Notes under the pieces: generated by a model
What the model was told of the DNA's origin: nothing
The model's input: the letters and a program-made list of their open reading frames with translations, nothing else
Databases searched by the model: none
Made by a program: the position numbers and the translations under genes
Shown: positions 1 to 62,159 of the stretch, in pieces
Layout of the letters: each line of letters starts with the position of its first letter
Position numbering within the stretch: the first letter of the stretch is position 1
Assembly (NCBI RefSeq): GCF_004010195.1
Contig: NC_057754.1
Coordinates: 2,199,238-2,261,396, forward strand
Length of the DNA: 62,159 bases
From: Chiloscyllium plagiosum
Taxonomy: Eukaryota
Reading direction: 5' to 3'

Positions 1-10
1 TTTATATTTC

Positions 11-693
11 ATTGGAGATGTAGTGGACAGCAAAGAAGGTTACCTCCGATTACAGTGGGATCTTGACCAGATGGGCCAATGGGCTGAGAAGTGGCAGATG
101 GAGTTTAATTCAGATAAATGCAAGGTGCTGCATTTTGGGAAAGCAAATCTTAGCAGGACTTATACACTTAATGGTAAGGTCTTAGGGAGTGTTGCTGAAC
201 AAAGAGACCTTGAAGTGCAGGTTCATAGGTCCTTGAAAGTGAAGTTGCAGGTAGATAGGATAGTGAAGAAGGCATTTGATCTGCTTTCCTTTATTGGTCA
301 GAGTATTGAGTATAGGAGTTGGTTATGGAGGTTTACAAAATCATGAGGGGCATGGATAGGATAAATAGACAAAGTCTTTTCCCTGAGTTGGGGGAGTCCA
401 GAACTAGATGGCACAGGTTTAGGGTGAGAGGGGAAAGATATAAAAAAGACCTAAGAGGCAACTTTTTCACGCAGAGAATGGTATGTGTATGGCATGAGCT
501 GCCAGAGGAAGTGGTGGAGGCTAGTGCAATTGCAACATTTAAAAGGCATTTGGATGAGTATATGAATAGTAAGGGTTTGGAGAGATATGTGCCAGGTGCT
601 GGCAGGTGGGACTAGAATGGGTTGGGATATCTGGTCAGCATGGACGGGTTAGACTGAAGGGTCTGTTTCCGTGCTGTATATCTCTATGACTCT
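11..693 (+). mobile_element. CR1 (HER1-like) LINE 3' fragment with internal deletion
   Basis: ORFs 23-346 and 319-615 encode the CR1 RT C-terminus (WAEKWQMEFN..KCKVLHFG; SRTRWHRF..FFTQR..VW..LP); tail ends CTCTATGACTCT. Confidence 0.9.
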
Positions 694-704
694 GTTTCAG
701 TAAG

Positions 705-937
705 ATTATCTCTGACCCTTCTGCATAACAGTAAGTATAGGCCTAACCTGCTCAACATTTTTCTCATAGACAACCCTTTCCTTCCTGGAATTACAAGTGT
801 ATTCTGAATCGCATGCAAGTATATTTCTCTTCAGATGAGGAGACTAAGACTGTACGCGGTGTTCTAGGTTTGGCCTCACTAGATGTCTCAGAATTTCACT
901 GCATTTATATTCCATTCTTCCCGTAATAAAGGCCAAT
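705..937 (-). mobile_element. Old degraded CR1 fragment
   Basis: Resembles the minus-strand CR1 copy at 21850-22030 (GAGACTAAGACTGTAC..GGCCTCAC). Confidence 0.5.
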
Positions 938-1621
938 AGAAGCTTTGGCTAGATGGGAAAAATAAAAAGATTGGAGGTGTAGGGGGCAGTTCAATCTACA
1001 TTACTGTTCCATTGCTCTGCAGCAGGAACTGAGGTGCCCAGAGCACATGTAAATGTTTATTCAACTATGGTCACCTTTTCCTCAGCGTATGTTCCAGATA
1101 CATATATACTCAATCAAAGTTCTGTCTCCCTCCGGATAGTGCATGGGGATTTCTTGTGAGACAAAGGAATTGTTAATTTTGATTGCTTTATAGTGACAGT
1201 AATTAAAAGCTTGGTGTGGTGAGTATTAAAGCAGCACACAATTTGAATATTTCAAATCCGACTTCTGGTTTGTACTTAATTAACTTGTTTTAATTGACTT
1301 TAGTTGATATCAAAATAGCAGATGTTCACAGTTTCTTCTGTCTTACACCTTCACTACCAATGTTTTTACTACGTGAAGGTCATGAGGAAGTTTGGCAGTT
1401 AATTTTTCATCTCTAGTTATTCAAACCGATTCTATAAATTTACCATAATTTTCTATAGATGAAAAGACTGTTCTTAACCATTTAGTTGATAACCGAGGCA
1501 TTCTTGTGTTTACTCAGCATAGATTTTGCAAGCATTTCTTTACAGGGATTCCCTGTATCAACCCTGTGCTGTTCTGGGAAGGCGATAGCCGACTGCTATT
1601 ATTGCTAGACTATTAATCTGG

Positions 1622-1820
1622 AGAGTCGAAACGTGTGGCTCTGGAAAATCATTGCCGGTCAGGCAGCATCCAAGGAGCAGGAGAATCGATGTTTCGGGCA
1701 TAAGCCCTTCGTCAGGAAACGTCAATTCTCCTGCTCCCTGGATGCTGACTGACCTGCCATGCTTTTCCAGCAACACACTTTTCGACTCTGATCTCCAGCA
1801 TCTGCAGTCCTCACTTTTTC
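1622..1820. mobile_element. Penelope-like pLTR-derived inverted-repeat insert, family A
   Basis: ~70-bp inverted arms around a hammerhead core; 12-bp TSD CTATTAATCTGG at 1610-1621 and 1821-1832. Confidence 0.8.
1688..1715 (-). ncRNA. Minimal hammerhead ribozyme core (PLE family A)
   Basis: Minus strand reads CTGACGA-A-GGGC-TTAT-GCCC-GAAAC-ATC; stem I only ~2 bp. Confidence 0.65.
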
Positions 1821-2361
1821 CTATTAATCTGGGGACTCAGTTACATGTCTGGAGACCTGGGATCGAATCCTGCCATGGCGTGTGGTGGAATATGAATTCA
1901 ATAAAAATCTGAAATTTTTAAAAATCGCATCTGGTTCACTAATGTCCTTTAGAGACAGGAACGGCCATCCTGTGTGAATTGTCCAGGAACTTGTAGTGAG
2001 GAAGTGATGCTGTGGGAGTGACAGGTTCCTGGTTGATTTACACCATTTGGCTGATAGCTGTTGTCTAATAGCTTACCCACTTTCCTCATCGCCTCCTTCA
2101 CTGAACCCAAAATTGTTGTACATCTCTGATACATAACAGCATCAGCATCTTTTCAGTGCAGAGATTTAAGTTTCTGCTATGCATATCAGGTATAAATAGG
2201 CAACAATGGAAACAGTAGTATCAATTGGCATTAGACACTTGAAATTGTTTTCTAAAACTCGAAGAAATGTATAAACTTTACTTCTTAAAAGGAGATAATT
2301 TGACCATAATATTTGTTTTAGCTTGTAAAAGAACTATGTAGCTTCATCCCACAAGGAGTCT

Positions 2362-2840
2362 TGTAAGAGTGGTCTCAGGATTGGAAGGTTTGAGCCGAGA
2401 GGAAGAGGCTGAATAGGCTGGGGCTATTTTCCCTGAAGTGTCGAAGACTGAGGGGGTGACCTTACAGAGGTTTATAAGATCGTGAATAGGGTAGGGTAGG
2501 GTAAATAAAAAAGGTCTTTTCCACAAGTTGGGGCAGTCCAAAACCAGAGGGCATAGGTTTAGGCCAAGTGGGGAAAGATATAAAAGAGACCTAAGGTGCA
2601 ACCTTTTCACACAGAAGTTGGTGTGTGTATGGAATGAGCTGCCAGAGGAAGTGGTGGAGGCTGGTACAATTGCAATATTTAAAGGGCATCTGGATGGGTA
2701 TATGAATAGGAAGGTTTAGAGGAATATGGGCCAAGTACTGGCGAATGGGGCTAGATTTATTTAGGATATCTGGTCTGCATGGATGAGTTGGACCGAAGGG
2801 TCTGCTTCCATGCTGTATATCTCTCTGACTATATGAGTCT
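2362..2840 (+). mobile_element. CR1 (HER1-like) 3' fragment
   Basis: ORF 2528-2719 SKTRGHRF..FTQKLVCVWNELPEEVVEAG; tail matches 600-693. Confidence 0.9.
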
Positions 2841-3189
2841 TCCTATTGTGTTTAAATCATGTAGATCTTACTTGGTGAACTGGGTCACCACCAATGTGAA
2901 GTCCAAGAGTAGATTTGTAACAACATATTGAAGTGGATTCAGAAGTTGTTGGCCTCGTGTACACTCTATTTAAATCTATTGTATCCCAGATCAATACATT
3001 TGTAAATTATTTTTCTACATAATATTAAGACACCATGACCTAAGTTCAGTTTAAAGAAGGAATAATAATTGTATAAAAGACCATATTTTCTCTCACCTTG
3101 ATCCACAAGGTGCGCTTTTGGAAAGCGGCACTATAATGTTATAATTGGAATTGCCTGAGATTTCGCTGCACGTATTAGATTGGTTCAAC

Positions 3190-3455
3190 TGAGTCCTATT
3201 CAACTGGGCGTAAAAGAGGCCATGACTGCTATTTCAAAAGAGAACAAGAGAATTTGCCTCAGTTTCCTGGGCCAATATCGGTCCCTCAACCAAAGGCAGG
3301 CAGAGTGAATCATTGTCACATTGCTATCTCCTGGAAATTGAAGTGAGCTGCTGAACTTTCTACAATGCAATAAGTATACTTCGGAGTTATTTCCTTGTCA
3401 GTAAAATGCCTTGAGAGATCCTATGGATGTGAAAGATGCTGATTAAATACAGGTT
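3190..3455 (+). mobile_element. Deu-domain-type SINE, degraded
   Basis: GGGCGTAAAAGAGGCCATG..CCTGGGCCAATATCGGTCCCTCAACC; tail GTGAAAGATGCTGATTAAATAC. Confidence 0.6.
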
Positions 3456-3895
3456 TTGTTATTCATCCCAAGGTGAGTGAACTACAAAAACCCATTCTGC
3501 AATAATCTTCTGAACAGGTTAAAAAAAAATGACCACATGACCCATGAGGATCATTATACATAGAGCACCTGGGAATGAGGAGAGCAGCTGGAATGTAGCC
3601 AAAGGGTTCAAATGCTTTATATATAGAAGAACATTTGCAGGCTGAAGCTAATTGAACAGTTTGGATAGTTTATATATAGACAGAAAGATGCCCCTAAGGT
3701 TACAGAGTGGAATCTAATCAAGAAGCTTCAGTAGCTAATACTGTATTTGGAATTACGGATGGATAGGAATGAGTTACAAGTCAGAATCTACATGAAATGT
3801 TCCAAATAGTGTTTGTATTTATTGATTGACCTGCTCACTGCCATATATATAGCCTTACAATTACTCCAGAATGGAGTAATTTTATGTTGTTAACA

Positions 3896-4014
3896 AAATG
3901 TTGAATATCTGAAATAAAAATAGAAAATGTTGGAACACCAAGCAAGTTAACTCCTTACTGGTGCTGACCAACTTGCTGGTCAGTGTTTTCACAGTATTCT
4001 CATTTCATTTCACA
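3896..4014. mobile_element. Degenerate PLE-type inverted-repeat relic
   Basis: Arms resemble those of the 44700 and 47141 inserts; no hammerhead core left. Confidence 0.45.
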
Positions 4015-4404
4015 GTGTACTGTTGATTCAAAGGGCTGATTGTATTGTAGGGTTAGCTGCATCCTTGTTCTAGACTTAAGTATATGCCTGTGTGATGCTT
4101 GCAGTAGAAGAGTAACAGCTATAGTATCCTTAAATTGAAATTATTACAGTTTATTAACAAAGAGCTCCATGGGTTGATATATATTGAAGGTAGATTGGTA
4201 AGTTTTGTTAAAATTTGTTGTGATATGGACACATGCACATACATACACACAACCACAGACACACGCACACACGCATGCGCTCATACACAACCACTTTCAA
4301 GTAAAGTCAGGAACTTCAAAATAAAAATTCATGAGGATTGCAAATGCCATCAGATGTCTTCATGCTGCCTGTTTGCATCAGTGGTGGAGGACGTGAATGA
4401 TCAA

Positions 4405-5465
4405 GATGTTAGATGGGGTGCCAACCAAGCGAGCTGCTTGTCCTGGATAATGTCAAGCTCCTTGAGTGTTGTTGGAGCTGCACCCATCCAGGCCATTGAG
4501 GAGCATTCTGTTACACTCCTGACTTGTGCCTTATAGAAGGTGGACATGCTTTGCAGAATCAGAAGAATTATCACGTCAGAATTGAGAGTCTGTAAGTACA
4601 CTATTTATATGGCTAGTCCGTTCAATTTCTGCTGAATAGTAATCTCCACACCGTCAAGTGGGAATATTCAGTGGTAGAACTCCAAGAGAATGTCGTGGGT
4701 GATGGTTAGATTCTCTCGTGTTGAAAATGAGCATTGCATGGTACTTGTGTGGCAAAGGTGTTAACTTGCCACTTGTCATCTCAAGCATGGATATTACTTA
4801 GGGCTTGATGCAAATGGACACAGACTGCTTCAATCTCTGAGAAATTGTAAATGGATGTTGTATGATTATTGTTGTATAACATTGAATAATTATCATTGAA
4901 AATCCCCACTTCTGATGAAAGGAAGGTCACTGATGAAGCAGCTGCATACAGTTGGGGCCAGGCTACTACCCTGAGGGACTCCTGTAGAGATGTCCTTAGA
5001 CTGAAATGACTGATCTCTAAAAACCACAGCCGTCTTCCTTTGTGCTAGGTACGACACCAAGCAGCAATTGGGTTTTTCTCTCAATTCCAATTGACTTCAG
5101 TTTTGCTGGAGATCCATGATGTCACACTCGGGCAAATGCCAACCATCTCAAGGCCAATCAATCTCACCTCACCTCTAGCTCTTGTCCCCAAATTTGGGCC
5201 AAGGCTGTATGAGGTCTGAAGCCAAGTGCTCCGAATGGAATCTAAACTGAATGCCATTGGCAGGTAGTTCCTTCGTAAGTGTTACTTGACAGCCCTGTAC
5301 TTGACTCCTTCCATCACTTTGCTGATGGTGGAGAATATTGGATTGGTGTTGCTTTTTATGGATACTGAGTCAATATTTATATTGTCAAGTAGGATACCAT
5401 TGTTGTAGCTGAACTTGAATGCCTTGGCTAGAGGGGTGGCTACTTCTGGTGTATGTCTTCAGTAA
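4405..5465 (-). mobile_element. LINE-B (CR1/L2-group) RT fragment
   Basis: ORF 4893-5090 GVPQGSSLAPTVCSCFISDLP; homologous to the plus copy at 52515-54050. Confidence 0.8.
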
Positions 5466-5469
5466 TATT

Positions 5470-5580
5470 ATTAAAAATCGCACAACACCATGTTATAGTC
5501 AACCAGGTTTATTTGGAAGTACAGACTTTTGGAGCACTGCTCCTTTGTCAGGTAACTTGTGGTGCAGAATTTATAGTAGC
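5470..5580 (-). mobile_element. PLE family C pLTR fragment with decayed hammerhead
   Basis: Matches the left arm of 24578-24874; minus strand CTGACAA-A-GGAGC-AGT-GCTCC-AAAA. Confidence 0.7.
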
Positions 5581-5591
5581 TACCTACACTG

Positions 5592-5750
5592 CCCAGGGAA
5601 CTCGGTGGCTGGTGAGCTGGACAGAACTCTAGCACTCGGCAGCATTATGGCATCGTCACCGACCAGGGCGCTTGGTAGCCAGTGAGCTGGACAGAACTCC
5701 AGCACTCGGCAGCATTACGGCATCGTCACGGTCCAGGGCACTCGTGGTGA
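5592..5750. repeat. 70-bp tandem repeat, ~2.3 copies
   Basis: GTGAGCTGGACAGAACTC starts at 5612 and 5682. Confidence 0.85.
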
Positions 5751-5894
5751 GGCAGCTGGTGAGCCCAGATGGTGATTGGAAACAAGGTAGCTGGTGAGTG
5801 GGAAGGGACCCTGGCAGTTGGCAGTGAGATGGCAGTGTGGAGATTGAGTCAAGCATGGGGGAGTGCAAGCCCTCATGGGGAAAACCAAGCATAT

Positions 5895-6297
5895 AGAATC
5901 ATGGGATCCCTACAGTCTGGAATCAGGCCATTCAGCCAATTGAGTCCACACCGCCCCTCTGAAGAGCATCCCACCCAGACCCACCTGCTTACACTACTCG
6001 ATCCCAGTAACCCTGCATTTCCTATGGGTAATCCACCTAGCCTGGACACTATGGGCAGTTTAGCAAGACCTAACCTGCATATCTTTGGACTTGGGATGAA
6101 ACCGGAGCACGCAGAGGAAACCTACACAGATGCAGGGAGAATGTACAAACTCCACACAGACAGTCACCCAAGGATGGAACTGAACCCAGGTCCCTGGCAC
6201 TGTGAGGCAGCATGCCACCTGTAACCACTGAGTCACCATGCCACTCCTGTAACCATTGAACTACAGGTGACACCCATAACCACTGAGCCACCCGTCA
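5895..6297 (-). mobile_element. HE1-type V-SINE with reiterated 5' end
   Basis: Reverse complement of the HE1-like copy at 42940 (tRNA head, TGTGTGGAGTTTG..TTCTCCC, CR1-type tail). Confidence 0.85.
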
Positions 6298-7109
6298 TCC
6301 CATCTCTGTAATTGGAGTCATATAGGATAAGGTTCATCTCTTATTCTGCAGATGTCAGGATCTTACATTCCAATGTGTGAACAAATGACACAACCATTGA
6401 AATACTGAGATGGTGTACAAACAATGTTGCATCCTATCAATAATCATATCAATGACTGTAAAATTACTCGAATAACATTTTCACTGTACCATACAATTAA
6501 GAATAATTGTTTCTAACAAAATATGTAAAATGTAGATGTCTTCTCCGACACATTTAATTGACCAAGTCAGTTTGTAATATTAGACCTTTTCAATCTGCAT
6601 GATTCCTCTTTCAGGATAAGTTGCATCGTCAGTACAAACCTCTGGTTTCAACATTTTGTTTACGTCTTTGAATGTGGCAAACAAGACTGAAATTGCAGCG
6701 AGTGTAATTAAAACAGACATAAGTTGCTGAACCAGATTCTTGTCCCTTTAGGCCCTTTAACCTCAATCTTCTAAAACAGTTACAGTGTCGGTTACCAGTA
6801 ATTGTCTCACTCACAATGGGTTCAAATGAAGCCATTTGAGAAGTTAGCCAAGGCAAAATCCCAAAATGTTACTCCAAACTAATATGGTACCCTAAAAGTT
6901 AGCAATATCATCAAAATCTTGCAACATGGCACCTCCAACAGTTCAGCACTGCCAGGACACTGGAGTGGAGTTTCAGTTCAGATTTCTTTTTCGACACTCT
7001 GAAATGGGGCTCCATGCCACTGAACCTTGGTTGACATATGGGTCACGAATGCACATCATCGTCCCAAATGAATCTACCACTAAGAGTCATCTTGAAATCT
7101 GTACAGAGC

Positions 7110-7375
7110 AGCAGGTGTAATTTAAATTAAATCCATAATTCTGGAACGTAGAGCTACTCTCTGTGGTGATCACACAATTGTCGTCTGCTTGTCATAAATC
7201 CCACCTGATTTATTAATGCCTTTTAGGTTGACCTTACCTAGTCTGGCCTATATGTGACACCAGATCCACAGCATTGTGAATGACTGTTTAAGTTGCCCTC
7301 TGAAATGGGCCTAGTGGGATGGATGGGTGACAAACGTTGGCCATGCCAACTGCACCCACATCCCATGAAGAAATT
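7110..7375 (+). mobile_element. SINE-B, 3' part
   Basis: CCTTACCTAGTCTGGCCTATATGTGAC and tail CCCACATCCCATGAA. Confidence 0.65.
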
Positions 7376-7609
7376 ACTGATTCTGACAAGCTACCAGCTC
7401 TGAAAGGACAGCATAATTTCTTGAACTGCTGGAAGCCATTGCAGGACTTAGCAACATTGGTGGCGGCTGCATTGGTGATGTCCAGCGAGGACTCATGGTG
7501 GCAGCAATGTAGGTAGAGGCAAAATGGTGCCGAAAAGTAATGACTCTTGTTCCAACTGCACAGCAAGGGGACTCGTGACTGGCTGCTCCGAGGGCCGTGC
7601 CTGAACATT

Positions 7610-7785
7610 TAACAAGAAAGACTTTAAAGTTGAACTCTGTTTCTTTATTCTTCTACCTTTAAATTCTGTGTTTTGGTTTACTTTTCTGTATTTTACGAAG
7701 ATGCTGAATAGTGGCGACACTATATAACACTTTTCACTGCATTTGTAACAAAAATACACATGACAATAAATAAATCGAGTCAAAA
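7610..7785 (+). mobile_element. Rex1/Babar-type 3' tail remnant
   Basis: CTTTTCACTG..CATGACAATAAATAAATC similar to 39795-39846. Confidence 0.5.
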
Positions 7786-8302
7786 GAAGTGCAGCCTTTT
7801 GGAGCACTGACCATCAAATATGTTTGAGGCCGTTATGATGTGTAAGCTCTGCTGCACTTGAGCAGACACCTTTTTACGGTGCCTGACTCTAAGACCATCC
7901 AATCTTACCTTTTCTATATCCTTTTCCTGCTCTTAATAATAGAGTAGAGACACTTCCACTGAGAATTAGTTGCCTTCAGCGCAGAGCCATATTTTGAGTG
8001 CAGGTGATTAAACTAGCAGCACAAGTCTTGACTGAACTCTAAAGGACTAATGAGGTGATTTTCAGACCAAACTTTAGTGGTAATTTACAAAACGGTCTTC
8101 TCAATGTGATATCCCCTCAGGGATACCTTACTGCAGCTCTCAGCCTAACTTAAATAATGACAGTAATTGTTTGGGGCAGGTTTAGGGTAATGAAGAAATG
8201 GATTGGAGGGGTTAGTCACAACCCTCGACTCCAGTTATATTAAGCTTTTTATCTCCTGAGTTTAAAACTACTCAAAACTACTATCTGAGTTTAAGTGGGG
8301 AT

Positions 8303-8502
8303 TTAGAGTCATAGAGATATACAGCACGGAAACAGACCCTTCGGTCCAACTCGTCCATGCCGACCAGGTATCCTAAATTAATCCAGTCCCATTTGGCCCA
8401 TATCCCTATAACCCCTTTCGATCCATGTCCCCATCCAGATGCCTGTTAAATGTTGTCATTGTACCAGCCTCCACCACTTCCTCTGGCAGCTCAATCCATA
8501 CA
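8303..8502 (-). mobile_element. CR1 (HER1-like) 3' end
   Basis: AGAGTCATAGAGATATACAGCACGGAAACAGACCCTTCGGTCC is the reverse complement of the 650-693 tail. Confidence 0.9.
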
Positions 8503-10094
8503 CATATTTGCGCAGTTTTTTTTGTATAATCCAGTTTGAAACGGGAAAGAAAAATCCATTTCCTTAATTCTGGATAAAGTAGAGCAGGAGTAAATAGGAA
8601 ATGAATGTGTACAACTCATAACAATGAAATAACGTCTGCTAGAGACAATGTATGGGAATAGCAATTCTGCAAGATCAAGGCCTCCACCACCTCAAGGGCA
8701 ACTACATCTTGACCTTGTCAGAGATGCCCATATCCCAAGATGGATTTTTGTATTTCCAATCAACAGATTGTGATATTTTAGTCTGGTCCATGATACATGC
8801 AGAACTTCTCAACCTAGTGAATGGGTTAGAATATGGGACCTGTGAGCTGGATAAACACTTGAAGGAGAAGGGCACACAGGATATGATGATAAGATAAAAT
8901 GAAGAGGGGTGGGATGAGGCTAGGGTAAGTGATAAACATTGAGCTAAATGGCCTTTTTTTCCTATGTTGGTGCATTCACCCATTTCTCATCAGATCCTTC
9001 CTTCATATCAATGTCAACAAATGCATAAAGCGAGCTCCTGCTTTTCTAAGTTGTCCTTGTAACATATTCCATAATGTGTGATGCTCTGGATGATTGAGTT
9101 TTATCTGACTTCTCTTTTTAGTTCTACTTCTCATTTATTAATTTCTGTAAAATTACCTTACATTGTCAGATAACAAATATTTCCATTCCCTGTGACTAGG
9201 CACTTGCACTGAGCCCAGATTTATAGCACTGAGTCTCTAGTTTTTGGGATCAATAGTGAGAGGACTCTATAGTAAAATAGAAAGATGACATTTCATGCTG
9301 ATAACTGCTTCTGTAAGTTCCTCTGTGAATCTGCCATTTGGTGCCTTTCCAATGCTCCTAGTCTGTCTCTGGGGATTCTTTAACAATTGTGGAACATGTG
9401 TGTAATGGGCATTTAGAATTTATTTAAACCGCCTCCAAAGGAAAGCACATAAACATTGCAAGAGGGCACTGACTCCAATAGAACCCATGATGGATGGCTC
9501 TCCTGGGACCCCAGTCAGTGCCGCATGTAGAACAAACTGTTTTCTGTTTACCCCTCACAGATAAACAATGGTGTTTGGAGAAACTATCTAATTTAAACTA
9601 CATATCTCGTGAAGATTTATTTTGTGCTGTGACTGTAGGATCATAATGAGAAATGGAGGGGACTGCTGTGCATTCTAAATTTGTTGAGAGGATATAGCGT
9701 ACATCTCTTAATGAGAGAAAGCCCTGATGGCAAGTAAGCGGCAGCTTTATCTGCTCACACCAGTTGTAATCAGTCAATTTACCACCGTTTGGAGAATAAT
9801 CAGTGCTTTGGGAGTGTGCAGGCCTGTGGTACACATTTACCTCAGCATATGGCACTGACCTAATGAGGAATGATTCCAATGATGCCAGCCTTCACTCCTG
9901 TTCCTCGATTTCATCTTCACAGACTGTGAATGTTAGTAATCTCATCCAGTCTGAGGGGTTCCACTGATAAGCTTGTTCCCTACCCTCACCCATTGTACCT
10001 ATGCTTTCCAGCAGGCTTTCCAAATAACACTTTCCAGACTGGGATCAGTAATTCATTTCCCTTCCTAGACAACATCATCCAGGCTCAATTCTAT

Positions 10095-10650
10095 AAAATA
10101 AATTCAAAGAGGCTAATGAAATGGTGGCCTTTATATCCAAAGGACAAGAATACAAGATGGGGGAGGGGTGTTGAAATCATTCTTCAGTTATTCAAAACCC
10201 TTTTTACATTCCACCCTTCTGAACTCCACACCTTAGGAAGGCTGAATTGACCTTAGAGCGCAGTAGGATTTATTAGAATGATAACTTGGCTCCGATGGTT
10301 AAGATATCAGGAGATACTAAACAAAGTAAGGTTGCATTTCTGGGATAGTTGAAGGTTAATGGATGATTTGGATGAAGTTTTTGAAAATTGTTAGTGAATA
10401 GTTGGGTAGAGTGAAACAATTTCCTCTGGTTGAGTACAGGACTGGGAAGTAGTGTCTAAAAATTAGAGCCAGATCTTTTAGGAGTGAAATTAGGGAAGAC
10501 TTCTATCCACAAAGTATGGCAGAAGTTTGAAACTATATTGCAAATGGTAAGCAACATGGATCTCATATTGACTGTTGTCAACTGATGAAAGCTGTTAAGG
10601 GACGTAGGGCAAACTCAGTTGAGACTATAATGACCTTGCTAGTTCATAGA
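10095..10650 (+). mobile_element. Old CR1 3' fragment
   Basis: GAGGCTAATGAAATGGTGGCCTTTATATCC and AAAATTAGAGCCAGA..AGGAGTGAAATTAGG, similar to other CR1 copies. Confidence 0.6.
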
Positions 10651-11119
10651 AGTGGCAACATTACATACCCCTGGGGAATTCTACTCGTTACAAGTTTCTA
10701 GCCTGAGTTTCACTCCACTTTTTTGCTTTCTGTACTTCAGCCATGCTCTCCTTAGTTGCGTGTGTGACTCGCTGCTGTAAGTCTCTGATATAGTGTTTCA
10801 TTAAAGTACTTTAATCCTTCAAACTACATCCACTGCATTTCCTTTGTCTAACTTCACTTTTGTTACTAGTTAGTCAACCACAAAGCTGCTTTGTGGGAAA
10901 TCAATGCTGAATAGTCCTGATTAGTGTGTTCCTCCTAGCATTTAATAGGTTTGTCTTTCCTTAAAGACTCTAGTAATCTACCAACATCTGAAGTAATACC
11001 AACAAGCCTTCAGGTTTTTTGACTTATCACTATCTTTTCTGATGAGAAGCACCACATATTCCACCCTCGAGTTGGGTTATTCAATTTTCATTTCCAAAGT
11101 AAACACACACATTTTCTTC

Positions 11120-11385
11120 CCTGAACTCTTTCAAGCTGTTGAGCTTCAATGATCTCTATATTTTGAATTTGAGTGGCTGATTTATTAACATTAATTCCTG
11201 AACCCCAGCATGACCAAAGAATGCGTTGCTGGCCGTTTACAATTTGAGAAACCTTGTGGTCTGCCAGTTGGTTGCCATGCTTCCCCAAACTGCAGCTGGA
11301 ACCTCTATTCAAAAGTACTTCATTTTCTGTAAAGCACTTTGTGATGTCCTGATGTGGTGAGACATATCACAGAGACCTATTTCTC
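11120..11385 (+). mobile_element. Deu-type SINE, 3' part
   Basis: TTCAAAAGTACTTCATTTTCTGTAAAGCACTTTGTGATGTCCTGA tail. Confidence 0.6.
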
Positions 11386-11727
11386 TTTGAATGTCATACT
11401 AATAGTTCTTTCCTCACTTCTCATGATTCAATATTTCCACCCTTCTTTGAAAACTGATGCATAATACTTCTACCACTTGCATCAGTGCTGTACTTTCCAG
11501 AATAAGTTTGCCTCTTGTATCTCATATAGCTTGACTGCCCTCTTTTGACTAATGGACCTTGGTAGCACTAAACATCCCAGAAAAAAATATTTTTATTAAA
11601 GTTATAGGTGTCTAATGCACCACTCCAGTTTATTCCCAGACATATCCTGACGTTCAGTTCCACAGCTCCATTGCTGTCTTGTATTTCACCCAATCAACAC
11701 TCCTCATGAAGTTCGGTAAAGAGTGTT

Positions 11728-11845
11728 GATAAAGTGTGGAGCTGGAAAAAGTACAGCAGGTCAAGCAGCATCAGAGGAGCGGGAGAGTCGATGTTTCAGG
11801 CCAGGGCTCTTCATCAGGACCCAGCAGTCCTCACTATCTCCTAGA
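11728..11845. mobile_element. PLE family A insert with decayed hammerhead
   Basis: Homologous to 1622-1820; imperfect TSD TAAAGAGTGTT (11717) / TAATGAGTGTT (11846). Confidence 0.75.
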
Positions 11846-12519
11846 TAATGAGTGTTCTCAGGCTATACGATCAAAGTGAGTAATAAAACCAAGTCCATGA
11901 AATGTGTATGTGTTTTCTAGTAGGATCAAAGGTGAAGGTAAGTCCAAGCCCTTGCTGATTTATTCCAATGTATAAAATGTTAGGTTTACAAGGAAAATCC
12001 AGGAAATGTTTCTGACATATCAGTCCGGTATAAACCATTTGGAATGACTCATTAAAACCCCTTCCTTTAAAAATGCACCATTTCTGCAACTGGCTGCTCA
12101 ATGCACACAACTTAAATTTCAAAGCCCTATGAACGGTATTCTACCCCTTCCACGGTATATTCAAAAATATTTAATTAGTAAGATAAATTAAATAATTAAT
12201 ATGACATCTACATCTCAAATGCAGCTATTATTTCAATGGTAATCCCTGTAAAAACCTTTCCTGATACGAATCTTGTCTTTATTATAATACCTTAGGCTTG
12301 AACTGTGCTCCAGCCCTGAAGCATGTTTTGTTCTCTTTGCATTCATTCCTTGCTGATACCCTTCAGCAAGCAAGACTTGGATGACCTTCAAACTGCTGGT
12401 GTACCCTGTGCCATTTCTATACACACATTACAATGTATTTTATATTTGCATACATCAAGACTGAATGTTACAGGTAAATGATAAAAAGGACGTGGGACAT
12501 GGTAAAAGGTCTATTTGGA

Positions 12520-12747
12520 TGTAGGTTTGCTCACTGAGCTGGAAGGTTCAGTGGTTGGTGATTACCAACCGAAGGAAACCTAAACATATAAATAAAAAGC
12601 GGGCCATACCACCAACGCTTCACCGGAGGCTCACTGATGATGTTACCTAGTATGGTGACGAAATGTCTGAAAATGAACCTTCCAGCTCATTGAGCAAACT
12701 TATATCCAGAACCTCAACCTGACCTACAAATCATCTCAAAACTCGCT
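12520..12747 (+). mobile_element. PLE family B pLTR insert with short inverted arm
   Basis: 13-bp TSD AGGTCTATTTGGA at 12507 and 12748; 12517-12550 is inverted relative to 12674-12707. Confidence 0.8.
12631..12670 (+). ncRNA. Minimal hammerhead ribozyme core (PLE family B)
   Basis: TCA-CTGATGA-T-GTTACC-TAGTAT-GGTGAC-GAAA-T-GTC-TGA: 6-bp stem II, 3-bp stem I. Confidence 0.7.
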
Positions 12748-13639
12748 AGGTCTATTTGGACCAAGGTCTAGAGATAGAATTCAGTTTCATAATTGTATAA
12801 TATTTTGACGTTACATCACTGTTTATGGTTATGCTTCACAGTGTCAAACAGGATTTGATTGGAGGTGGATGATTAGTGAGATGACATTGGGTTACTTAGA
12901 ACACATGTCTTCCTGAATAGAATAAGCTAACGTGTTGAATAGCGGACTAGAACACTACCTATGTGGCTTGAGGGTAGAATTGAGACATGGCAGGTTTTTG
13001 TGGGAAGTTTGCATTGTAAATGTGTGCTTGGGAATTTATAATGGGCAAATTGACAGGAAACACATTACAAAATCTGATTAAGGGGGTGTCAACTCAGCAG
13101 TACTATACTACAGGAGATTGAACTAGCACTTGCACTTACAGGGAATTCGGACCAAACATCACACACAAATCATTTCAAGAACTGATCTCAGATAAACTTT
13201 TGAGACTGCTTCAAGGCAATGTTTCAAGTTGTCGTAAACTCAATTCTATTTTGGTATAAACCACCAATTTGAAGAGTAGGGAATCAGACCCACAAGCTCT
13301 AGATGCAAGGATCATTTTCAAGTAAATAGTTATAGTTTTCAACAATCCTTTGACCTCCCCAGTCTCAACACTCTGTCAGCAGAGCTTATTAGCATTCAAA
13401 GCAATTAATAATTTCAAATATGGTGCAGTAAATGTCAGAAAGCAGTATTAACCATTGCTGAATACTGAATCATGTGGCTCCCAAAGTCCCCATAACCTCT
13501 CCATGTTTGGCCAGATATGCCAACAAAGAACATCTGCCAGTGGGTTTGATGGATTTTCCGGGATTTGTGATAGATATATTTACTCTCCTTACCTATTCTC
13601 CTTACCTTTGCCACAGAGGGTGTGCAGCTGAGGATGACC

Positions 13640-14360
13640 AGACGCCGATCCCTCAGATGATGGGATTGTCCTCTGAGGAGAGCAGACCTACTTTGGGGTA
13701 TCCCATTAAAGTATACAAAATTCTTATTGGGCATGACAGGGTGAATACAGATAGGATGTTTCTCTGGCTGGTGAGTCCAGCACCACAGAATCCCTACAGT
13801 GTGGAAAGAGGCCATTTGACTCATTGAGTCTGCGCCTGCTCTCCAAAGGGCATCCCAGTCAGACCCAGCCCCCGATCCTATAACCCCACATTTCCCACGA
13901 ACAATCCATCCAAAATGAACATCTTTGGACTATGAGAGGAAACCGGAACACATGGAGGAAACCCACGCAGACACTGTGAGAATATGCAAACTCCATGCAG
14001 ACAGTCACCCAAAGCTGGAATCAAGCCCAGGTCCCTGGCACTGGAAGGCAGCATTGCTAACTGCTGAGCCACCACACGTCACATTATCTAAGGATAAGAA
14101 GTTAGCCATTTTAAGCTGAAATGAGAAGGCACTTCTTCAATCAGAGAGTAGTGATTCTTTGGAATTCTCTACCCTAGAAAGCTGTAGAAGCTCGGTCATT
14201 GAGTGTGTTGAAGATAAAAATTGATAGAGACTGATGACATTACAAGGTACGGAGAGAGTGCGTAAAAGCAACTCAAAGTTAGATGATCAGCCATGATCTG
14301 TTTGAATAGTATAGCAGGCTTGACTGGTCAAATGGCCTACTGTTACTCCTATTTTCTACA
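13640..14360 (+). mobile_element. CR1 3' fragment split by an HE1 SINE
   Basis: IKVYKILIGHDRVNTDRMF in ORF 13474; element resumes after 14076 and ends AATGGCCTACT. Confidence 0.75.
13788..14069 (-). mobile_element. HE1-type V-SINE
   Basis: Homologous to other HE1 copies; TSD CACCACA at 13781 and 14070. Confidence 0.85.
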
Positions 14361-14369
14361 AAGCAAGAC

Positions 14370-14660
14370 TATTTCCTGAGGAGTCCAGAACAAGGGAGCA
14401 CAGCCGTCAAACAAAAGTGAGATCATTCAGGGTGATCTTATGAAAGATTTCTTTGGGTAAAAGATTATGGAAATCTTGAACTCTTCCCCCAGAAAGAATT
14501 GAATCAGGTAGTCAATTGAAATTTTCAAAGCTGAGATGGTTAGAGTTTTATGTGGGATGTAGAATCAAGGTAGAATGGAATTATATACTGATCAATCATG
14601 ACAGTTAATTGGATAGTGGAATCGGATCAAGGAGCTAAGTGCCATCCCCTGTATTCTTAT
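14370..14660 (+). mobile_element. Old CR1 3' fragment
   Basis: GAGTCCAGAACAAGGGAGCACAG followed by a degraded CR1 3' UTR. Confidence 0.55.
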
Positions 14661-14669
14661 TTTCTCTCC

Positions 14670-14945
14670 TTTATTTTGCTGGGATGTGAGTCGCACTGAC
14701 ACGGTTTGCATTTGTTGGCACGTCCCTGACTACCTTACACAAAGGCAGTTCAGAGTCAATCACTGGAGTCTAAGACCAGGCAATGATCACAGATTTCTTT
14801 AAAAGAAATTGTCACTATCACTGGAGAACGTAGTTGAACTCAAATTTCAACATTTGCCTCTGTGTGATTTGAAACCTGTGTCTGCAGAGCATTAGCCTGG
14901 CCCTCTAGATTACAAGGCCAGTGACATAACTACTGTGCCATCATC
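14670..14945 (-). mobile_element. SINE-B, degraded
   Basis: Reverse-complement tail GGGATGTGAGTCGCACTG and head GCATTAGCCTGG..CCAGTGACATAACTACT. Confidence 0.55.
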
Positions 14946-15204
14946 TCCATCTTGTGTTTTTCAGAACAGAGAAAATGCAGGACAATTCAGCATATTGTGT
15001 CTGAGTGAAGCATTCTACTCTAATGCAATTTTCCTGTTTACTTGAATAATCTTGCCTTACAAATGTTTATCTCATTATATTGTTTTATTTTATGTTACAG
15101 CCATATTGTTTCCCTGTAACCCCTTGGAAATTAAATTTCATGAAACCTGAAATAGTTTCTTTGTATGTGTTGTCATTCAGTGCAAACACTGTTGTGTGAA
15201 TAGA

Positions 15205-15580
15205 CGCTTAGTTGGTAGTACTCTTGCCTCTGGGTCAGAATGTTATGGGTTCAATCACTTCCTAGCGACTGATAATCTAAGCTGACAGGCTCAATGCCAG
15301 TATCAAGGGAATATTGCACCAACTAAGGAAACAATTAGCTGAAACCCTGCCTGGTCTTCCAGGTCAAGTAATAGATTCTATGGCACCATTTTGAGGACAG
15401 AAGGTCCTACCTGTGTCCTGTCTAATGTTTGCACTATATCATATTACTGCATGTGGGAGCCTTACTGTATGTAACTTGGTTGCTATATTTCCCCTCTGTT
15501 CCAACAGCTACTACTTCATTGGCTGAAAAATGCTTTTGGAATGTCCTGAGAGCATAAAAGATACCATATAGAAATATCTT
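15205..15580 (+). mobile_element. Near full-length Deu-type SINE (SacSINE1-like)
   Basis: tRNA-like head GGTAGTACTCTTGCCTCTGGGTCAGAA..GGGTTCAA; tail TACTTCATTGGCTGAAAAATGCTTTTGGAATGTCCTGAG. Confidence 0.7.
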
Positions 15581-15669
15581 AATGCTAGCAACCAGCAGAC
15601 AGGTAGTTATGTTCTGTCTGTTACATATCAATGACTCTTTGGAGTTGGTTATTTCATCTTGAAATAAGG

Positions 15670-15910
15670 GCATAAGAGCTATGACCAGGAATAGACAATT
15701 CAACCCCTTGATCCTGCTCTGCCATTTAATGTAATCACGGCTGGGCTTATTTTGGCTGCAACTCCACTATCCTGCCTGCTCCCTACAATCCTTCTAGCCA
15801 TTACTCATTAAAGACCGTCTATCTCCTCCTTAACTTTACTCAATGCCCAACAGCCACCAAACTCTGTGGTAAAGCATTCATAGATTCATAATCCTTTGAG
15901 AGAAGTAATT
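15670..15910 (-). mobile_element. Older CR1 3' end
   Basis: Similar to 21480-21720 and 51330-51560. Confidence 0.6.
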
Positions 15911-15911
15911 T

Positions 15912-16295
15912 TGAGTCATAGAATTATATAGCACGGAAGCAGACTCTTCGGTCCAACTCGTCCATGCCAACCAGATATCCTAAATTAACCTAGTCCCATT
16001 TACCAGCATTTGGCCCATATACCTTTAAACCCTTCCTATTCATATACCCATGCAGATGCCTTTGAAATGTTGTAATTGTATCAGCCTCCACCACTTCCTC
16101 TGGCATCTCATTCCACACATGTACCACCCTCTGCATGAAAGGGTTGCCCCTTAGCTCCCTTTTAAATCTTTCCCCTCTCACCTTGCTCCCTTTTAAATCT
16201 TTCCCCTCTCACCTTAAACCTATGCCCCATAGTTTTGGTATCCCTACCCTGGGAAAAAGACCTTGGCTATTCATCCCAATGATTTTATAAATTTC
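15912..16295 (-). mobile_element. CR1 (HER1-like) 3' end with internal 31-bp duplication
   Basis: ORF 15990-16181; TSD TAATTT; 16154-16184 repeated at 16185-16215. Confidence 0.9.
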
Positions 16296-17774
16296 TAATT
16301 TCTCCAATGTTCCAGACTCCTCATCACTTTTTTAATATGAGTTTATAAAGTTGTTGTCCGTGTCATTGCTCAAACTGCAGTTATATTGTCCTTATTGTTT
16401 CAAATATGCTAAGGTGGTTTGTTTTAGCGTTGCATTAAATGAGAGAAAGCGCACACATTGATAGCGGTGATGGGAGGGGAGGTGCTGAGTGCATCCCAGC
16501 TTGCATTGTCAGAGTTCATCCCCATCACCGGCTCTCTGGATTAATGGCTTCCCTTTCTGGCTGCTATGGTGAAGCCTTTAGATGGAGAAGCATTCCACCC
16601 ATGACAATGAGAGAGAGAGAAAACTCAGATGGCTATCTGCTAATCTCATTCTATCTTAAATGCACAGCATTCTCAGTCAGGGAAAGCAGTAGGTAGTTTT
16701 GTGGCATAGTATTTGCAGTCAAGAACACTTAACAGTGAGTCAATGCTTTTGACCCATAGTTCACTTTATTCAAACAATTTTGCTCTCTCCAAGTGTGTGG
16801 TAGAAACTGTTTAATGACATGCTACTCATTACCGGCTAAATATTTCTACTCTCTGTCACCTTATTTCACTGTCATTAAACAAATGTGTCACCAAAGGTTT
16901 AAAGGCACACTGTGATTTTCTTTGCAACGAAGACAAGCTAAAGGAGTAGCAGTTAGCCTGGTGGGTGTCCTTTATGACTTCTCAGTGAATAGCTGTGACA
17001 TGGCACCTGGCATGGTGAAGACACAATCACATCACAGCTTTGACATTAATTAAGGAGGCTTCATCTTTAATAAGCAATAATTTTAAATGCTACATTCAGG
17101 ATACATCGAAAAGTTCACCACCTTTGTAATAATGCTATTCAGGGTGGTATATTTCCCAACTGTGCTCTCATTTTCCTTTTAGTTTGTGCAGAAATTAAGG
17201 ACATCTGACAAAGAAGAGGACTGACTGTACTCAACTGCTTCTCTTTTTCATTTGTGCAAGTCTCATATTCCCAGATCTCCCATCCACTCCTCTGACAGTA
17301 AGAGAGGCATTTCTTAGTTTGAGACTATCCCATCCAAAGTCCCATAACAGAAAGTATAAGCAAAGACAGGAAGCACTAACTGCTTATCTTTTACTGCTTC
17401 TCCTGTTACGATGTCAAGGGTCAAGGCTTTGGATGAAGCAAAAGAGTCATGTGGACTTCTATGTAAAAGATAAAGTTTTGGAGCTCAGTTTACACTCTCG
17501 AAATTCTTGCAATCCCATGGTATATACAAGCAGGTTCAAACCCCAGTCAGCTGGTAATTCACTGGTTGGGGAATTCATGCCCCCATGATTTGATTAAGAT
17601 CAAGACTTTGCACCAGACCTGTTTGACTCCATCACCACATGTGTAATCTTAACCCAGTCTGAGCAAAGACTGTAATTGGCAGTTTCACCCAGAAATGCTA
17701 AGGGATGATTGAAAACATCAGGTTAGTGCAGGAAGATTCAGAAACCTTGGTGGGTGTTCTGTGTTCAGAGTAGT

Positions 17775-17990
17775 TTTTTTTTTGCTGTTCATTCATAGGA
17801 TGTGGGCATCATTGGCTAAATCCAGCATATTTTATCCCTCCCTCATTGCCCTTGAGAAGATCTTCTTGAAGCGCTGGGATGTGAAGATGCTTCCCTGTTG
17901 GGAAGACCCTGCAAAGATTTGATTCAGCGACAGTAAAAGTAAAGCCGACATGGTTCAAAGCCAGTATAGTCTGTGGCTTAGAGTGACGCC
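17775..17990 (-). mobile_element. LINE-B 3' end
   Basis: T-run then TTCATTCATAGGATGTGGGC..TTGCCCTTGAGAAG. Confidence 0.7.
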
Positions 17991-18309
17991 TACCATGTGG
18001 ACTGAAGTTACAATGTGAGTTTAGGTTCAAGTTTGAGAGGAAAAAAAAATGTCAAAACTGTCTTCAGGCTTATTTATCAAAATAACACTTTTTCTTATAC
18101 ATAGATACTAAATATGCCATATGTAATCATAGATATGCCAAACTCTGAACTTACAGTTACATTCGATAAAGACTAATCTGTCTTCTTTGTGTGCTCTTAA
18201 GTCTCTCTCTCTCCTTCTGAGGTGTGCTGTTCATCCTCAGTGTTGTGCAGCTCCCTGGCATTATTACAAAGTTACTCCTGAGTCCTGAAGCTCTTACACA
18301 CAAAGGGGA

Positions 18310-18785
18310 ACTTATTCACACTGTGATGCTCTCACGTAACTGGGATAGGTCATGGGTTTGGAATGTTCTGGCCAAAAAGCCTTGAGTAACTGTAGTTTGT
18401 CTTGTAGGTGGCATAAACTGCTGCCATTGTAACACTGGTGAAGGGAGTGGATGCTTAAAGTGGTGGCTGAAATGCCACTCAAGTGGACTAGGCTGACTGA
18501 CCTCCAACAGTAAAAGTGAGGACTGCAGATGCTGGAAATTAGAGTCAAGAGTGTGGTATTGGAAAAACACAACAGGTCAGGCAGCATCCAAGGAGCAGGA
18601 GATTTGACATTTCGGGCAAAAGCCCTTCATCAGGACCTATAACAGCCACAACCCTCCTCCTTTGTGCTAGGTATGATTCCAATCACTGAAGTGTTTTCCA
18701 CCTAATTCCCATTGACGCCAGTTTGGTTAGCGATGCTTGATGCCATGTTTGCTGAAATGTCGCTTTAACATCAAAAGCAGTCAAA
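18310..18785 (-). mobile_element. LINE-B fragments interrupted by a PLE insert
   Basis: 18640-18780 matches 5020-5160; 18310-18480 matches the reverse complement of ~53700-53860. Confidence 0.65.
18511..18634 (-). mobile_element. PLE family A pLTR with hammerhead core
   Basis: Minus strand CTGATGA-A-GGGC-TTTT-GCCC-GAAA-TGTC; flanked by GACCTCCAACAG / GACCTATAACAG. Confidence 0.8.
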
Positions 18786-18904
18786 TAATTATGATTATAT
18801 TTTAATACCTGCCACCTGCCAAGTTTACTCCCTGCTCAGTGTTCTTTTCATACCTCAGTTGGATGACAATTTGTGGGCCTCAGGAAAAGGAAGGTACTTG
18901 TTTA

Positions 18905-19115
18905 AATTATTTTTTGATGGGGTGTGCAGGTAGATGGCAAGGCCAGCCTTTATTGCCCATCTTAATTACCACTGAATTCAGAAGCTTGTAAGGGTCATCT
19001 CAGAAGACAGTTAAGAATCAACCACATTGCCATGGGTCTGGAATCATATGTAAGCCAGAAGACTAAATAAAATTACAAATTTCCTTCCCTAAAGGTCATT
19101 AGTGAACCAGACAGT
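18905..19115 (-). mobile_element. SINE-B, 3' part
   Basis: TTTCCTTCCCTAAAGGTCATTAGTGAACCAGA; tail GGCCAGCCTTTATTGCCCATC. Confidence 0.7.
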
Positions 19116-20657
19116 TTCCACTAGATAATACATTTGTGTTTGTATAAGGACAAGCAGGGGGTTCCATTATGGAGCCCTCAGTATTCAAGCCCCCTGAAGA
19201 TTATCTGCTTGGCTGAAATGTCTTAAAGATCTTCAAATCATCCCTTAGCCAAAGTCAATGTGGTTAAGAGAGGAGGGAAGCAATAATATCTCTTCCTTAA
19301 CCCCTGTCCCATCCCACCACTACCACACACACCCCTCACCCGAAATTAAAAGATAATTTATAAGGAAAATTATTTCAATACATTTCACAGCTGCTGTGAA
19401 AATTCTGCATAATCCAATTAAATTTTCATAATGGGATTGGAAGGATTCCTGGGAAACACAAAAGCTTAAAAGAAAATAATCTTTAAGGGGCAGGATTTAT
19501 TATAATTGAAGTATTTTTAGGTGCTTTCATTAAGTTGGTTAATTCTCATTGCCTTGGGTGTGCATTGGAGAGTGTTACATCGAGCTATTAAAATCAATTT
19601 AAATAGATTTTGAAATAAGTCAAAGATAAAAATCACTTTCTCTCTCCATCTGGGGAACTGCTTATAATAAAGCAATTTTGTGGCTGCATTTCATAATTCC
19701 TCTCATTCACGCAGACAATTTCAAGATATTGAATACAAATACATTTTGCTGGTTTAAAATAAATTTTATATTGTTGTCAAAATCTCAGAATTAAAATTCA
19801 ATTTTGGTGAATTAGCGTTGTTTAACTAAATATATAAAATATTCAAGGCTAAATTGTATTTTTTATTTGGATGTAATGTAATTCAACTTGCTTAATAATG
19901 TTATCCAGAGAATATCTGGGAAGTGGATTAGGAAGGATCTGGTTCAGTTCCTGCTCTACACTAGCAGCGTTACTGTTGGCTGGGGGTGTGTTAAAGTACT
20001 ACAGTTGCAACTTACATGAAAGAAGATTTACTCTGAATATTGTGACTCACTACAAGTTGCTGGGCAAGTTGCATCAGTAAGCAATAAGCTTCCCCCAAAA
20101 TACCTTTTTTTTAGCCTCCCTGTGAGCTTCAGGAAGTTACTGCCTTTGCACCTTAATTAGCAATCAGATTCATTACAAAATGTTAGATCTGATACTTCAT
20201 AGTGTAAGGATCCTTATTAAGGTGAGAATTGTATTTCTGTATTGCTAATCAGCATCTCAGATTCAGAGAGTGAAGGATTAAATTATAGAGTTTCTTTCTT
20301 GGTAGTAAATTACTTTTTTGAGGTTGTTAAAAAATAAACTCTACTCCTTCACTCTGTGTTTTCATTTCTGAATATCTTAATCAGCGAACTATCTGGGCCT
20401 TTATTATCTGGTCTGCTCAAAGCTAATTTGATGGAGTTATTTTTTTCTCTGTTCGAACTTGCTTTCTCCATACCTGGGCTTGTTTCTCAAATATGAAACC
20501 TTCTTTGATCACGCGCGTATAACTAATTGTCAGTTAGCTAAGGTAGCTGGAGAATGGCTGATAAATGTGGTATCCTAACCCCATGAGAACAGACCCTTTC
20601 TGGGGGCAGGAGCAGGAGTAATAGCTATAGATCAGCTCCCCACTGCCCAGAAGCATT

Positions 20658-20955
20658 TAGAGTCACAGTCATAGAGATATACAGCACAGAAACAGACCCT
20701 TTGGTCAAACTCATCCATACTGAACAGATATCCTAAATTAATCTAGTCCCAATGCTAGCACTTGGCCCGTATCCCTCTAAAACGTTCTTATTCATAAACC
20801 CATCCAGATGCCTTTTAAATGTTGTCATTGTACCAGCCTCCACCAGTCCCTCTGGCAGCTTATTCCATACATGCCCCACCCTCTGTGTGAAAAGATTGCC
20901 CCGTAGATCCCTTTTAAATCTTTCCCCTCTCATCTTAAACCTATACCCTCTATTC
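20658..20955 (-). mobile_element. CR1 (HER1-like) 3' end
   Basis: ORF 20733-20933 and the GAGTCATAGAG tail. Confidence 0.9.
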
Positions 20956-21344
20956 CCTCTAAGGGAAGGTTACATATTAACAAATTTTATTGATTTCTTT
21001 GAGGAGATAACCAGAAGCATTAATGAGGGAAATCCATTTGATATTTTTTTACATGGACTTTTTGGCAAGGCTTTTGATAATGCCCCTCATTGTAGATTGG
21101 TCAAGAATGTAACAGCCCATGAGATCCAAGGCAAAGTGACAGATTGAATCCAGTTATTAGCTGAGAGTAGGAAGCAGAGGGTGATGGGAGAGGTATGTTT
21201 CTGTGACTGGAAATCTGTTTCCAGTGGGGTTTTGCAGAACATGCTGTTGACATCTTTGCTGTTCATTTGTACATTAATGGTTTGGACTTAAATGTAAGGA
21301 GTATGATCAAGCAGTTTGCAGATGACACAAAAGTTGGTAGGTTG

Positions 21345-22145
21345 TGAAATAACTGCACAGAGGCTGATATCCAGTCACCAAGTCACCTTTTATTTACATT
21401 TGCACAGTACATGAGCTCTGACCAGCCAACTTAAAGCCAGTTCCTAGACTGAGGATTTTCTCTGAGACTCCTAAGTTCATAATTTCATAAGCTAAAGGAG
21501 CAGAATTAGGCCATTAGGCCCATCGGGTCTTATCTGCTATTCAATAATGGCTGATATGCTCTTCACTCCAATTTTCTTGCCTTCTCCCCATATCCCTTCA
21601 ACCCTTTACCCAATTAAAAATCTGTCTAACTCCTCCTTAAATTTACTCACTATTCCAGCGTCCACCACACTTTGGGGCAGTGAATTCTGTCCCTTTGGGA
21701 GAAGTAGTTTCTGCTCAACTCTGTTTTGCTACCCTTTATCCTAAGACTGACCTCTCATCCTAGAATTTCCACAATAGGAAGCATCCACTCCACATCCATT
21801 TTATCCATACCTTTTATTATCTTGAATCATCAATTTGATCGGCCCTCATTCTTCTAAATTCCAGAGAGTATCAGCCTAAACTGTTCAATCTCTCTTCATA
21901 TGACAAACCTCTCATCTCTGGGATCAACCTAGTGAACCTCCTCTGAACTGCCTCCAATACCACTACATCTTTCCTCAAATAAGGGGACCAAAACTACACC
22001 CAGTATTCCAGGTGTGGTCTCACCAATGCCTTGTATATCTGTTTATATCTGTCAGCCAGGACTCCCTGATTGGCCCAGATTAATCACCCCAAACAATGAT
22101 CTCAGGATTTATGAGATCCATCTCGTCCTGGTCCCAATCACTATA
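21345..22145 (-). mobile_element. Probable solo LTR (Gypsy-like), split by a CR1
   Basis: 4-bp TSD GTTG at 21341 and 22146; ends TG..TA; minus-strand AATAAA near 21390. Confidence 0.65.
21473..22038 (-). mobile_element. CR1 3' fragment nested in the solo LTR
   Basis: GGAGCAGAATTAGGCCATT tail through GGGGACCAAAACTAC..CCAGGTGTGGTCTCACC. Confidence 0.8.
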
Positions 22146-22809
22146 GTTGGTAAATAGTGAGGAGGATAGCAAAGGATATTCTCACCCAGAGGGTGATGGG
22201 AGTCTGGAACTCACTACCTGAAAGAGTGGTTGAGTCAGAATCTCTTCTAACATTGCAGCAGTATTTAGGTATTTATTTGCTATGTCATAGCCTCCAGAAC
22301 TAGGGCCAAGAGCTTTAAAATGGGATTAATGCAGTCAGATCTGAGTTGATCAGCACAGACATGATGGAATGAATGGCCTCCTTCTGTGCTGTGAGTCTAC
22401 TGTCAGATGATTTTCCATCACTCCGCCATGATCCTCAGTTCAGACTTGGCAACAGGAAACTCGAGGAGCTGTGAGAAGTCATCCCGTTTTATCCTTTGCC
22501 TCAGACCCTTGGCCCACAGAGGGGTTTCTTTGGTTTCTTTTCAATTGTTAAAACATCCCAGATCATTTCTACAGAGCTGTATTGTCTCATTTGTTTTGTG
22601 AAAGTAATTTTTGAGATTATTAAGCAAGCCTGGTGAAAGCCTCTTTTGACCTGAATAACAGTAATAAAGGGAAATACTTCTGCCACTTTGGTGATTGAAT
22701 GAAACATTTACACTAATGGTACAGCTTGTGGAGTACTGGCGCTTGATTACCAATAGCATTACTCCTGTCGGAGTGGTACCACAGCTTAGTTAGTATAGCT
22801 ACATCTTAC

Positions 22810-22908
22810 AGATTGCAGCAGCTCAAAAAGACAGCTCACCATTTCCACCTTCTCAAGGACAATAAATGCTGGCCCAACTAGTGATCCTCACATCCCATGA
22901 ATGAATTA
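22810..22908 (+). mobile_element. LINE-B 3' tail
   Basis: CTTCTCAAGGACAATAAATGCTGGCC..CACATCCCATGAATGAAT. Confidence 0.7.
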
Positions 22909-23364
22909 TAAAGGACAACAACTCGGGCATAAATGTACCTTATAGCAAGAAATAAGTTTTGAAGAGTTTTGTTTTGGCAAGTTTGAAGGTTGAAGAATCA
23001 TCCTTAACCTGGCCTTTAATGCTGATGGCAAGAATGGATGTCAGCTACCAGAGGGCAAAGCCACTTAAGATTTACTGTAAGCTTTTAATGGTTTAAAAGA
23101 TAAAACAGGTTGTAATACTATCGTAAACATTATTAAGCATCTTTATGGCCAGACCTGAGAGCCTGACAGGGTGAAATACAGCACTGAGTGCAACTGCTTG
23201 GTCTATAAAAAACATTTTTTTCACTGTCAAATCTATGGCTATTGATTCTGTTAAAGATGCAAAGCCCCACAATTAAACTGTTTCTCCATCAAGGTGTGAG
23301 CTGAAGAAGCTGAATTTTTGAGAAGCAACTTAACACAATTAACATCTGAGAGGACAAGAGGGAA

Positions 23365-23660
23365 CTGGCATTTCTATAGCACCCTTCTCAATCACAGGAC
23401 GGTCATAAGCACTTCATACTCAGTGAAGTACTTTTGATGATTTGGTGCTGATATGACGGAGGAGAAGCAGCAGTTAATTGCACAGAGTAAGGTCCCACCA
23501 ACTTCACCAGGGGGTTTGATTGAGGCATCAGTATTGGACTCAAGACACTTGTGAGTACTCCATTGCTTATCTTCCAGTAATGGTCATGGGATCCTTGATG
23601 CCGAGCTGAGAGGGCAGATGGTTCCCTCAGTTTGATACTTCATTTGAAAGAATGATGTGC
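23365..23660 (-). mobile_element. Deu-type SINE
   Basis: GCATTTCTATAGCACC..TGAAGTACTTTTGA..CATGGGATCC..CTGAGAGGGCAGATGG. Confidence 0.65.
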
Positions 23661-24049
23661 TGTTTTCAGGTTATCATAGAGCACAGTCGCAGCTTGCTTC
23701 GGCAGTGCATTTTGATTAGATTGGGATTGCTGTGTGGCAGATGTGTACCTTTCTGGGAAATATCGAAATAACTGAAATATGAAACAAATTCTGTAGAGGG
23801 CTGTATTCATTAGAAGGTGCTGGTGCCAGTTGAAATTAAATAAACTAGCAATTTATTTACTTCTTAATAAAGAAGGATTTTCTTCTGCTAATCTAAGGAA
23901 ATGGTATTAGTGTTGGATAAGGCAAAAAAAACTTTCAACATTTGCATTTAAGAGTACATAGCTTAGATTTGCCCCAGTACAAGGCAGATTGAGGGAACTG
24001 GAGCAGTAACAGAAGAGTTTGATCTTGCTACTGTTTACTTGCTGTGTTG

Positions 24050-24275
24050 AAGACCAGATGCTAATGATGTTGGTTGAAAGAGAAATGTTGGCATAGACAG
24101 TGCGAGAACTTCACTGGTCTTCTTGGAATAGGGCCATGGGATCTTTCACATCCACTTGGGAAGGTGGATAGGACTTCAGTTTCATTTTGTATCTAAAAGG
24201 TGGTACCTTCAATGGTACAGCAATCCCTCAGTTTTGCACTGATGTAATAATGTGGAATTGATGCTCCAGTCTTTT
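24050..24275 (-). mobile_element. Deu-type SINE, central part
   Basis: GCCATGGGATCTTTCACATCCAC..CCCTCAGTTTTGCACTG. Confidence 0.6.
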
Positions 24276-24577
24276 GAATGAATCATGTGCCCATCGGCCT
24301 GCTGATTAGCAACCGAGCACAGATTGTGAGGTAATGCTGTAATGTTCTGGGGAGGCCCCCAAATTGCCATGACATTTGTAATCTTTTTGAACAATGGTCC
24401 CAGTGTGCTACCATGTTAGTGAATCAGAAAGCTGCACACCCGACAATATGAGAGACTAGTGCATCTGGCACTGGTTCAGATCATGATTAACTGTAAGGTT
24501 GGGAATGATAGTTGGTTATAATTGCTGCTGAATTGTTGCTAACTGCATACTGTAGAATCTCACCTACCCAGAATAAG

Positions 24578-24874
24578 GTTAAAAATTACACAACACCAGG
24601 TTATAGTCCAACAGGTTTAATAGGAAACACTAGGTTTTGGAGTGCTGCTCCTTCATCAGGTGGTTGTGGAGTACACAATTGTAAGACACAGAACTAATAG
24701 CAATAAATTTGCTATAGATTCTGTATCTTACAATTGTGTCCACTACAACCCCCTGATGAAGGAACGGCGCTCTGCAAGCTAGTGTGCTTCCAATTAAACC
24801 TGTTGGACTGTAACCTGGTGTTGTGTGATTTGTAACTTTGTACACCCCAGTCCAACACTGGCATCTCCAAATCA
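24578..24874. mobile_element. PLE family C long palindromic insert
   Basis: ~125-bp inverted arms centred near 24706, with CTGATGA in each arm; 13-bp TSD TACCCAGAATAAG at 24565 and 24875. Confidence 0.85.
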
Positions 24875-25494
24875 TACCCAGAATAAGATTGATTCTGTCC
24901 AAAATAACTCCAGTTAAGACCTCTTGCATTCATAGGACAGAAGGACACCTATGTCGTCAGTTTGCATTTGATCCAAAACTTTATTCTGTTGAAATCAGTC
25001 ATTCCACTTGTAAACAATTGCAATACTTACCTAGACCATTCCCATCACTGCTGTTGGAAGGTGAACTCTGGCTTTCTGACAGACAGGACTTATGTTTTTT
25101 GAGTATTTAAGAAGTGGCATTGAAATTGAAAACTTCTGTGATATTAGTCAGTTTTGATTTTGTTCAGTCCTGTCTCTGCCACGCCTGTGCCTAAAACAGA
25201 CAACTCAGAAAACTGCAGATTCTTACAAATTCCTGAAATCACTCAGAATACTCTTTATGTGAATTTCAAATCTCAAAACAACGACTAGCATGTTTCCCAT
25301 TTTAAGCTAATTTTGCAACTGCAGGTGAATGTGATGGACATGTTCTAACTACAGTATGCATATACAGACAGGATTAGCACAACTGTCACAGGAATTTAAT
25401 AGAAAATGGAATAAAACATTAACAAAATGGTTAAACATTTTTGTAGCATAGCTGTAGAGGTATTTATATTATGGAAAAGTCCAAAACTCAGGAT

Positions 25495-25770
25495 GAGGGA
25501 GGAAGATAGGGTCAGAAAATTAGGTGGTCACCAACAAATCCAGTTGTGAATTCAGATGAAACCTCTTCACCTGGAGAGTGCAAATATGGAACATGCTCCC
25601 ACAGAGAGTGTCCGAGGTGAATCCTATCCCATACATTAGAGGGGAAGGTGGATAGACACATGGGTGAGGGAGAAAGAAATAGAAGGATAGGGTGTTGGGG
25701 ATGGAAGGAGACTCATACTGAGTCATAGAACCATGGAACAGATACACCATCACAGAGCGCTGTAGACACA
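25495..25770 (+). mobile_element. Old CR1 3' end
   Basis: GAAACCTCTTCACCTGGAGAGTG..TGGAACATGCTCCCACAG. Confidence 0.55.
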
Positions 25771-26934
25771 ATACCAATCTGTGAACAAATGTCAGTGTGT
25801 ATTCTCAAAGCCAAACACTGGAACAATCTATGCTTAGTGGCTTGATTGAAATAACAGCAAATGGCATTATGACATGAATTTAGAAAATATTTAGGATGCA
25901 CCATGTTCTCATTTATTTTAATTCAAGTTCCAATATCACTGTCAGAAACTACTTATCCATCTCCGGTCAGCAAGGGACCTGGCTGTTACCATGGTGACTA
26001 AAGCAGGCATGGATTGAAAGGTTAAGGACTATCTCCCAAACGCCTAAAGAAATTTAATGGCTTTAGTCCCCAAGTCCCATGCAAATAAGTACGTGGCAAA
26101 CAGAATACACATAACTGAGAATGGGGGACTCTGTCTTATTATTAGAACTCAGTGATTAAATGCAGAAAGCCTTACTTTGTCAGGAGTATTCACTTGTGTA
26201 AAAGTACAAAGGCAGAACTCCGTATCTTCACAGTATGCATTATTTACAGTAAATCCAAAGGCTTTTTCTCTTGAGGCTCGTATTCCAAGCCTTAATATTG
26301 AACCATGAAACACACTTTAATTAGTGAAAAGAAATTACTGTTTGCTGACACTATCCGTTTTTGCTTTGCCTTCACTGTTGTACTCTGACAGGGAACAACA
26401 GCACATCAGCAACAAACCAAGTCCAGACAGCTGAAATGGGGAATGCCAGCAGGCAGAATTTACAGACAACAGTGCGCCTTGTATCACTGAATCCAGGTAA
26501 TTAGGTGATTCTTCCCCTCCAAAGAACATTTGTAGCACCCTAGCGGCTGTTCCAGTCCAGAGATTGAACCTAGTCTCCACTATATGAGTGATATGCTGGT
26601 ACCGTAACCCAAAAGTAATTTGAAGAGCTCCACCAGTTGTACACAGAGATCCACTGTTGAAGAAAAAAACGGTCTAATGTCATAGTCCCTGATTTTGCAG
26701 CTGCCAAGATGAAGAAGCTATCGGCACTAACTGTTATTGAGGAGTAGATGACTCACCATCATAGTTAAATGTGAAAAGTGGGGAAGTTGCTGTTTGGTTT
26801 GCACTTTGCCTCCACACTGGTACCTTACTGAGAGGTTAAAATAAATGCAAGGTGTGAATTTGCAACACGCACTCTCTTATAATCTCAGAACAGGCTCATG
26901 TATTTGTTTATAATCTGGATAGGGGCAGGCAACA

Positions 26935-27047
26935 TTTTTATTTGCTCACAGGATGTGGATGTTGCTGGCTGAGCCAGTGTTTATTGTCCATCTCTAATTG
27001 CCCTTGAGAACGTGGTGTTAAGTTGCACTCTTGAATCATGACAGTCT
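26935..27047 (-). mobile_element. LINE-B 3' tail
   Basis: GGATGTGGATGTTGCTGGCTGAGCCAGTGTTTATTGTCCATCTCTAATTGCCCTTGAGAA. Confidence 0.7.
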
Positions 27048-27821
27048 TGTAACTTTAGTTCAGTCAAGTAAATGAAATTTGAATTTCCAATTACTCACAA
27101 AGAAAATAAAGCTACAAAATTAAAAATTTTCCAACAAAAGGGTTTCTTTTAAACTCAAAGTAACAAAGCAAACAGTAAATCCAATTCTATTATAGTCTAA
27201 AATCCAGAATTAACATGAGGTAAACATGAACTTGCGGGCAAACTGAAATCCAGCAAATGACAAACAGCACATTAAATTCAACAGTCATGATCAAGACAGA
27301 TTTCTGTGGATTTTTCAATGGCCCATTCATACATATAAAAGTCGCCACAATTCTTCATAATATTATCTTCCTCATGTGGGTTTTCAACTATTCTGTTGTG
27401 AAGATCTAGCCTCTGATTTCCCTCAGAAACATTTCCATTTCAGAGTGCCTCAACAGCATTTCCCCCAAAAGTTGCTAAATCTGTTATTCTGAGGCTGTGC
27501 CCCATCAGATTCATAGCTTGCATTCCACAATCTCATTACTGACACAGTTATGGCTCCTTACCTGCTCTAAGTAGCTCTCTTCATAGGCATTCGCCAACTT
27601 CAATGCCTGATGTCCACTGCCTGCAGACTTTTATTTTGCCCAAATGCCAGTTATCTAGCAAACAGCTTTCTTTCCCATGCACTGAGCCCATAAGTGTTCC
27701 AGAGTTTCCCTGACCTGCATGGATCCTGTGATTTTCTCCCACCTTCTCAGCTATCCACAGGTTTCCCTGAGCTCCAGCAGCACCATGTTAGCTTCACTGA
27801 GCCTCTTCCTGTCTTGACTAA

Positions 27822-28197
27822 CAAAGTTTAGAAGGTTAAGGGGTGATCTGATCAAAGTCTTCAAGATATTTACAGGAGAAGACAGGATAGATGAAGATAA
27901 ATTATTTTCTCTAGGTGGGTATTCTACAACTAAGAGGTACAGACCTGACCGTTTCAGAGAGATGTTAGGAAGCACTTCCATACTCAAAAGATGGTAGAGG
28001 TTTGGAACTCTCTTCCACAAGCAACAGTGGATGCTGGATCAGTTGTTAATTTTAAATCTGAGTGAGATAGACCTTTGTTAAGCAATAGTTTTATGGCATA
28101 TGGGCCAAGATATATGGAGTTAGGCCACAGGTCAGCCATGATCTCATTGAATGGTAGACCAGGCTCAAGGGGCTGAATGGCCTACTCCTGTTCCTGT
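27822..28197 (+). mobile_element. CR1 3' fragment
   Basis: TTTAGAAGGTTAAGGGGTGATCTGATC..GGGGCTGAATGGCCTACTCCTGTTCCT; TGACTA on both flanks. Confidence 0.8.
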
Positions 28198-30843
28198 GAC
28201 TAGTGTTGTTCCCTGATCCTTGAACTAATCTGGGTGACCTCAAACATTCTCTAACAAAGTCTCTTCTCTGCTCCTGGGCCAAATTGAATGTCGAAGCCCT
28301 TGGAACATCGTGTGTTTTGAATGTTACAAACTCCAGTTACCTAACTGCTACTGTCCACAGCTCCTCATTTACAGTACACTTCCATCACAGCTCACTCACT
28401 CTACTCAGTGAACACATCACAGCTGCTGCTTTCTGGTCTGTGTAAACTTTTAACAGTGTGATACATCTTAACCGTGGTCCAGCAACCACTTTGGCTTTGA
28501 AAATGAACTTTTATACAGGCCATTATAACTGTGAATTTTTATGCTGCTGTACTTTTCACTGAAGTAATCTTGGTTTTGTTTTCCCTTTCATTTCTGCCAT
28601 CAGTTGGTGAGAAGCTTTGGGCAGGGTGACTCAAACTTCAGTTTTACGCCTCTTTTCTCGTTGACATGTAGTGACCACATTGGGATGGCTTTGTGAAGAT
28701 CAGAAATTCACTGTATTTCTTAGGGAACAGTGTGTTCAAACCTTTCTCCCATGTTAATTGTTGCTGCCACTTTTCCTGGAAGTGCTCTTACTGGAGAACT
28801 GAATGTGACATGAATGTTGCTTCACTTCTGTTCTCATGTAGCAAATGTACTGGCTCCAATCGCTTTATGTTTCTTACCGGCATTCTATTGTTTGTGAGTT
28901 GAGAGAGCTCATCTTAAGCAGCAAATCCAGACCAGTGAGTAAGGGTATCACTAATAAACACCAAACTCAGCTGGCGTTTAAGTGCTGTCTTCATGAGGTT
29001 GCAAGTGGTGTTAGGGCATGGTAGAATATTGGGGAACAGGAAACAAGTAGGCATTGATATCCAAAATAACGATGGAAGAAAGAGGCAAAGTGGAAAATCT
29101 CTGGCAATGTAGCTCGCTATGCAAATCCCTTTGTTCATATAAGTGGCAGGTAGAGCTTTACAGAAATGAATATCTTTGCAGTTAAACAACAAATCAAGAA
29201 AGTGGCAGCTGGCATAATGTGTACCGATGCATCAATCACACACAAAATCATGTTGAAATCAAGTTATATAAACTTCTTCAGATGAAGGGATATCAATGGA
29301 TTACAACAGTTATCGTTTGCCTTGGCAGGGAGAGGCCTGCAAGTGAGGATTGTGTGCAGACTTCCACAGGTTCCAACATGAATTGTACATTACTTGCTAT
29401 TCAAAGGAATTCTGTGGAGCTGCTATGTAGATGTAAGGTGTGCAGTGACTCGCAAAATAGGACAGGTTATCATTAAGGTGGAGAACTCTGTGAAATGCCT
29501 TCATCACATCTAATTAGTGACCTGTAACCACGTTATTACTGTTGCCCCATAGCTGTTGATGGACATGCTGTGCATTCTCAGCATAATTGTTAGCATTTCC
29601 ACCATCTCAGAAAAGCAGTCAAGTGCAAGCATGAGTCTTGGAACATCAAGAAGAATATGATACATAGGGCAGGCAAATATTCTGTCTGGTAATCTCTATG
29701 TTTTGACCATGCCTTCAGCCTCCCCATCAAATTCTTTCCCATCCCATCTTAGTAGCAACTGTTCCCTGTTTTCACCTTCTGAAACAAACTGAGGCATTCT
29801 TGGCACTGATACACAATAAAGCAACAACTAGTATTTTTATAGTGCCTTGAGTGTAGTAAAGTGATCCTTGGCACTTTGTCATTGGAGTGATATTTAGGAG
29901 ATGTTACAAATGGATTAGGATGGGAAGCCCAAGAGAGGCCAGTCTTTCGCACCTTGGAGACTGTGGGAGAGAGTGATTTATATTTGGAGGCTGTGTGATG
30001 AAACTTCATGGTCCCACGCTCAGATGTTGATCTTGTGGGAAATTACAGGTACCGACCAGCATTCCATCATTCCATGGGGTGTTCAGTGCGATTGCTTTCT
30101 GCTGCACTGCACTGAAGAGCTTTGTAGTGTCATAGCCATGAAATAGTGGAATCCTTCATACAGTAAATGTGCAAACCTCTCTTTTGTAGCAGCTTTAGGA
30201 ACCCTTTGTGAATTATAATCATTCGTTCAGTCATTCCAAACATTTTCCAAAAGAATCGATCTGCCATATAAGCTGGTTGATTATGGACGTGTGTCCAGAG
30301 ATGGTCGAGAAGTGACTGGAACAGTTGTGACATGGCTACAGGGCCGTGCTCAAAAATCTGCCTCGGGGGTATACATTGGTTGGTTGCCAGTGGCCGTGAA
30401 GGATTCTGAGAGACACCGTGAGAGACAATGTTCTCAACCAAAGGGAGCACTGGGGGGAATACAAGTTGAAACTGCTGCTCTGTTGAAAGCATCCAGGCAA
30501 CCTACAGCTGCTATATCTGCAAATCCAGTGAAGAACAAGAAACTCTCTTTCTGCTGATTTCTGTGTCCGTGTGTGCAGGCAAATACTGACTATTCAGCTA
30601 CAGAAGCTACTGAACCCTTTCACTTTGGAAAGATAATCTTCATGCAAGCCAGGCCAGCAATATTCTTAGAGACTGACCTTGATTTCATCTTAGTAAGAAC
30701 TTATATTCCTTAATAACTTTAATCTTTGTGCAAGAATTTTGAGCTAACAACTTTTACTTGAATTACTGCAACATGGAAAATCTTTGCTGGTGCTGACATC
30801 ATGCCTGAGCTGGGATCATTATAGTGGGGGGCGGTGGGGGAAC

Positions 30844-30853
30844 AGAGAGAGAG

Positions 30854-30884
<31 letters not shown>
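30844..30884. repeat. Compound (GA)n(GT)n microsatellite
   Basis: Directly visible. Confidence 0.95.
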
Positions 30885-31344
30885 CAGACCTACACAGCCT
30901 GCCACACCTCACCAAAATGGTTTGCAGTAAATAATGCCCATGCTATCAAGTCTCCAAGACCTGTACCACACCACGACGCAGTGACTTCAAACGAGCAATG
31001 ATAAATTTTGTTTAAAAAAGACTAAAGTGCTATAGCAAGATCATCATCACCTGAAAGATGAACAATGGCAGGTTCACACCTTGTGTCAAGGTCAACATGG
31101 TAGCAACGGAGTGGGCTGCTTCTGGGCTCCTGTGCCCAGGCTTGTCCTCTTCATCTTCATCTTCCTTTTCTTTTTCTTTGTCCTTTTACTTCTTCTTCAT
31201 TTCTCAGTTTTATTAAGTTTATGCTCAACCTTACCTGATAAAGAGAGTTCTTTGGCAGGACGGAGGCCTCAATGGGTTCTGGATCGGCATGGCTACAGAG
31301 TCAGCCAGCGTGTAAAACATAGGGAGGGTTCCTCACTTCCACAT

Positions 31345-32600
31345 GGAATGGGACTCTGGTGGTGGCATGGTGTGGGCTGGTGCAGCCAGAGTGGGGACTG
31401 TAGTAGCAGCATGATGTGGGCTGGTGAAGCCTAGAGGGGAATGTGGCAGCAGCATGGTGTGGGCAGGTGAAGCCCAGAGTGGGGACTGGTCAGCGGCATG
31501 GTGTGGGCTGGTGAATCCCGGAGTTGGGACTGATGCAGTGACATGGTGTGGGCTGGTGAGCCCAGAGGAGAATGTGGCAGCAGCATGGAAGTGGGGACTG
31601 GTGCAGCGGCATGGTGTGGGCTGGTGAATCCCGGAGTGGGGACTGGTGCAGCGACATGGTGTTGGCTGGTGAGCCCAGAGTGGGGACTGTGGCAGCGACA
31701 TGGTATGGGCTGGTGAATCCCGGAGTGGGGACTGGTGCAGCGGCATGGTGTGGGCTGATGAATCCCGGAGTGGGGACTGGTGCAGCAACATGGTGTTGGC
31801 TGGTGAGCCCAGAGTGGGGACTGTGGCAGCGACATGGTATGGGCTGGTGAATCCTGGAGTGGGGACTGATGCAGCGACATGGTGTGGGCTGGTGAGCCCA
31901 GAGGAGAATGTGGCAGCAGCATGGTATGGGCTGGTGAATCCCGGAGTGGGGACTGGTGCAGCGGCATGGTGTGGGCTGATGAATCCTGGAGTGGGGACTG
32001 GTGTAGCAACATGGTGTGGGCTGGTGAGCCCAGAGGGGAATGTGGCAGCAGCATGGTGTGGGCTGGTGAAGCTCAGAGTGGGGACTGGTGCAGCTACATG
32101 GTGTGGGCTGGTGAAACTCAGAGTGGGGACTGGTGCAGCGACATGGTGTGGGCTGGTGAAACTCAGAGTGGGGACTGGTGCAGCTACATGGTGTTGGCTG
32201 GTGAATCCTGGAGTGGGGACTGTGGCAGCGGCATGGTGTGGGCTGGTGAATCCCGGAGTGGGGACTGGTGCAGCTACATGGTGTGGGCTGGTGACGCTCA
32301 GAGTGGGGACTGGTGCAGCAACATGGTGTGGGCTGGTGACGCTCAGAGTGGGGACTGGTGCAGCAACATGGTGTGGGCTGGTGAAGCTCAGAGTGGGGAC
32401 TGGTGCTGCTACATGGTGTGGGCTGGTGACGCTCAGAGTGGGGACTGGTGCAGCTACATGGTGTGGGCTGGTGACGCTCAGAGTGGGGAATGGTGCAGCT
32501 ACATGGTGTGGGCTGGTGAAGCTCAGAGTGGGGACTGGTGCAGCAGCATGGTGTGGGCTGGTGAAGCTCAGAGAGGGGACTCTGGCAACTGTTTGGAGCT
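31345..32600. repeat. 45-bp G-rich minisatellite, ~28 units
   Basis: Unit GAGTGGGGACTGGTGCAGCTACATGGTGTGGGCTGGTGAAGCTCA; 15-aa periodicity in overlapping ORFs. Confidence 0.95.
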
Positions 32601-33164
32601 GGAAGGCCGGCATGGACTGGTTGGGCTGAATGGCGTAACTCTGTTCTGGATGTTTTCTGTAATCCTGTCTTTAGAGATATATTGAACAGATTGAAATGGA
32701 AGTATTATCAGATATATATTAATAATTATTTGGTATGAAAGGTGTGCTTTACAAACAAAAATCTATTCTAAAGCAGCCATTCTAATATACTCTTCTGAAT
32801 GGAGTCAACTCAAACAAGTTTCTCAAAACATCAGTTTGGGAAAGTTGCAAGGCGATAATACAATATTGAAATTCATGCAGGGTGTAAACTGGCTGTCACA
32901 ATGACACATGAACCCTCAAACTATATTACTGATTCGTTATTCATTTTTGTGAATTGATGTATCCGTGTTCAATACACTCAGGGCTACCGACAGATGATGC
33001 TTTTCTCCCGCACACTATCCATTATCAAGACAGAATTTGCCATGTCCAGCTGCCAGTGTGACACTTTCACAACTTTATTAACATCATGATAGGAATTTTT
33101 TTGAAATTTCAAAATTAAGAAAACTGTTACCTCCAAGCACATAGATCAGTGAACATAAATATTG

Positions 33165-33377
33165 CATTTCTACCGGAGGGTGAATTATATGGAATGTGCT
33201 GCCTGAGAGGGTGGTGGAAACAGATACTCTTGTAATATTTATGAAGCATGGTAGCCAGGATGTAGTAGACTGTGGATCAAGTGCAGGTAAATGGGATTGG
33301 AGAGGTTTGGTGTTTGTTGGTCAGCATAGCATGGTGGGTCAAAGGCCCTGTTTCTATGCTGTATGACTCTATGACCT
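33165..33377 (+). mobile_element. CR1 3' end
   Basis: TGGAATGTGCTGCCTGAGAGGGTGGTGGA..GCTGTATGACTCTATGAC. Confidence 0.7.
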
Positions 33378-33595
33378 CTACAGACTGCTTAAACACAATT
33401 TCCCTTTCATAAAGCCATGTTAGCTCTGATGGATCACAGTGTGATTTTCTAAGTAACCTATTGCAACCTCCTCAATAATGGAATATAGCATCTTTCCTAA
33501 AACAAACATGAGGCAAACTAACCCACAGTTTTCTGCTTTATGCTTCTCTACTTTCTTGAATCGCTGGAGAAGTCAGAGATCTTGGAATGTTGTCG

Positions 33596-34140
33596 AGTCA
33601 TAGAGATGTGCAGCACAGAAACAGACTCTTTGGCCCATGCCGATCAGATATCCCAACTTAATATAGTCTCATTTGCCAGCACTTGGCCCATATCCTTCTA
33701 AACCCTTCCTATTCATATACCCATCCAGATGCCTTTTAAATATTGTAATTGTACCAGCCTCCACCACTTCCTCTGGCAGCTCATTCCATACACATACCAC
33801 CCTTTGCATGAAAAAGTTTCACCTTAGGTCCCTTTTAAATTTTTCCCCTCTCATCTTAAACCTATGCCCTCTAGTTCTGGACTCTCCCAACCCAGGGAAA
33901 AGACCTTGTCTATTCACCCTATCCGTGCCCCTCATGGTTTATAAACCTCTTTAAGGATCCCCTCAGCCTCCAACACTCCAGGGAAAACAGACCCAGCCTG
34001 TTCAACCTCTTCCTATAGCTCAAACCTTCTAACCCTGGCAACATCCTTGTAAATCTTTTCTGAACCCTTTCAAGTTTCACAACATCCTTCCTATAGCAGG
34101 GAGACCAGAATTGTAGAATTGTACACAATATTCCAAAAGT
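33596..34140 (-). mobile_element. CR1 (HER1-like) 3' fragment
   Basis: ORF 33919-34128 QFWSPCYRKDVVKLERVQKRFTRMLPGL; HER1-type tail. Confidence 0.9.
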
Positions 34141-34899
34141 TTTGTAAGGCCTGAGGAGGTTATTAAGCTAGCGAGTTGTGAGGACAAGGAGGGGCTTGTG
34201 TCATTGGTCAAGATATACTTGCCTGATAATGATGCTAGTTCTGACTTGGGGCTGTTTTTCTGTCTGAACGTTTAATGCCAGGGATGGTGTTCTGCACTGT
34301 GTGTTGTCTGATCTTGGCCAGTACATTTTGAACTAAGCTCTCAGATAAGTAACACTTGCGTTTACCCACTAGGGCCTTGTTAATGTTCATTGGCCAAGTC
34401 TTGCTGATACGAATGGGGTGTCTTGGTTTTCATATGCAAAGGTTCGATAAACAGTGAGATTGGATTATTGGGAGAATCACAGACAATTTGATTTAAGCAT
34501 GCAGATTAAAGACAAAATGTTCCCAAGATAATTAATTACAACTAATCCAAAAACTTTATTTTGTTTCTCTGGTAATTCCAACCTAACTACCTTTTCTTCA
34601 TTCCATTTTGCAGCTTCATTTGGTGACAATCTTGTACTACAACAGGAGAGTGTGTAGGACTGGAACATATTGTGGTTAATCTGACCAGCTCCAAATCCCC
34701 CCAAAATCTGAACATTCCAATTCAGGCCCTCCTGAGAATCTGAATGCACAATCTCGGTCCCAGTTCACAATATGGGGGTTTTGGCTTAATTGAACTGGAA
34801 AGTATCAATCCAGTTCTTTTTGAAAGAAACATGTATTTTGATTTTTTTTCCTAAACCCCCACACTACCACCAAATAAAACTTCATGTTCTCTAGTGTGT

Positions 34900-35260
34900 T
34901 TCATGACCTCAGCTTTTAACAGGCCAATTAATATTTTCAAGATGTAACGGGGGAAAACACAGCAGCCAATTTGCACCTCAGCAAGTTCCACAAAAAAAAG
35001 TTGTAAAGACCAGATAATCCGTTTAGTAACAATGTTAATTGAAGGATAAATGTTTGCAAGGACACTCTGTATAATTCTTTTACTCTCTTCAAAGTGGTGT
35101 CCATGGATACTTTAGGCTCTGCTGACAGGGCAGAAAATGTCTGGGTTTGATGTCTAATCCATAGGACAGCATGTGAAAATGCATCAATCCAGATTTCATA
35201 TGTCTGGATAGCACCTCTGGACCTTCAGATCCACAGGACTGCTAAGTCAAGTTCAAATGA
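34900..35260 (-). mobile_element. Deu-type SINE
   Basis: CAGCAGCCAATTTGCAC..CAGCAAG..GACCAGATAATC..TTGAAGGATAAATG. Confidence 0.6.
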
Positions 35261-35494
35261 AAGAAATTGGTATGGAAACAATTATATGAATGGTCCAAAT
35301 TTAAGTAGCTTTGGCTTCCTTGATTCCGTCTGGGAAAATTACTTATTTTGTTTCTAATAACATTAACATTGCCTGTCCAGGTAACTTTCAAGTTGTACAG
35401 ATTTCTGGTCATAAGTGCAACTTCCTTACCTCTTATATACCTTTGTCTTTGCTCTAGATATTCTGTGAGACAAGGTTCTTGTCATGTTTAAGGG

Positions 35495-35740
35495 AGGCCA
35501 TGTCAGTTGACTAGTAATGCAGATTGACAAATGGTGAAATTCGAATTCAATAAATATCTGGAATTAAAAGCTAGTCTAATAACATTGCGATTAAAACCCA
35601 TGTGGTTCACTACTGTCCTTTAGGGAAGGCAATCTGCTGCCCTTACCTGGTCTGATCTAAGTGTGATTCTGACACACTCCTAGCCACAGCAATGTGGTTG
35701 GCTCTTAACTGCAATGCCTAGCAAGTCAATCATTTTGAGG
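35495..35740 (+). mobile_element. SINE-B
   Basis: GAATTCAATAAATATCTGGAATT..GGTTCACTACTGTCCTTTAGGGAAGG..CCTTACCTGGTCTG. Confidence 0.7.
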
Positions 35741-35744
35741 TCAA

Positions 35745-36078
35745 TGTTTGCCATTTATATAAACAATCTGGATGACAATACAAGAATAGTTTGGTTAGTT
35801 TTTTGCAGATGACACAAAACTTGCTGGTATAGTGGATAGTGAAAAAGATTATCTAAGAATTCAACAAGATCTTGATCAGCTTTCCAATGGGCCGAAGAGT
35901 GGCAGGTGGAGATTATTTTAATAAATGTGAGGTTTTGCATTTTGGTAAGACAAACCAGGGCAGGACATACACAATTAATAGTAGGAATTCGGGGAGTGTT
36001 GTCGAACAGAGACTTAGAGGTTTGAGCTACATCGTTTCTTGAAAGTTGTGTCGTATGTAGAGACAGTGGTGATGAACT
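35745..36078 (+). mobile_element. CR1 RT fragment
   Basis: TTTGCAGATGACACAAAA; continues as homologue of 11-270. Confidence 0.8.
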
Positions 36079-36097
36079 TGCCTTCATTGTTCAGAAG

Positions 36098-36228
36098 AGG
36101 AGAAAGTGAAGACTGTAGGTACTTGAGAGTCAGAATCAAAAAGCGTGGGGCTGGAAGAGCACAGCAGATCAGGCAGCGTCCGAGGAGCAGGAGAATCAAC
36201 ATTTCAGGCATAAGCCCATCATCAGGAA
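36098..36228 (-). mobile_element. PLE family A pLTR with hammerhead-like core
   Basis: Minus strand CTGATGA-T-GGGC-TTAT-GCCT-GAAA-TGTT; ATTGTTCA on both flanks. Confidence 0.8.
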
Positions 36229-36679
36229 TTGTTCATTGGCCAGAAATGTGTAACTTGCCTTCCTCCTCACACAACTGCTGTCTGACCTACCGAGAGTTTC
36301 TGATAGGAAGTCAGAAAATGCAGCTCCTCTCTTTACTATCTGTACAGACAAGAGCAACTTACTTGTGGTGACTGCAAACATTCACACTCGTTATTCTCAG
36401 CGATGTGGCGCTCTCAGGTGATGTGGCACTTCCTAACAAGCTCTCTGTTTTCAGCATGTTTGTCAGCCAGTCCCCCAGAATCACTTGGAGTACATGCCTA
36501 TAATGAGCACCTGCACGCTCCCACACAGCCTAGGTCTGGATTTCAGCCAAGTAGCTGTGAACAGAAGGGACACTCGTCTGTGAACTACCCTCGCACACCT
36601 CTCAGCGGCTGTGTTCAAAACAGCACGAGCTGCAGCTGTCCAGGGGGCAAGACAGGCCAAATTCAACAATGGCTCAGGG

Positions 36680-36830
36680 ACAAAAGCAGAAGATGCTAGA
36701 CAGAAAAACACAGAAGCCTCATGAAAGGTCACAAAGCTGAAAGGTTACCTCTATTCCTTTTTCCACCCACCTAATTGTATCCAGCATTTTTGGTTTCTGC
36801 TTTGTTTTAACTTTCCAGTATTTGCAGTAT
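36680..36830. mobile_element. Degenerate PLE family D relic
   Basis: CTCATGAAAGGTCACAAAGCTGAAAGGTT resembles the core at 44825; tail TTTCCAGTATTTGCAGT. Confidence 0.45.
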
Positions 36831-37009
36831 TGTAATGCATAAAAATGCGTTACTCGGATGATGAGGGAAAAAAAAATCTTGTCAGGGAAATTTATAGGAA
36901 ATAGTTAACAGATGATGATAACATATTTGACTTTGATATTTGGAACCACATTCTGGTAATGCGGGGTAACAAGCCACCAATGATGGGCCCTGCTGTCCAT
37001 ATCTTAACT

Positions 37010-37215
37010 AGCACCAATAAATATCCTCATCTAACAACATTGAAATAGTTGAGTGGGTTAGTTATCTTATTGTTTTTTTGGTGGTAGCTTGCTGTATGTA
37101 AATTGGCTGCCATGCTTTCCACCTTAGTGTTACAACCCTTGAAAGAATGTCCCATTTTCAGCAATTGATTTTGGGCATCCTGAGGTCAGGAAAGTCACAA
37201 GATAAATTTATTTCT
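37010..37215 (+). mobile_element. Deu-type SINE, 3' part
   Basis: AGCTTGCTGTATGTAAATTGGCTGCC..GGGCATCCTGAGGTCAGGAAAG. Confidence 0.65.
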
Positions 37216-37425
37216 TTTAGGGCACCTTCTTTCTATAGATTGTACGTTCTTTGCTTCTCAGAACTTTACATAAGGCTAAGGAAATTGTCTGGATAGCTCA
37301 CAGGTTTGCTGTTCATATCAAGGAACAACAGAATTTCAGTGTCCTCTTGATCTGCGAGCAGAAGACATATGATTAATGATTTAGTAAAATGGCTCATTGA
37401 TTGCAAGGAACTTTGGATCCATTAC

Positions 37426-37950
37426 TCTGGGATCTCTCTGTTCCTGTACCCTGGGATCTCTCTGTTCCTGTACCCTGGGATCTCTCTGGTGCTGTACCCT
37501 GGGATCTCTCTGGTGCTGTACCCTGGGATCTCTCTGTTCCTGTACCCTGGGATCTCTCTGGTGCTGTACCCTGGGATCTCTCTGGTGCTGTACCCTGGGA
37601 TCTCTCTGGTGCTGTGCCCTGAGGTCTCTCTGGTGCTGTGCCCTGAGGTCTCTCTGGTGCTGTGCCCTGGGATCTCTCTGGTGCTGTACACTGGGATCTC
37701 TCTGTTCCTGTACCCTGGGGTCTCTCTGGTCCTGTACCCTGGGATCTCTCTGTTCCTGTACACTGGGATCTCTCTGTTCCTGTACCGTGGGATCTCTCTG
37801 GTGCTGTACCCTGGGATCTCTCTGGTCCTGTACCCTGGGATCTGTCTGGTTTCTTATTGTGGTGAACTCTCTGGTCCTCTACTATGGAGTTCTCTCTGGT
37901 CTTGTATTCTGGAATATGTCTTGTTGTGTTCTCTGAGGATCTCTCTGGCT
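37426..37950. repeat. 24-bp minisatellite, ~18 good units plus degenerate ones
   Basis: Unit CTGGGATCTCTCTG(T/G)T(C/G)CTGTACC; 8-aa periodicity in overlapping ORFs. Confidence 0.95.
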
Positions 37951-37959
37951 CTGTTAAGT

Positions 37960-38250
37960 GGTGGCACGGTGGTACAGTGGTTAGCACTGCTGCCTCACAG
38001 CACCAGAGACCCGGGTTCAATTCCTGCCTCAGGCGACTGACTGTGTGGAGTTTGCACATTCTCCCCGTGTCTGCTCCGGTTTCCTCCCACAGTCCAAAAA
38101 TATGCAGGTTAGGTGAATTGGCCATGCTAAATTGCCTGTAGCGTTAGATGTAGGGGAATGAGTCTGGGTGGGTTGCGCTTCAGCGGGTCGGCGTGGACTT
38201 GTTGGGCCGAAGGGCCTGTTTCCACACTGTAAGTAATCTATCTAAAAAAA
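37960..38250 (+). mobile_element. HE1-type V-SINE, full length
   Basis: A box TGGTACAGTGG, B box GGTTCAATTCC; tail GGGCCGAAGGGCCTGTTTCCACACTGTAAG. Confidence 0.9.
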
Positions 38251-38589
38251 AGTTGTAAGATCAGAGCCCATTGTGCTGAAGGTAGTATATTGGTGTGTAT
38301 AGAGAATTGGGCAGGAAACATTGAGTGAGAATAAGGGGTTCTTCTTTAGCTTGGCAACCTGTGACCAGTGAGGTTCCACAGCTGGGCCAACAACTATTTA
38401 CAATATGTATTGACTTGGAAGAATAAAGCAAATATACTATAACCAAATTTGTGAATGGCAGAAAAATAAGTGGAAAGGCAAGTTGTGAAAGGGGTAAACA
38501 CTGTTTATAGACAGATACTGATAGGTTAAGTAAGTGGACAAAATGTTAGCAAATAGAGTATAAAGTGAGAACATTTGAAGTATTGTTCA

Positions 38590-38770
38590 ATATGGAGGAG
38601 CACTGATCTATTAGCTGAGTAGGACGGTATGTGATAATCAGCAGGATATTTCCTTGGCCATGTTTCACCTGAAGCCATGAGACTCATAGGGCAATTCCTT
38701 CCTGACTGTATATCACTGTGGTGCCCCCTCTGCTGGGTCTGTCCTGCTGCTGGGAGAGGACATATCTGGA
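38590..38770 (-). mobile_element. LINE endonuclease-region fragment (probably LINE-B)
   Basis: Minus strand CAGGACAGACCCAGCAGAGGGGGCACCACAGTGATATAC gives a DRxxxGG-type AP-endonuclease motif. Confidence 0.55.
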
Positions 38771-38938
38771 TTAGAAACCAAGCTATAACACCACTGCACC
38801 ATTGCCTCCCCAAGCTACCTGGGAGTAGTTGTGGATAAAATACAAAGTCAGCATGCAGGTGCAGCAGGTAATCAAGAAGGCTAATGAGATCTTGTGTCTT
38901 ATTTCCAGGGGGTTGGAGTATAAGAGTAGGGAAATCTC

Positions 38939-39846
38939 ATGGACTGTGTGGCCAAATTGTGTCTGAATGCCATCTAGAAGTTCACTGACAACACCACTGT
39001 TATAGACCAGGTATCAAACAATGGCGAGTCAGAATGCAGGAAGGAGATAGAATGCTTGGTGGCATGGTGCAATGATAAGAATCTCTCTCTCAATGACAGC
39101 AAAACAAAAGAGCTGATCATTGACTTCAGGAAGAAAGGAGGAGGACACTCCTCCATCTACATCAATGGAGCCAAGGTGGAGAGAGAGTCGAGAGCGTCCT
39201 TGGAGTGATGATAACCGACAATCTGTTCTGGGGCTCCCACGTTGATGAAATGGTCACAAAGGCACAACAACGCCTCTCCTTCCTCAGGAGGCTCAGGAAA
39301 TTTGGTATGTCCATAAGGACCTTCACCAACTTCTATAGATGCACCATAGAAAGCATTCTATCCAGGTGTGGCATGGCTTGGAACAGCAACTGCTCTGCCC
39401 AGCACTGTACGAAACTACAAAAAGTTGTGAACATAGCCCAGACCATCACGCAACCTAACCTTCCATCCATGGACTCAATTTACATTTCTCGTTGCTGCAG
39501 AAAGGCAGCCAACACCATCAAAGAGCCCTCCCACCCTGATTATAATCTCTTCCATCCTATCCCATCAGGCAGAAGATACAAAAGTTTAAACATATGTACC
39601 AACAGGTTCAAGAACAGCTTCTTGCCTGCTGTCAATAGACTGCTAAATGAACCTCTCAAATTTCAAATCTAATGTTGATCTTGTTTTTGAACACCTCCTG
39701 TGCAGTGTAACCTGTATGCCTCACTCTGTTCAAATCGCCCTGTGATCTGTATGTCCTTGTATATTATGATCAGCCTATACTGCACGCAAAACAAAACTTT
39801 TCACTGTACTTAGATGCATGTGACAACAATGCATCAAATCAAATCA
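38939..39846 (+). mobile_element. Rex1/Babar-clade LINE 3' fragment
   Basis: ORF 39205-39672 KAQQRLSFLRRLRKF..SGRRYKSL..RFKNSFLPAVNRLLN; (TCAAA)n tail; AAATCT on both flanks. Confidence 0.85.
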
Positions 39847-41424
39847 AAATCTTACTGCAACTGTACAAGGTGCTGATGAGACTACATCTGGATACTGTGA
39901 GCTGTTTTGGTCTCTTATTTAATAAAAGATATCATTTCATTAGAGGCAGTTCAGAGAAGGTTCACTAGGAGGATCCATGGTATGGAATCTTAGGAGCAAT
40001 GGTTGGGGTTCTGCTCACTGGAGTTTAGAAGAATGAGAGGTGATCTTACTGAAACATATAAGATTCTTGACAGGGTAAATACTGAGAGGACCTAACCCTT
40101 CTTGGGAGAGGCTTGGACCAAAGGGCATGGTCTCAGAATAAAGGGGTGCCAGTTTAAGATTGAGATGAGGAGAAATGTCCTTTCTCAGAGAATGTGTGTC
40201 TTTGGAATTCATTGTTACAGAGAACTGGGGGTAGGGTTGGGGGTGGGGTGCAGAGTCTTGATGTATATTTAAGGGTGAGATATAGATTCTTGATCAGTCA
40301 GGGAATCAAGGGTTAGAGGGAAAGAGCAAGAAACTGTACGTGAGGAATGTCGAATCAGCCATGATCCTATTGGATGGCAGAACAGACTCGAGGGGTTGAA
40401 CAGCCTACTCCAGTTCCTATTTCTTGTGATCTTGTGACCTTATGTTCACTGAGCTTTCTCTCACCCTTTATGCTGCGACCTCTCTGGTCCTGTATTCTGG
40501 AGTGTTCATGGTCCTTGACTTTGCATTTCTTTGCTCTTGGACGTTGTACCTCATCACAAATCTGTGCAGTTGTTACTTGATAAGAGTTTGCTCATCAGCA
40601 TTTTTAAACAGAATATTTCTGCCAAAACGTTAATTGTGTAAATAAATAAGTATTAATCAATGCAAGACTTTTTCCATTATCACTGAGTAATAATTTGTGC
40701 AGTTCGCAGATGATTTGATTGTGCTCTTCTGTTAAATTTAACGATTATCAATTAACAGTCCATCATGTTGCATTAACAGCCGTTTCGGGATCCCATTTCT
40801 CCTTTGGTCTGGCTCTGACGGTATCATAATTTTAATATGCCACTGGCTTTCAAATACCACTGTTCTCATGTCAGTGCAGTAAGTAGGGTGGGAGTTTTGG
40901 AATAGGTGGAAAAAATCTGTGTATAAAACATTAACTTCACATGCTGTCTAGTTGGCAATGTGAATGATTTAATGGATAAATCAGGATTTGATCTTGTCCA
41001 TCTCTAGACTTGGTGGAGTTACTGTGACAGCTGAAGGTAGGCAACAACTGGCATCAGCACCCTGGTTCAAAAAGAAAGAAACTAAATGGGTGTTGCAGTG
41101 ATCCTGAGCATGTGAAGATTGCTGTGGAGAGAGTGAAGCTGACTGATCCTTTCACAGCCAGTGAGTACATTGGGTGAAGCATGAATCAATTACTCCATTA
41201 AAGACTAGGAGAACACAAAAGATAAATGTGGTCTTGAATGTTTGGATTGTAATGTTGCCTCATCCCAAAATCACAGAGCAAGACCCATTATTACTACTTA
41301 GTGTATCTGAAAATTCCTGAGAAGATGCAGTTAAACTTTGGCTTCTGCAGGCTCCCGAAGAAGCTCATAAAGAGAAATTTGGACACCAGTGCCTTGTATA
41401 CCCTACATCGTTCAAATATACAGA

Positions 41425-42047
41425 CACAAAAAGTAGCAGAACTGGGCCCTTCAGCTCCTACAGCCTGTGTCATTCCATAAAATAATCTGATTCATTTGAT
41501 CTGATTGTAATCACAAATCTGCACTCCTGCTGATCGGATAATCTTTCATCCCCTTGCCTTAACCAGAATCTATCCACCTCAGCCTTAAAAGTAATCAAGG
41601 ATTCTACTTACACAAGCTTTTCAGAAAGAGGATTTCACGACCCACTGAGAGAAAAGATAATTGCCCTATCTATGTTTTAAAGTACGACATCTGATTTTTA
41701 AACAGTGGCCCGTAGTTATAGATTTTTGCGTAAGGGAAAACATCCTACCCACCCCTCCCATCACATTTTCTCAGCATCTTATCAAATCAAGGCACCTCTT
41801 ACCTTCTAAATTCCAGCAGCCTAATCTGTCCTTCTAAGACAATCCACCTATTTCAGGCATTAAACTAGGAAATCTTCTCTGAGCTGTTTCAAATACAATT
41901 ACATCTTTCCTTTAAATAAGGAGACCAGTACTGTGCACAGATGTAGTCTCACCAGTACCCTGTATAACTAAAGTGTAACCTCCTTACTTTTGTATTCAAT
42001 TCCCCTCATAATGAGTTATTAATTCAATTAACCTTCCTAATTACTTG
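41425..42047 (-). mobile_element. Old CR1 3' fragment
   Basis: Collinear with 21480-22038. Confidence 0.7.
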
Positions 42048-42264
42048 TCCAGAGGGGCAGCCATTGGCCATCCACATTCTCCAGATCCTCCTTCTGCTGC
42101 TGCTTGTAGCCTCCCTGAGCAGTATTTGATAACAGTAGTATTAAGCACAGGGAGCTTCCTATATTATATAAGTTTCCAAACCGTTATCCCCAATCCATCT
42201 ATCTGCCATAGTGTCTTTGCCTTCGTTCTTCTGCTGCTGAAACCCTTCTCCATTCTTTTGGGAA

Positions 42265-42720
42265 CTCTACACTTGACTCTTCCAATGCCCCTTGGCCTTC
42301 CAGTTAACTTCAGTACATTTTAAACACTTCCGCCTGCATTCTACCACACCTTTCTGTTCACAAAGTACTTCTGTGCTGGCTAACTTACAATAATAATTCA
42401 TGATTTTAATATCTTTACCCTTGTGTTCATAGCATTGCAAGTCTCTGTTTTTATAATCTCTTGCGATCCTCCAGTTACTTTGTGCTGTTTCTACTCCAAC
42501 CACACTTCACTGCCTTTGGTTCCCAATTGATGGCCGTGTCTTTAACACCTGAGCCCTGAGCTTTGGAATTCCTTCTCTAATCCTCTTCATCTCTCTCTCT
42601 CCTGCTTTGCCCAGGCTTATCCCACTTTCCCCTTTGACTTGACTTCATGTTTTTTTGTGAAATGACTTTCAATATATTACAATGTGAAAGGCAGTATATA
42701 AACTTAAGTTGTTGTCATTG
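42265..42720 (+). mobile_element. L2-type LINE 3' remnant
   Basis: GAGCCCTGAGCTTTGGAATTCCTTCTCTAA; tail GAAAGGCAGTATATAAACTTAAGTTGTTG. Confidence 0.55.
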
Positions 42721-42939
42721 TTGGATTGTGGATTATACAATCAATACAGCAGCAGGCCATTCAGCTCGTCCACTACATACTGGTCTTTTTACACGTGAGC
42801 ATCCTCCCAGCCTTTCTCATCTAAACTTACCCCTTTAACTCTTCTCCCTGATTGTATCTATCCAGCTTCCCCATAAGCATTTCAAAACAGTTTTAACTGG
42901 GTCTGTAAACTGTAAACTGGGCCTGTAACATTCACTTTG

Positions 42940-43257
42940 TGGGTGGCACGGTGGCACAGTGGTTAGCACTGCTGCCTCACAGCGCCTGTAGACCCGGGTT
43001 CAGTTCCCACCTCAGGCGACTGACTGTGTGGAGTTTGCACGTTCTCCCCGTATCTGCGTGGGTTTCCTCCGGGTGCCCCAGTTTCCTCCTTCTATCCAAA
43101 GATGTGCAGGTCAGGTGAATTGGCCAGGGTAATTGCCCATAGTGTTAGGTAAGGGGCAAATGTAGGGGTATGGGTGGGTTGCACTTCAGTGGGGCGGTGT
43201 GGGCTTATTGGGCTGAAGGGCCTGTTTCCACACTGTAAGGTAATGTAATGTAATCTA
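42940..43257 (+). mobile_element. HE1-type V-SINE, full length, young
   Basis: A box TGGCACAGTGG, B box GGTTCAGTTCC; CR1-type tail then (GTAAT)n. Confidence 0.9.
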
Positions 43258-43499
43258 CAACCACTCCCCATGCTAGTGAGTTCCAGATGCTCAACAGTTT
43301 CTACATATAAAGTTCCTATCATATTTTTACTGACTATTTTATATCAACAGCAACAAGTAATGCTGTCCCATAAGAGGAAATATTCATTCCTTCTCCTTTC
43401 AATCGAAACTTTTCAAAATTTTGAAGACCTCAAATAGGTAACCCCTCGCCCTTTTCTTTCAAGAGTGAAGAAACCAGGAGACCCATCCTATTATCCTCT

Positions 43500-43826
43500 C
43501 ATAGAGTCATAGAGATATACAGCATGGAAACAGGCCCTTCAGTCCACCTCAATATCTTAAATTAATCTAGTCACATTGGTCCATATCCCTTTAAACCCTT
43601 CTTATTCATCTACCTATCCAAATGCCTTTTAAATGCTATAATTGTACTGGCTTCTACCACTTTCTCTGGAAGTTCATTCCATATATGCACCGCCCTTTGC
43701 GTGAAAGGTTGCCCCTTTTAAATCTTTCCCCTCTCACCTTAAACCTATGTTGTCTGGTTTTGGACTCCCTTACCCCAGGGAAAAGACCTTCACTATTCAC
43801 CCTATCCATGATTTTATAAACTTCTA
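43500..43826 (-). mobile_element. CR1 (HER1-like) 3' end
   Basis: CATAGAGTCATAGAG tail; homologous to 33596-33950. Confidence 0.9.
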
Positions 43827-44077
43827 TCTAATATACATTCTCACACATTTCTTTATTGTTCTGTTATGATCCCAGCTGATGGTACTACTGGACATGAAAC
43901 TCAGCTTGATAAACTTTTTAATTGTTTGGCCAGTTCATGTGGTGGACCACTACTGAAACATGCACATACAAGGCTTCAGATTTTCTTTAACATCAGAATT
44001 TGTACTGAAGAATCTGTACCTAGGTACCGTGTATCTAAGGTGGTGCTGTAAGTGGTTACTTGTAAACTTTTCACTGT

Positions 44078-44526
44078 AATCATAGAGTCATAGAATTGTA
44101 TGGAATGGAAACAGACCCTTCGGTCCAACCAGTCCGTGCCAACCATAATCCCAAACTAATCTAGTCCCACCAGCCTGCTCCTAGCCTATATCCCTCCAAA
44201 CCTTTCCTATACATGTACTTATCCAAATATCTTTTAAGCATTGTAATTGTACCAACATCCATCACTTCCCTCAAGAAGCTCATTCCACATGTGAACCACC
44301 CTCTGTGTAAAAATATTTGCCCCTTATGTCTTTGTTAAATCTTTCCTCTCTCACCTTAAAAGTGTGCCCCCTCATCTTGAAATCCCCCATCCTAGGGAAA
44401 AGATAATTACCATTAAGTCTATCTATGCCCCTTAATATTTTATAAACTTCTATAAGGTTGCCTGTCAACCTCCTACACTCCAGTGAAAACAGTCCCAGCC
44501 TATCCAGCCTTTCTTTATAACTCACC
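44078..44526 (-). mobile_element. CR1 3' fragment inserted into a Rex-type tail
   Basis: ORF 44280-44528 SYKERLDRLGLFSLECRRL; host CTTTTCACTGTA resumes as CATGTGACAATAAA and (TTCAA)n. Confidence 0.85.
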
Positions 44527-44699
44527 ATTTGAATTCATGTGACAATAAAGTTCAGTTCAATTCAATTCAATTCAAACAGAAGTTTATTGCACAAAAGTTG
44601 AAAAGCAAATCAAGTTAAGCTTTCTAAATAAAGAAGACAATTAACAAAATCTAAAGCATAAAGCAAACCTCAAACCTTTTTCTAGCATTAAACAAACTA

Positions 44700-44923
44700 A
44701 AACCAAAAAATTGCAAATGTTGGAAATCAGAAACAAAAACAGAAATTGCTGGAGAAACTCAGCAAATCTGGCAACATCTCTAGAAAGAGACACAGAGTTT
44801 CAGTGGTCCAGTCCATTTCACTTTCTGAAAAAAGGGTCAGTGGACCTGAAACGTTAATTCTGTTGTATTTCCACAGATGCTGCCAGATCTGCTGAATTCC
44901 TCCAGCAATTTCTGTTTTTGTTC
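44700..44923. mobile_element. PLE family D inverted-repeat insert
   Basis: Arms AACAAAAACAGAAATTGCTGGA / TCCAGCAATTTCTGTTTTTGTT; core CTGAAAA..GGGTC-AGTG-GACCT-GAAACGTT from 44825. Confidence 0.75.
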
Positions 44924-46949
44924 CCTTTTCTCAACATTATCCATTGCAGAAATCCAGAGAAATTACACACCTATCATCTCAATTCTTAAGTTTCTGCTTA
45001 ACTGACTCCTTACAGTTTCTTTGACTATGGAGGCAATTCACTGAGTACTTTCCAAATCTGCCAGCATGACTTCTCACAAATTTAAGAACTTAAACTTTTG
45101 CAGTTCCAATAACCTGTGCATTACGAACCAAACTCTCCTGGTTTGGAAACTTCAAAAGCTAACCCTTCTGTTAAAGCAACTGCTTCCATGAGCTACTCTG
45201 AAATCTTCCTCCCAGTAGAGAAATTAAACTTGCTTCTGCCCTCAACTTTGCTGAATTTTGGAAACCTTTCTCATCCTAGATTCTTATGAAATGGAAACAA
45301 AGTCAACAGCCATACGTGTTTATTCCAGTTACAACAGTATAAACGTCTTTCCATTAACACACCAAGGATCTGCAGTCACCTCCTTTATAACAAATACTAG
45401 ATTTAGTCACCGTTCCAGAAGGTCTTTCTGACCTTGTCTTTTTTTAAAACATGAAAATCCTTCAAGGAAGTAACCAACAATTATGTGCTTCTGTTTTGAA
45501 ATGAAAATTCCAAGTATGATATTAGTACAAATTAAAGTAAACACCCTTCATCACAGTGCTTGTAAATCTTCTTTGCATCCTATCCAGTGCCTTGATCTCA
45601 TGTTTTAAAAACAGTGACCAGAAGTACCCTTAAGTGTAATTTGACCAAAATTTGTTGCACGATATATGACTTCACTGTTTTTCAATTCTCTCCCTCTGCA
45701 TTGGAAATCCTTTTTCTTTCAGTCTTGTAAACTGGAACCAGTTTCTGAGAAACTGCTGCTGGAAGAGCAAGGAGTTTCACAACAGGCAGGAAGGAGCCAC
45801 TTGTTAAAGAAACACAAGTGCCAGCAAAGAGAAATGTTTTTGACGGCAGGGAGTCAAATGGACAGGAGAGGCTCTGCATGGAACTGTGGGTTTCCTGTTT
45901 ATCTATCTTACTTTAAGAATTAGGTTTACTGGAATTTATTGGGTATCACATCCAAACATTCATGCCTGTTTTATTGGAGCTTTGATGGCTTGTGTCTCAA
46001 ACATGTTCAGCTTGTGTGAAAACTTTAAACTCAAAGGCACACCTACCTTTTTTATGGGACACTTGGAAGGCTGCAATTTGCAGTGTTTCAGTGAATAACA
46101 AACGATGCAGAAACCAGGGCAAGGAAATGAAATGTTTCCTTGAAATCTGATGTGTGAGAGAGAAAGTTGTCAAGTTAAACAAATGGAGAAGTAGAGTGGG
46201 TTGCATTAGTTGTCTTCCTGATCTGCCCTAGCTTCTCGTTTGATTCTCACCATCCAGTGGTAAGCTCACCTCCCATTTTTTTGACATTCAAAATCTAGTC
46301 AATGTTGAAAAAAAAACTAAGCAGAATTTCCTTCCTTCTTTGAGGGGGAGGTTTCTTGCCAATGATTTCCTATCTGTGCTCTTTTCAGAATGAAGGTGCT
46401 CATTGCAGGCACCAGCTTCACTAACCTGTTCACAAACACACTACAGCTGTCTCCCCTCCAGTTCAGGATTCTGATAAAACAAGAATTCTCAGTGCCATTT
46501 CCTCAGGGGACAGGCATTGTCCTTGAAGAGCAACACTTGCTGTCCCTGTTTCATTTGTCTCTTGACAGGCTGCTCTGAGCTGTCGCTTCTGGCTGAGCAT
46601 ATATAAAATATAAAAGTGCCTTTCTGGGGAATGAATTGATTAGTACACAGCTTGAAAGCAGAGCAGCAGCCTTGGATTCTAGGATAGCTAAGGGGAGCCA
46701 GAATGATTACAAGAATCTATTTGTCATGGAAGCACAGCAATATAATTGATCTTGAGATGTGGGTGTCATTAGATGTTTATATTGTTTTGCAGCTTTTCCC
46801 TTCACATTTTCTTTGCGAACCAACTCAAGCTGGATTAATACAGCACCACAAACACAGGTCATTATCTGGTATTACAACCAAGAGGTCATTCAGCCTCTGC
46901 TAACCTGAGTGAATTTTAGCAATCTGCCAGCTGTCTCTGATAGAGCTCA

Positions 46950-47520
46950 GTTGGTAGCACCTTTCACAACCTCAAGACATCCCGTAGTACTTCACAGGCA
47001 GTACAGTCAAACTCCTCAGAAAGCTGACAGCCAAATTGTGCACAGCAAGCTTCCTCAAATGACAATATGATAACAAGCAGATAAGCAATGTTTTTGTGTG
47101 TAATAAATAATGGCCGCAAGACACCAGAGAGAATTCCCTTTGAAACAAAAACAGAAACTGCTGGAAAAGCTTCAGCAGCTCTGGCAGCATCGGTGGAGAG
47201 AAATCAGAGTTAACATTTCAGGTCGAGTGTCCCTTCCTCAGAACTGTTCTGAGTTCGAGGAAGGGTCACTCGACTTGAAACATTAACTCTGATTTCTCTC
47301 CCTTGATGCTGTCAAACCTGCTGAGTTTTTCTAGCAGTTTCTGTTTTTGTTTCTGATTTACAGCATCTGTTGTTTTTTTCAGTTCCTCTTTGGGAAATGT
47401 CAGTGTGGATCTATTCATCACACTGAAGTGAGGATTCAGGACAAGCTGTTTAAGATCTCATTCAAAAATGGCCCTGACATATCAGCCTACATTTGTATTC
47501 AGAACCTGGAGTGGTGGTTA
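46950..47520 (-). mobile_element. Deu-type SINE split by a PLE insert
   Basis: AGCACCTTTCACAACCTCAAGACATCCC..CAGCCAAATTGTGCACAGCAAGC; resumes after 47380. Confidence 0.65.
47141..47380. mobile_element. PLE family D palindromic insert
   Basis: ~100-bp inverted arms centred near 47246, with a hammerhead-like core in each arm. Confidence 0.8.
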
Positions 47521-47762
47521 TTATATGTTGCCATAGCAACCACTAATGGCTTGTGTTTGGCGAAGAGTTCTGCCACTAATCCTTTCTACTCTTTTCTGAA
47601 TAGAAACTTTCACAGGTTAGACAGCCCCTTCTTGAGCACTGAAACAGAAACAAAATCAAACACTTAGCTGAAACTTATGGAACTAGAAGGGAGACTTATC
47701 GAAACCAAAACAAAATAATGTTATCCGGCATGATGCTACACCTCAATCCTCCTTTCTGTGTT

Positions 47763-48095
47763 GGAATCATGGAATCCCTACAGTTGGAAGCAGGCCACTC
47801 AGCCCGTTGAATCCACACTGACCCTCTAAAGAGCATCCCACCCAGAGCCCCCTCCCACCCTTTGCCTGTAACCCAGCATTTCCCATGGTTAACCCACCTA
47901 GCCTGAACACCAAAGAAAATTTTTTAGCATGGCCAATCCACCAAACCTTTGGACCATGGGAGGAAACTGGAGTGCACACACGCATGCACAGGGAGAATGT
48001 GCAAATTCTGTACAGACAGTCACCTGAGGTTGTAATCGAACCCGGATCCCTGATGCTGTGAGGCAACAGTGCAAACCATTGAGCTACCATGCTGC
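47763..48095 (-). mobile_element. HE1-type V-SINE
   Basis: Collinear with 5895-6215. Confidence 0.85.
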
Positions 48096-49311
48096 TCTAT
48101 ATTGTGTCTAAGGGTCTATCGTTTGGAAGATGAACTATTATTGATTCTTAACAAGAAGAGGCATTTATCTTGTACAATAAGTGGCAGTTTACTGCATGCC
48201 TACAAAAACTAGTTAAGCATACCAAAAAGACTGTCAGGAGCAAGAGATGATACATTGTCAAAATCAGTTCCCCATGACAGGAAGTTGAATCCTGATTATG
48301 CATTTTCATTTTAACTCTTTCAGAAGCATTATATTTATGACTAAATCCTCAAATTATATTCATTTCTTTTGCACTGAACAAGCCAACATTCTCTGTGGAA
48401 TGTAATTTCTAGAGCTGGAGTGTTGGGAAGTGTGGACTCCAGAACAGGAGGATGATTGCTCAGAACAGGAGCAGTCATTAAGGCAGCCCATGATGGAACA
48501 GCTCTTGAGAGGGAGTTTTAAGGCCAGATAAGCAAAACTGAAGTATTGTAATCCTAGTGAAGTTTAATAAAGTTTGATAATCCATTGTGTTATTAACATC
48601 TGGTGGGGGATTGTTACTGACAAATCCATGGTACAACTTAAGTAAAAGGTCCAGTTATGGTTGTCAGGGAACAACAGAGTTGTTCAAGTGATAGGAATGG
48701 TGCAGGGAAACATCACGTCTGATCCCAAGTGTTGGGAGTCTGAGCTATGGGACAGATTGGAAAACTTTGAACAAGATCAAACTGAGTTACTGGAAAGGTG
48801 ACCTAAAGAGTTTTTGAAGATAGTAAACTGTGTGAAAACAGTAAACCTAGGTTACAAAACTATAGGAGGAAAACAAAGAGCCATAGGTTAAAACCAGCTC
48901 GAGGTGACTTCTGGGATGATATCAGGAAGTACCCCTACATGCAATAAGTGATTAACACTGTAGAATGGCACAGAAAGAGGCCATTCAACCCATTAAATTT
49001 GTTGCAGCTTTTTCAAAGAGCTATCTGATCAATCCCACATCTCCCCACATCATTTCCGTATTCTGGTAATTTTTTTGTTTCCTTAAAGTTTATTCAAATT
49101 ATATTTAAATGGGAAAAACACTAAGCACTCTGTTATGACACACATCCAGGGCAGATGGAATTTGAACACAGACCATCTCATCTAGAAGTAGGGACATTGC
49201 CAGTGCAGCACAAAATCCTTTTCTGCTTATTAATATAGGAAGTAATTCAGTTTAGAAGGAAAACAATGATGGCTGTAATTGATGTCTATATATATCAAGG
49301 TGCAATTAGAG

Positions 49312-49535
49312 AGAGGTGGTGGTGAAATGGGAATGTCACTGACTGGTAAGCCAAAGCCCCAGGCGAAGGTTCCTTCCATGGCTACAATCCCACGATGGGA
49401 TACTTGAATTTAATAAGAATCTGAAATTTAAAGGATAATCTAGTGGTAACCATGGAATCACATGTTGTAAATACTGCTCTGATTCACTAAATGAAATCTA
49501 CTGTTCTTACTTGGTCTGGCCTATGGCAGACTGAA
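49312..49535 (+). mobile_element. SINE-B, degraded
   Basis: AATGTCACTGACTGGTAA head; TTACTTGGTCTGGCCTA. Confidence 0.55.
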
Positions 49536-50407
49536 AAATAAATAAACAAGAAAAAGCTGGGACTGGGGAGAGCACTAGTTGACTGGTATAGTTCAATAAA
49601 CTCTCCACCACAAGGCAACATCTATTTCTCAGTTTCTTTTTGAACAGATTGGTTGGAATCTATTAACTGGATTCTGGCTTGAGTGGTGGAGGGTAGACAT
49701 AATAAGTGGGGCTGAATGGCTTTCTTCATCTGCAAATAACTTGTGGTCTTATGAAACAGATTGCAGAGGTTCACAGACAGATTGTTGCAACTTGAAGAAC
49801 ATAAATCAAACCTCCAACGAAAAAAAAATCAAAACCCAAAGAGCAGGAACAGGACGATGCTGTTAAGAGGCAAATGACATCTGGTTTTCATAAGAATTTC
49901 AGAGGAAATATCACATCCATCAGTCAGGGTGAAATATTTGGGTGGTCTGTGAGGAAAATGAGAACTTCCTGTGAATTCCAGCTAAAATACACACAGCCAG
50001 ATTTGCTGGGCTAAAATAGAACAAAGTGCAGCTCACACACTGCGATCAGCTCTTCAGACATGTCAGTCAGGGGACAGCAGGCTGTCTCCTGTCCTTTTCC
50101 CTCATGATGATAGCTCAGTCCATGGAGCTAGGGTCTTATGTTGCATTTCTCTTCGGAGAAAACAGAACCAAGACAAAGCAACCTGAATTTGAGTGTCAGT
50201 GATAGAATTGTGGAATCTCTCATTACAGAAGGAGGCTATTCAGACCAATTAGCCTATACTGGATATTCTGATCAGTCCTCCGCTTGCTCTCGGTTCCCTT
50301 AGCTTCTTGTAAGTTAACCATTAGCTCCAATGACTCGTTACCTATTAAGTTTCAGATTTTGCCTTTGCAATTGCAAAATAGACATCTGATCATTTGTAAG
50401 AGTTTAG

Positions 50408-51214
50408 TACATAGAACATAGAAAAGTACAGCACAGAACAGACCCTTTGCCCCACCATGTTGTGCCGAGGATTAATTCTAATGTAAAACAAAATAACTTA
50501 ACCTACTCATCCTGCAATTGACTGCTATCCGTGTGCATGTCAGGAATTGCTTAAATGTCCCTAATGATTTTGCTTCCACCACCACCGCTGGCAACGCATT
50601 CTATACATTCACAACTCTCTGCGTAAAGAACCTTCCTCTGACATCCCCTCTCTACCTTTCTCCTAATATCTTAAAACTATGATCCCCTCGTGCCAGTCAG
50701 TCCTGCCCTGGGGAAACGTCTCTGGCTATTGTCTCTATCCATTCCTCTCATTACCTTGTATACCTCGATCAGGTCACCTCTCTTCCATCCCTCTCTCCAG
50801 AGAGAAAAGTCCGAGCATAGTCAACCTCTCTTCATAAGGCAAGCTCTCCAGTCCAGGCAGCATCCTGGTAAACCTTCTTTGCACACTCTCCAAAGCCTCT
50901 GTATCTTTCCTATAGTAGGGGGGCCAAAAGTTGACACAATATTCCAAGTGTGGCCTCACCAGGGACTTGCAAAGCTGTGGCAAAACCTCACGGCTCTTAA
51001 ACTTGATCTCCCTGTTAATGAAAGCCAAAACACCATATGCTTTCTTAACAACACTATCCACTTGGGTGGCAACTTTGAGCGATCTATTTACTTGAACACC
51101 AAGATCCCTCTCTTCCTCCACACTGCCAAGAATCCTGTCTTTAATCCTATATTCAGCATTCGAGTTTGACCTTCCAAAATGCATCACTTTGCATTTATCC
51201 AGGTTGAATTCCAT
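50408..51214 (-). mobile_element. CR1 3' fragment with (CATAGAA)n tail
   Basis: ORF 50774-51214 MEFNLDKCKVMHFG..LVRPHLEYCVNFWPPYYRKD. Confidence 0.9.
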
Positions 51215-51319
51215 TTAGATGGGTCTTTTTTCCCAACAACTCCAATAGAAGTGTATTTCACCTTCCTCTGACCCATGATCAGGCATTCATGTGTTGTACA
51301 TGCAAGTTATGGTCTGCTT

Positions 51320-51678
51320 CATAAGACCATAAGACATAGGAGTGGAAGTAAGGCCATTCGGCCCATTGAGTCCACTCCGCCATTTAATCATGGCTGATGG
51401 GCATTTCAACTCCACTTACCAGCATTCTCCCCGTAGCCCTTAATTCCTTGTGACATCAAGAATTTATCAATCTCGGCCTTGAAGCCACTTAGCGTCCCTG
51501 CCTCCACTGCACTCCGCGGCAATGAATTCCACAGGCCCATCACTCTCTGGCTGAAGAAATGTCTCCGCATTTCTGTTCTGAATTTACCCCCTCTAATTCT
51601 AAGGCTGTGCCCACGGGTCCTAGTCTCTTCGCCTAACGGAAACAATTTCTTAGCGTCCACTCTTTCCAAGCCATACAA
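51320..51678 (-). mobile_element. Young CR1 3' fragment with (CATAAGAC)n tail
   Basis: ORF 51406-51702 TRTRGHSLRI..FFSQRVMGLWNSLP; CpGs retained. Confidence 0.9.
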
Positions 51679-52998
51679 ATGTCTGGATTTTGACGTTGGC
51701 ATGAGGCCTGTGATTGAATTGCCTCATCATTCTCTGGGTGAATGCATTGTCACTGGTTTCTTTCATCACTTCGTCCTGCAATTCAACCCGAACATTTCAA
51801 GGTGGTTGGCATTCCATGTTTTGTATACCTCCATAACTATCTTTACTTTTATCTTTTAAATGTAGCAAGTAGTTTCCCTACACATTTTCTCAACAGCAAT
51901 TCCAAATCTACAGTGTGTTCTTTTTGTTTAATTGTCCCGTCCACTCAAAGTGGGGTGTACTTGTGTAACTGAATGTATTCCTGAAGGTATGTCTCCCGTT
52001 TCTCAAAGCCCATGCCCCATTAATAGCTCTTTTCCACTTTCACTAATTTTATTTTAAAACTGGTAAAACAAAATATCGAAAAGAAGTAAAAACTATGTTT
52101 TTTTTTCATGCCTATATGCTTTTTCTCTTAAAATGCTGGCAACAGCGTTCAAACATTTAATCTTCAAGTTCTGGAGCCTGCAACGAGGTAATCCTGGAGG
52201 GTTGGCAAACCTGCCACTAACTCTTGCTTAAATTGTTTGTTTCAGTAAGTGATGAACATGCGCTTTTAAGCAACGAATGATCTTGATTTGTGATGCAACT
52301 GAGCCCAATCCTGAACTCTCCTAATAAGCTTAAAAAGCCAGAAGTGCAAATGCCTTCTATAGCTCAAGGGCAATGAAGTGAACTGTAGTATCTTATCTGC
52401 TAACAGATTGTGATCCTCCAACTCAGTATGGACCATGAATCTGCCATGGAAGGACTAAGTACCACATAGAACAGGAATGCATTCTTGCCGCTTTATGTTT
52501 AAGAGTGGAACTAAGGGCAACTGCATTTTGCAGCACTTGACCTAGTGTGGCATCAAGGAGCCCCAGAAAATTAAGTTAATGGGAATCAGGGAAAGCTGGA
52601 TGGAGTCAGATCCAACCCAGAGGAAGATGGTTGTGGTGATTGGAAGTCAGTCATCTCAATCCCAGCACATCTCTGCAGGAGTTTATCATGTCAGTGCACT
52701 AGGACCTAACTGTCTTCAACTGCTTCATCAGTGACTGTCCATGCAATATCAAGTCAGAAGTGCAGATGTTCACTGATAAGTTTACAATTCAGCACAATTT
52801 ACAACTCCTCAGGTACTGAAGCAGCCCATGTCCAAACGCAGCAAGATCTGGACAATATCCAGGCTTGGACTGATAAACAGCAAGTAACATTCACACCACA
52901 CTTGTGCAAAGCAATGAGCATCAGCAACAAAAGAGAAGCCAATCATCGACCCTGACATTCCATGGCATTACCATCACCGAAGCCCCCACTGTCAACTT

Positions 52999-53322
52999 GG
53001 TGGCTCAGTGGTTAGCAGTACTGTCTCCCAGCACCAGGAAATCAAGTTCGATTCAACCCTCAGGCAATTGTCTGTGTGGAATTTGCACATTCTCCCCATG
53101 GTGCTCCAGTTTCCTCCCATAGTCCAAAGATGAGCAGTTTAGGTGGAATGGCTGTGATAAATTGCCCAGAGTTTCCAAGGATGTCCGGGCTAGGTGGGTT
53201 AGCTATGAGAAATGTAGGATTTCAGGAATAGGGTAGAGGGTGAATCTGGGTGGGATGCTCGTCAGGGGATCAGTGTGGACTCGAAGGGCTGAATGGCCTG
53301 CTTCCACAATGTAGAAATTCTA
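52999..53322 (+). mobile_element. HE1-type V-SINE
   Basis: A box TGGCTCAGTGG, B box GTTCGATTC, CR1-type tail. Confidence 0.85.
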
Positions 53323-53517
53323 AAATAAATGGCTTTGGGATTATCATTGACCAGAAACTAAATCAGACATATTAAAAACTTTGACTACAAGAGATGGTCA
53401 GAGGCTGGGAATTCTGCAATGAGAAACTCACCTCCTGTCTTTCCAAAGCCTGTCCATCATCCACAAGGCACAACACAGGAATATGATGGTTTCTGCATAT
53501 CTGGATGAGTGCAGCTC

Positions 53518-53634
53518 ATCCTTTGCTCTGTTCTGTTACCCTATTGCACTTTGTATGGTATGATCTGCCAGTATTGCATGCAAAACGAAAGTTTTCATGG
53601 TACCTCGGTACATATGACAGTAATAAATAAAATC
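53518..53634 (+). mobile_element. Rex1/Babar-type 3' tail insert
   Basis: Homologous to 39720-39846; interrupts LINE-B at GAGTGCAGCTC / CAACAACA. Confidence 0.7.
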
Positions 53635-54827
53635 ACTCCAACAACATTCAAGATGTTCAACACCATTGAGGACAAAGCAGCTTGTTTGATTGGCACGTCA
53701 TTGAACAAAATCAATATTTACTTCCTCCATCATCCACGGTCAGTAGCAACAATGTACCATCTCCAAGCTGCACTGCAGCAACTCACCATTAACAGCTCCT
53801 TCCAAACAGGTGATCTTTACTATCTAGAAGGACAAGGGCAGCAGATACATGGGAACACCACCCTCTACAACTTCCCCTTCAACCACTCACCATCCTGACT
53901 TGTAAATATATTGCCGTTCCTTCAGTGTCACTGTGTCAAAGTCCCGGATCTTCCTCCCTAACAGCATTATGGGCACATCTACTCCCCACACAGGGCAGCT
54001 TGGCTTCTCCAGGGGCAATTAGGGATGGACAGTAAACGCTGGCCCATGAGTGAGTAAAACCAAATGCTGCAGCCAAACAGTAAACTCTTCCTATGCCACC
54101 AGTAGGAGGGTCAGCTTTGAACTGAAAGGTACACACTAACCTTTACCTGCTCAGCAACCTGCGCCTCTCTGCCCCTTCAGGATTCAAATGATTGGCCCAG
54201 AGTTTCCCTCTCTGATCCTTTCACATTTTCAACTTCTCTCTACAGAAGTGGCGTTTCCATGAATCATCGTGTAATGATGACTAGTTGGGGGAGGATTATA
54301 TTTCAAACAGGAATCAGTCAGTACAGATACATTCTGATAATGAAATTTATGGCATGGAGTCTTTGGACAGGATGTGCAGAGTCGAATTGAATCGCAAAAG
54401 AAACCTTGTAATTAGCACACAATTGAATTCTGATTGATTCCGTCTACTTTTTTGATGTTCTAATTGATTGCTTCCTTCCATCTCCTTCCCTGAGCATTTC
54501 CTTTACCATCTACCTGACTGAGACCACAGAAACGGTGCTATCTTTTCACTAATCCTAGATTCTCCTTTTAGTGTGGAGTTAGTTGAACTCAGTCTGGCAG
54601 TTAGTGTGCCGTTCCAGTTCCTCCCAGCATCCCAGGGAAAGATTTTCAGCAAGGTTCCTTCTTCTATCACTTGCTGAAATACGCCGTTATGTGTGTTGGA
54701 TACATTGGGCTTGTAAGGGGCGCATGCAAAAGAGATGTGACTCAGTCGCTAAGATTGCTCCTTCGGAGTTAGAAAGTCAAGGGATCAAGCCTCGCTTCAG
54801 ACTGACTCCCCTACTGCAGCGGAGATG

Positions 54828-55070
54828 ACCTGGGGGTTGCAGTGAGAGAGAGACTCACTGAGATTCTTGTGGAGAGAGGAGGAGAACTTCTTCAAAGTAG
54901 GCATCCTTACAAGAGGATTCGCAATAAGGTTAAAATCAACTAGGCAAAAGTGAGGACTGCAGAGGCTGGAAACCAGAGTTTAGATTAGAGTGGTGCTGGA
55001 AAAGCAAGCAGGTCAGGCAGCATCCGAGGAGCAGGAAAATTGACGTTTCGGGCAAAAGCCCTTCATCAGG
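54828..55070 (-). mobile_element. PLE family A pLTR plus adjacent internal sequence
   Basis: 54945-55070 homologous to 18511-18634; extends ~110 bp further. Confidence 0.75.
55042..55069 (-). ncRNA. Minimal hammerhead ribozyme core, intact consensus
   Basis: CTGATGA-A-GGGC-TTTT-GCCC-GAAAC-GTC; stem I not formed in this copy. Confidence 0.75.
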
Positions 55071-55230
55071 AGGGAAAGCTGCATTGCTGGAGGTAACATA
55101 TGTTTGTGAGCAACAGTAGGCCGAGGACCTGTCTGTTCTCTCAGGTGGACACAAATGAAGCTACAATACCATGAAGAGTGGGGGAGATGGGGGGAAGCGA
55201 CTCCTCAGACTCATGGGCCATTTGCATTCC

Positions 55231-55374
55231 AAGTCCCTCCTCCCTACCTTTTATCTTAGCCTACTTGGCACACCCTCCTCATTCCTGAAGAAGGGCTTAT
55301 ACCAGAAACGTCGATTCTCCTTCTCCTTTGATGCTGCCTGACCTGCTGCGCTTTTCCAGCAACACATTTTTAAG
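55231..55374 (+). mobile_element. PLE family A pLTR fragment
   Basis: 12-bp TSD CATTTGCATTCC at 55219 and 55375; CTGAAGA-A-GGGC-TTAT-ACCA-GAAACGTC from 55285 (stem II mutated). Confidence 0.85.
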
Positions 55375-56384
55375 CATTTGCATTCCTCATCGAGCACATG
55401 AAACAGATTCTCTGGTCATTGCTACATTTCTGTTCCTGGGATCTTGCTTTGTACTAATCAGCATTGCAACCATAGCTGGACTATGAAAATCTTGATAAGG
55501 TGGAAAGTACTTTGAGACAACTTGAGAGTGTGATTGACAGATGCAGAGACAAGCTGTTTCTTTCCAGTACCCAAGGAGGCTGGGAAGGCATGCTGAACGA
55601 CAAGTGGGGTACACGCTGGTGTGTACAGAATGATAGCTCCAAGAGGGAGGAGAAAATTAGAACCATGGGTACAGGAACTGAGACCTGCATTTCTGTTCCC
55701 AATCTTCAGACTTCAAATTAACTAGTATATGCGGTAGCAGGAGGTTCTTCGCTCGCAGCTGAATATAAGTTGAAGGTTTCGAGAATTAAAGCAGCTAGCT
55801 GTGGTTCTCAGATGAAGCTACTGCTGCAGTACTCAGGCTGTAACAACTACAACACTGCAGTTTAGATTTAGGGAATGCCCAATAACTTACAGCAGCCCCT
55901 CAGGGAGCTTAGGTTTGTTTTTGACCTTCTCAGTAATAGCTCTTCTGCTCGGTTGACCAAGGTCATAAATCCAGACTCAGCTCCGCTCGCTGAGTGGGAA
56001 CAATGAGAGGAGCTCTCAGGGCTCAGACTAGGATTTCTCAGCCATAGCACCCGCAAGTACTTTGGAGATTAGCTGCGTATTTATGCACAATGCTATGGAA
56101 TTGTGTCACTCTGTTTGCATTCCAGCAGTTTTCAGGGTCACGTTGACAAGGCAATCAGTAAATGCTTCTGGTAGCATAGAACATTACTTTTGAGAAATGA
56201 ATGGCAGCTGTTGTTGCCTCTGGTCAGTATATTACTCTGCCTAGTGAATGCCCAAGGGCAGACTGATAACATTAGTGCATGATTTAGTAAGGAGAGCACA
56301 TGTCAGTGATGGGTGAGGGGGTTGTGTGAAAATCTGAAATTGCCACCAGTTTATCTCCACAAATGCCGCACAGGTGAATTGGGT

Positions 56385-56650
56385 ACATTACCCCAGCTGC
56401 ATTGTTCAAAATCAAGGCTGGTTGGAAGTGAGTGCCCCTCTAAGGTGAACATAAAAGATCCTATGGCAACTTTTCAAAGCTTCTCCCTTATTTAAAACAG
56501 ATTAACCGCTCACTGTCACAATGCTGCTTCTGGGATCTTCCTGTGTGTCAATTGGGTTCCACGTTCCCTATGTGAAAACAGTGACTAACTTCAAAAAGTT
56601 ATTAATTGGCTCCAAATCATTTCAGGCCATCCTGAGGTTTCTCTTTTAAT
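56385..56650 (+). mobile_element. Deu-type SINE
   Basis: AGGTGAACATAAAAGATCCTATGGCA..ACAGTGACTAACTTCAAAAAG..CATCCTGAGG. Confidence 0.65.
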
Positions 56651-57269
56651 CTGACTCCTTTCTGTTGACTGCAAGTTATTTGCTTCTCCTATGAACTTCA
56701 CATGTGGCGAAGGAAATTGTCTAGACTGCTCATAAGTTTGCTGTTTATATCAGGGAACAATAGAGTTTTGTCCCTGTCCTGACCTGTGAATAGAAAACAC
56801 ATGTTTAATTATTTAATTAATCTCACAATAGAAGAACAGTCTCCCTTAGTGAGCTTGATGCTGTGCAAAGGAAGGTAATCCTGAAGGCCAATTAGGGAAG
56901 AACAATAAATGCTAGCTTTGCCAGCGCTGACCAAAACAAATAAAGAGAATGTTAAACCCGGTGCAGTTCACTTCAAACTAGTAGCAATCAATAAAATGCA
57001 TCCCAGCAAATAGTTTTCTAAAGTGGCTTTAGGGATTTATTCATTGATATATTTTTGTTTCCGACATATACCTTTATGCTCACTCTTCTTTTTTGCCTTT
57101 TCTTCCTGCTGTCCCTCAGGTATTCCCCCTCACCCCCAGCCCCAAGCTGCATGCTCAATACGTATTGTGCAGCCACCAGACTGACCACAAACCACTTACT
57201 TGTCACCTTTGCTACTGAGGGTCAGGCTGAGACACTGGGAAATTCTATTGGACAGTTTTAAACATCAAA

Positions 57270-57680
57270 GTCCTGTTGCACAGAAAGGAGCTATTTGTCC
57301 GATATTTCTGTGCTGACTGTCCAAATGGGCTACTGTTCAGTCAATTTGCCCTCCCCATAACCCTGCAAATTAAGCATGTATCTCGTCTCCTTCTGAAAGT
57401 TCCTATTGAATCTGCTTCCACCACCCTTTCAGGCAGCGTGTTCCAGATCACAACAACTTGCTGAGTAAAATGATTTCCTCATTTCACCCCAGCTTTATTT
57501 TTCTGTACAGACACAATGGACCAAATGGTCTCCCTCTGTACCACAATCATTCTATCATTCAGTTATCTTAATTCTGAAACTTCTGGTTACCAACCCTTCA
57601 GCCACTGACAAACATTCCCCAGTCTATTCCATCAGAATCTCTCCATAATTTTAAATACCTGTACTAAATCTGCCCTTTCC
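57270..57680 (-). mobile_element. Old CR1 3' fragment
   Basis: TCTGCTTCCACCACCCTTTCAGGCAGCGTGTTCCAGATC. Confidence 0.6.
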
Positions 57681-58689
57681 CCAAAATAGGCATGATATGT
57701 GCCGTATTCTTACAACCCACAAGTAGGGCTGCAATATTTGCAGGTTATGGAGGTGGGGTGCCCTTTAACAAGCCTTGCCTGAAAATCACATTAGGCAGGC
57801 TTTGGTAAGAGGGTCTAAGGAGGAGCTGTTGTTTCCCTGTCGCTTTCAACTGCTGGATGTCTTCTAAACTAAAATTAGCTCTTTGTGCTCTGAACTATAT
57901 TTGGCAGGCTTTTTCCCTTCCTCTCCAACACTAGTCTGTCTCTAACATGTACTTCAGTCCCTGTCCCTGAAGGGAATCCCCAGTGTGACAATTTTCCATT
58001 TCCTTAACAGTGTCTCTTGATAAGATAGTGAATTTAGAGAAAATTAAATCTGGATTTGAGGTCATCTTGTACCATGTTCCCTAGCAACTAGCATGAGTTC
58101 ACTTAACCAGGCTGTAAACTGTTGAATTGATCTGAGTCAGAAACCATTTTTGTAAGATGAAAGACGAGTGCCTGATCCACTGTGTGACCCAGTCTCTCAA
58201 AGTCTCCTGCTTATGACTGAAAAAAAGATTAATAGCAATTCACTGTACTTTAGTTTGATTGATATGATGCTTGTTTGGTTTTTGCAACATTTAATTAGAA
58301 TGCCATTGAATGCTCAAGTCTATTTTCATGTGTTTAGCATCTGATTATTTCCTGAGTAACAACCACAATTCACAAGGATATTAGGCACGAGTTCCTTTTC
58401 ATCATTCTGAATGGTACTGCAGTAGAGTTTCCTGGATGACCTTACTGGCTTCATTATGACTGTACCTATAGGGGGTAAAACACAGTATATGCCGTTGCCA
58501 GTGAATGGCAGATGCCTGTACACAGGGATTTCCATTAACAAGGCTAGCAATAGAGCAGAGGCAGGTTGCCCTATGAGCCTTCTGCATTTCCAGCTTCCAG
58601 AGGTGCTCTGTACAGGCTGTGCATCTTAAATGGAGGTCTTAAAGTTTGCTGTTTGTAATGAAAATGGTCTAAATGCTTTAATATTTGTT

Positions 58690-58902
58690 TTTTTAAAATT
58701 AATTTGTGGGATATGGACACCCTGGGCTGACCATTATTTGTTGCCCTTGAGAAGGTGGTGGTGAGCTGAATTCTTGATCTGCTGCAGTCTATGTGCTATA
58801 GGTTGGCCCACAATGTTCTGAGAGAGATAATTCCAGGATATTGACGCAGTGACAGTGAAGGAAAAGCGCTAAATTTCTAACTCAGGATCGTGACTGGCTT
58901 AG
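58690..58902 (-). mobile_element. LINE-B 3' end abutting the satellite
   Basis: TTGCCCTTGAGAAGGTGGTGGTGAGC..GACAGTGAAGGAA; similar to the reverse complement of ~53890-54030. Confidence 0.7.
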
Positions 58903-58904
58903 AA

Positions 58905-61900
58905 CTGTCCGATCCCGCCCCGGGCCCACTGTCCGACCCCGCCCCGGGCCCACTGTCCGATCCCGCCCCGGGCCCACTGTCCGATCCCGCCCTGGGCCCA
59001 CTGTCCGACCCTGCCCCGGGCCCACTGTCCGACCCCGCCCCGGGCCCACTGTCTGACCCCGCCCCAGGTCCACTGTCCGATCCCGCCCTGGGCCCACTGT
59101 CCAACCCTGCCCCGGGCCCACTGTCCGACCCCGCCCTGGGCCCACTGTCCGACCCTGCCCCGGGCCCACTGTCCGACCTTGCCCCGGGTCTACTGTCCGA
59201 CCTTGCCCTGGGCCCGCTGTCCGACCCTGCCCCGGACCCACTGTCCAACCTTGCCCTGGGTCCACTGTCCGACCTTGCCCTGGGCCCATGGTCCGACCCT
59301 GCCCCGGGCCCATTGTCCAACCCCGCCCCGGGTCCACTGTCCGACCTTGCCCTGGGCCCACTGTCCGACCCCGCCCTGGGTCCACTGTCTGACCCCGCCC
59401 CGGGCCCACTGTCTGTCCCTGCTCTGGGCCCACTGTCCGACCCCGCCCCGGGCCCACTGTCCGACCCCATTCCGGGCCCACTGTCCGATCCCGCCCCGGG
59501 CCCACTGTCTGACCCCGCCCTGGGCCCACAGTCTGACCCCGCCCCGGGCCCACTGTCTGACCCTGCTCTGGGCCCACTATCCGACCTTGCCCTGGGCCCA
59601 CTGTCCGACCCCGCCCTGGGTCCACTGTCTGACCCCGCCCCGGGCCCACTGTCTGACCCTGCTCTGGGCCCACTGTCCGACCCTGCCCCGGGCCCACTGT
59701 CCGACCCTGCCCCGGGCCCACTGTCCGATCCCGCCCCGGGCCCACTGTCTGACCCCGCCCTGGGCCCACTGTCTGACCCCGCCCCGGGCCCATTGTCTGA
59801 CCCCGCCCCGGGCCCACTATCCGACCCTGCCCCGTGCCCACTGTCCGACCTCGCCCCGGGCCCACTGTCCGACCCCGCCCCGGGCCCACTGTCTGACCCC
59901 GCCCCGGGCCCACTGTCCGACCCTGCCCCGGGCCCACTGTCCAACCCCGCCCCGGGCCCACTGTCCGACCCTGCTCCGGGCCCACTGTCCGACCCCGCCC
60001 CGGGCCCACTGTCCGACCCTGCCCCGGGCCCACTGTCCAACCCCGCCCCGGGCCCACTGTCCGACCCTGCCCTGGGCCCACTGTCTGATGCCGCCCCGGG
60101 CCCACTGTCCGTCCCCGCATAGGCCCACAGTCCGACCCTGCCCCGGGCCCACTGTCCGAACCTGCCCCGGGCCCACTGTCTGACCCTGCCCCGGGCCCAC
60201 TGTCTGACCCCGCCACGGGCCCACTGTCTGACCCCGCCCCAGGCCCACTGACCAACCCCGCTCCAGAGCCCACTGTCCAGCCCCACACCAGGCCCACTGT
60301 CCGAACCCGCCCCAGGCTCACTGCCTGACCCTGCCCCAGGCCCACTATCCGCCCCCGTCCCAGGCCCACTGCCTGACCCCGCCCCGGGCCCACTGTCTGA
60401 CCCCACTCCAGGCCCACTGTTCCGCCCCACCCCAGGCCCACTGTCCGACCCCGCCCCAGGCTCACTGCCTGACCCCGTCCAGGCCCACTGTCCGACCCCG
60501 CTCCAGGCCCACTGTCCGCCCCTGTCCCAGGCTCACTGCCTGACCCCGCTTCGGGCCCACTGTCTGACTCCGCAAAGGCCCACTGTCCGGCCCCCCCCCC
60601 CGCACGCCCATTGTCCGACCCTGCTCCAGGCCCACTGTCCGATCCCACTCCAGGCCCACTGTCCGCCCTTGCCCCAGGCCCACTGTCCGACCCTGGTTCG
60701 GACCCACTCTCCGACCCTGCATAGGCCCACTGTCCGACCCCGCTCCAGGCCCACTGTCCGACCTCGCCCCGGGCCCACTGTCCGACCCCGCCCCGGGCCC
60801 ATTGTCCGACCCCGCTCCGGGCCCACTGTCTGACCCTGCCCCGGGCCCAATGTCTGACCCCGCCCCAGGCCCACTGTCTGACCCCACCCCAGGCCCACTG
60901 ACCAACCCCGCTCCAGAGCCCACTGACCAGCCCCACCCCAGGCCCGCTGTCCGAACCTGCCCCAGGCTCACTGCCTGACCCTGCCCCAGGCCCACTGTCT
61001 GACCACGCTCCAGGACCACTGTCCGCCCCTGTCCCAGGCCCACTGCCTGACCCCGCCCCGGGCCCACTGTCTGACCCCCGCCCCGGGCCCACTGTCTGAC
61101 CCCACTCCAGGCCCACTGTTCCGCCCCACCCCAGGCCCACTGTCCGACCCCTCCCCAGGCTCACTGCCTGACCCATTCCATGCCCACTGTCCGACCCCGC
61201 TCCAGGCCCCCTGTCGGCCCCCGTCCCAGGCTCACTGCCTGACCCCGCTCCGGGCCCACTGTCCGACCCCGCCCCGGGCCCACTGTCCGACCCTGCCCCG
61301 GGCCCACTGTCCGCCCCCGCCCCGGGCCCACTGTCCGACCCTGCCCCAGGCCCACTGTCCGAACCTGCCCCGGGCCCACTGTCTGACCCTGCCCCGGGCC
61401 CACTGTCTGACCCCACTCCAGGCACACTGTCCGCCACCGTCCCAGGCCCACTGTCCGACCCCGGTCCAGACCCACTCTCCGACCCTGCATAGGCCCACTG
61501 TCCGACTCCGCTCCAGGCCCACTGTCCGCCCTTGCCCCAGGCCCACTGTTTGGCCCCGCCCCAGGCCCACTGTCTGACCACGCTCCAGGACCACTGTCCG
61601 CCCCTGTCCCAGGCCCACTGCCTGACCCCGCCCCGGGCCCACTGTCCGACCCCGCTCCAGGCCCACTGTCCGCACTTGCCCCAGGCCCACTGTCTGACCC
61701 CGCTCCGGGCCCACTGTCTGACCCCGCCCCAGGCCCATTGACTAACCCCGCTCCAGAGCCCACTGTCCTGCCCCACCACAGGCCTACTGTCCGAACCCGC
61801 CCCAGGCTCACTGCCTGACCCCGCCCCAGGCCCACTGTCCGACCCCGCTCCAGGCCCACTGTCCGACCCCGCCCCGGGCCCACTGTCTGACCCTGCTCCG

Positions 61901-62159
61901 TGTCCACTGTCCAACCCCGCCCCGGACCCACTGCCCAACCCCGCTCCAGGGCCCACTGTCCGACCCTGCCCCGGGCCCATTGTCCGACCCCGCTCCGGGC
62001 CCACTGTCTGACTCTGCCCCGGGCCCACTGTCTGACCCCGCCACAGGCCCACTGTCTGACCCCGCCCCAGGCCCACTGACCAACCCCGCTCCAGAGCCCA
62101 CTGTCCAGCCCCACCCCAGGCCCACTGCCTGACCCCGCCCCGGGCCCACTGTCCGACCC
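58905..62159. repeat. GC/CpG-rich 24-bp satellite, ~135 units, continues past the window end
   Basis: Unit GGGCCCACTGTCCGACCCCGCCCC; 8-aa periodicity GPLSDPAP / GAGSDSGP. Confidence 0.97.

Follow-up and report, generated by a model that had tools for sequence, protein, structure and literature searches.

The stretch of DNA analysed here, hereafter the window, covers 62,159 nucleotides of the shark Chiloscyllium plagiosum (NC_057754.1, positions 2,199,238 to 2,261,396) and carries short inserts of four repeat families, A to D. A first-pass annotation had listed 12 insert sites bearing hammerhead ribozymes (HHRs). Profiles built from genome copies recovered 17 segments when run on the window (7 of family A, 2 of B, 3 of C and 5 of D) and none when run on its reversed sequence. 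Sixteen of these segments fall inside 11 of the 12 sites, which are thus recovered, while the site at 36680 is borderline (Table 1). The remaining segment, at 36233, resembles family D only weakly and had not been listed before.

The stem II pairs of the four families have the sequences originally given. The arrangement proposed with them, CTGANGA-stem II-GAAA(C), holds in general but not in family C, which reads GAAA-GC-UA rather than GAAAC. CTGANGA..GAAA is kept in 8 of the 17 window segments, and none of the 17 agrees with the majority of its family at core, stem I, stem II and stem III palindrome all at once, in line with the earlier view that most copies are decayed; the family B segment at 12634 comes closest. 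The insert at 54828 had been taken for a non-coding unit, which it is not: it starts within the start of a Penelope ORF. Head-to-head pairs occupy five sites (1622, 12520, 24578, 44700 and 47141). Exact target duplications of 12-13 bp were found at 4 of the 12 sites, and those sought at 5470, 18511, 36680, 44700, 47141 and 54828 were not above control. An Rfam scan returned 10 matches at E<=10 with no hammerhead among them, which is no counter-evidence because Rfam models miss minimal hammerhead motifs.

Table 1. Repeat-derived features in the window
Feature	Position	Strand	Details	Target duplication
Family A head-to-head pair	1622..1820	.	HHR on minus arm, C3 at 1715; plus arm begins at GAAAC	12 bp, 1610-1621 / 1821-1832
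Family C stub	5470..5578	-	Core broken; AATAAA at 5513; internal deletion moved TATA box close	
Family A stub	11728..11845	-	C3 at 11817, then short inverted tail piece	Possible, 11 bp with 1 mismatch, borderline vs control
Family B (Poseidon-type) insert	12520..12748	+	C3 at 12634; best-kept window copy; short inverted arm 12520-12550	12 bp, 12508-12519 / 12749-12760
Family A stub, long tail	18511..18633	-	C3 at 18633	Not above control
Family C head-to-head pair	24578..24874	.	C3 at 24659 (-) and 24753 (+); ATTAAA kept in both arms (24621, 24793)	13 bp, 24565-24577 / 24875-24887
Family A stub	36098..36227	-	C3 at 36225; adjoins older D-like piece	
Older D-like piece	36233-36301		E 0.013	
Strongly decayed D-like piece	36680..36835	+	Borderline D alignment, E 0.034	
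Family D head-to-head pair	44700..44944	.	Core broken	
Family D head-to-head pair	47136..47373	.	C3 at 47241 (-)	
Family A copy: HHR, tail, ORF start	54812..55071	-	C3 at 55069; first 44 Penelope codons at 54943-54812, 80% identity to family A ORF start, E 4.6e-17	
Family A copy carrying 54 nt of 3' UTR	55231..55374	+	C3 at 55285; stem II broken	12 bp, 55219-55230 / 55375-55386

Minimal hammerheads and their abundance

Judged by sequence, the repeats carry minimal type I hammerheads with the core, stem II, a short stem I, a palindromic stem III and an NUH triplet. Thirteen of 14 subfamily majorities parse in this way, with the triplets GUC, GUU, CUA and CUU, which upholds the claim that several lineages with such hammerheads, here four families, occur in Penelope pseudo-LTRs (pLTRs). 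Positions 1-2 of stem I and 1-4 of stem II are paired in all 13, with several pair types, and stem III, palindromic as proposed, reads CG in 8, GC in 3 and TG in 2. Covariation of the stems between families, also proposed earlier, is seen in these majorities and in an A/B/D alignment, where 91% of cells pair and 7/10 pairs are changed on both sides, a count not above shuffles (305/500 reach it) from rows that represent only three lineages. Young family A copies have a U-U mismatch at stem I position 3. In folding analyses the HHR region of A, B and C is self-complementary, and monomers favour a longer inactive hairpin by 1.5-4 kcal/mol. Cleavage by the predicted ribozyme would require dimer formation or the help of protein; the ribozyme may be retained in active master elements, with the dispersed stubs representing dead copies.

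Four strict patterns have 36,558 exact matches genome-wide (A 18,219; B 385; C 17,799; D 155) and their reversed controls none. Segments occur at about 360 per Mb, or roughly a million genome-wide by extrapolation, and the four families account for ~2.7% of sampled DNA. Among 265 segments there are 90 head-to-head pairs, against 23 loose same-strand neighbours within 1 kb. Metazoan Penelope pLTRs contain minimal hammerheads with the same CUGANGA, one bulged base, G-C closing pair, palindromic 15.2/16.2, short stem I and many families per genome, likewise mostly single motifs from truncated elements with some opposite-strand pairs (Cervera and De la Pena 2014, PMC4209133). The accessible text of that report lists fishes, coelacanth (about 4,000) and Xenopus (about 9,000) as hosts and names no shark, and its counts are only loosely comparable with the 36,558 found here because the methods differ.

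Linkage to RT and GIY-YIG reading frames

The linkage to reverse transcriptase (RT) plus GIY-YIG reading frames that the first-pass annotation had suggested looking for was found for all four families, the repeats of each following pieces of such ORFs. Family A has the C-terminus of the endonuclease about 212 nt before C3, as well as a YIDD-bearing RT thumb. Family C has RT and endonuclease at two loci (L164 and L169), with 73% identity to a shark RVT_1 protein, and family D has sense endonuclease pieces upstream in 12/25 loci and RT in 2. Among unbiased copies, the endonuclease lies upstream in 9/19 of family B, which shows YVDD at one locus (L021), and in 12/120 of A, 1/31 of C and 1/40 of D. 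The ORF starts behind the tail in family A and also in 4/25 loci of family C, where the ATG is at about +119; one C copy starts at -12. Repeats at both ORF ends were found for A and C, and at the 3' end only for B and D. Pfam RVT_1 and GIY-YIG matches on the element pieces are slightly below curated cut-offs; shark homologues of C pass RVT_1. No gap-free full-length element or single gap-free ORF was recovered, and young long copies contain N runs. Open frames spanning 700-2,200 codons that surround the family A endonuclease proved to consist of N runs and were rejected as giant ORFs.

Between RT and endonuclease, a CX4CxxC linker reads CHRRNCKTC in A, CHGRRCKTC in C and CNRRKCNTC in D, and was not found in family B; a CX2-5CxxC linker is a criterion of the Neptune/Nematis clade (PMC8557442). 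From the linker and known motifs, A, C and D appear to be Neptune-type (Neptune/Nematis) and B Poseidon-type. Described Neptune and Penelope/Poseidon elements (Craig et al. 2021, PMC8557442; Arkhipova et al. 2013, PMC3846280) have the same RT followed by a C-terminal GIY-YIG, pLTRs bearing TATA and Inr-like motifs, extensive 5' truncation, an inverted 5' copy, an optional tail and target duplications of 8-13 bp. The present families share with such endonuclease-bearing elements the RT and GIY-YIG upstream, the repeat at both ORF ends (in A and C) and the inverted copy with target duplication, but differ from them in that stubs of only 85-135 nt predominate in A, C and D. The inserts are probably end-pieces of four protein-coding Penelope-like retroelements, with the RT likely priming inside uncut RNA.

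Could the stubs instead be independent non-autonomous elements, retrozyme- or SINE-like, whose own short HHR transcripts Penelope proteins copy in trans? An ORF is indeed missing from most A, C and D copies, as the upstream endonuclease counts above indicate, and animal retrozymes have been reported as pLTR-derived (10.64898/2026.07.22.740005). In a copy tree of family A only (56 short and 23 long copies, 84 columns), short copies cluster mildly, 15 label changes being needed vs 19.9 when shuffled. Short and long copies nevertheless interleave in this tree, and 0/200 bootstrap trees put the short copies on one side; stubs lack the TATA region, and a family C stub transcript would be polyadenylated ahead of the RT start sites. 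Animal non-LTR retrozymes (Cervera and De la Pena 2020, PMC7229834; Li et al. 2026, 10.64898/2026.07.22.740005) are likewise short, non-coding and pLTR-related with type I HHRs, but they form head-to-tail repeats of 150-450 bp with mostly canonical HHRs and circular RNA, whereas the inserts here are single or head-to-head, have minimal HHRs and match ORF-bearing elements. Of the retrozyme hallmarks, head-to-tail HHR units were found in 0/87 tandem arrays in 738 kb, and lineage independence is not borne out by the family A tree. We regard non-autonomous elements as very improbable, and the initial description of ORF-less, retrozyme-like lineages is not sustained, since all families tie to RT plus GIY-YIG and the 54812 copy holds an ORF start.

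Insert ends and the origin of the stubs

The 5' ends lie within 0..-15 of C3 in 69/105 cases in A, 19/30 in C, 26/38 in D and 1/18 in B; with better references, 28/31 family D ends lie within -9..0. Relative to C3, the median short 5' end is at -4.5 in A, -5 in D, -8 in C and -15 in B, and TATA-like boxes lie at about -36, -33, -40 and -50, respectively. Short A, C and D copies start about 30 nt below the box, just ahead of the HHR. End positions differ between A and C (p=0.012) and between C and B (p=0.044), p-values that are too small because arms of one pair were counted separately. The family A box is only TTTATCT/CTTATCT, not canonical TATA, and family B shows no 5' pile-up despite the clearest TATA. 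In each of the four families the 3' ends have a bimodal distribution, clustering at two sites 30-40 nt apart.

On the preferred reading, the RT would start about 85-125 bases inside the element's own uncut RNA and copy to the front end of that RNA, a position expected immediately before the hammerhead, the 5' pile-up marking a putative transcription start. The two 3' ends would correspond to the two internal RT start sites of the Poseidon element PAc of Anolis carolinensis, which yield a 30-40 nt tail, as here (Frangieh et al. 2024, PMC11167929). Head-to-head pairs may arise by end-to-end joining of two such cDNAs or from a single cDNA that has folded back on itself, and family B would behave as an ordinary 5'-truncated element. 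PAc mainly uses uncut RNA as its substrate, cleaves and extends both strands of the target, and has an HHR that depends on protein help (PMC11167929). The PAc ORF begins in stem II, whereas the A and C ORFs begin at or behind the tail, and the accessible text on PAc describes no poly(A) site or 5' pile-up.

Ordinary 5' truncation at a structural hot spot, by RT drop-off or cDNA fold-back at the HHR, would leave the edge unrelated to the transcription start. The inactive hairpins described above would suit it, as would the inverted partner found in about half of A and C copies (58/116 and 17/30), and self-priming has been proposed for such palindromes (PMC3846280). The ends, however, lie upstream of the whole structure and shift with TATA position between families, and the strongest hairpin is that of family B, yet no pile-up occurs there. 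The same ends ahead of the HHR are also seen in 37 short copies without an inverted partner, although some of these calls may be wrong because 11/37 share upstream sequence with another copy. Truncation at a hot spot therefore seems unlikely.

An origin of the stubs from HHR-cut RNA is the least probable reading. ORF-start loci do begin near the cut site in 2 of 30 cases (L216 and L238), but of 141 family A copies only 2 have their start at +28 to +31 and 116 include the entire core, and HHR mutants had no effect on insertion of the anole element in vitro (PMC11167929). RNA reads pile up at neither the start nor the cut site, in a poly(A) single-cell library that could not show either. The stubs do not begin at the cut site, which points to uncut RNA as their likely template. 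YAG motifs at -17 in A and -3 in D raised the possibility that the HHR edge is a splice acceptor, but because no such acceptor exists in C the idea was rejected.

A used poly(A) site in family C

The elements and their minimal hammerheads are of a known kind, and a used poly(A) site in the family C repeat is new. It was found in 1,231/2,517 aligned reads from one sample (poly(A) single-cell library), with the RNA polyadenylated 55-58 nt downstream of C3, between the HHR and the 3' ends of the inserts. No conserved poly(A) hexamer occurs in A, B or D, and no family A poly(A) ends were present among the matches listed. In the literature searched, we found neither shark Penelope hammerheads nor a pLTR poly(A) site reported, though such data may be contained in the supplements of PMC4209133 and of 10.64898/2026.07.22.740005, the latter with one cartilaginous fish in its sample.

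Because the poly(A) site precedes the RT start sites, we propose that linear family C mRNA would hold an RT start only close to its front end and so would give only stubs running from the transcription start to the tail. The family C pLTR would be ordered like a true LTR, with promoter, hammerhead plus poly(A) site, and RT start region, and long ORF-bearing copies would need either read-through or an HHR-cut circle, in which paired hammerheads would cut both ends and the circularised template would join two pLTRs. Such a circle would explain why the ribozyme is retained although stubs derive from uncut RNA. The family C order predicts that HHR mutants would lose long insertions and keep stubs. 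We offer only as a tentative possibility that the family C pLTR is LTR-like, that its long copies arise via an HHR-cut circle, and that no fewer than 36,000 poly(A) modules are dispersed intact through the genome, some ending host mRNAs. Being used in RNA, family C poly(A) sites may shape host 3' ends and premature termination in sharks. The mRNA for mitochondrial SSB would, if this is true, exemplify a host mRNA ended by a dispersed poly(A) module: one family C stub sits in the 3' end of this gene, and some poly(A) reads enter the family C site from just behind it.

Hammerhead-bearing inserts and their fold

The hammerhead-bearing inserts in the window are real and of a known kind. Signed positions count from C3 of the hammerhead core (position 0). 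A search with profiles made from exact-match loci detected 17 segments in the window, whereas the reversed sequence gave none. These segments cover 11 of the 12 sites listed in the first-pass annotation; the remaining site, at 36680, reached E 0.034 only. The description of most copies as decayed was borne out: CTGANGA..GAAA is intact in 8 of the 17 segments, none of the 17 agrees with its family majority in all parts, and the full core persists in 83 of 210 unbiased core-spanning copies. Across the 3.56-Gb genome, strict patterns matched 18,219 times for family A, 385 for B, 17,799 for C and 155 for D, with no control matches. Five regions picked blind to content, window included, and together holding 737,774 non-N bases, contained 265 segments, which make up 2.7% of bases at a density of 359 per Mb (range 247-438); rough extrapolation gives about a million segments genome-wide. 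The family A insert at 36098 abuts an older D-like piece, which was apparently its target. A different repeat recurs many times across the window, alongside an RT-like reading frame, and we take these sequences to resemble the 3' ends of CR1-type LINEs.

When 373 copies were clustered, 14 groups of at least three emerged. Each of the 13 groups that parsed has base pairs at the first two positions of stem I and the first four of stem II, of C-G, A-U, U-A or G-C type. The stem III palindrome is CG in eight groups, GC in three (family C) and TG in two, the last likely through CpG decay. Nineteen copies of A, B and D were aligned, with family C left aside since MAFFT placed it one column out of register; 91% of cells pair, compared with 64% for shuffles and 21-42% for slid controls. 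Both-sided change occurred in 7 of 10 pairs, a count that by itself is not above shuffles. Stem II, for which the first-pass annotation proposed a covariation check, covaries between families. Judged from these pairings, master elements preserved the fold; because the alignment rows represent few lineages, the data speak for those elements and are no proof of cleavage by short inserts (stubs). In monomers of A, B and C, folding favoured an inactive hairpin over the hammerhead.

Coding elements and the retrozyme reading

Endonuclease sequence lies upstream in all four families, so the suggested linkage to RT and GIY-YIG frames holds. In family A, ~212 nt separate the C-terminal end of the endonuclease from C3 downstream, the CHRRNCKTC linker and RT thumb are present, and continuous sequence behind the tail reaches the ORF start. 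Family C has RT and endonuclease upstream of the repeat, and its protein has shark proteins as homologues, by which a shark host is assumed; four of its 25 loci have an ATG at ~+119, and one of these four starts at -12. Of 25 family D loci, 12 have endonuclease pieces upstream and 2 have RT; family B has an endonuclease 70-120 nt upstream, without the zinc linker, and RT at one locus (L021). By the linker criterion given in PMC8557442, A, C and D would be of Neptune/Nematis type and B of Penelope/Poseidon type. No full-length copy without gaps was recovered, because young long copies contain runs of N, and long-element copy numbers are underestimates. Young family A elements (loci L136-L145) coincide with N runs of 2-6 kb, and two are flanked by hammerheads in opposite orientation. 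Family C ORF pieces also occur at 61-94% identity in the annotated shark host proteins P0004, P0005 and P0006 (NOXP20-like, PPP1R12A-like and XRCC5 isoforms), where exonisation or faulty annotation may account for them.

The first-pass annotation had proposed ORF-less, retrozyme-like lineages. The upstream coding pieces, together with 44 ORF codons in one window copy, contradict the first part. As to the second, retrozymes in the sense of PMC7229834 and 10.64898/2026.07.22.740005 are head-to-tail repeats, whereas in the 737,774-base sample none of 87 tandem arrays contained a core and 90 head-to-head pairs were found. Short and long family A copies also interleave: 15 label changes were needed on a tree with 56 short copies and 23 long ones (mild clustering, low resolution), and 0 of 200 bootstrap trees separated them. 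Tandem arrays in the window itself, built of 45-bp and 24-bp units, contain no hammerhead cores.

Features located in the window and at the mitochondrial SSB locus
Feature	Location	Strand	Basis
Family A ORF start, 44 codons	window 54943-54812		
Older D-like piece	window 36233-36301		
Different repeat and RT-like frame	window 338-693, 2494-2833, 8301-8535, 15908-16245, 20661-20966, 33595-33940, 43499-43815, 44080-44432, 50774-51214		
Tandem arrays, 45-bp and 24-bp units	window 31350-32706, 37331-37946, 58784-62159		
Truncated family C stub, intact ATTAAA	L267:1440-1750 (contig G000:C14), with L268:2874-3053, L269:5766-6023	minus	RNA reads and sequence matches

Insert ends and stub formation

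The 3' ends are bimodal in every family, at ~+84-94 and +125-129 (A), +75-82 and +113-117 (B), +83-90 and +119-124 (C), and +93-100 and +119-138 (D). This matches the tail of an anole element, which PMC11167929 attributed to a pair of internal sites of RT initiation. The 5' ends fall at 0 to -15 in 69 of 105 A, 19 of 30 C, 26 of 38 D and 1 of 18 B copies (excluding 11 A and 1 B copies adjoining N); starts within the core region account for 25 more A, 4 B, 6 C and 20 D copies, and only 2 copies of A start at the cut site (+28 to +31). Short 5' ends have medians of -4.5 in A (62/102), -8 in C (27/45), -15 in B (9/42) and -5 in D (all 31), and TATA-like boxes, non-canonical in A, lie at about -36, -40, -50 and -33, respectively; the offset is therefore 28-35 nt in every family. 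The A versus C comparison of short ends gave p=0.012, with pair arms not independent.

Element RNA most likely begins just ahead of stem I. Three points count against this reading of the 5' ends: the non-canonical box of family A, the dependence between pair arms, and the 11 of 37 short non-inverted copies that have upstream sequence in common with another copy. RT would initiate on the front pLTR, at its tail, and copy to the RNA 5' end, and the product would be inserted as a stub of 85-135 nt. Head-to-head pairs would come from two of these products, or from a single one that folds back; PMC11167929 describes cleavage and extension of both strands by the anole protein. Among 30 family A copies with an ORF start (L212-L241), 7, the query's own locus included, stop after the KQTR codons (~+290) and continue into another pLTR piece. 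A third RT start site is one possible reading of this breakpoint, although the query itself ends at that point too. Young family A copies carry TTTATT at -7 to -2, just before the core, which reads AATAAA on the opposite strand and, from its sequence, is a possible antisense poly(A) signal.

A poly(A) site in family C

RNA reads came from X19, a poly(A) single-cell library of one sample, in which element-initiated and host read-through RNA are indistinguishable. On the family A reference, 951 reads from both strands showed no start or end pile-up. On the family C reference, 1,231 of 2,517 reads pass into poly(A) after +55 to +58, 12-15 nt below ATTAAA/AATAAA at +38 and just before a GU-rich stretch, where the genomic sequence is not A-rich. 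In three contig runs, loose ends lay mainly at insert ends, with none at the poly(A) point among the matches listed. Of 95 copies, 27 did not parse; among the other 68 the hexamer is present in 52, and all three family C arms of the window have it intact. The genome contains 36,101 exact matches to a 30-nt pattern that covers the site. A literature search found no published report of a used poly(A) site in a Penelope pLTR.

The site precedes the RT start sites, and a terminated linear mRNA therefore lacks a start site in the rear pLTR. As happens in retroviral LTRs, transcription would need to read past the poly(A) site at the front. Long family C copies would need read-through or a circle from paired hammerhead cuts, the latter proposed in outline in PMC4209133.

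At the mitochondrial SSB gene, a truncated family C stub (L267) follows the likely stop codon at a distance of ~200 nt, and two exons that match mitochondrial SSB (E 2e-22 and 2e-11) are found upstream on the same strand. The host flank in 88 RNA reads maps to this stub as a single place, and the reads enter the stub from the flank; from read length (28 + 55 + 68 ~150), we infer that they carry poly(A). Another AATAAA lies upstream in the 3' UTR that holds the stub.

Follow-up and report, generated by a model that had tools for sequence, protein, structure and literature searches.

The 5′ ends of family-A repeat copies in the genome of Chiloscyllium plagiosum pile up at one place, a few nucleotides upstream of the CUGAUGA core of a predicted hammerhead ribozyme, and we confirmed this pile-up genome-wide. 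We think it probable that the spot corresponds to the start of the element RNA, that RT runs off the 5′ end of its template there, and that two of the resulting cDNAs often join head-to-head.

The window (the whole stretch of DNA analysed) is 62,159 nt in length and corresponds to positions 2,199,238–2,261,396 of contig NC_057754.1 (assembly GCF_004010195.1), forward strand. We number positions from the first C of CUGAUGA on the ribozyme strand (+1), with negative numbers 5′ of the core. The original prediction held that five family-A copies in the window share one stop just 5′ of CUGAUGA, and that a further copy at 55231 extends about 50 bp further upstream. Both statements were borne out: the five copies, all on the minus (ribozyme) strand, have 5′ ends between −2 and −4 (−3, −2, −2, −4 and −2, in order of position), and the copy at 55231 reaches −56. 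The sequence TCAGGA is found at 1712, 11814, 18630, 36222 and 55066, with TC(A/G)TCAG directly before each. The features of the window are as follows.

1622–1718, minus strand: family-A pLTR arm without tail, 5′ end at −3; core C (+1) at 1715.
1716–1823, plus strand: head-to-head partner arm of the copy ending at 1718, spanning +21 to +126, with tail.
11720–11819, minus strand: family-A arm, −2 to about +96; core C at 11817.
11824–11844, plus strand: very short inverted partner arm, tail only (a weak match, 85–90% over about 20 nt).
18512–18635, minus strand: family-A solo arm, −2 to +123, with tail; core C at 18633.
36098–36229, minus strand: family-A solo arm, −4 to +126, with tail; core C at 36225; flank duplication ambiguous.
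54816–55071, minus strand: family-A copy that starts at −2, includes the tail and continues into the element body as far as about +253; core C at 55069.
55231–55374, plus strand: separate family-A copy, −56 to +91.
55250–55256, plus strand: TTTATCT box at −35, a putative TATA-like element.
55279–55284, plus strand: TCATTC initiator-like motif with its A at −4 (55281), the putative RNA start; also the 5′ strand of helix I.
55285–55316, plus strand: predicted minimal type I hammerhead motif (CUGANGA, extra A, 4-bp helix II, GAAAC-GUC), with predicted cleavage after 55312; compared with the motif description in PMC4209133.

Three of these features (the partner arm at 1716–1823, the very short arm at 11824–11844 and the extension of the 55071 copy to 54816, 125 nt beyond the usual 3′ end) were absent from the original prediction. 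The first two arms listed are joined via a TTC microhomology, and the pair they form (1622–1823) is bounded by a 12-bp target duplication (1610–1621 and 1821–1832). The copy at 55231–55374 likewise has a 12-bp target duplication (55219–55230 and 55375–55386) and is the only copy in the window to retain the putative promoter. The end at 55071 was placed at −2 by eye, as the aligner carried on to −10 across mismatches.

End positions of genomic copies were mapped against the consensus by anchored alignment in 160 evenly spaced 10-kb regions (1.6 Mb), which contained 279 family-A arms; 29 were censored, leaving 250 mappable 5′ ends. The ends are not evenly spread. Seventy-eight of the 250 fall in −10 to −1 (22 at −3 and 12 at −4), with only 7 in −20 to −11, 44 in +1 to +9 and 55 in +1 to +11, so that the profile has an abrupt upstream edge and a decaying downstream shoulder. 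The per-base stop rate in −10 to −1 is 24 times that of −250 to −21 and 16.5 times that of +12 to +60. Among the copies that continue into the element body and reach the core, 8/17 stop at the same spot.

A pile-up of this kind might be produced by the alignment or the assembly, if subfamilies diverge upstream so that homology only seems to end at the core. Upstream sequence does diverge, and our pipeline does inflate the count: uniform simulated truncation with 12 ends planted in −10 to −1 gave 28 called there (n = 248), a 2.3-fold artefact that is well under the signal. The flanks of solo short copies, however, are 49% pyrimidine as compared to 75% for true upstream sequence; they do not cluster, and often adjoin target duplications. 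In family C the corresponding simulation gave no inflation (8 called, 7 planted). An artefact is thus refuted and carries a negligible probability, and the claim that the end is non-random is upheld, since simulated random truncation fails to give the pile-up.

The prediction had also offered a discrete non-autonomous subfamily as the source of the shared terminus, and this suggestion failed. The same stem-loop variants include short as well as long copies, with nearest neighbours mixed, and short family-A copies were not found to form their own lineage in a nearest-neighbour test (a long nearest neighbour for 16/56 long and 35/107 short copies; Fisher p = 0.72). The related idea that a short SINE-like master with a fixed terminus made the short copies draws on family B, which is nearly all short (just 3 of its 73 arms are extended). 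Every common variant and every identity class of family A includes both short and long copies (short copies being 26/41, 49/69, 33/57 and 17/24), the ends vary over 20 nt, and partner arms differ at each site. We therefore regard such a master as largely refuted for family A and as very improbable overall.

Judged by their sequence, the copies are the terminal-repeat (pLTR) ends of a Penelope/Poseidon retroelement (an EN+ PLE); the designation 'Poseidon type' is suggested by likeness to the anole element PAc. A C-terminal GIY-YIG endonuclease lies upstream of a 3′ pLTR (locus L017, 1751–2146, against PF01541: 23.6 bits, cut-off 22.6), its reading frame continues into the pLTR, and a short stretch of the same locus, upstream of an assembly gap, is one that we take to resemble RT. 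The hallmarks of EN+ PLEs are present: an optional 30–40 bp tail with two 3′ ends, an inverted 5′ copy, partial tandems and target duplications. Two-unit tandems are found in a few places elsewhere in the genome, and all copies in the window are solo or head-to-head. The partial tandems joined at −5 to −8 may be microhomology deletions and, being query-selected, were not counted as support.

The motif next to the pile-up has the elements described for the minimal type I hammerhead of PLEs (CUGANGA, an extra base, helix II, GAAA, NUH and a short helix I) and is assigned to that class on sequence grounds, with cleavage predicted after GUC. In 108 ungapped arms the core bases are kept at 94–99%, a figure that arm selection favours, and helix II is paired in 99–107 of the arms with few compensatory changes (4 A-U at one pair). 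Helix I, with pairs −1/+29, −2/+30 and −4/+32, amounts in family A to three pairs and one mismatch and is weak. An Rfam scan of the sequence gave 0 matches at E ≤ 1, and folding of individual copies did not yield the ribozyme fold. The prediction had distinguished the shared end from the cleavage site, and rightly so: predicted cleavage (+28/+29) would leave ends at +29. There is an excess of ends at +29 to +31 (9 versus 3.2 expected; p = 0.006), which is small and partly composed of helix-I microhomology joins. Such joins near the core are real but look secondary to the defined end.

Head-to-head pairs are single insertion events. Sixty-five occur among the 279 family-A arms, and a target duplication of at least 8 nt surrounds 42 of 57 valid pairs (60 tested, three self-matches dropped) as compared to 1.2 in shuffles. 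The 3′ ends form two clusters, near +82 to +93 and +125 to +129 (about 37 nt apart, near +88 and +126), the longer form carrying the tail. The tail is present on one arm only in 46/51 classifiable family-A pairs and in 25/27 family-C pairs. The tail-less arm reaches further 5′ than its partner in 23/46 pairs, an outcome that fold-back of a single cDNA cannot produce.

A pile-up near the core is also seen in two other families (B and C), and not in two that have the same ribozyme core (D and E). In family B, 34/73 arms map to −6 to −1. In family C, 35/95 5′ ends lie in −10 to −1, with an edge at −8 to −10, and the median of ends within −20 to −1 is −6 as compared to −4 in family A (p = 0.003 with all C arms, 0.096 in the random sample alone). 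In families D and E together only 4/39 arms end in −12 to +9, and 34/39 run past the core. As regards the coding potential of family C, no Pfam domains were found in six frames upstream of it, and tblastn with the family-A peptide gave one family-C match (locus L140, 33%, E = 4e-9), a weak indication of a link to an ORF.

These families bear on a rival reading in which the RNA continues further 5′ and RT is halted, or changes template, at helix I or at a protein sitting immediately upstream. The prediction's proposal of a defined end at stem I survives as to the defined end; as to its cause, we rate run-off at the RNA 5′ end above RT arrest at stem I. In family A the outermost pair of helix I is indeed at −4 (A−4 pairs with U+32 in 79/86 arms), family-B ends lie at the helix I edge, and several pair junctions link −2 to −9 with +29 to +31, the two strands of helix I. 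However, the enzyme would meet the 3′ side of the fold first, and the peak is on the far side; the family-A helix is the weak one described above; the family-C edge lies past its 3-bp helix I; and most D and E arms pass the same core. We consider a stall unlikely, and favour run-off because the family-C edge is beyond helix I and follows the TATA box, and because the D/E core rarely stops.

The end might instead be cut, by the GIY-YIG endonuclease trimming cDNA or duplex at ATT in −4 to −2, or by an RNase processing the RNA there. Family A has ATT at exactly these positions, its modal end is −3 (38 ends) and not −4 (27 ends), and the endonuclease of the anole element prefers ATT, according to the relevant part of PMC11167929. 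Families B (AGTT) and C (ACAACCAC-type) nevertheless pile up without ATT at the edge, and neither the long downstream shoulder nor a G found before −8 in family C would be expected. A cut end thus seems decidedly improbable.

The location of promoter-like sequences is consistent with run-off. In the three families that pile up, a TATA or TATA-like box lies about 30 nt above the edge, which is itself an initiator-like A and moves with the box (−4 in family A versus −8 in family C). Long family-A copies have TTTATCT at −35 to −37 in 46/55 cases and A at −4 in 96%, with a spacer that differs between subfamilies. This box is a non-canonical TATA whose other strand reads GATA, and conservation of A(−4) is also explicable by helix I pairing. 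In 2/3 extended family-B copies a TATA-like box precedes the A of TCAGT, by 29 and 32 nt, and TATAAA is visible at about −38/−40 in nearly all 30 long family-C copies listed. Run-off is not general, because a clear TATA is present at about −48/−53 in families D and E, yet just 1/39 arms ends in −30 to −13.

A G before the end is expected where RT copies an RNA cap. A G precedes all 9 family-C ends at A(−8) (a post hoc observation; raw p = 6e-6) and 1/1 in held-out loci. Each of these can also be read as partner arm, local duplication or target. In family A no such extra G was found, a G preceding just 8/27 ends at −4, and the extra bases of solo copies there are mini arms or duplications. RNA reads aligned to families A and C showed no pile-up of starts in either of two alignments, in which 93% and 77% of the aligned reads ran into unrelated sequence and were mostly passengers. 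The best 5′ loose end of family-A reads, at −4 (187 reads, mixed letters), mirrors genomic ends and not starts. We rejected the idea that the edge is a splice acceptor like that of D. virilis: there is no AG at −6 to −4 in family A and no common upstream exon.

We believe that run-off could operate as follows. The pLTR promoter (box near −35, initiator A at −4) would start the RNA; the element protein would nick both target strands and prime cDNA at two internal sites, as it does in vitro for the anole element. Priming about 90 or 126 nt into the pLTR would give cDNAs of 90–130 nt, each extending to the RNA 5′ end. A cDNA joined to the target would leave a solo copy, and one joined to a second cDNA via 1–4 nt of microhomology, after variable trimming, a hairpin pair. 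Long copies could arise if a read-through RNA were primed at its downstream pLTR, or through a template jump.

The layout of family C resembles that of an LTR. A poly(A) hexamer is found in 133/146 family-C arms (17/204 in family A), and poly(A) reads end at +58/+61, upstream of both priming sites, giving the order TATA (−38/−40), putative start (−8), hammerhead (+1 to +30), poly(A) signal (+41), poly(A) site (+58/+61) and priming sites (+85 and +121). In retroviruses and LTR elements, priming near the RNA 5′ end yields a short run-off cDNA, the minus-strand strong-stop DNA. Polyadenylated family-C RNA would hold priming sites only at its 5′ end; therefore a target-primed 'strong-stop' cDNA and a jump would be needed before the remainder could be copied. 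The pseudo-LTR might then be a working LTR analogue, with a jump through the −8 to +60 repeat to the RNA 3′ end, a speculative reading that we hold to be possible but doubtful. Some reads continue past +61, family A mostly lacks a poly(A) signal, and the RNA run carries another organism label and may be host RNA. Were the analogy true, the short copies, which number in the hundreds of thousands, would represent jumps that failed; the pLTR and the partial tandem would be restored by a second jump. The likeness to retroviral strong-stop lies in the short run-off cDNA and the U3-R-U5-like order; here, priming is proposed to be by nicked target DNA and not tRNA, there is no integrase, and the element is not a member of that group.

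Penelope-like elements are the closest retroelement relatives of telomerase. At 180 arms per Mb scaled to 3.56 Gb, we estimate 6×10^5 arms in the genome, and the fixed 5′ edge in about 40% of them would be a genomic record of the template end. An RNA start at the edge would, if true, show how these elements copy themselves; the one-tail-per-pair rule supports two-strand priming in vivo, and the exact positions −4, −8 and +58/+61 are now open to an existing in vitro system. The open-access literature yielded no published account of a clustered 5′ end or of a strong-stop model for such elements. As to how the cycle is completed and the pLTR rebuilt, PMC2377424 states that there is no obvious mechanism, and PMC11167929 leaves later steps unvalidated.

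Among the closest known systems is Poseidon of Anolis carolinensis (PAc; Frangieh et al. 2024, PMC11167929), which is primed internally at two sites and whose protein nicks both target strands. It is alike in its C-terminal GIY-YIG with an RT (putative here), a hammerhead where pLTR and ORF meet, the priming of both target strands, two 3′ ends that define the tail, and no sign, in the sections compared, that cleavage sets insert ends. Those sections cover 3′ priming ends alone, on the assumption of a multi-copy RNA, and report neither a clustered 5′ end nor a start site nor a poly(A) site. The EN+ PLE architecture (Craig et al. 2021, PMC8557442; Arkhipova et al. 2013, PMC3846280) in which the pLTR adjoins an inverted copy truncated at its 5′ end, is alike in head-to-head arms, a one-sided 30–40 bp tail, target duplications, palindromic junctions, and a putative TATA with an initiator, both in a rotifer pLTR (PMC3846280). 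In the passages compared, truncation is called frequent but a fixed edge is not described, and inverted junctions are read as antisense-template self-priming, whereas 23/46 pairs here need two RNA-templated arms. The minimal hammerheads of metazoan PLEs (Cervera and De la Pena 2014, PMC4209133) share the core, the extra base before helix II, the G10.1-C11.1 pair and the palindromic helix III stub, although the helices here are shorter (II of 4 bp, I of 3 pairs); in the matching part of that paper, too, solo motifs and motifs on opposite strands run into the thousands, the solo ones being ascribed to truncated PLEs with no mapping of ends. Non-LTR retrozymes (bioRxiv 10.64898/2026.07.22.740005) are alike in being non-coding, hammerhead-bearing and of PLE pLTR origin, but are described in the part compared as head-to-tail tandems; we rejected this assignment for the window copies, which are solo or head-to-head and not head-to-tail hammerhead tandems. 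Finally, the D. virilis Penelope promoter (Schostak et al. 2008, PMC2377424) likewise starts inside the pLTR and needs a partial tandem, but by the account given there it is internal and lacks a TATA, and an intron separates the start from the ribozyme, whereas here a −30 box lies above the putative start and we found no intron evidence. The intron end marking helix I in D. virilis (491) lies about 120 nt below the start (371), so the layout described here is not universal.

Positions in the hammerhead-bearing pLTR copies ('arms') were numbered on the ribozyme strand from the first C of CUGANGA (+1), with the predicted cut falling between +28 and +29. On this scale the five family-A ends (Penelope/Poseidon-type copies) that the original prediction had described as sharing a terminus lie at −3, −2, −2, −4 and −2, as it had correctly placed them, and its further claim that the copy at 55231 runs ~50 bp beyond that point was also upheld. 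These arms, and those of other families, are arranged in the window as follows.

Hammerhead-bearing copies in the window
1716–1823: partner arm, forming a hairpin with the neighbouring family-A arm; 12-bp target duplication
54816–55071: family-A copy ending at 55071 and continuing to 54816, entering sequence common to many other genomic copies
55231–55374: separate family-A copy reaching −56, with its own 12-bp duplication
24565–24887: family-C head-to-head pair, both arms to about −45/−50, TATA box kept; 13-bp target duplication
12515–12745: hammerhead pair of family D, its plus arm spanning −73 to +111 and its minus arm running from +41
44716–44938 and 47142–47369: family-B hairpin pairs, junction near the hammerhead core

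The family-D pair also carries TATAAAT near −48 and, by eye, an apparent 13-bp duplication. Directly ahead of the element body, at 54940–54960 (minus strand), a tail (an extra 3′ stretch reaching up to ~+126) finishes with CTCAC followed by a run of pyrimidines and AG, resembling a branch point and splice acceptor. Tandem arrays at 58904–62159 (unit ~24 bp), 31342–32587 and 37423–37954 yield long repetitive open frames, and a dispersed 270–460 bp repeat family (323–693, 2376–2837, 15913–16297, 20667–20952, 33595–34136 and 43499–44524) probably represents LINE 3′ ends. The repeat content suggests a shark host.

We mapped 5′ ends in 160 evenly spaced 10-kb regions of the genome, using as family-A reference 43 real long copies (those continuing upstream of the shared edge). 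Of the 312 matches outside the window, 33 were assigned to another family and excluded; the remaining 279 arms were mapped, 29 of them censored. Among the 250 remaining ends, 78 fell in −10 to −1, 44 in +1 to +9 and 7 in −20 to −11; the per-base stop rate in −10 to −1 was 24 times the upstream and 16.5 times the downstream rate. In line with the original prediction, the ends are not evenly spread genome-wide, and the 5′ pile-up is real. Simulated uniform truncation returned 28 calls in the −10 to −1 bin where 12 had been planted, and we regard an artefactual origin of the pile-up as extremely improbable. Ends planted at a single base gave a narrower recovered distribution than the real one, indicating an edge on the upstream side below which ends have been trimmed. 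The flanks of solo short copies (those ending at the edge) are ordinary (49% pyrimidine, versus 75% in true upstream sequence), with a candidate target duplication in 29 of 76 examined. At five other loci (L002, L004, L008, L014 and L023), young copies are adjoined by assembly gaps at a nearly identical point ~85 nt upstream of the core; these gaps are perhaps collapsed hairpins.

The suggestion that short copies form a discrete non-autonomous subfamily was not borne out. Common loop variants occur in both short and long family-A copies, their nearest neighbours are intermixed (p = 0.72), and short copies make up 58–71% of each of the four identity classes; that a short master element produced them is very improbable. 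Short partial tandems with an internal deletion, in which a unit ending at +253 to +300 is fused to a downstream pLTR piece, occur at L192, L197, L198, L208, L212 and other loci in L192–L220, and are candidate non-autonomous templates.

The pile-up recurs in other families. The same regions held 104 family-C arms (95 uncensored), with 35 ends in −10 to −1 and 15 in +1 to +9, and simulation showed no bias; for family B, mapped on a reference of three extended copies only, 34 of 73 ends fell in −6 to −1. In families D and E, by contrast, 34 of 39 arms extend past −30 despite the same core. The ribozyme alone therefore does not stop the enzyme, and we consider arrest at its fold rather unlikely.

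Close head-to-head pairs, recognized by nearby cores and so missing pairs with long arms, hold 130 of the 279 family-A arms. A flanking duplication of at least 8 nt (8–19 nt) was present in 42 of 57 valid pairs, versus 1.2 in shuffles. The tail is on only one arm in 46 of 51 classifiable family-A pairs (p = 2e-9) and 25 of 27 family-C pairs; of 46 pairs, 23 have the longer 5′ extension on the arm lacking the tail and 13 on the tailed arm, and many junctions have 1–4 nt common to both arms. Fold-back of a single cDNA cannot account for a tail on one arm when its partner extends further 5′; most likely, each arm was made from an RNA template and the two were then joined end to end.

Promoter boxes are typically spaced near 30 nt from transcription starts, which tend to follow an initiator consensus. 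TTTATCT occurs at −35 to −37 in 46 of 55 long family-A copies, with differing spacers, and A occupies −4 in 96%, mostly within TCATTC (35/55). Long family-C copies carry TATAAA near −38/−40 and CCA with its A at −8, and in two of three extended family-B copies a TATA-like box precedes the A of TCAGT, by 29 and 32 nt. Family-C ends lie further upstream than family-A ends (p = 0.003 pooled; 0.096 in the random sample alone). A post hoc observation, in which every G has another possible source, is that G precedes all nine family-C ends at −8 and the one held out, as cap copying would give; family A had no comparable excess (8/27).

We favor, with reasonable though not strong confidence, a reading in which the edge is an RNA start. 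The cDNA would be primed on the target, begin at +88 or +126 and extend until it runs off at that start, after which it would be linked either to the target or to another cDNA. The template may be the 5′ pLTR of a coding RNA, or else a short RNA transcribed from any copy that bears a promoter. Against an RNA start, A(−4) is also explained by helix I pairing, the family-A box is non-canonical, families D and E carry TATA yet their ends do not accumulate at the expected start, and no start site is visible in the aligned reads. A nuclease cut making the end is improbable.

Raw reads of a run with a different organism label (X21; ~2% of the run) were aligned to one family-C locus, L298. A single orientation prevails ~5- to 20-fold upstream of a poly(A) site, with poly(A) attached at 385 (350 reads) and 388 (442 reads), corresponding to +58 and +61. 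The site lies 12–15 nt past ATTAAA and ahead of a GU-rich tract, and the genome has no A-run there (signal and site, L298:368–388). Beyond it, read depth is about one-fourth as high, so part of the RNA either extends further or derives from other copies; the polyadenylated reads may be host RNAs using the element's signal. AATAAA or ATTAAA is present in 133 of 146 family-C arms versus 17 of 204 family-A arms, and this signal, in thousands of dispersed family-C copies, could terminate host transcripts. The family-C site precedes both priming sites. The boldest scheme, in which a strong-stop cDNA transfers strands via an R-like repeat, would be consistent with family C; we consider it unlikely.

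Searches of the open-access literature turned up neither a description of clustered 5′ ends nor a strong-stop model for these elements. Already known, from PMC11167929, PMC4209133 and PMC3846280, are pLTRs, tails, inverted copies, solo hammerheads and internal priming. Long family-A relatives reach an upstream reading frame with a GIY-YIG domain, and family-A 3′ ends form two groups ~37 nt apart, a signature linked to two internal priming sites by Frangieh et al. (PMC11167929). Rfam gave no match; the family-A ribozyme motif does match the minimal hammerhead described by Cervera and De la Peña (PMC4209133). Together, the reading frame, the two end groups and the hammerhead identify family A, by sequence features, as the 3′ pLTR of a Penelope-like element that carries an endonuclease.
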